Assembly: GCF_009914755.1 (NCBI RefSeq)
Contig: NC_060932.1
DNA: 64,000 nucleotides
Reading direction: 5' to 3' (one strand)
Origin: the human T2T-CHM13v2.0 reference genome, Homo sapiens
The translations under genes were made by a program, and so were the position numbers. Numbering within the stretch: position 1 is the stretch's first letter; every line of letters begins with the position of its first letter. Under the pieces are notes generated by a model. That model ran no database searches. It had not been told where the DNA came from and saw nothing but the letters and a program-made list of their open reading frames with translations. Below are positions 1 to 64,000 of this stretch, in pieces.

Positions 1-86
1 GGTCTCAAACTCCTGACCTCAGCTGATCCACCAGCCTTTGCCTCCCAAAGTGCTGGGATAACAGGCTTGAGCCACCGCGCATGGCC
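1..86 (-). mobile_element. Alu, 5' part of left arm (cut by window edge)
   Basis: ggtctcaaactcctgacctc...cctcccaaagtgctggga...gagccaccgcgc...ggcc is the reverse complement of the Alu 5' end. Confidence 0.95.
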
Positions 87-404
87 CAATTCTACAACTT
101 CTATGTGGAACTTAGCTGGAATGTTAACTTGAATCTCTAGAAATAATAGACGTGGATTACCACACAGTATCATTTTCTTAAGTGATTAGAGTATATTTCA
201 GTGTAAATAGAATATATTTACCTATTTATTTAGTACTGTGTAGCCTCATAATTCTTCACTATTAAAAAAAGTTTTGAACTAAATATGCTATATTTTAAGG
301 AGTTTACTTATGTTGTTTCTCTTTCTTGTTATTGTTTCCCTCTCTTATGATTTAAAGAAAATAATAGAAATCTGATAATTTTTATTATCTTTATTTTCTA
401 TATT

Positions 405-540
405 GGGAGACAGTTTATGCTGTGGTTAAGAGTGCAAACTCTGAAGCCAGGCTGCCTGTTTTTGAGTCCCACTTCTGTCTTTACTATTGTGAGGCTTTGA
501 GAAAGTCATTTAAATTCAGTGGGTCTCAGTTTCCTCTGTT
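405..540 (+). mobile_element. MIR SINE fragment
   Basis: gtggttaagagtgcaaactctgaagccag...gtctcagtttcctc matches the MIR tRNA-derived head and core. Confidence 0.8.
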
Positions 541-2220
541 AGTTTATGTAACTAACAAAGTTAGTTACACAAACTAATATTGCTTTATTTTATATTATTG
601 TTATAGCTGAAGTCAGCTTCCAAGGTCATCTAGTCTTATAATTAACCATCAGTAGAGAGACAAGGAAACTAGTTTCAAGTATTTTCATGAACTTAGATTC
701 AGTCAGTCAATAGGTCCATTAGAACTGAAATATATCACCTCATTCTTAGATAAGATCTTTTTCATTTACTCAGCATAGGTTGATAATTAATGATTTTCAA
801 CCTATCTGAGTACTAGGTTCTCAGTAGGTTTGGGGTCTTCTTCAATTGCCCATACTTTCATGAGTATTTAAATCCTTCTGTATAAAGTATCCTTCTTCCC
901 AAAATGGTTTTGGTTGTTTCACACTCACCCCTCAGGATTCAGCTTTCTCTATGACTACTTATTTGGAAAGCTTCCTTGAGCAAACTTTCAGTCCCCACCT
1001 GTTCCAAAACAAGTTTATATCTTCTCTCAATCCCTTTCTCAGAACCTTGTGTTTAGCCACATTATCCCAGTGGATGTATTTGCTGAATTTCTTATAGGTC
1101 TCCCCAAGTTTATTATTAGCTCCTTGGGGCAGAAATTCCATCTTCCATAGGAGATTATCAGTCATTTAAAAATATATACTATTTGCTGGGCTAGGAGTTG
1201 AAGCTAGAATGACCCCTGACCACAGTTTCTCTAACCACACCTTTATTTCTGGGTCCTTACTTCTCTACTTGCTCACTAAAAGTGATAAGGTTACTGCACA
1301 CACAGGCAGAAAGAAATTTTGTCTTCATTTTTTTAATATTTGAGCCAGATCCTTGACTAGTGTATAGCAGAGTAAACTCCAGGTCTGCATGGTTAGTCCA
1401 AGATGTATTTAATGATTTTTTTGCTCATGATCATAGTGTTTTCACATTATTAACTTCCCAAAGTATTTCCCATGAAAGATTATGAGATATCTTGTGAAAC
1501 AAAAATAGTATCTGACAAGACTAGTGATAGGTTCATTTTTAAAAAAGGGTCCTATCTTTAAATATGATCAGAAAATGCTCTATGACATTGTCCCTTCTTA
1601 GACATCACAACGTACTGTTGCATAGGAGAAGATCAGATCCATGAAGATCTGTAGTACAACAAACAAGCAAAATTGTTGACATTGCATGTTTAATCTAGAT
1701 TTGACTTAAATTCTTTGACCATGGATTCTCAGATGCTGGGTCTCATGGCACTTGCGGTCTTTAGTTCACATCATTTCTTCACCAAAGCCACAACTGAAAC
1801 AGGCTGGCAACTGCCAGAATATACATAGAAGACAATCACCTAATCATCTGATGAATAGGTCCTTGTTTTATTGAGGGTTTTTTTTTTAGGTTCTTTTTTC
1901 TCAATTTGTCCTCTAACTTCCAATGACATGGGACATCATTTTAATTGATCCTCAAAATTCTTAAAGAATACTTTTTACACAAGTGGCACCAAGGAAATAT
2001 ATGATGCTGGAAAGATACTGGAAAGTGCAGTAATTAACCAAGAATATTACAACTCATTTTCTTGAGACTTGGCATACCTTCCTGCAAGCTTTTTATTTAT
2101 TTATTTACTTTTTAATGAAGTAATTAATTGCAATTCATTTGGGTGTTATGGAGGTTGTAGTCAATTTTTATTACTAATTTTTCTTTGTGTAGTAGTTATT
2201 AATGTGTTTTTCATTTATAG

Positions 2221-2373
2221 CTAGAACAACTGGGAAGACACTCTAGTCCATGTAACCCTTAGACATTTGAATTTGATAGTGAAGTATCAGTGCCCTCTTT
2301 GCTCAGTGTGTTTGCAGTGCAGTGCAGTTTAAATTTAATTTATTTATAATTTTCCCTTTATATTTTTATTAAA
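2221..2373 (+). other. Candidate alternative terminal exon (phase-0 reading LEQLGRHSSPCNP*)
   Basis: Acceptor tgtgtttttcatttatag ends at 2220, TAG at 2260-2262, ATTAAA at 2368-2373; non-repetitive context; no expression evidence. Confidence 0.25.
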
Positions 2374-4339
2374 CCCTCTACTTATTTTCCCATTCTTCTC
2401 TGACCAACAGATGGGCTTACTTCCCCTTTATGTGTTTTCATTGTTAATATCTGCAATTCAATAATCAGAAAAATCAGAAATTAGCTTGTATCACATTTGC
2501 AAGGGAAAATGTTTTCTTCAAGCTGCATTTTGTTTCTGAGCTAAAAGAAAACACAATGCTATTACATAATGAGTGCCTGTTTTACAGGGGAAAAAATAAA
2601 CAGGGTTCCAAGTTTAAAATGATGATGGTGCTTTTCTGCTATCATCGGAGCCTAGGTCAGCACAAGGCCACATGTCATCCCTCTCTTGGACTGCAGTCTT
2701 TATGCACATCATTCACACACAGATTAATTCACTCAACCAGAGAGATGGTCCAATTGCACTTTCTTACTTAATTTCTTGTTGACTTGTCAGATACTTATGT
2801 TTTATGAAGACATGACAGAATTCCAAGATTAAAATTTGGTTATGATAATTTATAAAATAATAAGTATTGTGATGTGATATTGATGGCTTCATGTAAAAAA
2901 GAATCCTTTTTATTCAGTTCCCAATCCAAGAATCCTCCCAATCTAGAGGGGTACCTCTCTTGTCCGGAGCACCATTGATTAAATCTCACCAAGCCAAATC
3001 TTTATCTTTTTGTAATAAGTGTGTCCTCTGTAGGTATTCTCCAATGCTCCATAAGCTATTCTTGGCTTGGTACTTTTCTGATGAGAATGAACTCTTTCTT
3101 CATGGTCTAGCTGTGAAGCTGATTGAATGTCTTAGGCCAGAAGATTTGACCAGGGGCTGCCGTGTTTTCTCATCTTTGCTCTTTTATCAACATAGGATTT
3201 CCTGCAGATTCAAGATGAGGAGTCAGATGAGTCAAAGTTATCTACATCTACAGGTCATGACAGGAAAGTTGAAAGCCCTGTTAAATTTTTACAGGAGTTA
3301 CTGATGATAATTACCAAGAAATCCTGGGCCTGAGATATAAATTCTTAGCTTTAAATTTTCTTCATTTCTTGGTTCTGCTGCTCCTCATCACCATTTATGC
3401 AAAAAAAATCTGCTTGGGTATTCAAAACACAGCTTTCTTGTTTCTATTTGTGCATTCAAACACTCCTTATTTTCTCCACTACCAGGGATAACCTCTTTTC
3501 TTATGATTCACATTTTTCTTGTTCTTCAATTGTCATCCAGAATTTTCTTGCTCCTTAAAAGCTTCCTAGTTTAACTGATTCAATATCTATAATTTTCTTT
3601 CTCAGGTAGATTTTTATACATGAACTTACTCATGCTACAATTTCACTGGGAGCTTTATATTTTTATGTCACCAACAAATCTCTTCCAGCTTCATCAGATT
3701 GTAAAACCTCAAGGGTCCTGATCATATCCTCCATTTTCGTCTAGGGTGTTTAGTGGAGTAGGGTCCCTCGTTTTTTTCTCTTTCTTTGCTGCACTAAAAG
3801 GATGAAATGTAAATATTTTCTCCCCAGGGAGGCTTTGGGAAGAGAGTGAGTTTTCAGTGGCTAATGATTTGTGCTTTGAGTTTAATGGTCCATCAAAGTC
3901 TATTAAGCAATAGCAAGAGAAAAAGAAGATTCCAAAGGAAAGTAGAAGGGGATAAACCACAATGAGACTTCAGGGGGGATCTAGAAAAATGGACCAGGGA
4001 ATGATCTGGTTTACAGAAGGGGAGTTTGGGAGATAAGGCGCAGGTGGGAGGGCAGAGATCTAACTGCGGAAAAGCTCAGACACAGCCGAAAAACTGGACC
4101 TAGTAATGTTAGAAGACACCAGAGTTGAATCACAGCTCGCAGCCACCCCTCACTCAAGCCTTCACTGGAGCTGGCATCTCTCCTCTCCTGTGTTTAGTGA
4201 CAAAAAATGTGGCCCTTCTGCTGCCTGGCAAAGAGTTTGCCTTGACTACATTCAGCACCTCATCAGCTGTCCTTCCATCTGTGCCTGCCACCTAGGTGAG
4301 CCACTGGCCTCCTCCTGTATGAGTCAGGATTCTGGCATA

Positions 4340-4585
4340 GTGCATCTGTGTGATGTCTCTGAAATGTTTATCTTCAGCACAGATTTCTTTTCTGGTTTCA
4401 ACTTCCCATTTAGAAGTTGAAACGGAAGAGAAGTTGAAACCGGGAGTTGCATATCTACTCAGGTGTCATGGACATCTTAAACTCAACATTGTCTATTCCA
4501 AAGCCAACCTTTCATCTTCCTCATCATAGTAAATGGAATCTTTGTCTTTCTAGTTTTTTAAGCCATAAACTCAGAAGTCATTTCA
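4340..4585 (+). mobile_element. L2 LINE fragment
   Basis: catatctactcaggtgtcatggacatcttaaactcaacat and cttcctcatcatagtaaatgg are typical L2 motifs. Confidence 0.6.
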
Positions 4586-5050
4586 GACATACTCAGGTTA
4601 TGTAATATACAGAGAATTTAACAAAGAACTATTTACAAAGGTGAGGGTGGCATTCAAAGAAACCACCAAGTAATATTGCAGTACTTCTGAAATAATGACA
4701 GTGAGAATCCGGAGCCCAATCCTAGGCCTGAAGGGGCAGCAGGAGGGAGTGGTTGATGGACCCTGATACAGGCAGGGAAGGCTGTGTGAAGATTTGGGAG
4801 GATCTGTGTTTCTTTGTCAATGAAGGTGGCCAGCCCTCAGCACAGCGTGGGGGTGCAGGAGAAAACAATACCCCACAGTCACTCTCCTCCCCACCTCAGA
4901 GCTCCTGCACTGTTCCTGAAGCCATAGAGGAAGACAAAGCAAAGCAAAACCCACCACTGATGTAAACCTAGACAGTGAGCCTCCCAGGACCCAGGGCAGG
5001 GTGGAAAATGGTGAAGAGTGAACCTGATGGACGAACAGAAGAAAGAAGGC
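4585..5050 (-). mobile_element. Old ERVL-class LTR (LTR33-like)
   Basis: gaatttaacaaagaactatttacaaaggtg...aaaccacc...gcagtac...cctaggcctgaagggg resembles recalled ERVL LTR consensus; subfamily uncertain. Confidence 0.5.
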
Positions 5051-5894
5051 TCAATAATGGACATTTTCTTGACTCTCGACTAATTATTTAATATCAATAA
5101 CCTCCACATAATGTTCCAGCATGTTTTTTAAACTAGAGAAATAAAAAAATTGGTTGTGGGAGGAGAGGAAGGTGAAGAGAAGAGGGCATGGTAGAGTGTT
5201 AGACGAAGCAAAACTTAGAGAAGGGACCAAGTCAGGGATTAGGCTAGGACAGTGGTTGATGATTTCCCTATCACCTTTGTCCAAAGGCTGCACGCGGGGG
5301 GCCCCATAAGTGTTTGTTGGCTGCCTCCAACTCTCAACCACTGGAAGCTAACATTCTTTCTGGTTTGTTCGGTTTAGCAAGTGCGTGAAGTACCTCTTGA
5401 AGATTGACTCTGCGGTGCTCACTCACTCACACACTGACATGTAATCAAATGTTTTACTGCAGTTCCATTATCTTTTCATCAACACATTTTGAAAAAAAAT
5501 GACTGACACCACCAAGTTGATTCAGTTGTGGACAAACAATCTTCAAAGCAGAGTTATCTCTTCCTGATCTAGCTCAATAGTTTACAATATTAACTTCATA
5601 AATTAAATTACTTCTGCTTCAGACTGACTTTTCTTGAAAGCACATATTCTTCTCTTTCTTTTTACATACTCAATCATGAATTAAAGTAGGTAACACAGAT
5701 TGTTTGCTACAGGTCAATTTCTCTATAAAACTACAAAAGGGAAGATCAGAAAGAAGAGGGTGAAGACTGTAGATTGCTAAAATAAAAGCTTTGTAAAGAA
5801 AATCTTAAACTACTTATTCCTTTGGCTCCCAGGAAATCATATTCTCTTCTCTTTCTAAGTTATTGTGGTGGAGGGGTTGTTTATTTTCATTTTA

Positions 5895-7112
5895 ACTTTT
5901 TTATTTTTAAATTTGATGCATACATAATAGTTGTACATAATATATGGGGTACATGTGATATTTTGATACAAGCATAAAGTATGTAATGATCAAATCAGGA
6001 TCATTACAAACATTTATCATTGTCATCTCAAACATTTATCATTTTTTCATGTTGGTAACATTCTAAATTCATTCCTCTAGCTATTTTGAAATATATAATA
6101 AATTATTAACTATAGTCACCCCATTGTGCTATAAAATGCCACATCCTATCTTACTATCTAACTGTATTTTTGTACTCATTAACCAACCCATTTTTATCTC
6201 CCCTTCCCCAGTACCCTTCCAAGCCTCTGGTAACCATGATTCTACTCTCTATCTCCATGAGATCAATTTTTTTAGCCCGCATATATGAGTGAGAACATGT
6301 GATATTTGTCTTTCTGTGTCCAGCTTATTTCACATATCATAATTTCCTCCAGTTTCATCCATGTTGTTGCAAGTGACAAGATTTTATTATTTCTTATGAC
6401 TGAATAATATTTTATTGTGTCTATGTGCCATATTTGCTTTGTCTATTCATCTGTTGATGGACACAGTTTGGTTCCATACCTTGACTACTGACTGCTGTGA
6501 ATAGCTCTACAATAAACATAGGAGTGCCGATATCTCTTTGATACACTGATTGCCTAGTTTTTTGGATATGTATCCAGTAGTGGGATTGCTGGATCATATG
6601 GTAGTTCTATTTTTAGTTTTTTTTAGGAACCTTCATACTATTTTCCTTAGTAGCTGTACTAACTTACATTCCCATCAACAGTATACAAGAGTTCCCTTTT
6701 TTCCACATTCTCCCCAGAATTTGTTACTTTTTGCCTTTTTGATAAAAGAAATTTTAACTAGAATGAGATAATATCTCATTGTGGTTTTGATTTGCATTTC
6801 TGTGATGATTAGTGATATAAGCATTTTTTCATATACCTGTTGGCCATTGTATGATTTCTTTTGAGACATGTTTATTCAAATCCTTTGACTATTTTTAAAT
6901 CAGATTACTTGGCTTTTCACTATTAAGTTGTTTGAGCTCCTTATATATTCTGGTTACTAATCTCTTGTCAGATGGGTCATTTGCAAATATTTTCTCCCAT
7001 TCTGTAGGCTGTCCCTTCACCTTGTTGATTATTTTCTTTTCTGTGCAGAAGCTTTTTAGCTTGATGTGGTCCCATTTGTCCATTTTTCCTTGGGTTGCTT
7101 GTGCTTTTGAGG
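5895..7112 (-). mobile_element. L1 (L1MA-type) 3' end with ORF2 C-terminal remnant
   Basis: Minus-strand ORF 6895-7083 [15 protein letters not shown]...[10 protein letters not shown] is the L1 ORF2p C-terminus; L1MA-like 3'UTR at about 5900-6500. Confidence 0.95.
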
Positions 7113-7139
7113 TTATTGTAGGATTTTATACATTGTTTA

Positions 7140-7640
7140 TAACTTCTTTGACAGTCCTCTCTTCAACACATGAAACTTAAACCCCCACCCTTTAAATATG
7201 GACTGGCCTTAGTAACTCATTTCTAACAAATAGGATCATAAGTGAAACCACCTATAGAGCTTCCAAGTTCTGTCATTAAAGTTTGGCTCTCTCTTTTTTT
7301 GAGAAATATATTTTTGGAGCCCTGAGCTGCCGAGTGAGAAGTCTGCCTATGTTGAAATTGCTGAACAAGAATAAGCACCTCGAGATGAAGACAAGCCAGA
7401 GGAGCCTCACCAAGTCAAGCCCCCAGCTATTTGAGCACCATCTGCAAAAATGAGATTCTGAGATTATTCCAGCCTCATCAGTGACTGATGGCATTCACAA
7501 AAGAGACCCTGAGCAACAAACATCCACTGAGTCCAGTCAACTCCCAGAACAATGTGCCATAATACTAGTGAACGACTGTTATTATTTTATGCCACTAATT
7601 TGGGGGTAGTTTGTTACACAGCAATAGTACCCAGAGAACT
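7140..7640 (+). mobile_element. MaLR LTR (MLT1 family)
   Basis: ggactggccttagtaactcatttctaacaaatag and the 3' terminus gccactaatttgggggtagtttgttacacagcaatag. Confidence 0.8.
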
Positions 7641-8810
7641 GGTGTCTCCTTTCGTTAACCTCCAAACGTTGGATGCCCCTTGTCCAAGTCCTGGACCTTC
7701 TTTTCTTATATATTATGCTTTTTTTCTTAGTAATCTCATCTTCCCCATGGTTTTAAGTAGTATTTGTATGCTACCTCTGAAATTTTTATCTTCAGCACGG
7801 ATTTCTTTTCTATGTTGCAAATAGCCATTTGGATATCTGCTCAAGTGTCGTGGACATCTCAAACTTACTACCTCCCCAAGTTGACCCTTGATCATCCTCA
7901 TCTTAGTAAATGGCAGCTCTATCCATTCTTTGCATAAGCCACAAATACAGAATTATTCTAGGCAAATCTCTGCTCCTTATGTTCTCAAACCAATGAATCA
8001 TCAAGTTCTTTCAATTATTTTTCTACAATTATGGCAAATGCAAATTATTTTTGTCCCCACTAACACCACTCTAATCCAAGTGACAGCTATTTTTCACATA
8101 GGGTAGTACAATAATTTTTCAGTATTCTCTTTGCTTCCAATCTTGCCATATCTATTGCTAACACTCTACCATCTATTCTTCATATAATAGCCACACTATT
8201 TTTTTTAAACATAAATGATGCAACTTTAACCCCCACCTTATTTAAGAACACTCAATTAGGGCTAAAATCCAACATAATAACTTGGTGCATAAGACCTGAT
8301 GATTTTGACACTGCTCTTCTCTCCAACTTCATTTTGACTTACCCTCTCCCTTGTACATTAAATTGAGTCACACTGGCTTTCTCTTAGTTCCTCAGAAATT
8401 CCACACACTTTCTGCAAGGCCTTTTACAGGTGCTGTTTCTTTTGTGTAAAATACATTTATCCCTCCTCTGGCTCTACCCTCACCCCCTAAACCACCTTCT
8501 GTCTTAATGATCTTCTATTCATCTTTTTGATTTCAGCTTAAATACCACTTCCTCAAGCAATATCTCTGACTTCATCTCCATCTGATTTGGATTTCTTATG
8601 TTAGTCTTCAAAAAATACTGTCCTTTTCACTTATTGGTATTATCACAATTAGACATTACATATGTACTTTTTGTTGAATTGGCTTATATCTTATCTCTAT
8701 CCCTACTCTACAAGCTCCATGAGAGCAGAAATCAAGTCTCACTTGTTCACTGCTCAACACCCAGAATTTAATAGTAGGTGCTCATTATGTACTTATTAAA
8801 TGAATATACA
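7640..8810 (+). mobile_element. L2 LINE 3' portion
   Basis: Pyrimidine-rich L2 body ending aagctccatgagagcag...tagtaggtgctcattatgtacttattaaatgaat. Confidence 0.85.
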
Positions 8811-10219
8811 CCTGTTAAATTTGATCTTTGGGTCAACTTCTCTGAGACACTTGGCACTTGTGCAAAAGCTGTTCTAACCTGGGACCTTGTGACCATGAGA
8901 TCATGCAAATAGATATCTCAGAGGGAGGAATCCCCACTGGAGGATAACATTTCAAGAATTTCATTCAGAAAAAAGTCAAAATCCAAGACCAGTCTTCACA
9001 AAAGCTATAGAATCTTGGATTACCTCAACTTATGAAATCTCTAGATTGATCTCTCTATTTTTATATTATTTCCATGCAAGCCTACATTTCTTCTTCTACA
9101 GTGTCCATTAGAGCAAAGATTAATCAGACCACACACCAAAAAAAATTATTAGTATGGGTGATTTTTCTCAATTTTACTAAAAAGCAAACTATTGTTTTAT
9201 AAGAATACAAATTGAATCCTCTTACTGCTATTCCAAATATTTTCACCCCTAGCTTTATGACCATCGAAAGCAACAAAATAAAAAACAAAAGCAGTTTTTA
9301 CAGTTTAAATAGTGTCTTGTTAACTCTCTGGATAGCTTCATGGCCAATGAGCAAGAATTCTGAGAACTAAATTTAAAAAAATTAAAATTAAAATTGAAAA
9401 TAGAATAAACACATTAAAAAAAACCTTTAAAGTCCAGGGAACATGAAATGGCCTTCTCTCCATATACAAAATATCAACACGGTTCTCGCTTCTGATTTGC
9501 TTTAATCACAACCCTAACAAAGGATTCTAAAATAATCTCAACCTTCACAAAAATTCAACCCAGAAACAATGTGGATGAGAAATTGTGTTCATGATTACAC
9601 ACAATGCGGAAAAAACCTTTGGTGAATACCTGTCACATGCATGAAGCTCTTCACCACTATTGTGGCATCCATGACAATTCAGAATAAAATAGGTCAGATA
9701 ACCATCAGTCAATCACATTTTCCTTTCCTCCTGGGATCAGAAACATCCCAGCTTTCTCCCGCTGTCCTGAGCCTGATATCAACATCTCTTTTTTTTAACC
9801 TGCAAGATTGTGATTGAATATTTTACCCAGCTGTCAATACTTTTAGTAAAGAATGAGCTAAATAAATTAAATCAACAGATAAAAGAGCATATGAATGAAT
9901 TAAGCAGTGCCCCCACTCATCACTATCCCTTCTGTAAATGACAGATTAGCTGCTCATCTAAAATCTGTCAAGCAAATGCTTTTAAAATCCAGATAAATTA
10001 AAAGAGTTATAAGACCTTCTTGTTAAATGGAGGTATATTACAACATTGTTTTGTAGATGTATTTATTAAACTCAAGTCTGAGGGCAACAATCTTGAATTT
10101 TTGAAATGAGAGTTTTCAAAATTATTATTTAAAAATATATATTTGTTCATTGTAATGGGATCCTTAAGTTCTACTCTCTAATGTTCTATCTTTCTTTTTC
10201 AGAACTTTAACTAGAACAG

Positions 10220-10520
10220 TTCATGGCTCATGTTTGTGTTTCTGTATTGCCTATCCAAAAGTGGTATTGCAGGATATTAAGAAGTGTTATGTTTTTAAAA
10301 GTCTTCTTGTTTAAGAAGGTCTTGAAATACTGAATTGTTATAAATAGGTTTCTTGTGAATTTGGAGACTTTAATAAATGCTATTTTACATTTGGAGATCT
10401 CCAAATGAAGGCCTAAAAAAGCAGGATATTCATAATGGTTTGATCTCAGAATCCTTTTATTTGTGGGAACATCCCAAGAAACTAGTGTTTAACCAAACAC
10501 TTCTTGAGAAACTGCTCCCC
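10220..10520. mobile_element. Old hAT-Charlie-like DNA transposon remnant
   Basis: Degenerate similarity to Charlie4/MER102-type sequence, ending ccaaacacttcttgagaaactgc. Confidence 0.4.
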
Positions 10521-10549
10521 CAAAATTCCATAAGCATGAGGCAGCCCAG

Positions 10550-10705
10550 AGTCCACTCAATAAGGGCACTAATCCCATCATGAGGCCTCTACCCTCAAGG
10601 CCTCCACCCTCACCTTCCAAAAGCCCTATTTCCAAATATCATTTCACTGGGGATTAGGGTTGCAATGTATGAATTTTAGGTGGACACAAATATGCATTCC
10701 CTAAG
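10550..10705 (-). mobile_element. MaLR LTR fragment (MLT1A/MST type)
   Basis: aagggcactaatcccatcatgagg...ggggattaggg...atgaattttaggtggacacaaa. Confidence 0.8.
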
Positions 10706-13213
10706 AGCTGTAGAGCATGATTTTTCTTCATTTACAAGTCTTCATGTCTGCCACGTATAAGATGTTATACTAGGAGTTGGGGGATGTAAGCATGGATATA
10801 TAAGAGGAATAAAAGTGATAGACTACCTCCAGAGAGCTTGCAGTTAAGGAGGAGAGAGAAAACCTTTATAAAATTAACTATATAGTGTATTGCAGAACCT
10901 GCGATCTTATTTCCTACCTTCATGGAGATTTTAGCCCAGTAAGAGTGAATGACAATTAAACATGAACTCATAAAACCATGCACCAAGTGCTTTGATTGGG
11001 GAAATGTACACTGAAAGGATATCAAAAACAGGAGTAAAAGGACATGAGAGCCAGAGAAAAATAATCTTGAGACCTAGTCACAGCAGCTCTCCACCCACAG
11101 CTATTCACCTAACACTTTAAGCTTCAATTTACTCATAGGTAAAAAGAGAGGGTGGGAGTCCGTGACCTCAAGGCTCTTTAGCAATTCTCAGTGTCTAATC
11201 TATTTTGCTGTTCTGTATGTTTACAAAGGCAAGGTTTAAAGAATTGGAGCAGCCAAGAGAAGAATTAGCAAGCAATCTGCTTCAACATTGGTTTTGGTTC
11301 CTATTTATTTTATTATCAAACTTATACTAAAACAACTTTAGTAATTGTTTGAAACAAAGGATCATTACTCAGGAAGCAGCATCTCAGCTGTGTTATGATT
11401 AAAAGACTTTGAAAAGCTCAGGAAGTATAGTTTTCTCCAGCATTGTTTTTCTTTTCTACAAAAACCTTTTTGTGCAGGTTCAAGTGCAAGATTAGATACT
11501 AATTTGATTCTTTATAGTATAGACAGTCTTTAACACAGCACTGAGATATGGGCTTATCTAGAGAGACTGTTTTTGAAAGAAATGCTGCTATTCAAAGCAA
11601 TAGGCCAGCTTTGTTTTTCTAAATTATTCAGAACAGAAATAACTGGTTGATTTGCTGATATGCAGATAAATATCAGGTATTATTTAGCCAGCGCCAACTT
11701 GCCTGAATGACTATCTTTCCACTACCCTGGGAGTAGTGAACCTAAAAAAAAAAAAAGGAAACTTTGTTTCCTACAGAGTAAATATTAGATGTTAGATCAT
11801 ACCCCTAGGACAGAAGAAAATTAGATAAGCTCTATTTTCTTGCACAAGAAGAAATGCACCCTCTTCAAATACTGATGGAAAGTCCTGTCTGGGTGGACCT
11901 GTCATTTTGAAAGTGGAGGTACTAAAAATGAAATAAATTACTACTTGGTTACAACTATAAGCAAGAACAATTCTCTAGTCATTTCCCAACTAGAAATAAT
12001 GAAATCACAAATAACTTAGGAGAAGATGTAAAATTCAACTTTCCTTTCAAGTCCTGCTGCCTCTCTGCTTTTATCTCCACCTGGCCTTCTAAATTCTCTG
12101 GCTTTTCATTTGTACTTTGAAAACCTTTTCACTGAATTCACTATTTAAATTAAATAAAAATTCCAAGCAGCTATATCTGGTTTGGTTTTGGAATATCCTT
12201 TCCTCTGAGCTCCTTTTGGTTTTCTAATTTTAAGGTAAGTGTCCTCCCTGTCTTCAGCTTCCCAAATAGTTGACCCCTCGAACTATGTTTTCTCCTTTGA
12301 TGCTAATGCTACCAGTTTCTCTACTGCCCTCCACTGAACCACTCCTGTTGCCTTTCATTCTTTCTACACTTTTATCTACTTTGTTCCTATTACTGCCAAT
12401 GTAAAAATGAGACATGCCTCCCCCCTCACTTAATAATTCTATTCTCAAGTACATAATTATTTCTGTCTTTCCTTTATGGTGATCCACCTAGAGCAACCCT
12501 AGCTAATGCTGGCTAAGAAAACGTTCTCTTTTGAGTGTTATGCTAGAGATCATAGAAACGTGTCCATGTTAGCCCCTGTAGGAAGGACAAACTATCTCTG
12601 GAGGTTGTTGCTCAAAGAGCAGATTTTAGCTTTCACACATAACCTCACCACCCTGTTTGCCCTATTTTCCTCTATATGAAGAGCAAGCCCTTCCTACCTG
12701 TGACAAGGGCAGATGCTACTTTTGCCCATCAGCTTATCCTTGCTGTGTGTTTCTGTCAGCACTGCCAAGTTCTGGGCACCAAGTGGACGGAGCCCGCGGC
12801 ATCTGCCACAGAGCTATAAGAACCCAGGCAGCAATATGTCCTTGTGGAGTGGAAAGACAAATCCAGGAGAGCAGGATAGATTCCATACCAACCCCAACCA
12901 CCACCAGTGCCCTTCTCAACTTCCTATTACATTGAGAAACAGAACAGAAGCACAGGATGGAATATTTTCAATCACAGAGCTTTGTTGGAAGGAAGATTCC
13001 AGGTGGTAAGGGGAGATTTGAGCACCAAATAGACACAGGGTTAACCTTGCAGGTGGTCAGAGCAGGTGTACACCCACATGGTAAAATCTTAGAGGTCTTA
13101 TAAATATTCCTAAGTCTAAAAGAAACATATAGAAAATGTTTAAAATACCCCTGACAGAGATCCAACCCTTTGCAGGTCTTCTGCTACCTGATAAAATGCA
13201 AAGTCCTCCATGT

Positions 13214-13291
13214 AGAAATATATTTGAAATGTATTCATCGGTATCACCTTGGTGCTAAAGAATTTACAGTTAGCTCCCCTAGTGAAATTCA
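13214..13291 (+). repeat. Inverted repeat pair A, donor copy (78 bp)
   Basis: Reverse complement of 13743-13821; 62 bp identical, then one substitution and one 1-bp indel. Confidence 0.97.
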
Positions 13292-13742
13292 GGATGTTTT
13301 TATTGTTGGTAAATTGAAAAAGAATTTTTCACCTGATCAATGAGGAAAGATGATAGGGAAAGGTAGAAAGGAAGGGCAAGGACACAAAAAAACTTTGCCA
13401 GGCAGACAACCTGGTACCAGTAATTTTTGGTGTAAAAAACAACGCAATTGGCAGTGCATTCTCCAAGTTCCGGTGTCTTGGTCCCGTTCTTATTCCACTC
13501 AAGTTGCATTAAGAACAAACATTGCCAGGGTATTTGACTTTTCTCTATTTCCATGGGATTCTAAATTTTTCTAAATCTGAACCCCCCGCCCCCGACAAAT
13601 CCTACCATAGATAGTAAGTTTTACCTCTATATAGAAAAACATCATTTCCACTATTATAATTATATTACTCTACATAATTTCTTCAAGACTTTGCTTAATT
13701 ATTTCTCAGAACTCTCTATGTTGCTAATTATGTAGAGTAATA

Positions 13743-14243
<501 letters not shown>

Positions 14244-14956
14244 GATAGTATTTCAATTTGAGATAAAATTAACATAAGATTTATCAGTTTAACCATTTTC
14301 AAGTGTACATATTGATAGTTTTAATTGTACTCAAAATGCAACCATCACCAGTAATTTCATAACACTTTTACCCCACAGAAACTCTGTATTGATTAAACAG
14401 TTTGTCCTCCATTCTATCTTTGTGATAGTTAATTGTATGTGTCAACTTAACTGGGCCATGGACATCCATGTATTTGGCTAACCATTATTTTCGATTGTGT
14501 CTGTTAAGGTGTTTCTGGATGAGATGAGCATTTGAATCAGGGCACTCACTAAATCAGATTAGCTTCCCTAATGTGAGCAGGTATCTGCTGATCTATTGAG
14601 GGTCTTAATGGAACAAAACACTGAGGAAGAAATAATTCTTCCCTTTCTGCTTGACTGCTTGAGCTGGAACATTGGCCTTCTCCAGGCCTCAGTCTAAAAT
14701 TCACACCATTGTCTCTTCTAATTCCGAGGTCTTCAGATTTGAATTGAACTACTCCACCAACTTTTCTGGGTCCTCAGCTCACAGATGGCAGATCGTGGGA
14801 GTTCTCAGCCTCCATAATTGCATGGCCAATTCCTCATAATCTCTCTCCATGTATATATGTAGAGAGACAGAGGGAGAAAAACATGTATAGATCCCATATA
14901 TATACATTATATAAGATACAGTTAGACATATTGTATGTATGTGTACACACACAATA

Positions 14957-15122
14957 CGGGTTGAGTATCCCCCAAAATGCTTGGAATCAGAGCATCTCAA
15001 ATCCGCAAATCTGAAATCCAAAATGCTCTGATGAACATTTCCTTTGAGCATCTTGGTGGCACTGAAGAATTTTTCTATTTCAGAGCATATTTTACATTTT
15101 CATATTTGGAATGCTCAACCTG
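14957..15122. mobile_element. Tigger4a/MER46-type MITE, internally deleted
   Basis: Terminal inverted repeats cgggttgagtatccc and ggaatgctcaacctg, TA on the left flank. Confidence 0.85.
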
Positions 15123-15179
15123 TGTGTATGTTATGTATTTTACAAGATATCTATCTATCTTATGTCTATCTACCTATCT

Positions 15180-15456
15180 AATATACTACAGAATATATAC
15201 ATATGTATAAATATATAAAATATATACTTATATAAGTATATAGGTATATAAATAAGTATATAAATAAATATACTTATATAAACTAATATATATTACTTTA
15301 TATAATATATATTTATATATTTATAACATATATATTTTATATACATATATGTATTTATATACATATATACGTATTTATATATACGTATTTATATACACAT
15401 ATACGTATTTATATATACTTATATAAGTATTTATATGTACTTATATAAGTATATAT
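15180..15456. repeat. TA-rich low-complexity tract with internal palindromes
   Basis: Degenerate (TA)n; perfect 22-bp palindrome tatatacttatataagtatata at 15221-15242. Confidence 0.95.
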
Positions 15457-18400
15457 CTCCTATTGGTCCTGTTTCTCTGAGAAACCCTAAGATATCCTTC
15501 CTTATATTCTTTGGCAACTACTAATCAATTTTTTTGTTTCTATTAATTTGCCTATTCTGGACATTTTATATAAATGGAACCATACAATATGTAATCTTCT
15601 GTGCTGGCTTCTTTGAGGCTCAGTTATATTGTAGCATACATCAGTACTTCATTGCTTTTTATAGCTGAATAGTAGACCACTGTATGGATAGATCATTTTG
15701 TTTATTCATTCCTCAGTTAAAGGACATTTGGGCTCTTTCCACTGTTTGGCTATTATAAATAGTGCTGCATGAACATTCAAGTACAAGTTTTTGTTTGGAC
15801 AACTGCTTTCATTTCTCTTGGGTATATATGTAGAAATAGAATTGCTGGGTCATAAGGTAATTCTGTGTCCCAACATTATGAGGAATCACTAACCTGTTTT
15901 TCATAGTGGCTGTACCATTTTACATTGCCACCAGCAATGCATGAGGTTTCCAATTTCTTTACATCCCCATCAACACTTGCTATTTCTCAGATTTTTGAGA
16001 AATATAGCCATATTAGTGGATATGAAGTTCTATCTCATTGTGGTTTGTTTCCCTAATAATTAATGGTTTTAAACATCTTACCATGTATATAATTAGCCAT
16101 TTTTATATTTTTTGAAATTATTTATTCAAATTATTTGCCCATTTTAAAATAGCGTTGTTTGTATTTTTGTAATTAAGGATTCTTTATGTATTCTGTACAC
16201 TAGACCCTTATCAAATATATGACAAGCAAATATTTTCTCCCATTTCACTTTCTTCATAGTATTGTTTGATGCACAGACTTCTTAATTTTAATGAAGCACA
16301 ATTTATCTCTCTGTCTCTTTTTTTTTTTTTTTTTTTTTTGGCTGCTTTTAGCATCATACATAAAACACTGTTTCCTAATCTAGGGTCATGAGAATTTTCA
16401 TTTATACTTTCTTCTGAGAGTTTTACATTTTTAGCTTTTAATTCAAAATCTTTGATACATTTTGAGTTAACTTTGGTATATAGTGTAAGGTAAGTGTCCA
16501 AATTCATTCTTTTAAATATGGACATACAGTTGTTCTCGTACTATTGGTAGGAAAGACTATTCTTTCCAACATTTTCATTTGATAATCTTGGCACCCTTGT
16601 CAAAAATCAATTGACCATAGATATATGGATTTATTCATGGATTGTCAATTCCATTCCACTGATCTCTTTATTTATCCTCAGACCAGTACCACACTGTTTT
16701 AATTATTGTAGCTTTATTTTAAGTTTTGAAATCAGGCACTATGAGTCTTTCCACGTTGTTTTTCTTTTTCAAAAATGTTGACTATTTGGGAAAACTTGCA
16801 ATTCAGTATAAATTACAGAATTAACTTGTCCATTTTTTGCAAAATGGCATTTGGAATTTTGATAGGCATTGGACTGAATTCATAGATCAATTTGCAGTGT
16901 ATTGCTATCTAAATAATATTAAGTATATCAATAATGAACACAGGATGTCTTTCCATTTATTTAGGTTTCCTTAATATCTTTCAAAAATATTTTTTAGTTT
17001 TCAGTTTATGTGTCTTGCATTTCCTTATTTTAATTCATTTGTAAGTGATTTTTATGCTGTTATAAAGAGAACTGTTTTCTTAACTTTGTTTTCAAATAAA
17101 TCATTGACACTACATAGAAATAGAACTTACTTTTGTGTGTGGATGTTGTATCAGGCAACTTTGCCTAATGTACTTATCAGTCTAATAGTTTTTTTGCAGG
17201 GTTTTTTTTTTTTTAGTTTTATACATATTGTCATGGCACCTGTGAATAAAGATAGTTCTATTTCTTCCTATCCAATCTGGCTGACACTTATATTTTTTCT
17301 TGTCTAATTGCCCTTGCTGGAACTTCTGTATAATATTGAATACATATGTTGAGAGTAGATATCTGTCTTATTCTTGATCTTAGGGGGATAGCTTTCAGTA
17401 TTTCACAGTTAAGAAGGATATTAGCTTTATATTTTTTAACAAATGCCCTGTCTCAAGCCTGAGGAAGTTTCCTTCTACTCTGAGTTTTCTGAGTCTTTTT
17501 ATAACGAAAGGACATTAGATCTTGTCATTTTCTCTATCAACTGAGATCATCATGTTAGTTTTTCCTTTTTCTGCCAATATGGAATATTATATTGATTGGT
17601 TTTCTTATGTTTAACTTAGGATAAATTCCTTGGGTAAATCCCATTTGGTCATGGGGTATAACCTTTGTCGCATGCTGCCAGACTCAGTTTACTAGTATTT
17701 TTAGAATAATTTTTAATACATTTACAAGTGATCTTTGTGACCTTTTTGTCTGGCTTTGACATTAGGGTAATGCTGTCCTAATAGAATGAGTTCAGAAATT
17801 TTTACCTCTTCTTTATTTTTTGTTAAAGTTTGAGAAGTATTTCTTTGAATTCTTTAAATGTTTGGTATAATTCACCAGTGAAGCCACTGAGTCTTGAGTC
17901 TTTTGATGTTGTTGATGGTGGTTTTTTTATTATTGACTCAATAAATTTACTTTTTATAGGTCCATTCAGATTTCCTACTTATTCTTGAGTCAGTGTTGGT
18001 ATTTTGTATGTTTCTGGAAATTTTTTCATTTCATTTAGGTTACCTAATTTGGTGGAATACACTGGTTCATGTATTGTTTTATAATCATTTCATTTCTGTA
18101 AGGTGGGTAGTAACATCCTCAATTTATTTCTAATTTTAGTAAATCAAGTTTCCCTGTTTTTCTTGATAAGTCTTATCAAATATTTGTCATTTTTTAACCT
18201 TTCAGAGAAACAACTTTTGGTTTTATTGAGTATCTTTATTGTTTTTCTATTCTCAATTTCATTTATCTCTGCTCTAATATTTATTATTTTTTCCATCAGC
18301 TTGCTTTGTGTTTTTTGCTCTTTTTCTTTTATTTTCTTAAGGTGGAACCTTAGGTTATTAACTTGAGAATCTTTATTTTCTTTTAATTTAGGCATTTACA

Positions 18401-18759
18401 GGTTTAGATTTTCCTCTGAGAACTGCTTTACTATATCCTATAGGTTTTGGTATGTTATCTATGCTTTTTATTCCTTTCAAAGCATTTACTAATATTCATC
18501 ACAATTTCTTCTTTGGCCCACTGAGTATTTAAGAGTATACTGTTTAATTTCTACGTATTTGTGAATTTTCTAGATTTTTTTTTCTTATTGATTTCTAATT
18601 TCATGTGGTCAAAAAAGTTACAATACATGATTTCAATCTTTATAAATTGAGATTTGTTTTTTGTCCCAATAGATCCTGGATACTATTTCATGTACTTTTC
18701 AGAAGAATATATATTATCCTGTTGTTGGGTAGAGTTTTCTATATGTGTGCTAAGTCTAG

Positions 18760-19060
<301 letters not shown>

Positions 19061-19829
19061 AAAAAAGAACATTTTTTTAAAAGTCTTGCCATAGTACATA
19101 CGAAAGTTGTGATCAAACATTTTCCCAGAAGTTTAAAAACCTAATAAAGTAAATAGTTTATAACCGAAAAGCACAAAAGAGAGGTATAAATTCTCAGGGA
19201 AGAAATGGCAATCAGCAGAATATAAATTAGAGGACATCAGTAGAGGACAAGAAATAAGTAAAACAAAAATAAATTAATATAGACACCAATAGCCTTCATA
19301 AACAAAAACAACAGCCACTTTGGATATGTGGTGGATGAAAAGTCTACAGTACCAGTGGTGGCAATGTGTATGAAATAGGACAGATTGTAAAAAGAAATAT
19401 TTATGATATTCTTTAAAAATTGCTAAATATAAATCAAAGGGAAAAAACAAAAGTAGAAAATGTCAGGCCTCTGAGCCCAAGGTAAGCCATCATATCCCTT
19501 GTGACCTGCACATACACATCCAGATGGCCGGTTCCTGCCTTAACTGATGACATTTCACCACAAAAGAAGTGAAAATGGCCTGTTCCTGCCTTAACTGATG
19601 ACATTGTCTTGTGAAATTCCTTCTCCTGGCTCATCCTGGCTCAAAAGCTCCCCTACCGAGCACCTTGTGACCCCCACTCTGCCTGCCAGAGAACAACCCC
19701 CCTTTGACTGTAATTTTCCTTTATCTACCCAAGTCCTATAAAACGGCCCCACCCTTATCTCCCTTCACTGACTCTCTTTTCAGACTCAGCCGGCCTGCAC
19801 CCAGGTGATTAAAAGCTTTATTTCTCACA

Positions 19830-19861
<32 letters not shown>

Positions 19862-21430
19862 AAAATTTTACTACGGGATCCAGAAGGAAACTTAAGCCAA
19901 TGGAAAGTATCTTTCTTTCTTGGAGTATTCCCTATCATACATTGTATTCACATTGACATACAGACGTGGGTCCTGCCTAAGTTAATATATAAAGTTAATA
20001 TGACCACTAAAAAAACCTGGCATTTTTTTAATTAGACAAGATGATTCTTAAATTCATATAGAAACCTTGAACAAGCAATAACAACCAAAACACTCTGAAG
20101 AGCCGTGAGACATGGTTTGCCCTACTAGGTATCAAAACGTAGTATAAAACGGTAACAATTAAAAGAGTTTTGCACTGGCACACGAATATACAAATCAAAG
20201 GACCAGAATAGAAAACGTATCAGTGGACTCATACATAAAACAATTTATGATACAATTAATATTTCAAAACAGGAAAGCAATAGTATTTTTAAAATAGTAG
20301 AAAAGCAATAGGACAGAATAGCTGTTTGGGAAAATAAACAAAAAAGAAACTGGATTTTAGCTCCACTTTTTATTCATAAGATATATAAAACATATAAATG
20401 TAAAAACAAAAATGCAACCATAAATTACAAGAAAAAAATTGGAAAAATGTTTTAACTCCAGGAATGCAAAGGCTTTTCTAAGTAAGAAATAAATCTCTGA
20501 AGTCAATAAAACAAATGATTGATTAAATTGACTATATACAAATAATTCTTTTATGACTCAAAATAAATAAAGTCAAAAGACACATGCCAATCAGAGAAAT
20601 AAAAATTACAATTTACATAATACCAAAGGGCTAGCCCCTTAACATGGAAAATGCTCCTACAAATCTATAAGAAGTCTGATGAAACAATGGAAAGAAGTAG
20701 AAAATATAACAAGCATTCAGGGAAAAGAAACATTTCTTAGCTTAATTATATAAAAATTGATATTAAAAGTACAATGAGATATTATCTTCAACTCAGATTG
20801 GCAAAGACCCAAATGTGCATTGGCAGAGTCCAAAAATGTTCTTTGTGGACAAGGGTGGGGGAAACACTCACACATTGTTGGTGGGGACATAAATGAACAC
20901 AGCCCCCTGTAAAGGACAATTTGGCAGTAAAAATTAAAAATCAAGATATTTTAAAACTCAGGATTCCATTTTCAGAAATTCATGTAACTGAAACATTCAC
21001 TGATATGTAACATGACATGTAAGACATTATGCATGGCAAATGACTTGCAACAACTTAATTATATAATTTAATTGAAGAATGGTCAGATAAATTTGTTACA
21101 CTCATATATGGGAAAAGCTATCAGCCATTTAAAAAGAATGAAGCCATGTTTTATAAACTGATATAAAAGAGGTACAAAATGAAGTGACGAAAAAACAAAA
21201 CAAGATGTTAAATAATCCATTTAGTAAGCTGAAACTTCCATGAACAAAATGAAAAAAAAATAGATATTGTTATTACCCTTATTTACATAGAATAAGTCTG
21301 AAAGCCTACTCAAGGATGCAGCAGTAATGGTGATTTCCAGAGAGAGAGGAACCTGAATGCTGGGTAACTGGGGGATGAAAGGACTTTCTTTCACAAAATA
21401 TTTTGTACATTTTGAGTTTTATTTTTTTAT
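19061..21430 (+). mobile_element. Old L1 (L1ME/MC-like) 3' remnant, interrupted by LTR7
   Basis: A-rich decayed ORF2/3'UTR motifs (ctagacaag-like ttagacaagatgattcttaaattcatat; cagccatttaaaaagaatgaag). Confidence 0.75.
19461..19858 (+). mobile_element. LTR7 (HERV-H LTR) U3-R followed by a 27-nt poly(A); U5 absent
   Basis: Starts tgtcaggcctctgagcccaag; two copies of ttcctgccttaactgatgacatt; TATA-like cctataaaa; ATTAAA at 19808-19813; A27 at 19832-19858. Confidence 0.96.
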
Positions 21431-21454
21431 TTTAAAAAGAAAAGGATTGTGTAG

Positions 21455-21712
21455 AGAGCAGCATTGCATAGTGGGAGACAACACAGACAGGAAGCTAGAA
21501 GCCAGAAAACCTGGATCCAAGCTGGACTCTGCCAGTTCCTGGCCAGGTGAGCTTGGGCAAACTACTTGACTCTGTGGCTGATTTTCCTTATTTTTAAAAT
21601 GGGAATAATAATACTGTCTACCCTATAAAGCTGTTATGAGAACAAAAGTAATTAATACTCATAAGGCAGCTAGAAGAGTGCCTGACATAGAAAAGTGTTT
21701 TATTATTATTAT
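21455..21712 (+). mobile_element. MIR SINE
   Basis: gagcttgggcaaactacttgac...aaaatgggaataataatactgtctacc...gtgcctgacatag. Confidence 0.85.
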
Positions 21713-24535
21713 TTATTAAAATAATAGAATAAAACACACACACAGACACAGGCACAGCCTGTGTCTGCAGTAAAGCAAGGTCGACTGGATTTAGAGTCCT
21801 AGGAGAGTTCTTTAGAAAAAAAGAGAAGTCAAGTGGAATCTAAGGCCAGGATTGAGTGTCTAGGACAGCAGCCAGAGAACTTCTGAAGGAACAAAGTTAG
21901 TTGTCAGCTTAGTTTTTGCTAATTTTGTCGTATAGTTGCTGTTCCAAAGGAGGCCAAACAGGCACACATAACATCAACACCACAAGGTGCGGAAATACTT
22001 AGGATTTAAGGAGAAAACTGTACTAACTGAGAAGCAGAAAAGCATCCAAGATCACCTAGCTCTGATGGTCACAGCATAGTCAAGCCAGGTACGCTGGGCA
22101 GACTGTACCACAAACAGGGTTCCGGGAGAGAGACCCAGCTTTCAGAGCAGCAGAATACGCAGAGTGAAAGTCCCGGTCCACAGAGCTTCTGTGACTCAGC
22201 CTTTAGTATCAGCAATTCTCCCATTGAGCTAAGTCACATCCACTGAGCCATCTTTTGGCTGAGTTACTGAGTAGGATGTAAATAGGCCTCTCAGGCCATC
22301 AAGATTTGTCTGTCTGTGATATTGTGTTACAATTTCAGATCCCTTTTGCATCTGCTGGAAAGGAAGTACAGAACCAGATGCTAGTGAGGGTGGAAAGTTC
22401 TTTATGTACAATCTCGTGTCACTTACTTTGATACATTTGTCGAATTGGTGAGTGGCCATAGTGAAGTCGCATTGAGATATTTAGCTAGAGTTTAGATTTC
22501 ATCTTGATTTTTCCAGAGATACCTGCACAACTCTTCTGATCCTTTGTGATGTTAAATTCAACAGAAGCTGCCACTTTTTATAGTTACACTATTAAATCAG
22601 AAGCACGTCTCCATCCACAGGCAAGCATTTAAAAAATAAAATAAAATTAACCCATCTGAATGTCCTGTGCATATATAGATTCATGAAAGATTTGCTGGGT
22701 AAGATTTGTTGTGAGCTAGATACTCTGCAAAAGTATTTTCTCACCACATGCTCCCTTACAGAAAAGGGAACGTAGAGGATGGAGCACGAATTCGACTCAG
22801 TGATCTTGCTCTGAGTTGAAGCTTGGATTGACCACAAAATTGCTCTTAATTGCTTTCCCTGCTATTGATCAAAAGGATAGACTCTCAATACTTTCTTTTT
22901 ACTCAAGCATTTCCAATCCTTGACACCTTTTTCACACAAATACAGTGAATGTCTTTTTTTCCTTTCTTATTTTTTTGGCTATTTTCTTCACCACTTTGTT
23001 ATTAGTTAATAGTTATTACACTGTTTTTTTAATAGAACAATAATATGTTCATTTAGGTCTCATTTCTACACTAGCCTCTCTTTTTTTCTCTTCCTAAATC
23101 AAAGTTACCACACCTATTGCCTCAAATTGTCTCTTTTTATTAACATAGGCAGAGACAGATAGACATCTGTGACTCAGGAGAAAGAGAATTGTTCATAAGA
23201 TTGAAAAGAGCAGATATTCTTAGCATAGAATAACAAGAAAATAAGTTTTCATCTTTTACCTTCTTTCCAACTGTATGCTTCAACACATTCACCTCCCTTA
23301 ATATACAATCTGGTTTGGCTATTCAGCAACTATTTGAACCAGCAAATTAAAATTCTTAGTTTCTAATCAGTGGTGGAACTTATGTGGTTTGGTTTTTTAT
23401 TTTTATTTTTTTGGTGATTTTGGGGATCTGTAAAGAGTTCTATTGGATTATTATAGAAATTGCTGTTTGAAGCTTTCTTAATCTGGAAAGAAGTGGCTAT
23501 GAATAAGGATGCACCAGTCACTATCAATTTTTCTCAAGCTGGTCCATGCCTGTTTATCCTTTTGCTGTATGTGATGACACGCATTGCAGTCTATGTGAAA
23601 ATGTCCTATCTGCCAGTAGGAAAAGCTTAATAATTTATTTGCAGTTCATCTTCCTCTAGACAAGTGCATGCTGTGTATTTGCTGAGCTGTGTAACTGGCT
23701 CTCAGAGCAGGCACATGGTCGGCTGCAAATGGTTCTTCTTGACATCTTTCCATTTTTCACGGTATTGATATTTAGCCCCTGAATGCCTGTTCTGCATTTT
23801 CAAAACAAAGCAGAAGTGAGGAATCAATTGTGTGTTGTTGGGAGGAAATGTCATGACCCTGATTATAACTGTTGCTTTTGAAGGAGAAATTATAGATGTG
23901 AAATTTGTCAACATCAAATCCAACACATAGTACATCTAATTCAAAAGGGCGTTCTCTTCTGTGGGTAAGTTCTCAGAGTCATCAAGGCTCAACCAAAAAG
24001 GAACCCTTCAGTCATTCTCTGTACTGTGGTCTCTTTGTACCTATGCTAGGAGAATCCTGGGGGCTCCTTGTATTGAATGAAGGGAAGATGTATTCATAAA
24101 AGGACCTAGATTAATCTGACTTTGAAGAAAAGTTAAGAAAAGTATTGGATTTGTAAAGGTTTTTATTTGTCCCGATTTTTTTTTTTAAACTAACTCTGCA
24201 CCCATTTGTAAACATCTTAGAAGTTACCAATGTAATGATGTTTTGCTCCAGCATGGAATGCAACAACGACAAACAAACACTCACCTACAGGAAGTCAATT
24301 TAGAAGCTACCCAAATAACCTCATATTAAGGCCTCTTTAGTCTCAGAGCTTAGACTTCAAGGGCAACATTATGAGCTTCTATGTTCTCCACCTTCTGTTT
24401 TGTCTTCCTGAGACAATAAACTCCACAAGGCTCTGATGTACAATGCCTGCCTGTGGGAAATCTAGCACAGCCCCTGGAAAATAAAGCCAGAAAAAAAACT
24501 AAAAGAACTACCTAAGCATATAAAATTACTTATGG

Positions 24536-24809
24536 GGCTGGACACAGTGGCTTATGCCTGTAATCCCAGTATTCTGTGAGGCTGAGGCTGGTGGATGGAT
24601 CCACTTGAGGTCAGGAGTTTGAGACCAGCCTGACCTACATGGTGAAACCCCATTTCTACTAAAAATACAAATACAGGCGCCTTTAGTCCCGGCTACTGGG
24701 GAGACTGAGGCAAGAGAATCGCTTGAACACAGGAGGCGGAGGTTGCAGTGAGCCAAGATCACACCATTGCACTCCAGTCTGGGCAACAGAGTGAGACTTC
24801 ATTTAAAAA
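24536..24809 (+). mobile_element. AluS with small deletion at the start of the right arm
   Basis: Both arms present; target-site duplication core tacttatgg at 24527-24535 and 24814-24822. Confidence 0.95.
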
Positions 24810-25746
24810 AAAATACTTATGGAATGTTGTGATTAGTACGACCTTGGTTTTATTCAGAACTCATGGCTAGTGCTTATTTTCATGGCTCAGAGGAATTACT
24901 TGGCAGAAAAAAATTTCATCCTTCCTCCCACCTATTTTCTGCAGAGATTTCACACATTGACTAAATTTAATATCATGCCACACTGAAATGCATGATGTTT
25001 GAAACTCCTCCATGATCTCTGTACAGAGTACTAAAGAACAAGAGGCCAGTATTTTTTTCTGAGCTGAAATTTAGTTTAGGTTTTGTGCTTTTATAGTCAG
25101 TTTTAGGACATCATATAATTACATTTTTATATGAATCACTTTATGTGAATCACCTTTGGGTGACATTTTGATGTCCTTTAGACAAAGTCCTAAAGTGTGG
25201 CTTCTACAGTCTGCTGTGCAACTGACGCAGGTATTTTTTATCATAAGTACCTTTCCTTCAAATATTTGGTCCTACATATTCATGTTCTATGCAACATTTA
25301 GTTCTTTTTAGTCATTGCATATAAAGAAAACAAAATAGCTCTAACACTGTGAAAGGCAAATGGCCCTGCTTATATGCCCTGTTTGAATACTTGAAATCCA
25401 ACCCAAAGACAGTTCTTCCTCCTGTCTGGACCACTTGGGCCCTTGATGGAAGCCCAGCAGAGCCTGTTTAGAGAGCATGGAGCCATCTTCTGCTGAATCA
25501 TGAGAGGAAACTATGGTAACCCAATGGAGTTCTTTACAACTGGTGTCGTGAGAGCACAGGCAGAAAACACATGGTGGGAACATAGATGCATCAAGTAAAA
25601 GCTCTCAGCAAAGACCTCAATGAGTTTAGAGAGTGATGGGACAGAACGTGCTATCCATTAGATGTGAAAACAGTAAAGTACACAAGAGAAAGAGAATGAA
25701 AAGGTGGGGTGAGGAGACAAATGCATAATACTAGGAAAATATAAGT

Positions 25747-25822
25747 AAACTGTTTCAGTTTGGATAATGGACAGTTATACTTATATCCAAACTGTTTCAG
25801 TTTGGATAATGGACAGTTATAC
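25747..25822. repeat. Perfect 34-bp direct duplication with 8-bp spacer
   Basis: aaactgtttcagtttggataatggacagttatac at 25747-25780 and 25789-25822. Confidence 0.97.
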
Positions 25823-25852
25823 CAACCCCTGCCCCAAAAAATTCCACATGAA

Positions 25853-26815
25853 GTGTCAAGACAGTGAGGGGTCTGAGATTTTTATCCTAGCTACACCTAA
25901 CCAGTTAGTCTGCTGCTTTTATGCATCCTAGTGAGGCAGGATTTTTCTTCTCAGTCATTTTGAAAGCCAGGGACCCCCAGCTGGTGACCCCCCGGCTTAG
26001 GCCTCACTCAGGCACACTGGCATCCCCTAGCTCGCCTGTGTTATAGCTTGTACCCACATTCAGTGGTTCCTGAGCTCTTGTACTGTGCCCAAGAAGAATG
26101 AGGATATGCTGGACATTGAAGGGTGAGGAGGGCGAAGATTTTACTGAGCGATGGAACAGCTCTCAGCAGAGAGGGAACGCAATGGGGTGGTCCCCCACCT
26201 GAAGACGGGAAAGGCTCTCAGGTGGCTGGGTCCAGGGCCCTTTATGGACTCAAAATGGGGAGAGTGTGCTGACTGGTTTGTGAGTGTACAAAGAGGGTTA
26301 AAGCGAAGACACCAGTCAGAGGTGGGCACGACAGTGTAGAAAACCAATTAGGAAAGGGTAGGTATAGGTAAAATATGTGAAGGGTGGGGATGAATCAGAG
26401 GAAAGTGCGTCAATCAGGAAGACAAGTTCTCAATCCAGTCTGAGGATTTAACTCGTAGCTTGGCTTTTAGGCTTTAAACTATCTTTGGCTTGGAGGTAGA
26501 GTTTCACCAGGACCCTCTCCTATCTGCCTAGGCATTTGGCTGCCTCCTGTCACTATCACTAGGACGTTGTTACTCAACACACAGCAGCAGCATGAGCTTC
26601 ATGTTTGACCCCTCTTGTCCCCCTTCAGGGTGACAGACAGATATTGCACATACAGTGGGTTTACATCACAGCTAAGGAATCCTGAACTAGGAAACCCAAA
26701 TCTTTCATCAAACAGACTTTCCCAACACTGGCCCCAGAGGAACACATTATTCTTACCATACTATGCAGGAAATATAACTGCGCTCTGTTCCAGAGGGAGG
26801 CACCATATCTATGGA
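25853..26815. mobile_element. ERVL LTR (MER74/MER73-like) split by an ERV1 LTR
   Basis: gaggggtctgagatttttatcct before the insert; cagcagcagcatgagcttcatgttt...cagtgggtttacatcacagct after it. Confidence 0.65.
25932..26558 (-). mobile_element. ERV1 solo LTR (MER52/LTR27/LTR28 group)
   Basis: TG...CA termini with 4-bp TSD ctag (25928-25931, 26559-26562); gctcgcctgtgttatagcttgtacccac and ggtgggcacgacagtgtagaaaaccaattagg motifs. Confidence 0.85.
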
Positions 26816-27041
26816 AAAACAAATAAGGTGAACTCTCCTTCTAAATAAGCAGTTTTCCTCATTTCACTTTTGTCACTGCTGTCTTCTCCACAGTTACCTT
26901 AACAGCTTGCATAGTTCCTGCAACGTCTTCTTTGTGGGCAGATACTCAGCAAAAATATGCAATATAAAGCCATAAATCTTTGACAGTTTTCATTCTTTCT
27001 GCTGTAATTGACATTTTAGCTGAACACTTGGTTTCTTCTAG

Positions 27042-27072
27042 ACTCATTGTGTCACCTCCTATTCCCCAAACG
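27042..27072 (+). other. Candidate 31-nt internal exon
   Basis: Acceptor ttggtttcttctag, donor ACG|GTAAGG, open in all three frames, unique flanks; gene not recognised. Confidence 0.5.
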
Positions 27073-27731
27073 GTAAGGAAATATATTTTAGGCTTCTCAT
27101 TTCAAATAAATTAAGTTTTACACACATTATATAACATGTTTGCTAATAAATCACTTGGGTTATTATATGAAATACATTTTCCCCTAGGCAATGTGTTAAT
27201 TTCATGATCATGGTAGACAAATGTATTTGTTTTTAAAGTACTGACTGACACATCTATGTTATCTCGTAAAAAAGACAAATGTTATTCTTTTCTTGAATTG
27301 TACATTTGAACAATGGTAAAATTGAAATCAATGCTACTTTTAATGAAATCAAATTACCGAATGGTGGTAACATCCTGAGGCAGCCCACCCTAAGCATAGG
27401 GAGTGAGATAGATGAGTCAACAAGTTTCTCACATCCTTATTTTGTAGCACACTCTATTAGCAACAGGAGGATAATGAACTGGTTCAGCAATTAGAACTGG
27501 TAGGTGCATCAATAAAAGTGTTTAGTAACTACTCCATGGTGAGCAATGCTCTCTGAAACCAGAAACTGACAGTGGGGGTTAGAGGCTAGTCATCTACCTC
27601 ACATAAATAAATGTGTAATGTCAATTGGACAGAAAAAAAGTTACAAGAAATTGTTCCTCAGCATGAGCTTTGAGAAAAACACTACCATGATCATCACTCA
27701 CGAAAAGTTACTTAGAGTGGTTTCCTTAAAA

Positions 27732-27733
<2 letters not shown>

Positions 27734-27769
<36 letters not shown>
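27734..27769. repeat. (AC)18 microsatellite
   Basis: Direct reading. Confidence 0.98.
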
Positions 27770-27771
<2 letters not shown>

Positions 27772-29619
27772 AAAAATACATATAATTGATACATTTCTTG
27801 ACTAAAAGAAAAAAGTCTTGATACCTTAGGGCCATTAGGTCTAGAATCTCCATCATTAACACTGATTCATTTTGCTTTCATGTTTAGTGCTGAAAATTCT
27901 GAGGTTGATTATTAGCTTAATCTTATTTACATCAAAGATGTTTCATGGCTCCTATGGCTTTAGAATTTAAGATATTCATTTGAAAGAAATAGGTAATATG
28001 AATTGAAATTAATAAAACGATGTTTTCAAACATCTATTTTATGTAGCACATTAGTTTAAAAATGTGTTCTTTGGATTGAATAAATACACTGAAATTCAGA
28101 AAGATGAATCCTAAATGTAACTACCAAATATTGCAGGAAATGCTATGGATCAAAGAGAAATATTTTCTTCAAAGATTTCCCAGTACTTTAAAATATCAAA
28201 AAATACAGCTAAGGCAGTTAAACATATAATATGAGAGGCCAGAATGTTATCACGTATAGGGTTCTTGCTAGTCATTATTATCTTATCCTCACATGAAACT
28301 CTAAATATCAGTAGTTCTCCGCTTTTTATAACCAACGCAGGCAAGTTGTTACACATATACCTGTGTCCAAAAAGTGTAGCTTATGAGCTTTCTTAGTAAT
28401 ATATGAAATAATGAATTTTACTAAAATTAATTGTATTTTTGTCATTTTTGCAAAAAATTTGAAAAAAAAGTTTGAAACATGTTCTAATCAAAGGGCAAAA
28501 GCTATGTTTATTTTGTTCACTTCTGTTTACTCAGATGACATGTAACAGGAACAAACTTTGTTACTTGAATTAATGTAGTGTCTATTTTGTGTCAATAGCT
28601 TTCCATTTAGAAGTAGGCACATTTTAAAGGCATCTTTTTTTTTTCAAGTAAATATTTTCATCTGAAACCTTGAATCTAGTAATACCAACAGATCAAACAG
28701 TTCCATATTTCTTTCTACTAATTGTTTCTCCAAATGCATATTACTGTAATTTGAATAGGCTTACTCTTTATAACATATTTTCATGAAAACACCGTGAAAG
28801 AATTACTGTTTCACCAATAACTTTTCTCTTTTGGGGAATTCAGAAGATCATCTCATCTTCACTGTGTAAAAATGTTGGTGTTGCCATTCTTTTCCCCTGA
28901 TATATTACTTTATTTATGCTAGATAAGAAGACTGATATATTGTATTAAAACATAATTCAAAATAATAATTTAACTAATATAGAGAGTGAAAGGTAATATT
29001 TAGTTAATTTTGGCAACATTTATTAAACAGTGATTGTAATAAATTCAACTTGTTTTGGAACTAGACATAATTAATTTGATAAGTGTATCTACCATAAAGT
29101 AACAAATTTGTATGCAACAAGGCTGTCAGAATACATGAATCTGATAGCTAGTGAGATATACCAAAGGGCTATGGTGACCCCAGATGTTTAACTAGAAAGA
29201 AGAGTGAAGTGTTTTTAACTCTATCCACTTGTGTGATCTTACATTTCTGTATTAATAAAGTGAAATCCTTGCCTTCTCCCACAGCACATCTTTTTTTCCT
29301 CATAGGTGGCTTGATGTCAAGCATAAATCATGTACGTGGATGACATGGACCATGGATTCCAACCTACATCTAAACTGGCTTCATAAAATTCAAGGAAAGT
29401 AAAAAAATAGATTTTTTTAAAATTACTGGACAAAGCAGAAAATACCTATGCACACAATTTGTGTTTATGTCATTTATCAATTAAACTTTCTAATATATTC
29501 ATGTTTAAATATCCCTTAACTTTAAGAGGAAAGTTGTTTCTTTGGTTATAAAAATCTTTAAATACAACAAAGAGACAATCTTATACATTTGGAAAATATA
29601 CACTAACTATTTATTTTCA

Positions 29620-29925
29620 AAGATAAGTAACAGTAAGCTATTTTCCAATGACATTAAACTACGCTTGAAAGGAATTATTTATAAGTACTGATTATGTAGC
29701 ATTGCAAATATTTATTCTAAAATACTAGAAGAAAAAATGGAACAGAATTTTCCACATTATGATCACAATTACGTAAAAATGTCTAAAGAAAAATGACTGG
29801 AAGGAAGTACATCGAAATACAAATCGTGGTTGTTTAGGGAAATAGCAGTATTTTTCTCTTTTTTTCTACTATTTTTTATTCTCTGTTTTCTACAATTGGC
29901 AGTATAATTTTATAAATATATACAA
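29620..29925 (+). mobile_element. L1ME 3' end remnant
   Basis: aaaaatgactggaaggaagtacatc...gtggttgtttaggg...ttttctacaat is typical of old L1ME 3'UTRs. Confidence 0.6.
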
Positions 29926-30649
29926 AACACATTTTATTAAAAGTGATTTGTATGTATTCCTTTAGTTATTTTATTTTCATTTTAAATTTCTTCTCAGTTT
30001 AACTGTTTCCTTCCATCTATTTAGATCCTTTTGCTCTGTGAGTTATCCTGTTTCTTTAATTTTTTTCTCTAGCTTCTCAGAGTGTTTTTTTTTTTTTTAG
30101 TTCTAACTTCTATCAGTTTTGTGTTTTCACTGCTCCCTTAATAACGCTAGCTTTGGCGGATATCCTCATTTTTGGTTTCTATTTCTGCACTTGATGATGG
30201 CAGAGCCAGTTTACACTCATAATCAACTTGCTGTCTCATTTTCCTGACCCTTCAGCCTTCCCTATTTCAAAAGATAGAATGTTAAGTTAATAGCAGATGA
30301 ATAGTTCATTAATGATGGGATTTATCATCTTTGAATCTACTCGCATAAACATCTTTTGCAGCAATAGAAATTTTGTTGACTGCAGCCCCGGTGGAATTCC
30401 TTTCTTTACAAATGCCTGAGAAGGTACTGGCTTTGTAGTGTTTTGAAATTAATATACATTATTTTCCCCTTCTTCCTCTTCTACTTTCTATTTCACTTAC
30501 TCTTCCTCCTTCATCTTCTCCCTTTTGTATACTGCTATCAGACCCATCATCTCACCTTTCTGCCTTCTAAAAGTTTGAAACTTGTCATGAGTGACTGAGC
30601 CCAGTACCATAGAAACTCCTTGACTGAGAAGCCAGTAAATGCTATATTC

Positions 30650-30830
30650 CTACTGTGGTCTTTAAAGCAGACAGACCCAGGCCTAATTCCCAGCTTTGTG
30701 ACATTGGGTAAATGACTCAACCTCTCTCAGCCTTGATCCTTGTTTATTTTTGAATAGGGACAATCATGTTTTTATAAGCTTCTGTGAACATCAAGCCAAA
30801 TATAGTGAGGGAAAATGCCCTGTAAACTCA
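30650..30830 (+). mobile_element. MIR fragment
   Basis: cagacagacccaggcctaattcccagc...tgtgacattgggtaaatgactcaacctctctcagcct. Confidence 0.7.
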
Positions 30831-30859
30831 AAAGTACGTCCCAGTCCTTGTCCTTTGTG

Positions 30860-31330
30860 TCTAATCCCTAACTATTCCTTTTACCCTCCTCAACACTTTC
30901 TACTTTCTTCTCTGCTAAACCTTATGTTCCACCTGTGCTGAAGGGTATGTGATTATTTGAAAATTCCATGTTCTTTTTAGTGTTAGGCCTTCCTGGAATA
31001 TCAACAATCCTCTCTCAATCTGGCAAAGTTTGCCTCATCTTTTAATTCTCAACAGTGATATTGGCATCTATAAAATCTGTGCCTTCCTGCTCTCCCAATC
31101 ACACCTCAACCCCAGTTGGGTTAGGGACTTTCTCTGTGCCTTCCCCTGACCTTTGTACCTTCTCTCTACTTCTCACACGATTCTTTACCTGCCTTCTCAG
31201 CTCACTAAGCTGTGAGGTCTTTAAAGGCAGAAGTTTTGTCCCTTCTCTCCATGTATCAAAATCTAATCAAGTATCTGGTAGGCTGCAGACACTCTGTTAA
31301 CATGGGATAAATAAATGAATGAATGAATGC
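30860..31330 (+). mobile_element. L2 3' end
   Basis: cactaagctgtgaggtctttaaaggcag...ataaataaatgaatgaatgaatg tail. Confidence 0.7.
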
Positions 31331-34300
31331 CAATAAAATTATTTGCAGCAGAAGATTATTTAATTTATCTTTGAATACTTGCATTGAATTAAAACACAGA
31401 AAAATAATTAATTAATTAATTGATCCTCCTCCACATGGGTATGATACATTTGCAATCAAGTGGCTGATTCTACAGTCAATGTGAAGAACATCACATGGTG
31501 CCTTTCTTGTCCTGAAATATTACCTCACTGGTGCCTTGTGAAGAAAGATGATGGGTTCTGTGGATGTTGTTGAGGTAGATGACACAAGGAGAGAAAAAAA
31601 AATAAGCTAAATGTTAAAAAATTAATGTGAAATGTATGTAATTCCAAAAGAGGGTAATTTAACTAGAAAACAGTAAACCTGCAGAAAGGAAGCCTAAATA
31701 ATTACCATTCACTTCCAGACAGTTCCTTGAATTGGATTCACATTGAGCTAAGGCTATCTGAATTAGAGGCAGCTGTATAATCCAAATGTTGTGCAGCATA
31801 CAGAATCAGATTGAGTGCTTGAGTGTCTGCACCCTAGGAAATTGATTTGACGACTATGTCAATTACTTCTGGCACCAAGCTTTCTGTGGGTTGCATTACA
31901 ACTGCTCTTTTGGTCAGCTGTGACTGCTTCCCCATCCACACCTATTGTTTTAGATTTATTTACTGCACCGGCAATCATAAATTATAGACTTTTTTCTATA
32001 CCATCTGGAAACTCTGGTGTCATTGTTTGGGTCACTTTTGATTACTCGCTCTTATTCTCAGCTACTGCCAAGGCTGATATATCTTGAATTATGAAAGACT
32101 TCCGCCACAAGCTGACCTATTTGTGAGCAACCTTTCAGCATCTACATATATTTATTTTATCCAACACATAGCTGGATAAAATAAAAAGTGTTTTCTCTGA
32201 CCCTTCAGGGAATTATTTCTTTGCCTGTGATACTGAATTTTTAAAGCTCACAATTTGCCTAACCATTTGCTTGTTAACCTACTGTTCGCTTCTATCATTC
32301 CCACAAGGTCTGATTTAACAAATTTATCATCCTTTTTTTATGGTGCTGAGAATGTAATTTTTCCAATATTTTCACCCAGTCTCAATTCTTATACCGAATA
32401 TTTCATTATGAATCTAAAATTAGAGTGAAAGGTTTTTTTTCCTCTTTCTTGTTTTCCTTTCTTCAAATCATCCTTAAACAATGAAGCAAAGCTTTTTATT
32501 ACTCTTTATTCTGGTGTTCAATATTCTAGCAACTGGGGCTAATTGCTATACTGTAAAACTTTCCTGACTCCAGAAAACATCTTAGCAGTGTTCTTTTTTC
32601 AACCAAATGACACTGATGCCTACCTGTATGGACAGTGTCAGCAGATTACTTTCATTTTACACAGATGGTTCACTGGCAGTCCAGATCAAATCTGAAATTG
32701 TGCTATCAAGCAGTTTTTATCCAGAGAAGCAATTTGAATATTGGAATTTTGTTGAATTTCCTAGGCCACAGCTGCTTGCATCTGACATCTGCTTCAATTT
32801 TTTGAGCAGCCAGTGACTTTTTTTCTGGCAACCTCAAGGATGAATTTTGTCAGGTTGTGTTCAAATCTATGTAATCCTCATCAAGTATCCCTCTTTAAGT
32901 AGTGTAATACTCCACATCACACTGTGTCCTAGAATCCTGGCTCTTCTCTACTCCTCTATTTATTAACATCAAATTTCACCTTAATTTTTATTAGGAGAAT
33001 CTCCATTTTCTACAACTTTTCCCCCTACAAGAAACTTCACTATCATCGGTTGAAGTCATGATCAAATTGAAGGGAGGAAAATAAAGTAGTGTTGTTAGAA
33101 TTTTCTTTAAAAAAATAAATCTCCCATGAGTCTTCAGTAGATATAAGTATTGCACTTTTACCATTCTTCAAGTATCCTGTCAGAGAGGCTGTATAGGTAT
33201 AAGGGATAGATTGTTTTCTTCCAAGGCAAAGTCCCAATGAATGTGGCCTAATTAACTTTGCAGCTTGATATATTATCCAAACTATCATTTCACATCTTTG
33301 ACAGTAGTGTCTACCAGCATAATGTCATGTCAATTCATATCAGATCACTTTGTTATGTTAGATATGCAATGCCCCAACAAGACATGATATTATCAAGGCA
33401 ACATGGTAGATATTTGAAAAAATTGTATCCTGTTTGCTGCTTCACCATCAGCCTTTCACAATGCAGAATGACACAACCAATGTGTCAAGCAGTAAATCTG
33501 AGGTTTGAAGTAGTGGGATGCTTTAGCAATTGCTTGTTTTTCAATGATTTTTTTAATCTACCTATAAAGTCCAAAGATACATAAAATGTTAGTTGTTAAC
33601 ATATTGTCATATTTCCAGACCATCTAAGTAACAAGCCTTTCAAGAAAGCAAAGAATAATATTACAAGAGCCCCTGTGATTTGCTATCTAAAAGAAGTATA
33701 AAATGCACACCATTTTCTCTTTGTTGTTAAAAGGGTGAATATTAGTCTAGTTGTGCTTTTGTTTTTAAAGAAAAATATAATAAACGATGCTGTTGGCAAG
33801 GTGTGATATTACTTAAGACATGTGCTTGCTATGTTCTCATCTGCCTTTTTCTTCCTGCCTATTACACAGCCTATTTACACAGAAGGGTGATGAAAACTTT
33901 AACTGACTGATGTTTTTTCTCGTCAAAAACTTCCAGAAAAAGAAGATTCCTTGATCTTTTTCTATATGCACTTGCAGCTCTTTTCACTGGGCTTTTTGGA
34001 GCAAGATAATCAAGGCATCTGCATTTAAGAATTTCATGTATAATAGGTCTTTAAAATATATAAAGCTAAAAAGGGAAAATGTAATACAAGGTTAGTATTA
34101 AGTGGCTTTCAATAGTAAGATTATATTTTAGATTTTCACAATCAGAAAAATGTGGCAAGCCAAGGAGATGAGCTTGTAGTTGGAGACTTCTAAATATTAA
34201 AATGGACTGTTCAAAACAGACGATATGCAGTAATTTCTACTGTTTATAAGCAATGTTGATTGCTGTCAAAGAGAAACCAATACCAAGTAAAAGAGAAAAT

Positions 34301-37300
34301 CATTTACTGAAATTGAGAAAACGCTGAAAGCAAAACTTTTTTCTTTGGCTTGTCTTATTTTGTTTTAAGCTCATCAAAATAAAAGACTGACAATATGGCA
34401 GAAACAAAACAAATAAAAACTTTGATTATTGGTGATTCACAAAGGAGCAACAGTGAATGAAAAAGTGAAGTCAGGGAGTCAGAGAGACATCAAAGAAACA
34501 CACATTATAATGCTGTTTAACCTTTTATTAAGATTGCTATTCTATGGCAATACATAAAACAGTGGATATTGGGCTCATTACATCAATACTATCTTGGCAC
34601 TTTCTGAGGTCACACCAGGCATCTTTTATTCATGTTGTCACTGGGAATGGAAGTTATGCTAATAGGGCTGGGTCAGGCACACCCAGGCATAAGGAGAGGT
34701 TAAACATAAATCCCAGGCAGCAGGCTCATCAACAATCACCTCAGTGGCAATGAGGCTGTACCAAACAAGGGCAGAAGGGCCCACTTTTAAATCTTTGTCC
34801 TCTGTCCCTCAGATGACCAAATGGCAGTCGAATCCCATGGGACCTATTCATTCACCCTCCCATTCATTCATTCATTCATTCATGTCCATTAACAAGACAC
34901 AAATGGCATAGGGGAAATAAAATTTCTCATGTCAACCTTCTCAATAAGATATGTCTGTACCATCTATGGAGTTTTACAAACCATATTTGGACCAGATTTT
35001 GTGTTCAGAGGGTTGTGAAAAGCATAAAACATTTTCATATAGTTTTTAAAAAGACATTTACTCATCTTAAAGTTTACCATTATTTTGTTATCGCTCCAGT
35101 TCTTCTTTTCAGTTCAGCAATGTCTAGCATCTCAGCTAAATAAAGCTCGAATTTTTCTGTCTATGCCCCATTCTTCATTATGTTGTTTTGTGATAAATGA
35201 CCAAGATAGCCTTCAAAAAGAGATATTTCAATGGGTTTTACAAGGATATTATTATTTTCTTTCAGAGTGCTAAGCTATTCTTAAAGGCACATAGTGTCTA
35301 TGATAAATCAATATTTTTAAATGATTTATTTTTTATAAATCATTTACATATTTTTAAATATATTTTTACAAGAAAACAAATAATTCTCCTACAAAGTAAA
35401 AGGCTACCAGAAATGACCAATTTTAAAATATAGACAAACCATAATTATATATGTCTCACTAATCACAGACAACATTAAATCACCATGTGAATTTGTTACA
35501 TGTGACTATATTTGCTGATGGTGTAAAACATGTGTCCTTTCCATTAAAAGATTCTTACACATTAAAAAGAAGTCAAACTTCTATTTTTAATTTTCAAAGT
35601 ACAAATTTGATAATTGAACACTAGAAGATATTTTAAGCAGAATAAGTGGCCCTTTAAAATATTCTGCAGACCGTTATATATAAATAATATGTGACATGAA
35701 TTTATGTTAGAGTTGATGATAATCTTCAGTGTACATTGCTCTTATCATTTACAATGAATCTAAATAAAATGTCAACAGGTATGGAATGTTCAGGGAAGCA
35801 AATATTGATAATGACAAAACCAAGCTTGTCAACAACAGTGTTAAAACCAATGTGCTTAATTAAAAAAGTGAAGTCAATTAAAATCAAAATAACAGTGCAG
35901 CATGTACAAATGCTGGAATGATCATTAGGCCTTGCTGAATAATGGAACAGTATAGAATTTTTTTAATGGAACAGCAGGGGTGATACATTACACAAAGCAA
36001 CAATCTACAACAATATGACAATTGAATTACTTCAGCCCCATTAGGCAGGTGCAGAGGAATAATTAACATGAATTTTTCCTATGAAAAGGAAAAAAAAAAA
36101 ACTTTTTTCTCTAATAACACTAAGGTTTATATCCACAATCCAATTTGTCCTAAAAATGCCAATCTATGACAGCACAAACCTATGATTTTTTTTTAAGTAA
36201 TGGTTTAATAGACAAGGGAGATTCTTGTTTATTTCCTATATAAATTTATAAATATAGAGAAAGATATAGATTAAACCTTTGTGGTATAATGCTAACCTTT
36301 TAAATGTACTTTGCCTATACGCATTGCTTTTGATTTTGGGGGCTTAAAAACAAAATAATAAAGAATTTGCAATAGTTTCTGACTGTCTATTCTAATTCAG
36401 ATATAAAAGGCATCCCATAAAGCCTTAGGCAATATTTGTTATCTCATTTCCAGCTCAAATTCAAGACAAATCGTCATCTCCAGTTTAAAGTGGAGAGAGT
36501 TTGCTCACTAAAATGCCAGTAGAAATAAAAGCAACTTTATATTTCTTCACGAAGGCTAGGGATTTAAGACTTCTTTGCTACTTTTCCTGACAAAAATATC
36601 ATCTTGTTTTAAAACAGTTGAGATTTTTAAAATCTTCCTCTTTCATTTATTTCCTATGGGAACCGTTTAAATTATATTGAGATAAATGGCTACGTATTTA
36701 AAGGACTGAAACTTTTTGTTTCTTTCCTTAGCATCAAGGAAGTAAAAAACGAAAACTCTTCATCCTGAGATGGCCCCATCAAATTAGATACATCTGAATC
36801 AGTTGATATGTGGAGGCTTTCATAGGATGGGTGGTTTAGTTTGGAAAAGGTAATTGTTTACCCTCATAAGAGGTCTTTCATCTTTAGGCTTGAAGCGCTT
36901 TACTAGTGAGGTCTCAGTAATTCCTACTTGGCTTCTAAGGAAGTTCTACTTTCCTTATTTTGAAAAAAGAGGCACTAAACTGTTCAAGACTCAATAGGTA
37001 GACAGGTTCTCCTGAAGGTCATCTGTAGAATCAGTGGAAGGAAAGAACAAATTCACCGGTCCTTCCACTGTAAAATGTTGTCAGTTAAAAGGTCGACATG
37101 ACTGTATGTCAATGGGAGGGTGGCCAGGGCTGACAATGTGAAATGAAAATCATTGCTCTGTGGTAGTCATCACTTTGCATTTCAAAATAGTCTTCCTGTA
37201 TGTTCTCCCACAGACCACTATAAGCAGTAAAATTGTTGAAGTACAAAGGATAAAACTTTTTAAAATTTTAGTTTGTCCATTCTTTAGTAGGAGAAACAAA

Positions 37301-37837
37301 GAATCTAACAGGAAATTTTCAATTCCCTGTTACTATCAATTCCCAATTATCTGAAATCTAAGGCTTGAATTGATACAATATCATGATATTTTATGCATAA
37401 GAAAGTTGTAGCTTTAATGTGAGAAATGTAATCAAGTATTTTCCCATGAGGTTTGCAATGCAGAGTATAAAATTTCTAGCTGGGCTTTTTGTGAAAATAT
37501 TTCTTTCTTTATCCCCTAGGATGCAACTCATCAAAATGTTAGAATAAAGATTTTTAGGCAACTAGAAAGCGTAGTTAACTTTCTCAATTTATGGGAGAGC
37601 CATTACATAAGAGAAATAGAATATTTTTAAGAAAGATTTTCTTTACAGATAATAGACTAACAAAAATGCAGTAGATTTAACATGTAGACAAATAGCATAT
37701 TTTAAGATTCAAAATATTAACATTCAGAATTAATTATATCTTTTAAAATATAAATGTAAGAGCAGATAAAAGAATAGATGAGTGTTTATAAGAACTCAAG
37801 CTGAGGTTTCAGAGTACATCAGGTCTTAGTAGACCTA

Positions 37838-37851
37838 TGCCTTCTGGTGGC
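37838..37851 (-). promoter_or_regulatory. CTCF-like motif
   Basis: Minus strand GCCACCAGAAGGCA, one mismatch from core CCACCAGAGGGCA; motif match only. Confidence 0.25.
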
Positions 37852-38799
37852 TTGTGGTTTGACCTGGTGGAGTCAGAAAAGACACAGAGTTCAAATGCAT
37901 TGGGTCATAAAATTGAATGTGTGAGGTCTGTAATGGAGGACATATTAATAGGAAATCACCACACTGTGGCCTTGGCTGCGGATACATTGATGGACTGAAG
38001 GAGTAGAATTCTAATGTATGTGAGTATCCTAAACAAACTTGGAAGTTTCTCTCTTAGCAGTTCCTAATGGCCTTCAAGAAGATAATGCTGATTATAGTAC
38101 ATTATGTTTGAAAGTATCAAATGGATGGAAATAGGGATGCTACCGTGACCAACAAACCTTACCGCTTTATAGAGTAAACTTGATTCAGAAACAAATAGAC
38201 ACCTTTGTAGAGATTTAACTATTGCCCACATTTTGTTCAACCACAGTTTTCTATTAAAAATCTCAATGATCAGTGAAAACTGAAATTACCCTACTTATTG
38301 CCAAAAATGAATTTATATTTTTATTTGCTCAATTTATCTTATAAATATAAAAATCTCTGATTAATATTGATTTGTTTTCATATCCTGTAATATCTTGAAA
38401 CATTTCACTATCTATATGTAAAAGAAGTGTTTACTTGACAAGAAAAAAGTTTGAAAGAAAAGGGAGTCAGAAAATATTAGGAATATTTATAAAAACTAAA
38501 CCAAACTCCAAAGGGCATTTATTTGTTGAAACTGGCATACTTTTTATTTCTTCCCCTGGAGGGGAATATAAATATGATAGTAGTAGGTCCCCATCTCTAA
38601 TTTCAGCAGCAGCTCTCCTGGATACTTCCAGAAAAACTTGGCATCAAAATGTCTGTGTCCCATACCGAGCAGGTGGTATGTGTTTTTGTTTATTTGTTTT
38701 TTGGTTTGTCTTTGTTGTTGTTTTCTTTTTTCTTTTCCTTTTTTTCTTTTGCCCTGGCATCTTCTCCAAACTAAGGCATTTAAGTCTCATAACAGATGT

Positions 38800-38985
38800 A
38801 TAGAGGAGGAAGTAACACCATACCCATTTTGCAGGTAAGAAATAAAAGGCTACATAACTTGCTAAAGGTTTATAGAACAAGTAAATGATAGAGCCGGAAT
38901 TTTAACTCAGCAAATGATAGAGCTGGGATTTCAATCCTGCACTAGGTTGTCTGACAATAGAATCTCTCCTCTTAAATCAGTATAT
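38800..38985 (-). mobile_element. MIR fragment with 29-bp internal tandem duplication
   Basis: cccattttgcaggtaagaaa...taacttgctaaagg; the unit starting aaatgatagagc occurs at 38883-38911 and 38912-38940. Confidence 0.7.
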
Positions 38986-39616
38986 AAAATGTTTCCTTCA
39001 GATAGATAAACCATCTTATTCTTCCAATAGCCCCCTGCTTAAACAAAACACTTTTAGATTTTGGTATTTGTTATGAAGAGGACTCATGATAACTTATCTC
39101 CCATAAGCACCTCATTACACCTTGGTGGATTTATGATCCACACAGTAATCACTGATGTTGTATTAGTATTGAGAATTATTCACATACACACAGTGTTTTC
39201 AATGGAAAATGATAAGATTCACAATAATACATTTCTGCTGTGAAGCAGTTTTGTGATTGATTGGCAATGATACATAGAGAAGATTCACAAACTGTCCTTC
39301 ATTAGAACTGCCTCAAAATACATAATGAATCAGAGCTTTTAGCATTCATCAACACATATATGCATGTCTGGAGAAATGATGAAGTGATTGTGCCAATGAA
39401 TTAATTGAAGGGAAACTTGGAGAAAAAACTTGTTTTAATAGAACACATAATGGAGAGCACACAACCATTGCTCAATATAATTACAGTGCTCCAGTTGTCA
39501 GAGTGGACATTGTCTTTGCTATTAAGATTTGTCTTCTGGACTAGAGTGTAAGAATTCATACCCAAGTCCTAGAGAATGAAATTCTGCAAATGAAAATACT
39601 AAAAGGAATCACACAC

Positions 39617-41920
39617 TTTATTAGTCCCTTTTCATGCTGCCGATAAAGACATTCTCAAGACTGGGCAACTTACAAAAGAAAGAGGTTTATTTGACTTACA
39701 ATTCCACATGGCTGGGGAGGCTTCACAATCATGGTAGAAGGTGAAAAGCATGTCTCACATTGTGGCAGACAAGGGAAGAGACCTTGCACAGGGAAACACC
39801 CTTTCTTAAAACCATCAGATCTTGTGAGACTTACTCACAATCATGAGAACAGCATGGGAAAGACATACCCCATGATTCAATTATCTACCACCAGGTCCCT
39901 CATACAACATGTGGGAATTCAACATGAGATTTGGGTGGGGACACAACCAAACCATATTATTCTGCCCCTGGCTCCTCCCAAATCCCATATCCTCACATTT
40001 CAAAATCAATCATGCCTTTCCAACAGTCCCCCAAAGTCTTAACTCATTTAAGCATTAACTCAAAAGTTCACAGTCCAAAGTCTCATCCAAGGCAAGACAA
40101 GTCCCTTCCGCCTATGAGCCTGTAAAATCAAAACCAAGTTAGTTACTTCCTAAATACAGTGGGGGTACAGGGATTGGGTAAATACACCCCTTCCAAATGG
40201 GAGAAATTGGCCAAAACAAACGGGCTATGGGCCCCGTGCAAGTCCAAAATCCAGTGGGGCAGTCAAATCTTAGAGCTCCAAAATGATCTCCTTTGACTCC
40301 ATGTCTCATATCCAGGTCACACTGATGCATAAGGTGAGCTTCCATGGCCTTGGGTAGCTCCATCCCTGTGGCTTTGCCAGGTACAGCCCACCTCCCAGCT
40401 GCTTTCACAGGTGGGCATGAGTGTCTATGGCTTTTCCAGTCACAAAATTTAAACTGTCAGTGGATCTACCATTCTGGGGTCTGGAGGACTGTGGCCCTCT
40501 TCTCACAGCTCCACTAGGCAGTGCCCCAGTAGGGATTCTGTGTGGGGGCTGTGATCCAAAATTTCCCTTTTGCACTGCCCTAGTAGAGGTTCTCCATGAG
40601 GGCCCCACCCCTGCAGCAAACTTCTGCCAGGGCATCCAGGCATTTACATATATCTTCTGACATCTAGCTGGAGGTGCCCAAACCCCAATTCTGGACTTCT
40701 GTGCACTCATAGGCTCAATACCACATGGAAGCTGCCAAGGATTGGGGCTTGCACCCTCCAAAGCCATGGCCCAAGCTCTACGTTGGCCCCTTTCAGCCAC
40801 AGCTAGAGCAGCTGGGATGCAGGGCAAGTCCCTGGGCTGCACACAGCGTGGGGACCCTGGAGCAGACCCACGAAACAATTATTATTATTATTTTTTCTAA
40901 ACCTCCAGGCCTATGGTGGAAGGGGTTGCTGCAAAGGTCTCTGACATGCCCTGGAGACATTTTTCCCATTGTCCTGGTGATTAACATTTAGCTCCTCATT
41001 ACTTATGCAAGTTTCTGCAGCAGGCTTGAACTTTTCCTCATAAAATGGGATTTTCTTTTCTATTGCATTGTCAGGCTGCACATTTTCCAAACTTTTATAT
41101 TCTATTTCCCTTATAAAACTGACTGCCTTTAACATCACCCAAATTACTTCTTGAATGCTTTCCTACTTAGAAATTTCTTCTGTCAGATACCCTAAATAAC
41201 CTCTCTCAAGTTCAAAGTTCCACAAATCTCTAGGGCAGGGGCAAAATGCTGCCAGTCTCTTTGCTAAAACATAACAAGAGTCACCTTTGCTCCAGCTCCC
41301 ATCAAGTTCCTCATTTCCATCTGAAAGTACCTCAGCCTGGATTTCATTGTCCATATCATTATCAGCATTTTGGTCAAAGTCATTCAAGTCTCTAGGAAGT
41401 TTCAAATGTTCCCACATTATCCTGTCTTCTTCTGAGCCCTCCAGACTGTTCCAACCTTTGCCTGTTACCCAGTTGCACAGCTGCTTCCAGGTATATTTTC
41501 AGATTTTCAGAAAATCTTTTCAGAAAAGATTCTCATGTATCTTTTCAGCAGTGCCCTATTCTACTGGTACCAGTTTACTGTAGTAATCCATTTGCACGCT
41601 ACTAATAAAGACATACTCGAGACTGGGCAATTTACAAAAGAAGGGTTTATTGGACTTATGGTTCTACATGGCTGGGGAGGCCTCACAATCATGGCAGAAG
41701 TTGAAAGGCACATCTCACATGGCAGCAGACAAGAGAAGAGAGATTGTGCAGGGAAACTCCCCTTTTTAAAACCATCAAATCTCGTGAGACTGACTAACAA
41801 TCATGAGAACAACATGGGAAAAACCTGCCCCCATGATTCAATTACCTCCCCCCAGGTCCCTCCCACAACACGCAGGAATTCAAGATGAAATTTGGGTGAG
41901 GACACAGCCAAACCATATCA
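39617..41920 (-). mobile_element. Complete THE1 MaLR element (THE1A-like): 3' LTR 39617-39959, internal 39960-41578, 5' LTR 41579-41920
   Basis: Two homologous LTRs of about 342 bp, polypurine tract complement ttctgcccctgg at 39960, 5-bp TSD cacac (39612-39616, 41921-41925). Confidence 0.96.
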
Positions 41921-41944
41921 CACACACACACACACACACACACA
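41919..41944. repeat. (CA)13 microsatellite at the THE1 terminus
   Basis: Direct reading. Confidence 0.97.
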
Positions 41945-42996
41945 TTAAGCATTAGTATTCAGAGAACTATTCTGGGACCAATGTCCTAGGTTACAATCCA
42001 AGGCTAGGGAAGGAGATCCTCTACTCTCTGAAAGGGCATAGTAAGGCACAGAACCAATGACTGCTGCAGAGCCTGCCATATGGCTGAACTTCAGGGCTCT
42101 CTGCAGTGACAACCAAGCTTCACGGACACTTGCAGCAACCCTCTCTGTACACTCTGGAAGCTTAATAGCTCTGTGCCTTTAGTGGTTTCCCAGGGTATTC
42201 TCTGCTATATAAAACAATTATTACAGTTTTGACACAACTGGAGAGCAAGCTCTTGATGGAAAACACCAGTAGTAAAGGCAGTGGTGGAGAGATTTCCCAG
42301 AGATTCTCAAGCACATATTGCTCAATACGGTCCATTAGTGGAGAGCTGGATAAGTAGACAACGGAAACCACAGATGCTGCCTAAAATTTGAACCCAAATG
42401 TCACACCACGGCCATGAATTAGTTCTTTATAAAGTTCTTACTTGCCTCCTGAAAATGTGAAAAATGCCAAGAGAGCAAGTTTTTCATAAAGCAAAGTCTA
42501 TACATTTCAAGATATTTTTAGTTTGACATTGAGATAGTCTTTCCTTTTTGGGAGGGAGCAGATATTAATTGAAATATTTTCAACTCATAAAATTTTAACA
42601 ATTATAGCTGGTACGTTGTTTTAATTTTTAAATACTCTTAACGAGAAAATTTTCAAAGTTTTTAACCACATTATAACAACACTTTTCAAAAAAGGTATGA
42701 AATATGATTCAGGTTGCTTAATAAACACTATATATAATTATTTTAATAAATACTAAATGTTAATAATTGATGCTTTTATAACATTACATTTTTACTTTAA
42801 ATATTTTCACACTTTTTCATATACATATTCAGCTGTTTATATTAAAAATGCATTCAGTTAATTAAAATTCTAACTGAAATATTATAGAATCCAATATTCA
42901 GCAATGTCACTTATAGAGATGTAACTTAGTAACTTTTTTAAAAAATATAAAAACAAATATTTGCAATGTTCTTAATAAAAATTATATAAATTAATA

Positions 42997-43308
42997 TAGT
43001 CATGTGCTCCATAATGATGATTCAGTCAATGATGGACTGCATATACAATGGTGGTCCCATAAGATTATAATACTATATTTTTACCGTACCTTTTCTATAT
43101 TTAGATATACTAATACTTACTATTTTGGCACAAATGCCTACAGTATTCAATACAGTGACATGCTGTACAGATTTCTAGCCTAGGAGATATAGGATATGCC
43201 ATATAGACTAAATATCATCTAGTTTTGCATAAGTACACTCTATGATGTTTGCACAATGATGGAATTGTCTAATGGCACATTTCTCCACTGTCAACCAACG
43301 CATGACTG
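42997..43308 (+). mobile_element. Tigger3a/MER7A MITE
   Basis: Terminal inverted repeats (t)agtcatgtg and cgcatgactg, TA on both sides, ggtggtcccataagattataatac core. Confidence 0.92.
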
Positions 43309-43372
43309 TAGTGTTACTTTGGAAAAATATCAACTTATATTTTCCTGAGTAAATGCATATTTTCAAGAATAA

Positions 43373-43739
<367 letters not shown>

Positions 43740-44004
43740 TTAGCATTATTTTTTTCTGAAGATTAGCACATTAAGTAGAAATAAATTTTTACCTTCAAAA
43801 ACTTGTATATATTGAGATGTATTCAAAATAAATTTTCTATATAATTTTAAAGATATGTTTCCCAAGAGAGATTCTTTGAAAGTGTATTAAGTGATGCGAC
43901 TATTTTGTCCCTGCATTAACAGTAAGTTATTTTTTCTCACAATCTGTTTACATTTCACTTTACTGACATTTAAAATCTTCTCCTTTGTTGGTATTACCTT
44001 TTAA

Positions 44005-44228
44005 AATTATTTATTTTAAAAACTGACAAATAAAAAGTATCTATATATATATTTATAATGCATAACATGATTTAATTGAAATTTTGTAACCATCTCCCCA
44101 GTCTGCCCACCCACCCCAACTCCAGCCCTTGGTAACCACTGTTCTAATCTCTACTTCTATGAGTTCGACTTACTTAGATTCTATATATAAGTGAGATCGT
44201 GCAATATTTGTCCTTCCATGTCTGGTAT
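44005..44228 (-). mobile_element. L1MA 3' fragment
   Basis: cagcccttggtaaccactgttctaatctctacttctatgagttc...tataagtgagatcgtgcaatatttgtcc. Confidence 0.85.
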
Positions 44229-44580
44229 TAGCATTTAAACTTTTTGTTTTCTTGAATGTGTTTCATACTTTGTCCAGGAATTGTCTTTCTCTACAGCTTT
44301 TATGTTACATCAGGAAATTAAGCATGCTTATTGTTCTCATTATTGCCTGTCAGTTTACTATAAGTGGCAGAACTGCATAAATTGGAAATAAGAGATTTAG
44401 ATATCTTTATCGATTTTTGTTTCTTACATATTTTCTCTATGAACCCACACATTCTTCAATAGAGATTATGACATTTTCTGTATCATAACAAAGCAGTCTT
44501 AAAATAATAAGAGACAGAAATTCAGACACTTCAAGTTCATTTTTAATCCTTTATTTTTGTTTTTTCTTCCACTGTTACAG

Positions 44581-45147
44581 GATGTGGAAAGAAAAGCAGT
44601 CTTTGTAGTGACAAAGCTGACCAATGTACCCGTAGGGAAAAGACTCGTTTTCTTCAAGACTGAAAAAGGCAGATTTTGAAATTTTAACTGTAGGTGTAAA
44701 ATTTATAATTAACCTCTAGAAATAAGCTTTAATCTCTGATCAGTGACAGTGAAATACACTGTGCAATACTGACTATGGCATAGCTTTATATACCAATACA
44801 TTTATTCTTTTTTAATTTGATATTTAAATCAAGAGGGATTTAAGCAATATGCAAGGGCTAATTACTTGGGGCTGCAAATGTGTAAGAGTCAATAATGACA
44901 GAAAATAGTTTTCACTTTTAGCTTAAATCTGCAAATCCATTCTTTTCACCCATTCAGGCACTAAAATGAAAATCCCTTTGTACAATTCTTCAAAAAAGCA
45001 TTTGGAAGTTACAAAATTCAGAAGAAGATATCATAAATGAACCAGAGATTCCAAATATCATGGAAAAATTATGTTCATTCAGATCAGATTAATTTCAGTT
45101 CAAATTAATATTTGTAATTCTTATCTGCACTGAAAAATTCCAATAAA
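44581..45147 (+). other. Candidate terminal exon (end uncertain)
   Basis: Long pyrimidine tract and acceptor ttttgtttttttcttccactgttacag ending at 44580; stops at 44606, 44661 or 44677 depending on frame; AATACA at 44795-44800 and AATAAA at 45142-45147. Confidence 0.5.
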
Positions 45148-45489
45148 TATAGAGTTCCATGTTTGATAAAAATCTTCCTATAATATAGCCAACACTGAAC
45201 TACCAGGCTCAGTGGATTTCAGATGGAAATCCAAAAAGTGAAGTCATATATATGTTTGAATATATATAATATATATATTCCTTCCAAACAACCAATCCAA
45301 TGATGCATCAAAAAATTAACGTATCGTGATCAAATGGAAGTTTAAGTGTGGTTCATTGCATTTTTGTATTTAGCCTATTTATATCTGTAGTGTATTTTCC
45401 TACAGTGTTTTCTGTCTCTTTCTAACAACATGATATGTATTAGTTGAGTAGGAGTGTTTAGACAAATTAGATAAATATTTATTATATAT

Positions 45490-46410
45490 AAACAGGTTAT
45501 TCACAAAAGAAACAAATTAGAGAAAGATAACCCTCTCTAGTAATAAAAACACAAAAATAATGCAACAATGAGAAATCACTTTTTACTCATTAGGTTAGGA
45601 AAAATTAAAAAGCAAAATGATATCAATTACTCATGTGGATGCATAGAAGCAATCTCATCATGCACTGCTGACGAGAATGTAAATTGCTACACCTTTCCCA
45701 AGAATTTAGACAATGCACATTAAAATGTAAAATCACAAATCCAACCAAATACAAAATTTAAAAAATTTTAAACAACAGTTCACAACAGAAGAAACCTGAA
45801 TAGCAAAAAACTTGTGAAAAAGTACTGGGAGTATAAATTGTGAAAATCAGTTTAGAGAGCAATCTGAAGTTATCTAGTGACATTGGGTATGCACCTACAA
45901 TTCTATCTTTATGTATACACTAGAAAAAGGAACAAATTCAACAAACGGTGAATACAAGAAACTTTGTAGTGATACTGTTTGTAACAGTGAAAAACATGAA
46001 AGCAGCCTAAATACGTATTAACAGGAGAGTAGATAAATAAATTGTAGATAAAAACCTACAATGAAATACTTTATACCTCTGAAATGAAACCACTAAATTG
46101 TAAAATTGTAACAGTGAAACAAAGTTGTCGAAGGCATCGTACTATGGCATGTATATAAATTTTGTATAAACTTTTAGAAGAATTAATTAGGGTAATATAT
46201 TGTTTATGGACAATACATATAGTGTAAAAGTAGACAAACATACAGAAATTAAGCACACAGCATTCAGGATAGGAGTGAACTCTGAAAAAGAAATGGAGAA
46301 AGATGGAATCAGAGAATATCTATGTTTGCAATATAGTCTTATCTTAAGCTGTGTGGTCAGTGTATGAGTGTTTGCTGTTTGAATATACCATTTGTTAATG
46401 TCTAGAATAT
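45490..46410 (+). mobile_element. L1ME 3' remnants
   Basis: caacaatgagaaatcac...gagaatgtaaattgctacacc; acaggagagtagataaataaattgtag...caatgaaatact. Confidence 0.75.
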
Positions 46411-47439
46411 TTACTGTAACCAAGAAGATGGGATTTTAATTTCTGGCAACAGGCCAAACTAGACATTCAGAGCAATGTCTTTAGGTGTAGCACATGTAAA
46501 ATCAATGAAGAAATAATATTGTGCGTTAAATATTAAGTTTATAGCTGAGCTGGTATAGAAGAAAGAAATTTCCTGGAGGTCAGAAACATAGAACATGAGA
46601 ACCCAGAAGGGCAAGGGAGCACTGGAGTCATTGTTTGTCCAGGTTTTGCCTGCAGATCCCTGCATTTAGAAAGCCTCCGACAGAGGCAGGAGACAGAACC
46701 TGCAGCCTGAGCAGGATGAGAGGGTGAATTGCCCATCACAGCATAAAATGAAAACTCCTGAAGGGTTAGACTCAAGGGGTAATCTAGAGAAAACTAACAC
46801 AAAAAGAGTGGAAGTGTGCATCACTGCCTCTTCCAGGCTTGGCCAAGTAGAGCAGAAGAAAAGCAAAACATTCTCTGAGGTTTTCTAACCACAAATCTGT
46901 ACTCATAAAGGTTTATGGTTGGGAATATAACTAACTGTGTATTCCAGTTACCATAATACAATTTTTAATGCTGCTTTCAGATTGTTAGTGCAACCAGGTA
47001 ACTGGTAGAAGTAAAAGAAATTCCTCTCTAGAGAAAAGCATTTTAAGTAAAGACCTCAAACAAATTCCTACAAAGAAAACTCCAAGTATCATGAGTTCAT
47101 ATTAAAAAATCACTAAGACAGATGTGGAAATAAAAACACCATGAGCAATGTTATTCTGCCCTTAGCCAAGGGCTAAGTAAGGGTTTCTGGGGCCCTCAGC
47201 TTCTATTCAGTGGGAGTAAACTGCACCTCCAGCAGCCGCACTCTCAAATAACAAATACCTGGCTTTCCCAGACCACATTAACACGTGACAATAAGGAGGG
47301 TCCCAAACGCGCCAGTCATCCCTGTGGTAATCAGAGGCATACCACCACAGCATGACTTGATGGCGTCAGAACTAATCTTATTCTTCCATTAGCCTTCCCC
47401 TGTCATTCATCTCAAGGATCCCTAGACTCTCAAGTTCCC

Positions 47440-49785
47440 TGTCTCCACTGTAAACTCTATAATTCTCTGTATATCTCTTGCCAGGCCTCCCTCTCCCATC
47501 CTGCCTCAATTCTGTGCTTTTTTGGAAGGCATAATCTGCCTTTAACAAAATCTACTCCATCATTAACTTTCCTTGATCTTTCTCTTCAAAATTTCGCTCC
47601 AACAGGAGCCTTGAGGATACTCCTTCCCCACTGTCATCTCTTGAGGTGGTTGTTGCTGTTGTTTTCCTTGAAAACCTTTGTACCTTAAGATTGTAAGGAT
47701 GTTCTCCTTGCTCCTCACTGCTGCTTCCAAATCATGTTTCCCTTCCTCTTGAAATCCTCTCAGCTCTAAATTCCCTGCTATCAGACTTTATAAATTTTTT
47801 TTAATGTCACCACCAAAAGAGAACTTCTCCAGATGCCCACAATCACAGTTTCACCTATAGGCCCATCTTTTGCTTTAAGTGAACTAATCCTGCTCCAACC
47901 TAAAGCTGATCGATCATTCCTGTTGCAGTAAAGTGCTAAGTCTCTTCCCTTACTGCCTTTACAGGGAGCTCCAGTAAACTTCCTTCTCTCTGTCCTACTC
48001 CTACATCTTTCTTTTTTCTCTCTTTCTATTTAGCCAAACAAACATGCTCTCATTTATTTCATCTCAAACACAAGACAAAATACAAATCTTTTTATTCCAT
48101 TTTTTTTTTTTTTGCTGGATACTGCCCTATTTCTCTGTCCATTTAGAGTCAAAACTCCTCTAACAAGTTGTCAATTCTCGTCTTTTCTCCCAATATCTCT
48201 TTCTCTCTCACACACACAGAGAGAAGCATACATACATCCAATTCTGTTTTATCCCTGCTTCTGCATTATAAAATACAATAAAGAATGAATTTCATTCTTA
48301 ACAATGACATTTGACACAATTTCTCACTCCTTCTCTTTTGAAAAGCTCTCTGTACTTGCCCTTGAGGACAACACATTCTCCTGCAGTCCTTCCTGCCTCA
48401 GTGACTTCTCCTTCCTAGGCTGCTCTGTCAGTTCTTTCTCTGCCCTTCAGTTTCTTCATGTTGCACAAATGAGCCTTCTTGCCCTTCTCTTTTTGATTCC
48501 CATCCACTTCCTTGGTAATCTCATTCAGGCTTATGACTTTAATGCCTTTTATATGTCAAGGACTTCCAAGTTTATATCCACAACCTATGTTTTTCTCCTG
48601 AACTCCAGAAACATCCAATTGGATCCAGATATCCAATCCTACTCAACGTTTCCACTTGTATGTCTAGCAGAAATTGCAATCATAACAGTCTCCAAATTGA
48701 CATTTTTTTTTCCTTCCAGGAATTTTATTTTTAATTTTTTTTATTTCCCTAGGTTATTGAGGAACAGGTGGTGTTTGGTTACATGAGTAAGTTCTTTAGT
48801 GGTGATTTGTGAGATTTTGGTGCACCCATCATCCAAGCAGTATACACTGCACCAAATTTGTAGTCTTTCATCCCTCACCCCTTTCTCATCCTTTCCCCCT
48901 GTGTCCCCAAAGTCCATTGTGCATTACTTCTTAATAATCTACCTCCCTACACACTGTACATGCTCTACCCACAGTACTCGCTCCATCTTTGTTTACAGAA
49001 CCTCCATACTTTCAGTTACTTAGGCCCCAAATCTTGGAATAATCTTTTATGCCTCTTGGTATGTCAGAGTTCACTTCTATTAGCCCAAAATACCAGGATC
49101 CAAATACTTCTTACCACTTCCAATACTAAGGTATCAATATTTGTTATTTGAATTATTATAAGGCTCCTAAAGTATCTAGTTCTATCACTGCCCCTTTTTG
49201 GGTGACTATCTGAATATCAGCTATAAAGACTTTTTAAAACATGAATCAGATCATGTCTTCCAATGTTCAAAATCTTCCAGTGGCTTCCTATTTGACTCAC
49301 AATGAAAAACAAAATTTTACCTGAATCCTGGTCCTTTTCTGACTTTATCTCATACAACTCTCCCTGCTTGCTTCCTATACTTTAGTCATGCTGGTCTTCT
49401 GTTCCTCAAACGTGGCTTAGGATTTTTTCACTATCTATTCCTTTATCTTGAACTCTCTTCTTCCAGATATCAATTGTGAGATCCCCTAATGTCCTTCCGG
49501 TAAGACTTCTTCTCTCAGAACCTTATCTAAAATTGCAGCCCAGCTCAAACCCTACCAGCACTCTCAGTCCTGCTTTCTCTGCTATTTGCTTTCTGTTACA
49601 GAACTTATTGTCTGCTAATATAAAATTATGTATTGTTTTCCTCCCTTTACTGGCTTGTTAGCTCCATGAAGGCATGAACTTTCATATTTTATTCTTTGCT
49701 AATGTTTTCCAAGTGCCTAGACAAGAGCCTGGTACAAGGAAGGTGCTTGGATTTATTAAATTATTATTTAATAATTTACTGAATG
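47440..49785 (+). mobile_element. Long L2 remnant
   Basis: Endonuclease-region remnant (gaggatactccttcccc...ggtggttg), atcagatcatgtc...cttccagtggcttcc, 3' end agctccatgaaggca...gcctggtacaaggaaggtgct. Confidence 0.85.
48722..48922 (-). mobile_element. L1PB 3' end fragment
   Basis: gaacaggtggtgtttggttacatgagtaagttctttagtggtgatttgtgagattttggtgcacccatc. Confidence 0.9.
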
Positions 49786-49798
49786 AAAATTATTAAAA

Positions 49799-50007
49799 GG
49801 ATACAATTATAGAATATGAAAATAATCAGTTTAAAATAAGAAATAGAAGATGGCATTAAAATATGACAAAGAAAAACTCGATTGACAAAATTGACAAGAC
49901 ATTTGAAAATGAAACCTAAGAGACACTCAGAAAAAAATCCCAAATATTGTAGTAAAAACTAATTGGATATACTAATCTAGAATTTAGAAAGAGATGAAAA
50001 GAGAAAA
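49799..50007 (+). repeat. Inverted repeat pair B, donor copy (209 bp)
   Basis: Reverse complement of 52201-52412; one substitution and two small indels. Confidence 0.98.
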
Positions 50008-50508
50008 TTGGGCAGGAAGCAGAGGTGAGAAAATTACTTAAGTGGCATCAAAAATGACAAGGAAGGAGGAACTATGTGAGAGAGCTCAGGTGATGCAGAA
50101 GCTGGAGGAATACGTCTGGGATAGGCCTCATGGAAATTCCAGAAGAAGATACAGCATAAAGAAGGAGAGCAGAGATACATGATGAGAATTTTCAGCACTG
50201 ATGTAGATATTAGCCCTAATATATAGAAAGCTCAGTGGATTCTAAGCTGAATAAATAAAAAGGGATTCAAACCTAGCCACATCAGAGTGACACTTAAGAA
50301 TGACAAGAATAAAAAATTTAAATAGATACAGAAGAAAAATGTAGATTTGCTTAAAGGTAATGATAACTAGACTAAGAGGAGACTAATCAATATTTAATAT
50401 GAATAAAATAGCAGTGAATAGAATTCTATACCCAGTAAAACTATCTTTTGAGAATAAGGGCATAATAAAGGAACTTTCAGACATGTAATAATTGAGATAG
50501 TTGACTAC

Positions 50509-50964
50509 TGTATTATTTTCCTGGGGCTGCTGTAATGAAGTACCACAGACCAGGTGGCTTAAAACAACAAAAACTCATTGTCTCAGGGTTTTGGAGGATA
50601 GAATTCAAAATTCAAGGTGTTCACAGGGCTATGCTCTATCTGAAACCTGGAGGGGAGAACCTAGGGAGAACCTTGCCTCTTCCTTGCTCCTGATGGTTTG
50701 CCAGCAGTCTTTCCCATTTCTTGGCTTGTAGCTGCATAATGTGCATCTGTATCTCCATCAACACATGGTATCTCCCCGTGTGTGTGTGTGTGTGTCTGTG
50801 TGTGTGTGTGTGTGTCGTGTCTCCTCTTCTTATGAGGAACCAGTCATATTGGATTAAGGACTTATCTGACTACATTATGGCCTTATATTAACTAATTACA
50901 TCTGAGATAATACTGGTTACATCTTTCACATATCTTTTTGTGAGATACAATTCCAACCATAACA
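50509..50964 (-). mobile_element. MLT1B/C solo LTR containing a (TG)n tract at about 50778-50815
   Basis: TG...CA termini, 5-bp TSD actac (50504-50508, 50965-50969). Confidence 0.92.
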
Positions 50965-51430
50965 ACTACTAAACTTCTTCTAAATGATATAAGAAAATAA
51001 GGATAGAATATCTAAGATGCAGGAAGAATTGAGGGGTAAGAAAGAAGCACTGAGTATATACAAAAGAACAACAATATGTAACCGAAATCATAGACATTAT
51101 TGGCATATGAGTCAGGAGAGAAATAATCAGATTTTAAGTACTAGTATTGAAAATCCTAGTATCATTTGAAAGAAGAGAAACTATATTAATAACATTAGAT
51201 ATTGTTGAGGTAAATGTGCATGTAGAAAGTTTGAAGATGGCCATATAAAAATACAAACCAAATATGTAGCTTCCAATTTAGTAGAGAGGAAGGAAATAGC
51301 ATTAGAAGAAAAATAAATGAACAAACCAACAAACTCAATCCAAATAATTAAGAAAGAAGAGAATAAATATAAAGAAAATGAGAAAAAGTAATTAAAAAGA
51401 AATGCTAATTAGAAGACAGAAATGTGTCCA

Positions 51431-51737
51431 GGCCAGGCACAGTGGCTCGCACTTGTAATCCCAGCACTTTGAGAATCCCGTGGCAGGTGGATTTCTTGAG
51501 CCCAGGAGGTCAAGACCAGCCTGGGCAATATAGTGAAACCCTGTCTCTACGAAGAAAAAAAAAAAAAGGCTTGTCTGTCCTATAGTCCCAGCTACTCAGG
51601 AGGCTGAGGTGAAAGGATCACCTGAGTCCAGAAGGTTGAGGCTACAGTGAGCCAGGATAATGCCACTGCACTCTAACCTGGGTGATGGAGTGAGAAGCTA
51701 TCCGCCCCCCCAAAAAAAGAAAGAAAAAGAAAAAAAA
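51431..51737 (+). mobile_element. AluJ
   Basis: cttgagcccaggag, gaggctacagtgagc (J-type); TSD agaaatgtgtcca at 51418-51430 and 51738-51750. Confidence 0.93.
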
Positions 51738-52147
51738 AGAAATGTGTCCAAATGTGTCAATAATGATGTGTGATGGTTAAAACTGAGTGCCAAATTGATT
51801 GGATTGCAGGATGCAAAGTATTGATCCTGGGTGTGTCTGTGAGGGTGTTGCCAAAGGAGATTAACATTTGAATCAGTGGGCTGGGAAAGGCTGACCCACC
51901 CTTAATCTGGGTGGGCACCATCTGATCAGCTGCCAGCATGGATAGAATATAAAGCAGGCAGAAAAATGTGAAAAGACCAGACTGGCCTAGCCTCCCAGCC
52001 TATATCTCTCTCATGCTGGATGCTTCCTCCCCTTAACATCGGACTGCAAGTTCTTCAGTTTGGGGACTTAGACTGCCTCTCCATGCTCCTCAGTTTCCAG
52101 ATGGCCTATTCTGGGACCTTGTATTATGTAAGTTAATACTTAATAAA

Positions 52148-52150
<3 letters not shown>

Positions 52151-52194
<44 letters not shown>
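52151..52194. repeat. (AT)22 microsatellite, resuming as (AT)7 at 52413-52426
   Basis: Direct reading. Confidence 0.97.
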
Positions 52195-52197
<3 letters not shown>

Positions 52198-52200
52198 CTC

Positions 52201-52412
52201 TTTTCTCTTTTCATCTCTTTCTAAATTCCAGATTAGTATATCCAATTAGTTTTTACTACAATATTTGGGATTTTTTTCTGAGTGTCTCTTAGGTTTCATT
52301 TTCAAATGTCTTGTCAATTTTGTCAATCGAGTTTTTCTTTGTCATATTTTAATGCCATCTTTATTTCTTAAATATTTTAAACTGATTATTTTCATATTCT
52401 ATAATTGTATCC
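52201..52412 (-). repeat. Inverted repeat pair B, inserted copy
   Basis: ttttctcttttcatctctttctaaatt...tattctataattgtatcc is the reverse complement of 49799-50007. Confidence 0.98.
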
Positions 52413-52549
52413 ATATATATATATATGAGTTCTGTCCCTCTAGAGAACCCTAACCAATACTGATTTTCATACCAGGACTGGCTCTAGAGGAACAGAATAT
52501 TAAGAATGGTGTTCTTTCATTGGCTTGGGGGTTTCTGGAGTTGGCTGCT

Positions 52550-54260
52550 TAATATGATTAAACCCAAAAATGCTAAGGACTCTACTTCTAATAATATAGA
52601 GAACACTGATAGTCCTTGGCATGAACTGTTCAGAGAGTTATGAAAAATAAATGCATTTGACGATCCTGATACGCCACTTGTGAGAGGCAAGAAAGTTTAG
52701 TGACTCTATACATAATACATTTGACCATATGCGGAGAACCAAGAAACACAATGAAGCTGGTTGGTTGCTCCTAAGTTCAGCGGACAAATTGATGAAAGAA
52801 AATTATGAACTCAGGGATTCTATTTTTCAGCTTCAGAAGCAAATACTGAGCCTCAAATCTGCTAGGACTGCCCTGAGTAAGAGTCCTATCTCCTGTAGAG
52901 AAAGAGCTGAAGTTGTGGAAAGACAGGCACAAGCTCCTATTATGTGAGTGGCTGACCTGGAACACAAAGTGCATGCACGGCCTTGTCAGGTGTCTACTGT
53001 TAAAATGAGGCCATTGATTGGAAAAGAATGAAAACCTGGATTTTGGAATAGGGACATATGGGAGGACCCTGATGAGGCTGGGGACACTGAGTTTGTAAAT
53101 GCTGATCAAACTTTTTTTGCCAGAAGAAACAGCTGCCCCATCCCCAGTAGTGGCTACATCCCCTCCCCAACACATGCTGCCATCAGCATTTCCACCTTTG
53201 TCTGAGGAGATAAACTCTGTGCTACCTGAAGCAACAGTGATGACCTCCCCTGAGGCATTTGCCAGGCAAGATAATGTTGATTCTCTGCAAGAACAACCCC
53301 CAACACCCCTATTTGCTTCTAAACTTATAACTAAAGTCCCAGCAGGAACCTAGAGGTGAGGTTGAGTGTGACCCATGAGGACATGTGCTACACTTGAAAA
53401 GTACTGCTTGAGTTTTGTAATTTATATATACAGAAATATGGAGAACAGGTATGGGAATGGATTTTAAGGGTGTGGGATAATGGTGGAAGAAACATAGTGT
53501 TGGATCAGGCTGAATTTATTGATTTGAGCCCACTAAGTAGGGACTCTGCATTTAATGCTGCAGCTTGGGGAGTTAAAAAAAAGTTTCTAACAGTTTATTT
53601 GCTTGGTTGGCTGAAATATGGATTGAAAGATGGCCCGCTGTGAGTAAGCTAGAAATGCCTGGTCTTTCTCAGTTTAATGGAGAGGAAGGGATCCAAAGGC
53701 TTAGGGAGATTGAGATGCTGTAGTGGATTAGTCACTTTAGACTTACTCATTCCCACAGGAAGGGTTCAGAAGATATACCCTTGACCAATGCCTTGTGAAA
53801 TAGATTTGTGAGGGCAGGACCTGCATCTTTGAAGAGCCTTGTAATCACTCTTCTCTGTATGACAGATCGAACAGTGGGAATTACAGTCACTCAACTACAA
53901 AATTTAAATATAATGGGAATATATAGATCCCAAGGTGGCAGGGGCCAAGTGGAGGTACTCAACGGTCAAAGGCAAGATGGGTATAGCAACTTTAATGGAC
54001 AGCAGAGACAAAGCAGCAATCAGAATAGTCTGACTCATGTAGAGCTCTGGCATTGGCTAATTAATCATGGTGTTCCTAGAAGTGAAATTGATAGGGAGAC
54101 TACTGCATTCCTACTTAATTTATATAAGCAGAAAACTTCTAGGTTGAATGGACAAAAGACTAATTCAAATTATAAAAACAGAGAATCACAGCCCTTCAAT
54201 TAATTTCCAGAGTTGAGCCATTTTACAGACCCAGAACCCCTTGAATGAAGGGCAGGCCAG
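52550..54260 (+). pseudogene. gag: HERV-L gag, disrupted
   Basis: ORF fragments 52729-52947, 53099-53353 and 53808-54203 (LTHVELWHWLINHGVPRSEID) separated by stops and frameshifts. Confidence 0.85.
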
Positions 54261-54329
54261 TCCCATTGAGGAAGGACCCCACTACACTACCGACCATTTA
54301 TGCTATTAATCTTTCTCCCACCCTTCCCC

Positions 54330-57300
54330 AAGCAGACCTCTGGCCTTTTACCAGGGTAACTGTGCACTAGGGAAATGGAAATTATCAGTCATTTCAGGGA
54401 CTACTGGACACCGGCTCTGAGTTGATGTTAATTCTAGGGGACCCAAAATGTCATCGTGGTTTTCCTGTTAAAATAGAGGCTTATGGGGAGTTTTAGCTCA
54501 GGTCTGACATACACGTATTCCAGTGGCTCCCAGACTCATCCTGTAGTCATTTCCCCAGTGCCAGAATGCATAATTGGCATAGACATACTTAACAGCTGGC
54601 ACAGCCCCCATGCTGGCTCCCTGACTGGTAGGCTGAGGACTATGATGGTGGGAAAGGCTGAACAGAAGGCAGTAGAGCTGTCTCTACCTAGGAAAATAGT
54701 AAATCAAAACCAATATCACATCCCTGGAGGGATTGTGGAGATTAGTGATACCATCAAGGACTTGAAAGACACAGGGGTGGTGATTGCCACCACATCCCCT
54801 TTCAACTCTCCCATTTGGCCTGTGCAAAAGACAGATGGATCTTGGAGAATGACAGTGGATTATTAGAAGCTTAACCAAGTGGTGACTCCAATTGCAGCTG
54901 CTGTACCAGATGTGGTTTCATTGCTTGAGCAAATTAACACATCTCCTGGCACCTAGTATGCAGCCATGGACTTGGCAAATGCCTTTTTCTCCCTTCCTGT
55001 CCATAAGGCCCACGAGAAGCAATTTGCCTTCAGCAGGCAAGGCCAGCAATATGCCTTTACTGTCCTACCTCAGGGGTATATCAACTCTCTAGCTTTATGT
55101 CATAATCTTATTTGGAGAGACCTGGATGGCTTTTCACTTTTGCAAGATATCACACTTGTCCATTACATTGATGACATTTTGCTGATTGGATTCAGTGAGC
55201 AGGAAGTAGCAAACACACTGGACTTACTGGTGAGACATTTGAGTGCCAGAGGATGGGAAATAAATCCAACTAAAATTCAAGGACCTTCTACCTCAGTAAA
55301 ATTTCTAGGGGTCCAATGGTGTGGTGCCTGTTGAAACATTCCTTCTAACGTGAAGGATAAGTTGTTGCATTTGGCCCCTCCTACAACCAAGAAAGAGCCA
55401 TGACGTCTAGTGGGCCTATTTACATTTTGGATGCAACACATTTCCCATTTGGGTGTGTTACTCCAGTCCACTTATCAAGTGACTCAAAAGACTGCCAGTT
55501 TTGAGTGGGGTCCAGAACAGGAGAAGGCTCTGCAACAGGTCCAGGCTGCCGTGCAAGCTGGTCTGCCACTTGGGCCACATAAACTAGCAGATCCAATGGT
55601 ACTTGAGGTGTCAGTGGCAGACAGGAATGCTGACTGGAGCCTTTGGTAGGCCCCCATAGGTGAATCACGGTGGAGGTCTCTAGGATATTGGAGCAAGGTC
55701 ATGCCATCTTCTGAAGATAACTACTCTCTTTTTGAGAGATAGCTCTTGGCCTGTCACTGGGCTTTGGTGGAAACTGAATTTTGACTATGAGTCATCAAGT
55801 CACCATGTGACCTGAACTGCCTATCATGAAGTGGGTGCTTTCTGACCCATCTAGCCATAAAGTGGGTCATGCATAGCAGCATTCCATCATCAAATGGAAG
55901 TGGTATATTTGTGATTGGGCTTGAGCAGGTCCTGAAGGCACAAGTTACATGAGGAAGTGGCTCAAATGCCCATGGTTGCTACTCTTGCTGCCCTGCCTTC
56001 TCTCCCCCAGCCTGCACCAATGGCCTTATGGAATGTTCCCTATGATCAGTTGACAAAGGAAGAGAAGACTCTGGCCTGGTTCACAGATGGTTCTGCATGA
56101 TATGCAGGCACCACCTGAAAGTGGACAGCTGCAGCACCACAGCCCCTTTCTAGGACATCCCTTAAGGACAGTGGTGAAAGGAAATCTTCCCAGTGGACAG
56201 AACTTTAAGCTGTCCACCTGGTTGTGCACTTTGCATGGAAGGAGAAATGACCATATGTGTGACTATATACTGATTCATGGGCTGTAGCCAGTGGTTTGGC
56301 TGGATGGTCAGGGACTTGGAAGAAGCATGATTGGAAAATTGGTGACAAAGAAATTTGGGGAAGAGGTATGTGGATGGACCTCTCTGAGTGGTCCAAAACT
56401 GTGAAGGTACTTGTATCCCATGTGAGTGCTTGCCAGTGGGTAACCTCAGCAGAGGAGGATTTTAATAATCAAGTGGATAGGATGACCTGTTCTGTGGACA
56501 CCACTCAGCCTCTTTCCCCAGTCTCCCTTGTCATTGCCCAATGTACCCATGAACAAAGTGGCCGTAGTGGCAAGGATGGTGGTTACACATGGTCTCAGCA
56601 ACATGGAATTCCACTCACCAAGGCTGATCTGGGTATGGCCACGGCTGAGTGCCCAATTTGCCAGCAGCAAAGACCAACACTGAGCCCTCGATATGGCACC
56701 ATTCCTTGGGGTGATCAGCCAGCTCTCTGGTGGCAGATTGATTATATTGGACCTCTTCTGTAATGGAAAGGGTAGAGGTTTGTCCTCACTGGAATAGACA
56801 CTAACTCTGGATATGGATTTGCCTGTTCTGCATGCAATACTTCTGCCAAGACTACCATCCGTGGACTCACTGAATGCATTATCCATCATCATTGTATTCC
56901 ACACAGCATTGCCTCTGACCAAGGCACTCACTTTACTGCTAAAGAAGTGTGGCAGTGGGCTCATGCTCATGGAATTTACTGGTCTTACCATGTTCCCCAT
57001 CATTCTGAAGTAGTTAGATTGATAGAATGGTGGACAGGCCAGTTGAAATCACAATTGCAATGCCAACTAGGCAACAATACTGTGGAGGGCTGGGGCAAAG
57101 TTCTTCAGAAGGCCATGTATGCTCTGGATCAGCATCCAATATATGGTACTGTTTCTCCCATAGCTAGGATTCACGGGTCCAGGAATCAAGGGGTGGAAGT
57201 GGAAGTGGCACCACTCACCATCACTTCTCGTGATCCACAAGAAAAATTTTTGCTTCCTGTTCCTGCGACATTACGTTCTGCTGTCCTAGGGGTCTTAGTT

Positions 57301-57601
57301 GCAGAGGGAGGAACACTGCCACCAGGAGACACAACAACAATCCCTTTAAACTGGAAGTTAAGATTGCCACCTGGACACTTTTGGCTCCTTCTACCTTTAA
57401 ATCAGCAGGCTGAGAAGGGAGTTACAATGTTGGCTGGGGTGACTGACTCGGACTATCAAGATGAAATCCATCTACTACTCCACAACGGAGGTAAGAAAAA
57501 GCATGCATGGAATATGGAAGATCCATTAGGGTATCTCTTAGTCTCTTAGTATTACCATGCCCTATTATTAAGGTCAATGGCAAACTACAACAGCCCAATC
57601 C
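54330..57601 (+). pseudogene. pol: HERV-L pro-pol-dUTPase, disrupted
   Basis: Protease LLDTGS at 54401-54418; [28 protein letters not shown]; integrase CPIC and WQIDYIGPL; dUTPase GVTDSDYQDEI; many stops. Confidence 0.95.
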
Positions 57602-59286
57602 TGAAGGGTCTGGTTCATTGGTAGTCCTGTCTGAGTGACCCACTTAATTATTATATCTATAGACACTTCTACATAATCTGTGAATATAAACACATTAAAA
57701 CACAAATAACGGAATGATAAATTATTGCGTATCAGAATTTGAGACATAGCTGAAACAGTACTTAGAGAAAAAGTTGTAAACTTAAATATTTATATTGGAA
57801 ATGAAACACAACTGAAATTAAATGACAATAGTATTTATCTGAAGTAGATGGAGAGAGAACAGAATAAGCCTAAGGAAACTAGAGGGAAAGAAACATTAAT
57901 TAAATCATGGCAGAAGTTAATACAATGGAAAAGAAAGATATAATCAAGGGGATAAAGCTAAAAGTTTGTTGTTTGAAACAAAACCTCTATAAAGATTAAT
58001 CAAGAAAAAATGCAAAAGGCAACAATAAACAGCAAATAATATTAAGGATAAAAAGGGAGTATAGAAACAGATTGAAAAGAGATTAAAAAGAATAAGAGGA
58101 TATCTGAAATAACATATTCCCATTGATTTAGAAATTGGGATAAAATGAGAAATTTCCTAGAAAGATAAAAATAAATTAAACCTTCTCAGGAAGAAATTGA
58201 AATCCAAATGATACATTCAATCAGTAATTAGAAGTCTTTACACAAAGAAAATATCAATTCCAGATGGGTTTACATGTGACTTTTACCATATATTTAAAGA
58301 ACATAAATTAAACAATTAAAAGCCTCAATAAAATATTTTAAGTGCAAAGGCAAATAAATAAAACTGCCCAACTCTTTATTAAGACTAGTATAAAGTTCTC
58401 ACCCAAAGCTAAGAAGAACAAAACATAAGAAAGGAGTCTCATGAGCCAATTTCACTAGCAAACAATGATGTAAAATCCTAGTAATATTAACAATGTATGA
58501 AAGAATTAACAATGTATACATGACATGACACATCATGGCCAAGATATATTTATTCTAGGAATGCAAGATTGTTTCAATATCAGAAAATCTCTTTTAAAGA
58601 TTCATTTACTAATAAAATTTATTGCATTGCAGATTTAAAAAAGGAAAATCATATGATCTTCTCAATATAAGATCTACTATGTAGAAAAAATTTGATAAAT
58701 TTTACATAATTTATAATAAAAAGAGAACTCAGCATGTAATGGAAGTTCCTTATTGTAAAAAAAAGGGGTATCTATAAAAAATGAACAAAACAGAAAAGTG
58801 ATAGTATATATCAGACTCAACACTGAAATAATAGAAGGTTTTAGTTCCAATGAATACAAGGAGACATGCTCACTCTCCCCATTACTATTCCACATTGCTC
58901 TCAGCATTAATAATAACAAGAGTATAACAATAATCACAAATACAAATGGATATAAGATTCAAGGTTTGTACAGGAAGATACAAAACTTTAACATTTAACA
59001 TGCAAAATATTCTCCATAGAAAACCTTAAAGAATTCATAAGAGAAGTTAATACTTTATTTAGGAAATTAAATAATTTTTTGAAGATATTACCTAAATAAT
59101 TGGAGAAACATACAGTGTTCATATAGGGAGAGAATAAATAGCATAATGATTTCAGTTCTATTTATTTTATAGTCTCAGTACAATGACAAAGAATCAGAAC
59201 AAGATGTTTTCACAGAACTTGTCAAGCTGATTCTAAAATTTATGTGGGTGAGCAAACTGAAAATTAACAGTGAAGATACTTGTAAA

Positions 59287-59535
59287 TAATAATAATAATA
59301 ATGATATAGTAACAAATAAGTATGTGGTACTTACTGTCAGGAACCATTCTAAGTGTTATACAGTTATTAATTTATTCAATCAGAGAAAGCATACACAATA
59401 AGTTCTATTATTTTCTCATCCTGTCTTGCAGATACCAAACTGGAACCCAGAGAAGGTAGGTAACTTGCTGAAGTGACACTGTGACAGAGGGAAACCCTAA
59501 TACATAGCACTGGAGCACACCTCCACAACACATTT
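59287..59535 (-). mobile_element. MIR SINE inside the old L1
   Basis: (AAT)n tail, ccattctaagtg, cccagagaaggtaggtaacttgctgaagtgacac. Confidence 0.75.
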
Positions 59536-59890
59536 CTAGAATAAGAGGATATAGGGAGAACCATCTCTGCCAGAATTGAGACTTATTACAAAGTTATAGC
59601 AATTGCGACCTTGTGATGTTGGTACAGGATAGATCAAAAGATCAGCATGATAGAAAAGAGAACCCAGCAACAGACCAGTATTTCAAACAAAAGACTAAAC
59701 ATGGAAGTTTATGCCGTATGTCAATGGGGGAAACAATGGATGAGTCAACAAAATTGCAATTAGAAAATTGGTTACATAAATGGTATTTTTTAAAAAACTG
59801 AAATAATTTCCTCCCTCATACCAGTCACAAACTTAATTTCAGAAAGAATAAGGACTTCCACTGTAGAAGGCAAATCTTTGAAACATATGT

Positions 59891-60498
59891 ATAGGAGGAG
59901 ATAGGATAATTTATTTATGTCTTTTTCCTCATCTATATATAAAAAATGTTATATATAATATATAATGTTATAATTAAACACATATATAATGTTACATATT
60001 ATATATAATGCTATAATCAAACATATATGTTTAATTATATAAACATGTAACATTATAATTAAACATATAAATGTTTAATTATATAAATATATAATGCTAA
60101 TGTAACAATATAATATTAAATGTCATAATTAAACATACATATGTTTATAACATTAATTTTAAATATTCTGTCTAGAAAGGATATTAATAATTACTATATA
60201 TAATTATTATATATTACATATAAGTATTAATACAATAATTATGTTAATTTATTAATATTCTAATTTATGTCCTATAGAGAGAGAGAGAGAGAGGGGAGAG
60301 GAGGATCTAGGATAATTTATTTATATAATAAAATATATATTATATAAGTAATATATATTAGATATTATATATAATATATATTATATAAAATATATAATAT
60401 ATGAATATATATATATAATCCTACATCCCCTATATATGTAAGTATATGTTATGTATATATATGAGATATATACTTACGTATATATAGGAGATGTAGGA
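59891..60498. repeat. AT-rich expansion with duplicated and inverted flanking motifs and a short (GA)n
   Basis: taggataatttattta occurs twice; imperfect inverted repeat 60419-60447 versus 60468-60498. Confidence 0.9.
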
Positions 60499-61418
60499 AA
60501 ATTTCTTTATGGTCTCTGGGTAAGAATGATTTCTTAGTATACAGAAGTTCAGTATATAAAAGAAAAGATTGATATATTTTGATTACATTAAAAATTAAAA
60601 TGTATACATTTTTTGTTCATCAAAGACACCATAAAGAGAGAGAAAGGAAAAGCCACAAACTGGGAGAAAACTGCAACACATATAACTGTTGAAGAACTTC
60701 ATTTTATACTGTCGTGACAATAAAAGTGAAATCATGTTGAGAAAAGTCCTTAATTTCTACCTTCATCGTTTATTTCTGAAGCACATCTTTATAGTTTATA
60801 TAAGCTCATAGAAAATTAATATTCCACAAAATAATAAAAATTCTAATTTCATTTTTACAAATCTAGGATTAAAGGTAACTGTGTTAGTACATTTAAAGCT
60901 TTGATTTTAAAGCGGCAATTTAGGGGTGCCTTCCAGGAAATAATTTCATTCTAGTATAGTTACATTAAGGACATTATATGGGGCCCTATGTTATAATGCT
61001 AAGAACACAAAAGAAATCCTGAAGATCAGCTTGCCAGTGCCATTTCACCTCATTTCTCCCTTTATTATGTTGCCAGTATAATTTACAAAGCCTGATTCAG
61101 ACTAAATTTGGTATAAGACAAAGGAAAAAAGTAAAGGTCAGGTCAAACTGCATTGATGAAACTAGATCAAATATATGAACATTTCCAATACCCTCTCATT
61201 CTTGAAAACTATTCCATTAGTGTGGTTGTGACTAGCATTTTTAAGGTTCTCCTAGAGGTCCTCATGGTGATCAACAAAAGAACTTGTCATATAAGAACTA
61301 TATCTCTTATTTATATGAACTGTTATATGAATTCCCCATGCTCTCTCTCTCAAGGTGGTGGGAAGATTAGAAGGGGAAGACAGAGTAAAAATCAGTGACA
61401 CTCAGTCACTGTTGAAAA

Positions 61419-61433
61419 TGCTACCTAGTGGCC
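61419..61433 (-). promoter_or_regulatory. CTCF-like motif
   Basis: Minus strand GGCCACTAGGTAGCA, one mismatch from CCACTAGGTGGCA; motif match only. Confidence 0.25.
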
Positions 61434-63074
61434 TGTCATAGAGGGGATTTGCCTGCCTACTTGGTGTATGTAATTTGGTTCTGGCTCTATAGGACTTTTG
61501 GACTTTGTCTGCAGTATCCACCTTAGGCCTAGGCATTGGGTTCCCCCATCACTGAGAGTTACCTTCTTCTGAAATTTCTACCTCCTCCTCCAGTGACCAG
61601 GATAGCCTGGCCAGCAATGTGAATGGAGCCTGGACCTCGTCCTATGTGGATCCTGGTCTCCATAAGTGCCTACCTTGAAATTTTCCAAGTCCCCCTTCTG
61701 TGGGTGGTTCTCAGCAAAGCTAGTGGTGCCCCATTTTGCTGTTGTGCTCCACACCCTGCCTGAGACCCACCTAGGGCATGGCCACATTTCTTCCTTTCCT
61801 GCATGCTGTGACCCCTCTACCTGGCATGTAAGGTCAAACTGATGGCGCAAGGGTCCCCCGGACCCATGCCCATAGGATCATCTTTTTGCGAGTCTTGCTT
61901 TATTTTCCTGGCATTTACTTAACCCTCAAAACCGGTGCTGACACGGTGGCATTGAGTGACTCATACCCACGTGGTACATGGACCAGAGCAGTTCAGGGCT
62001 CTAGCCTACTGAGGGTCCATAGCCAACCCTTGGATTTGAGTTGAGCAGAGGTGAGTTACTGTGGCTCATGCAGGGTCTCTCATATGCCCATGTTGTGGCC
62101 AGATGCTGGCTCCTAGACACAGCACCCAAGAGTTGCTGGGGTGAGCCTTACCCCATACCCATGCTGCTGGCATCCAGGGCAGATATCCACAACTCCATGG
62201 GCTCTGCACCACATATCAAGCGATCCTAATTAGTATCCTCTCAAAGCCACTTATGTGTTGCCATTGTGCTCTCCCTCTAGCTGGACAGGAATGGGCATTC
62301 CTCGAGAAAAGACCTCCCTTCTTGCTTGACCACGGGCAAGTGATCAAGCCTAGTCTCCTCACTGGTGGTAAGTAAGAAAGGGTTCCTGGACACTGAAAGA
62401 GATCGCTTTTCAGAATTTGGTGATTACAGCCTAAAAAGTTCAAGGGAATGCATGGTTGGAAGATGAAGTTTTCTAACTTTTTATGATAAAATTCTGATGG
62501 GTAAATTTAAATTGACCATAAAATAAATTGCCATTCATGTTTTTCTGCATGTGGTCATTGTCAAGTCAGGGTAGTAACAACTTTAGGGTCATTGGAAGCC
62601 CCCATTGGAGCAAAGCATCGTTACATATGTTATTAGGGAACTGTAGAGGCAAGGAGGTCTATACAGATTCAATGAAAACATGCTCTGAATAATGTGATTT
62701 TTTAAACAACAATGTTTTTACCTTTGTCTCCAAGTGGGAAATATAACATTAGCAAGGAATAGTGTCTATGACAGTAGAGAACATGGAACAGTGAGGCCTG
62801 GATACCTCAAGGAATCTTCACATGCCCTATTTGGACTATAAAATACCTCAATCTCTCCTCTCGTCTTGTTATTATCCTCCCATTACGTCTCATGGGTCCA
62901 ATAATTTTGTATTTTTTAATCCAAATTGTTTGTAGAGGTAAGAACTCAGATCCTACACTTTCCGGGGCAGAATAGTCTATATTAACTTGTTTCTTTAAAA
63001 TTCTATCAAAGGCGTTCCTAGTTCTTCAAGTTACTATTTACCTAGACACATCATTCAGCTGGAGCAGGAGAATT

Positions 63075-63200
63075 ATTACTATTTTCATATTTGAAATGTA
63101 GAGATGGAAGGAGAATTTTTAGTGACTAGTCCAAAATCATAGTAGCTCATCTGGAAATGGAACATATTTTTGTCAATGTTCTAATATATTTCTTCTATTT
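63075..63200 (-). mobile_element. MIR fragment
   Basis: attttcatatttgaaatgtagag...tagtgactagtccaaaatcatagtagct. Confidence 0.5.
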
Positions 63201-63644
63201 TAAGATAGTGAAATGGCATTAAAGCAACACTTGATCTCAGGTACTAGTAACAGAAAAGAGCAAAGCATATTTTAGCGAAGCAGTATAAGCTCTTAGTGAT
63301 GTATTCATGATTCATTGCCTGGCAATTTCAATCTGTATCTAGGAGCATATAATACTGACTATAAATGCAATTGGAAGGCAGAAGCTAATGGTGTTAGAGG
63401 AACGAGGGGACAGTCCCAGATACAGTGGAATGCTTGAAGTGGAGTTGTGCCACTTTTTCTCCTTCCATGCATTGTGTATGACGAAGAAGCCCCTCTGTAT
63501 CTCAAGACCTCCCTCTTCAAGGCTTGAAAAAAATTTCTTGGAAATATATCAGTGTTTAATAGCTTTCTTCATGTGAGTCTCTTATACCCTTTAAGATAAT
63601 CCACTAGCATTGAGGTATATCCACCAGAACTTAGGTAAAACAGG

Positions 63645-63832
63645 TGGCAATGTGGTGCAATCAAAGACCATGGGTATTGGAGTAAGATAAATCTGAGTTT
63701 GAGTCCTAGTTTCAGCCACTCTCCAAGTACTCACCTGCAAATGTGACATAACAATGCTTACTTCACAACACAGATAATGGAGGCAAAGCACCCACCATAC
63801 ACATATGTTCAATACAAAGTAGTTATTACTAC
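63645..63832 (+). mobile_element. MIR fragment
   Basis: ttggagtaagataaatctgagtttgagtcctagtttcagccact...ctcacctgcaaatg. Confidence 0.7.
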
Positions 63833-64000
63833 TGGCTCACTGTGTAAGTCCTTAGCTGATCCTAGTCACCATAATTAATAAGTATTATTTTTTGTGTGTC
63901 ATAAATCTAGGCAGAATGGAACCATGGATGTTTGGAAGAGACTTTGGTAAACACTTCATCATTCACATAATCTATGCTACCATTATGGCCTGAAAAATTC

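What the first reader, a model, noticed from the sequence alone, without database searches (positions are those of the whole stretch)
539..60498. Window-wide cluster of locally templated inverted insertions and fold-back scars
Seen: about nine sites where new sequence is a copy, usually inverted, of DNA 0-2.2 kb away (539-577, 4394-4441, 13214-13821, 25747-25822, 32151-32185, 41489-41548, 49799-52412, 57599-57642, 59891-60498). Several sit exactly where a transposon is broken or truncated. In both large cases the donor lies to the left of the inverted copy. Established: such junctions are the signature of polymerase-theta-mediated end joining and of MMBIR/fork template switching, and long (TA)n tracts form cruciforms that stall forks. 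Inference: this locus may be a long-lived germline template-switching hotspot whose events can be dated because they fall in transposons of known age. I cannot compute the genomic background, so enrichment is unproven.
Basis: partly seen in the sequence, partly recalled or inferred. Interest (0 to 1): 0.7.

Follow-up and report, generated by a model that had tools for sequence, protein, structure and literature searches.

The report
Backward-copied DNA scars, human chromosome 8
This gene-poor stretch of human chromosome 8 carries about nine small scars where nearby DNA appears in reverse, likely left by ordinary copying or repair slips; they are about three times denser than in a small random sample, but a special hotspot is not shown.

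Summary
The nine sites exist. At five of them (2, 6, 7, 8, and an added site at 5982) copies of the same repeat elsewhere show the window's sequence is the derived state. They match known kinds: short-range template switches, end-joining templated insertions and small inverted duplications. Against 200 kb of random AT-rich human DNA, short hairpins are 3.4 times denser (95% CI 1.3-9.0, uncorrected for the window having been picked for this trait). Only 21 of 48 detector settings give p<0.05, and a second detector gives none. Long inverted copies number 2 against 1 (p=0.15), and the background one is built like site 3. Two unselected flanks split: hairpins at background rate, but one more old inverted copy. 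A hotspot is neither shown nor excluded. The one-sided polarity fails at site 8, and transposon age gives only an upper bound. The best lead is elsewhere: the TA tract that received the 209-bp copy carries fold-back scars in dozens of sister LTRs genome-wide, and in 2 of 2 informative LTR pairs only one LTR has them. Site 7 is therefore likely a property of the tract, not of the locus.

The parts
539..577 (.). Site 1: fold-back hairpin, 18-bp arms, 1 mismatch, where a MIR-like element stops (family name recalled; best background alignment weak)
4394..4446 (.). Site 2: 37-nt insert in an L2-like repeat (name recalled) made of two inverted copies of 4394-4405
5982..6043 (.). Added site: 10-bp fold-back plus 22-bp tandem duplication in an L1-like repeat, absent in 3 paralogues aligned
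13214..13291 (+). Site 3 donor A (about 450 bp left of the junction)
13662..13679 (+). Site 3 donor B (46 bp left of its copy)
13726..13823 (-). Site 3 fill: inverted B, then inverted A, joined through a 5-nt match to an Alu-like piece that lacks its tail end (13824-13945)
15173..15462 (.).
25739..25822 (.). Site 4: 34-bp direct duplication with an 8-nt junction built from two short inverted copies
32151..32185 (.). Site 5: 13-bp perfect hairpin, 9-nt loop; no paralogue to polarise it
41489..41548 (.). Site 6: 38-nt insert of short local direct and inverted pieces near the end of a THE1-like internal region (name recalled)
49799..50007 (+). Site 7 donor, single-copy sequence
52151..52194 (.). 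Site 7 acceptor: 22 AT units in the tail of an MLT2-type LTR (about 51765-52460; name recalled)
52195..52412 (-). Site 7 inverted copy of the donor, with a 7-nt stutter at its left junction
52413..52431 (-). Site 7 right junction: mirror of the tract and its left flank; this form occurs once in the genome against 60 canonical junctions
57599..57645 (-). Site 8: in-place micro-inversion plus a second short inverted piece at the point where an ERV-L-like internal region (name recalled) ends
59893..60498 (.). Site 9: 600-bp TA-rich tract between three diverged copies of a short flank motif, with a 31-nt fold-back at 60419-60498

Best explanation
The sites are locally copied, mostly inverted pieces of DNA, likely left by separate, ordinary germline template-switch or end-joining events over tens of millions of years, and their density here is likely the upper tail of normal regional variation rather than a dedicated hotspot. 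Shown: the junction anatomy, the derived state at sites 2, 6, 7 and 8, and the recurrence of fold-backs in sister TA tracts. Inferred: a stalled or broken 3' end re-primes on a 1-6 nt match nearby, copies 10-200 nt in reverse, often two or three times in a row, then rejoins, sometimes across a deletion. Self-complementary TA tracts would favour this. Which polymerase did it cannot be read from sequence.
For: Serial inverted pieces with short junction matches at sites 3, 4, 7, 8. The random background holds the same architecture: L005 has a small fold-back and a 60-nt inverted copy from 400 bp left at a break in an L1-like repeat. Background also exceeds shuffles (9 inverted events in 200 kb, 2.86 per window, against 0.4). 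That detector finds no significant excess in the window at any of 7 thresholds for either type (p 0.16-0.93). With low-complexity masking only 2 of 24 settings reach p<0.05. The preset hairpin count in 20 kb of flank was 1, as background predicts (1.0), not 3.4. TA-tract fold-backs recur genome-wide. Published scale: 4,778 candidate human-chimp events (PMC5453318, section 6 read); 277 polymorphic inverted duplications, median 284 bp (PMC12350158, passages).
Against: The hairpin excess is not only in TA tracts: 11 against 10 in 200 kb, ratio 3.4, p=0.005, and only 2 of the 11 lie in the large TA tracts. 19 of 24 unmasked settings give p<0.05, 9 of 48 give p<0.01. The left flank holds a third long inverted copy (87% identity, about 500 bp from its partner), so window plus flanks is 3 in 84 kb against 1 in 200 kb (p=0.08). 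The background is only 20 stretches of 10 kb, GC 31-53%, not matched for repeats or replication timing.
Confidence: 0.65

Rival explanations
1. The region has a real, lasting two- to fourfold higher rate of template switching, for instance from slow replication through a large AT-rich transcription unit.
For: Hairpin ratio 3.4 (CI 1.3-9.0); 3 long inverted copies in 84 kb, all apparently donor-left; about 1,040 bp of TA-rich tract against 186 expected; events of different ages (99.5%, 97% and 87% arm identity).
Against: None of 12 papers listed for LINC01414 points to fragility in title or abstract opening (listing only).
Confidence: 0.27
2. Most small sites are chance inverted matches or palindromes inherited with the transposons; only sites 3 and 7 are events.
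For: Shuffles give 2.3 hairpins of 10 bp or more per window; PMC5453318 warns that matches under 12-13 bp are often chance; sites 1, 4, 5 and 9 were not polarised.
Against: Sites 2, 6, 8 and 5982 are absent from paralogues; site 4 has a 34-bp exact duplication; site 1 has 18-bp arms.
Confidence: 0.06
3. The two large inverted copies are sequencing or assembly fold-back artefacts.
For: No reads could be examined; site 7 lies in a pure AT run.
Against: Both copies differ from their donors by substitutions and indels, which a chimeric read would not add consistently, and both have multi-step junctions.
Confidence: 0.02

Closest known systems
Short-range template switch mutations, four-point model (PMC5453318, abstract and section 6 read; PMC7954356 and bioRxiv 2021.11.26.470150, passages read)
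   Same: Short reverse-complement copies that create perfect hairpins or in-place inversions; enrichment in AT-rich DNA; evidence in VNTRs noted.
   Different: Those studies polarise with ape or population alignments and filter out masked or low-complexity DNA; here most sites are older, lie in repeats, and several have two or three serial switches with a deletion.
Polymerase-theta templated insertions (PMC5068794, passages read) and fold-back inverted duplications at breaks in yeast (PMC11724301, abstract read)
   Same: Inserts copied from the flank, reiterated priming, short junction matches, deletion plus fill (sites 2, 3, 4, 6).
   Different: In the worm data inserts are mostly under 25 bp and snap-back is a minor class; in yeast the fold-backs need Pol delta. 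The 79- and 209-bp copies exceed the usual size, and no enzyme can be assigned here.
Small inverted duplications in human long-read call sets (PMC12350158, passages read; supplement 2 index and a search seen)
   Same: Size (median 284 bp) and 1-15 bp microhomology match site 7.
   Different: Those are polymorphic; whether site 7 segregates is unknown. The readable table does not list this class, and the main supplement was too large to read.
Cruciform-forming AT repeats of fragile sites such as FRA16D Flex1 (PMC12972899, PMC11797062; search listing only)
   Same: Long self-complementary TA tracts next to rearrangement junctions (sites 7, 9).
   Different: No fragility data for this locus; the tract at site 7 is 22 units and part of an LTR family.

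Membership tests
Short-range template switch mutation | A fragment that is the reverse complement of nearby ancestral sequence | tested here: met
   Site 8 against paralogues; sites 2 and 5982
Short-range template switch mutation | Ancestral state known, change explained in one step | tested here: inconclusive
   Paralogues polarise sites 2, 6, 7, 8; no orthologues were available for 1, 4, 5, 9
Short-range template switch mutation | Copied fragment long enough to exclude chance (13-14 nt or more) | tested here: inconclusive
   Met at sites 1, 3, 7, 8, 9; borderline at 5 (13); not met at 2, 4, 6, where single inverted pieces are 7-12 nt
Polymerase-theta templated insertion | Insert templated from the flank with short priming matches, often reiterated | tested here: met
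   Sites 2, 3, 4, 6
Polymerase-theta templated insertion | Dependence on POLQ | not testable with these tools
   Needs a reporter in POLQ-null cells
Small inverted duplication (replicative origin) | Unique local donor copied in reverse with microhomology, no long homology | tested here: met
   Sites 3 and 7 have one donor each in the genome search; 1-5 nt junction matches
Small inverted duplication (replicative origin) | Support in reads or independent haplotypes | not testable with these tools
   No reads or pangenome held; one search found no row for six coordinate terms in a table that does not cover this class
Regional mutation hotspot | Density well above matched background | tested here: inconclusive
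   Ratio about 3, 21 of 48 settings p<0.05; none; background 200 kb
Regional mutation hotspot | Excess continues in unselected neighbouring DNA | tested here: inconclusive
   20 kb of flank: 1 hairpin (background rate) and 1 long inverted copy
Regional mutation hotspot | Consistent strand polarity | tested here: not met
   Site 8 donors lay right of the switch; the background event is also donor-left
Fragile site | Breakage under replication stress, late replication | not testable with these tools
   No such maps held

The most novel reading that the evidence does not exclude
The TA tract in the tail of MLT2-type LTRs is a built-in, roughly 1,300-copy reporter of germline fold-back copying: each copy starts from a known flank, paired LTRs of one insertion polarise events, and dozens of copies have independently mirrored their own flanks or, as here, pulled in DNA from kilobases away. 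Rates, switch points and strand bias of template switching at TA repeats, which published scans filtered out, could be measured directly from it.
Probability: 0.55. Interest if true: 0.45.

Novelty: new member of a known kind. Interest (0 to 1): 0.22.

Why it matters
As a list of scars in one window it matters little: such events number in the thousands genome-wide. If the threefold excess held up genome-wide, the locus would be a test case for regional variation in template switching. The LTR tract lead matters more, because it offers many replicate, polarisable substrates for asking how TA repeats trigger inverted copying in the germline.

Tried and rejected
Uniform donor-left polarity: rejected by site 8. 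Dating by transposon age: gives only a ceiling. My first idea that TA tracts explain most of the hairpin excess: rejected, only 2 of 11 hairpins lie in the large tracts. Inheritance of the LTR fold-back from one source element: not supported; the label needs 10 changes on the tree, equal to shuffles, and 0 of 200 bootstrap trees make it one clade, but the tree has no well-supported branch and used 33 of 44 rows (11 lacked 130 bp of LTR body). LTR pairs: five sought; two informative, one with two different long tracts that I did not score, two partners not found in the stretches taken. Background direct repeats in L017 and L022 turned out to be target-site duplications, L009 a pair of related elements. 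Literature: ten searches; 'MLT2A' with 'microsatellite' listed 5 papers, none on this by title or abstract opening; the TA-repeat and fold-back search listed 6; two searches returned nothing. A 2015 paper on templated micro-insertions at two typical distances from deletion breakpoints is recalled only; it is not held. Subscription papers and Dfam notes were not searchable, so absence from print is not established.

Full report
Observation. Self-comparison of the window finds two long non-repeat inverted pairs: 13214-13291 with 13743-13821, and 49799-50007 with 52201-52412. Exact-match listing and folding confirm short inverted or duplicated pieces at sites 1, 2, 4, 5, 6 and 9. Site 8 has no partner in the present sequence. 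All repeat family names below are recalled; the calls show only that these stretches are multi-copy (1,124, 4,033 and 918 first-look candidates, 40 scored each).

Direction. Paralogues give the ancestral state where a site lies in a repeat. At site 8, paralogues match the query forwards to about position 252, and five are listed matching the next 38 bases on the opposite strand at the adjoining place. Alignment to three copies shows about 35 nt inverted in place, a second 10-nt inverted piece from slightly further right, then unrelated DNA. Site 6 is a 38-nt insert missing from 3 of 3 copies aligned. Site 2 is a 37-nt insert against an in-window paralogue. At site 7 the 218 nt between the AT run and the LTR end are absent from three sister LTRs, the donor has one other match in the genome, and the right junction form occurs once against 60 canonical ones. 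Site 3's two arms are the only matches found; the fill is an 18-nt inverted copy from 46 nt left, then a 79-nt copy from 450 nt left, then a 5-nt match into an Alu-like piece missing its tail. Sites 1, 4, 5 and 9 were not polarised.

Age. Site 7's arms differ by 1 substitution in 207 (0.5%, CI 0.01-2.7%). At a recalled rate near 1e-9 per site per year that is about 2 million years, at most about 13 (inference). Its host LTR is at best 88% identical to the 32 sister copies in the tree. Host age is therefore a loose ceiling; arm identity dates better.

Enrichment. I drew 160 random 10-kb stretches from AT-rich arms with a fixed seed and analysed the first 20 (200 kb; GC 31-53%, none dropped). 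A first hairpin scan gave 7 against 4 (p=0.006; 5 against 4 without two TA-tract hits, p=0.04). A composition-weighted detector gave no significant excess at any of 7 thresholds, inverted or direct. A grid of 48 settings gave a median ratio of 3.1, p<0.05 in 21 (19 of 24 unmasked, 2 of 24 masked) and p<0.01 in 9. One representative setting gives 11 against 10, ratio 3.4, CI 1.3-9.0. Long inverted copies are 2 against 1 (p=0.15); the background one, L005 4374-4433, sits at a break in an L1-like repeat beside a small fold-back with its donor 400 bp to the left, as at site 3. For an unselected test I fixed a prediction and scanned the two adjoining 10-kb flanks: 1 hairpin, against 1.0 expected from background and 3.4 from the window, but also one more long inverted copy, 87% identical and about 500 bp from its partner, about 4.3 kb before the window. 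The two results roughly cancel. From 4,778 candidate events in the unmasked half of the human-chimp alignment, one or two strict events per 64 kb over tens of millions of years would be expected (my rough inference).

The TA tract. Two of three sister LTRs fetched for site 7 had fold-backs in the same tract. Genome-wide, 26 places carry an exact mirror of the right flank within 30 nt (reversed-pattern control 0), against 1,292 places with an intact 16-nt right flank; two of the 20 that I read are near-identical and probably one event. A left-flank pattern gave 21 matches at 20 places; by eye 14 mirror their own flank, 2 look like a point change and 4 are unclear. The point-change cases mean the window's right junction could also be a small deletion plus a substitution. 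Mirror extents vary from 7 to 10 nt. Among the first 20 of 60 copies picked only for a canonical right flank, 6 have a non-microsatellite inverted match of 11 nt or more, against 4 of 60 random pieces (Fisher p=0.013); the arms include TA runs, which favours the LTR set, and no non-LTR TA control was available. Fold-back copies do not cluster on a poorly resolved tree. In two element pairs one LTR has fold-backs and the other a plain tract; the first pair shares a private 1-nt insertion, the second is paired by position 4.6 kb apart. This indicates repeated events after integration.

Mechanism. A 3' end that has stalled or broken likely re-primes on a short nearby match, copies in reverse, may switch again, and rejoins. 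Sites 2, 4 and 6 resemble reiterated end-joining fills (PMC5068794); sites 1, 5 and 8 resemble short-range switches; sites 3 and 7 resemble small replicative inverted duplications. The enzyme is not shown. Which strand was being made is unknown, so donor-left does not fix fork direction, and site 8 is donor-right.

Verdict. Real scars of known kinds; a modest regional excess is possible (about one in four) but unproven; the family-wide TA-tract behaviour is the part worth following. Template switching in VNTRs and AT-rich DNA is already noted in print; my searches listed nothing on this LTR tract, within a library that lacks most subscription papers. The large supplement of PMC12350158 could not be read and may list site 7.

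Noticed in passing
L083:5075-5730 (about 4.3 kb before the window): An older inverted local copy of about 90 bp, 87% identical, about 500 bp from its partner and preceded by a 10-bp hairpin; same build as site 3.
   Followed up: yes
L005:3921-4433: Random background stretch with a fold-back and 60-nt inverted copy at a break in an L1-like repeat.
   Followed up: yes
L049, L066, L048: LTR tracts holding long inverted copies of their own upstream LTR sequence (about 55 nt in L049) or a direct re-copy of the downstream flank (L048).
   Followed up: partly
L065, L046: LTR tracts containing non-repeat inserts whose donors were not looked for.
   Followed up: no
L076: Three successive fold-backs of the right flank in one LTR whose partner L075 has a short plain tract.
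   Followed up: yes
   Followed up: partly
window 52355-52375: The site 7 copy differs from its donor by a 4-nt gain that forms a near-palindrome, possibly a small switch inside the copy.
   Followed up: no
window 19524-19605: 31-bp direct repeat inside the annotated enhancer, probably native to an LTR.
   Followed up: no
window 13946-14235: A full Alu-like element sits directly against the A-rich end of the truncated piece at site 3.
   Followed up: no
window 39615-41918: Two LTRs of one THE1-like element differ at 55 of 341 aligned bases, which bounds the age of site 6.
   Followed up: partly
L084:5146-5211: 14-bp perfect arms around a palindromic AT-rich spacer in the right flank.
   Followed up: no

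What the first reader, a model, noticed from the sequence alone, without database searches (positions are those of the whole stretch)
49799..52431. 209-bp inverted copy of upstream DNA pasted into the (TA)n tract of the HERV-L LTR
Seen: 52201-52412 is the reverse complement of 49799-50007, 2.2 kb upstream, with one substitution, one 1-bp and one 4-bp indel. That is far closer than two independent old L1 copies could be. It splits the LTR's TA tract into (AT)22 and (AT)7, is preceded by a 7-nt stutter (ttttctc, 52194-52200), and has no poly(A) or TSD. The outer flanks aactc(at)n and (at)ngagtt are themselves reverse complements. Established: long (TA)n tracts extrude cruciforms, break, and can be repaired with templated insertions. 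Inference: a germline break at the TA cruciform was patched from the opposite strand. The resulting inverted pair could mediate inversion of the 2.2-kb interval, and the insertion remodels the R/U5 part of the LTR just after its AATAAA (52142-52147).
Basis: partly seen in the sequence, partly recalled or inferred. Interest (0 to 1): 0.8.

Follow-up and report, generated by a model that had tools for sequence, protein, structure and literature searches.

The report
Inverted local DNA patch in TA repeat
A 209-base stretch lying 2.2 kb upstream was copied backwards into a long TA repeat inside an old retroviral LTR, a clean but ordinary scar of DNA repair or replication at a fragile repeat.

Summary
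Window 52201-52412 is the reverse complement of 49799-50007, with 1 substitution, a 4-bp indel and a 1-bp indel. It sits between (AT)22 and (AT)7 and follows a 7-nt TTTTCTC stutter.

A whole-genome search found no other donor. The next best match is 67 nt at 81%.

The upstream copy lies colinearly inside an old interspersed repeat. The downstream copy interrupts an LTR that is continuous in 26 of 29 other copies, with a median of 31 nt of native TA-rich core where this one has 276 nt. So the direction is upstream to TA tract.

There is no poly(A) and no nearby polyadenylation signal. Junction microhomology is 2 nt on the left and 0 nt on the right.

My best reading is one DNA-templated event at a broken or stalled TA tract. 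A 3' end primed on the same strand 2.2 kb back, copied about 209 nt with one slip, and was rejoined. Cruciform cleavage as the cause is plausible but not shown, and fork template switching fits equally.

The LTR is the 5' LTR of a degenerate ERV-L-type provirus.

This is a new member of a known kind, and interest is low to moderate.

The parts
49799..50007 (+). Donor segment (209 nt), part of an old interspersed repeat (probably L1 ORF1 region)
   Evidence: pairing with 52201-52412; locus L010 aligns colinearly across both donor boundaries (window 49773-50488, 58.6%, E 2.7e-20); weak L1 ORF1 C-terminal domain match at 50390-50506 (E 0.0066, below Pfam cut-off).
50008..51768 (.). Spacer, first part: rest of the old repeat, another repeat with (GT)21 at 50778-50820, and an Alu-like SINE about 51431-51737 with direct repeats AGAAATGTGTCC at 51418-51429 and 51738-51749
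   Evidence: (D2). The Alu and other repeat names are by eye or recall, not from a call.
51769..52150 (+). 5' LTR of an ERV-L-type provirus, up to AATAAACTC (AATAAA at 52142-52147)
   Evidence: 39 other scored copies at 88-90% identity (3943 first-look candidates); homology of 29 copies starts at about 51768/51769.
52151..52194 (.). (AT)22, left part of the split TA microsatellite
   Evidence: 22.0 copies, 100% matches; the only pure TA tract of >=8 units in the 64-kb window.
52194..52200 (+). 7-nt stutter TTTTCTC, a repeat of the first 7 nt of the insert. A52193 and T52194 can be assigned to either the tract or the donor (2-nt microhomology).
   Evidence: (period 7, 3.9 copies, 52194-52222).
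52201..52412 (-). Inverted copy of 49799-50007 (212 nt)
52413..52426 (.). (AT)7, right part of the split TA microsatellite. 0-nt microhomology at this junction.
52427..52460 (+). Last about 34 nt of the LTR (U5 end)
   Evidence: right flank found in 26 of 29 other copies; homology of solo or other copies ends at 52449-52463.
52461..57558 (+). Degenerate proviral interior: RT 54822-55316, RT-RNaseH 55506-55772, RNase H 56065-56481, integrase 56716-57003, dUTPase 57253-57558. Many stops and frame changes. No 3' LTR in the window.
   Evidence: L037 and L043 align on to 53381/53400 at about 85%. Pfam E 2.3e-22 to 7.8e-7, stops read as X; no second LTR copy.

Best explanation
This is a single DNA-templated insertion at a broken TA microsatellite.

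The native TA-rich core of the LTR had expanded to a long (TA)n. This self-complementary tract is hard to replicate and prone to hairpin or cruciform formation, and it broke (inferred).

After resection, the 3' end of the left (+ strand) end, ending in ...ATAT, folded back. It paired through 2 nt (AT) with its own strand, or the sister's equivalent strand, at 50007/50008, 2.2 kb upstream.

A polymerase then copied that strand from 50007 down to 49799, which writes the reverse complement after the TA tract. Early on it slipped once on the internal TTTTC repeat of the template, giving the extra TTTTCTC.

The new strand was unwound and joined without microhomology to the other TA-ending break end, and the gap was filled. 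The mirror-image version, with priming from the right end and the slip at the end of synthesis, fits equally.

Shown here: copy identity, direction, uniqueness of the donor, junction sequences, and absence of retrotransposition marks. Inferred: the break, the fold-back geometry, the polymerase and the joining pathway.

The event is not brand new but is young. At 1 substitution in 209 nt the point estimate is about 2-5 Myr, with a 95% range of about 0.06-27 Myr (assumed rates 0.5-1e-9 per site per year are recalled).
For: (1) Near-identity in inverted orientation at 2.2 kb.

(2) In the 3.1-Gb assembly the copy matches only itself, the upstream segment (97%) and one 67-nt stretch at 81% (3 of 3 scored). 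The donor gives the same picture (13 matches, of which only the copy covers the donor part; 2 of 2).

(3) The donor is in native context, since L010 is colinear across both boundaries. The acceptor is an interruption: 26 of 29 other LTR copies have the right flank 0-218 nt after AATAAACTC, median 31, against 276 here.

(4) The insert landed in the only pure TA tract of >=8 units in 64 kb. The 58 nt of tract are about 0.1% of the window.

(5) Junctions have 2-nt and 0-nt microhomology, plus a 7-nt stutter explained by a slip on TTTTC in the template. There is no poly(A).

(6) Print, from passages read with 'find':
- TA repeats form cruciforms, are cut by ERCC1-ERCC4 or MUS81, and are repaired by Pol-theta MMEJ with templated short duplications (PMC13645644).
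- Fold-back priming at one DSB end, followed by unwinding and NHEJ capture with 0-5 bp microhomology, gives inverted templated insertions in yeast (PMC11724301).
Against: - Nothing in one haplotype shows that a two-ended break occurred.
- The insert is off-centre in the tract (22 vs 7 units), whereas cruciform cleavage predicts a central break. Later tract length change could hide this.
- A fold-back loop of 2.2 kb and a 209-nt copy are far larger than the yeast events (mostly 5-34 bp, 41-nt loop) and than great-ape short-range template switches (median 12, max 128 nt).
- 2 nt of AT microhomology in AT-rich DNA is what chance gives.
- The stutter could be a later slippage duplication.
- None of the 29 other LTR copies examined, and none of the 4 other split TA tracts fetched, shows an inverted neighbouring copy. 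There is therefore no sign here of a recurrent TA-tract process.
Confidence: 0.5

Rival explanations
1. Replicative template switch without a two-ended break (FoSTeS / MMBIR type). A nascent strand stalled in the TA hairpin, left its template, primed by microhomology on the opposite-strand template 2.2 kb behind, copied about 209 nt, and switched back into the TA tract.
For: The same sequence facts as the best explanation apply: local donor, inverted orientation, minimal microhomology and stutter. Template-switch events in great apes create inverted repeats and are enriched in AT-rich DNA (PMC7954356). Local two-jumps are attributed to stalled forks that switch templates (PMC7025897).
Against: The return switch shows 0-nt microhomology, which fits ligation better than re-priming. 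The region 2.2 kb behind a fork would normally already be replicated. The event is larger and more distant than those catalogued (max 128 nt), although that study searched only the near neighbourhood.
Confidence: 0.35
2. RNA-mediated patch. A transcript covering 49799-50007 was reverse-transcribed (L1 ORF2p, endonuclease-independent or internally primed) into a nick or break in the TA tract, i.e. a class 1 or class 2 templated sequence insertion polymorphism.
For: Class 2 TSIPs have no TSD and no poly(A) and show NHEJ-like junctions (PMC5110952). The sense 3' end of the insert is purine and A-rich (GAAAAGAGAAAAGAGAAAA).
Against: TSIP donors are described as distant and seemingly random, so a donor 2.2 kb away on the same chromosome would be a roughly 1-in-a-million coincidence for a diffusing RNA (inference). 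There is no poly(A), only 4 T after the tract, and no AATAAA within 30 nt of the donor's sense 3' end.
Confidence: 0.05
3. Not one insertion event. Either two independent old repeat fragments were homogenised by gene conversion, or this is an assembly or cell-line artefact of CHM13.
For: Inverted repeats can undergo gene conversion. TA tracts are hard to assemble. CHM13 is a cultured line.
Against: Homology ends exactly at the TA tract on both sides. An independent fragment would need the same 209-nt extent. Other relatives are 58-81% identical. Three differences between the copies argue against a fresh culture event or a mis-join of identical reads. One outgroup (L003, 67% identical) carries the copy's extra TATT, hinting that the donor lost it later (weak, single outgroup).
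Confidence: 0.05
4. Terminal inverted repeats of a DNA transposon or foldback element spanning 49799-52412.
For: There are 209-nt inverted arms around a 2.2-kb interior.
Against: Only this one pair exists in the genome. The interior is a patchwork of unrelated older repeats. The arms are a piece of an older repeat that continues past the arm.
Confidence: 0.01

Closest known systems
Fold-back inverted templated insertions at double-strand breaks (yeast Break-Ins study, PMC11724301; abstract and passages read)
   Same: An inverted copy of DNA from the same side of the break. One end is extended by synthesis on its own strand, then unwound and captured by the other end with 0-5 bp microhomology. 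The donor is retained.
   Different: Those events are mostly 5-34 bp with a 41-nt loop and a 10-nt imperfect inverted microhomology. Here the copy is about 209 nt, the distance 2.2 kb, and the microhomology only 2 nt. This one is in a human germline sequence with no genetics behind it.
Short-range template-switch mutations in great apes (PMC7954356; passages read)
   Same: A reverse-complement copy of nearby sequence that creates an inverted repeat. The context is AT-rich, and the event is fixed in the hominid germline.
   Different: Catalogued events have a median length of 12 nt and a maximum of 128 nt, and lie within tens to hundreds of nt. This one is longer and farther away, and is a pure insertion into a microsatellite.
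TA-repeat fragility repaired by Pol-theta MMEJ (PMC13645644; passages read)
   Same: A long TA repeat is the site of the lesion. In the paper's passages, small duplications were enriched in the TA-fragile regions and were attributed to templated insertion.
   Different: That work was done on ecDNA in cancer cells under FANCM loss or Pol-theta inhibition. No germline case and no inverted 200-nt copies appear in the passages I read.
Class 2 templated sequence insertion polymorphisms (PMC5110952; abstract and passages read)
   Same: An insertion of copied genomic sequence without TSD or poly(A), with end-joining-like junctions.
   Different: Those donors are distant and thought to be RNA-derived. 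Here the donor is 2.2 kb away in cis and inverted, which points to a DNA template. Polymorphism is not known for this locus.
Palindromic AT-rich repeats (PATRR) that break as cruciforms (recalled; cited only through the reference list seen)
   Same: An AT-rich perfect palindrome, AACTC(AT)nGAGTT, as the site of rearrangement.
   Different: PATRRs are hundreds of bp long, break at the centre and give translocations (recalled). This tract is tens of bp, the insert is off-centre, and the outcome is a local patch.

Membership tests
Local DNA-templated insertion (fold-back / template switch; MMBIR, FoSTeS or TMEJ-type scar) | Inserted DNA is a copy of sequence that is still present at its source | tested here: met
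   both copies are present, 97.2% over 213 columns.
Local DNA-templated insertion (fold-back / template switch; MMBIR, FoSTeS or TMEJ-type scar) | Source lies nearby in cis and is the best match in the genome | tested here: met
   The source is 2.2 kb upstream; the next best match is 67 nt at 81%. Searches agree.
Local DNA-templated insertion (fold-back / template switch; MMBIR, FoSTeS or TMEJ-type scar) | Short microhomology at the priming junction | tested here: inconclusive
   2 nt (AT) at the left junction and 0 nt at the right. In AT-rich DNA, 2 nt is expected by chance, and the tract may have changed since the event.
Local DNA-templated insertion (fold-back / template switch; MMBIR, FoSTeS or TMEJ-type scar) | Signs of discontinuous synthesis (stutter, re-priming) | tested here: inconclusive
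   the extra TTTTCTC fits a slip on the template's TTTTC repeat, but a later slippage duplication gives the same sequence.
L1-mediated retrotransposition / class 1 TSIP | Poly(A) tail at the sense 3' end, 10-30 nt after a polyadenylation signal | tested here: not met
   only 4 A at the sense 3' end (apart from the stutter), and no AATAAA in the last 30 nt of the donor.
L1-mediated retrotransposition / class 1 TSIP | Target-site duplication of 5 bp or more | tested here: inconclusive
   Both flanks are TA repeat, so a duplication cannot be told from the repeat.
PATRR-type cruciform breakage | Long, near-perfect AT-rich palindrome able to extrude a cruciform | tested here: inconclusive
   AACTC(AT)n...(AT)nGAGTT is palindromic. 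(AT)22 folds on itself as single-stranded DNA: the whole 298-nt stretch has MFE -17.4 kcal/mol, z -2.53, and 3 of 200 shuffles fold as well. The length is far below PATRRs as I recall them.
PATRR-type cruciform breakage | Break at the centre of the palindrome | tested here: not met
   The insert splits the tract 22: 7 units. Later expansion or contraction could mask a central break.
PATRR-type cruciform breakage | Cruciform extrusion and cleavage in vivo | not testable with these tools
   This needs footprinting or break mapping in germ cells.
DNA transposon with terminal inverted repeats | Several genomic copies with the same termini and flanking target-site duplications | tested here: not met
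   only this pair is found in the assembly.
ERV-L (HERV-L / MLT2-type) LTR as host of the insert | High-copy LTR followed in some copies by a pol with dUTPase after integrase | tested here: met
3943 first-look candidates, with 39 other scored copies at 88-90%; 2 of 29 copies align on into the interior. RT, RNase H, integrase and dUTPase.

The most novel reading that the evidence does not exclude
The insert is a human-lineage, perhaps still polymorphic, germline scar of long-range (2.2-kb loop) fold-back repair at a broken TA repeat. It would be the germline counterpart of the Pol-theta-dependent repair of TA-repeat breaks recently shown in cancer cells. It would also be one of a recurrent, uncatalogued class of 100-300-nt inverted local patches at expanded TA tracts, including the TA cores of ERV-L LTRs. 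Its 209-nt inverted arms would now make the 2.2-kb interval between them invertible.
Probability: 0.15. Interest if true: 0.5.

Novelty: new member of a known kind. Interest (0 to 1): 0.3.

Why it matters
The locus is a very clean natural example. Both junctions, the donor and the target repeat are all readable. It shows a fragile TA microsatellite being patched with an inverted copy of nearby DNA in the human germline.

Such scars create new inverted repeats that can seed further instability, and they show which repair routes act in germ cells.

It has no evident functional consequence. It lies in an intron of a lncRNA and in the LTR of a dead provirus.

On its own it adds an instance, not a principle. 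It would matter more if a genome-wide or pangenome scan showed that expanded TA tracts collect such patches often.

Tried and rejected

(2) Naming the donor repeat:
- The genome search returned no relatives for the donor part beyond one 67-nt hit.
- Pfam on three read-through frames gave only a sub-threshold L1 ORF1 C-terminal match at 50390-50506.
- 'Old L1' therefore stays weakly supported.

(3) Polarising the three differences:
- Only two outgroups were available (L003 at 67%, L010 at 59%).
- L003 shares the copy's TATT, and nothing else is informative.

(4) Survey of other LTR copies:
- 29 copies were examined.
- 11 of them have enlarged or open-ended tracts. Of these, 0 show an inverted neighbouring copy and 1 (L039) shows a direct partial duplication of the LTR end.
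- The search was limited to 1.5-kb flanks, with the low-complexity filter on.

(5) Genome-wide pattern (AT)10-N{200,230}-(AT)6:
- It gave 1202 + 963 matches, against 993 + 1190 for the tool's mirrored control, which is not a meaningful control for this near-palindromic pattern.
- Only the first 100 or so matches, all on contig 1, were listed. By my reading these are about 24 distinct places, mostly compound microsatellites.
0 of 4 have an inverted copy of DNA within 3 kb.
- This sample is too small and too unrepresentative to say anything about frequency.

(6) Transposon-TIR, twin-priming and gene-conversion readings were rejected for the reasons given under rival explanations.

(7) Literature: six word searches turned up mechanism papers. 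I made no search that could find this locus by coordinates, so I make no claim that it is undescribed in structural-variant catalogues. No supplementary tables were opened.
Full report
**1. The observation**

- The repeat finder reports two inverted arm pairs: 49847-50007 / 52201-52361 (161 nt, 99%) and 49794-49838 / 52373-52417 (45 nt, 96%).
- A gapped alignment joins them. 49799-50007 equals the reverse complement of 52201-52412 apart from three differences. These are one substitution (donor A49973), four extra bases in the copy (52371-52374) and one extra base in the donor (49846).
- BLAST gives 97.18% over 213 columns, E 2e-97.
- The copy lies between (AT)22 (52151-52194) and (AT)7 (52413-52426).
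- It is preceded by TTTTCTC (52194-52200), which repeats its first seven bases.
- AATAAA is at 52142-52147. The outer flanks AACTC and GAGTT are reverse complements.
- In a self-comparison of the whole 64-kb window, only two pairs reach 90% identity over 50 nt or more, out of 32 non-self HSPs. This is one of them.

**2. Which copy is the source, and is there another source?**

A search of the whole 3.1-Gb assembly with the TA-tract copy gave three matches: itself, the upstream segment (97%), and 67 nt at 81% on another chromosome. Searches with the upstream region gave the same picture. In one search, of 13 matches only the TA-tract copy covers the donor part. In one search there were 2 matches of 2 scored. 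The tool skips very common words, but a 97% donor would share the words that found these hits.

The upstream copy is in native context. One diverged relative (L010) aligns colinearly from 49773 to 50488, across both ends of the donor (58.6%, E 2.7e-20).

The repeat is probably an old L1 ORF1 region. The only direct support is a sub-threshold Pfam match to the L1 ORF1 C-terminal domain at 50390-50506 (E 0.0066, 16.9 bits against a cut-off of 22.2).

The downstream copy is an interruption.
- The host LTR has thousands of relatives (3943 first-look candidates; 39 other scored copies at 88-90%).
- In 26 of the 29 copies fetched, the LTR continues 0-218 nt after AATAAACTC. The median is 31 nt, typically a short TA-rich core.
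- In the other 3 copies no right flank lies within 1.5 kb.
- Here the gap is 276 nt.

**3. The host element**

Homology of the other copies runs from about 51769 to about 52460. Two of the 29 (L037, L043) align on for a further kilobase at about 85%.

Downstream, read-through translations match reverse transcriptase (E 2.3e-22), RNase H, integrase and dUTPase. These lie on the + strand, in shifting frames with many stops. No second LTR copy is in the window.

The tract is therefore in the 5' LTR of a degenerate, 3'-truncated ERV-L-type provirus. It lies between the polyadenylation signal and the last about 34 nt of the LTR.

**4. Junctions**

At the left junction, ATTTTCTC (52193-52200) matches the reverse complement of 50001-50008. 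A52193 and T52194 can thus belong to either the tract or the donor, a 2-nt microhomology.

The extra TTTTCTC is what a single backward slip on the TTTTC repeat inside TTTTCTCTTTTC would give.

At the right junction the donor would continue TTTTAATA where the window has ATATATAT, so microhomology is 0 nt.

There is no poly(A) and no polyadenylation signal near the donor's sense 3' end. A target-site duplication cannot be judged inside a repeat.

**5. Mechanism**

Several facts together point to a DNA template copied locally. The donor is 2.2 kb away in cis, the orientation is inverted, and the donor is retained. Microhomology is minimal, there is a stutter, and retrotransposition marks are absent.

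The target is the only pure TA tract of 8 or more units in the window. A random landing there would have odds of about 58 in 64,000. The tract itself was therefore very probably the lesion site (inference).

Print supports each element.
- TA repeats adopt cruciforms, are cleaved by structure-specific nucleases and are repaired by Pol-theta MMEJ with templated duplications (PMC13645644, passages).
- One break end can fold back, be extended on its own strand, be unwound and be captured by the other end with 0-5 bp microhomology (PMC11724301, abstract and passages).
- Template switches that write inverted copies are common in great-ape genomes and enriched in AT-rich DNA (PMC7954356, passages).

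I put break plus fold-back (or sister) priming plus end joining at 0.5. The blunt return junction looks like ligation. I put fork template switching without a two-ended break at 0.35. Sequence from one haplotype cannot separate these two.

Against a classical cruciform break, the insert is off-centre (22 vs 7 units). The fold prediction shows only the expected TA hairpin (MFE -17.4 kcal/mol for 298 nt, z -2.53).

The event is much larger than the catalogued fold-back and template-switch events.

**6. Age**

One substitution in 209 nt gives about 2.4-4.8 Myr, with a 95% range of 0.06-27 Myr. The rates used, 0.5-1e-9 per site per year, are recalled.

The single usable outgroup (L003, 67% identical) shares the copy's TATT. 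This hints that the donor lost it after the event, so time has passed (weak).

Error-prone synthesis or gene conversion between the arms would bias the estimate either way. Orthologues and population haplotypes are needed, and none are available here.

**7. How unusual is it?**

- Among the 29 other LTR copies, 11 have enlarged or open-ended tracts. These are minisatellites, other inserted repeats, and one direct partial duplication. None holds an inverted neighbouring copy within 1.5 kb.
- A crude pattern scan for split TA tracts listed only places on one chromosome. 0 of the 4 fetched shows such a copy. That sample is too small to carry weight.
- On the other hand, the same 64-kb window holds a second local inverted pair: 13206-13291 vs 13743-13829, 86-87 nt, with 3 mismatches and 1 indel. 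It abuts a truncated Alu-like element with a CTCC/GGAG overlap. Small inverted local patches as such are therefore probably common scars.

**8. Comparison and verdict**

It works like a fold-back or template-switch templated insertion at a fragile TA repeat. On the features I could test it qualifies as a local DNA-templated insertion. It fails the tests for L1-mediated insertion (no poly(A) or signal) and for a TIR transposon (no other copies).

It resembles PATRR breakage only loosely, being short and off-centre.

The kind is well described, and the instance is a tidy mid-sized germline example. I made no search able to find this locus in structural-variant catalogues, so I do not claim it is undescribed.

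The verdict is a new member of a known kind, with interest 0.3.

Noticed in passing
window 13206-13291 and 13743-13829: A second high-identity local inverted pair: 86-87 nt, 3 mismatches plus a 1-bp indel, arms 451 nt apart. The right arm abuts an antisense Alu-like element that lacks its T-rich end. The junction overlaps CTCC/GGAG. It looks like another inverted templated patch, older than the one studied.
   Followed up: partly
window 51769-57558: The LTR is the 5' LTR of a degenerate ERV-L-type provirus. RT, RNase H, integrase and dUTPase domains lie on the + strand in shifting frames with many stops. No 3' LTR copy is in the window.
   Followed up: partly
window 51418-51749: An Alu-like SINE (about 51431-51737, interrupted A-rich tail) is flanked by direct repeats AGAAATGTGTCC at 51418-51429 and 51738-51749. 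It lies just upstream of the LTR. The family name is by eye.
   Followed up: no
window 60320-60418: AT-rich overlapping palindromes (54 and 41 nt arms, 74-78% complementary) in a TA-rich low-complexity stretch.
   Followed up: no
L039 (G000:C4:163135454-163138840), about 1841-2065 in locus coordinates: In another copy of the same LTR family, the end of the LTR is partly duplicated in direct orientation next to its microsatellite, here (TATC)n: 81 nt at 85%.
   Followed up: no
L079 (G000:C1:79782000-79788300), 3053-3159: Between two TA tracts lies a 107-nt self-complementary palindrome (96% arms), followed by unique DNA and an A-run. Its nature is unknown.
   Followed up: no
L021, L028, L032 (other LTR copies): In 3 of 29 LTR copies the LTR does not resume within 1.5 kb after the TA core. 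Two are followed by unrelated, repeat-like DNA and one by a long TA-rich minisatellite. The TA core appears to be a frequent site of change in this family.
   Followed up: partly
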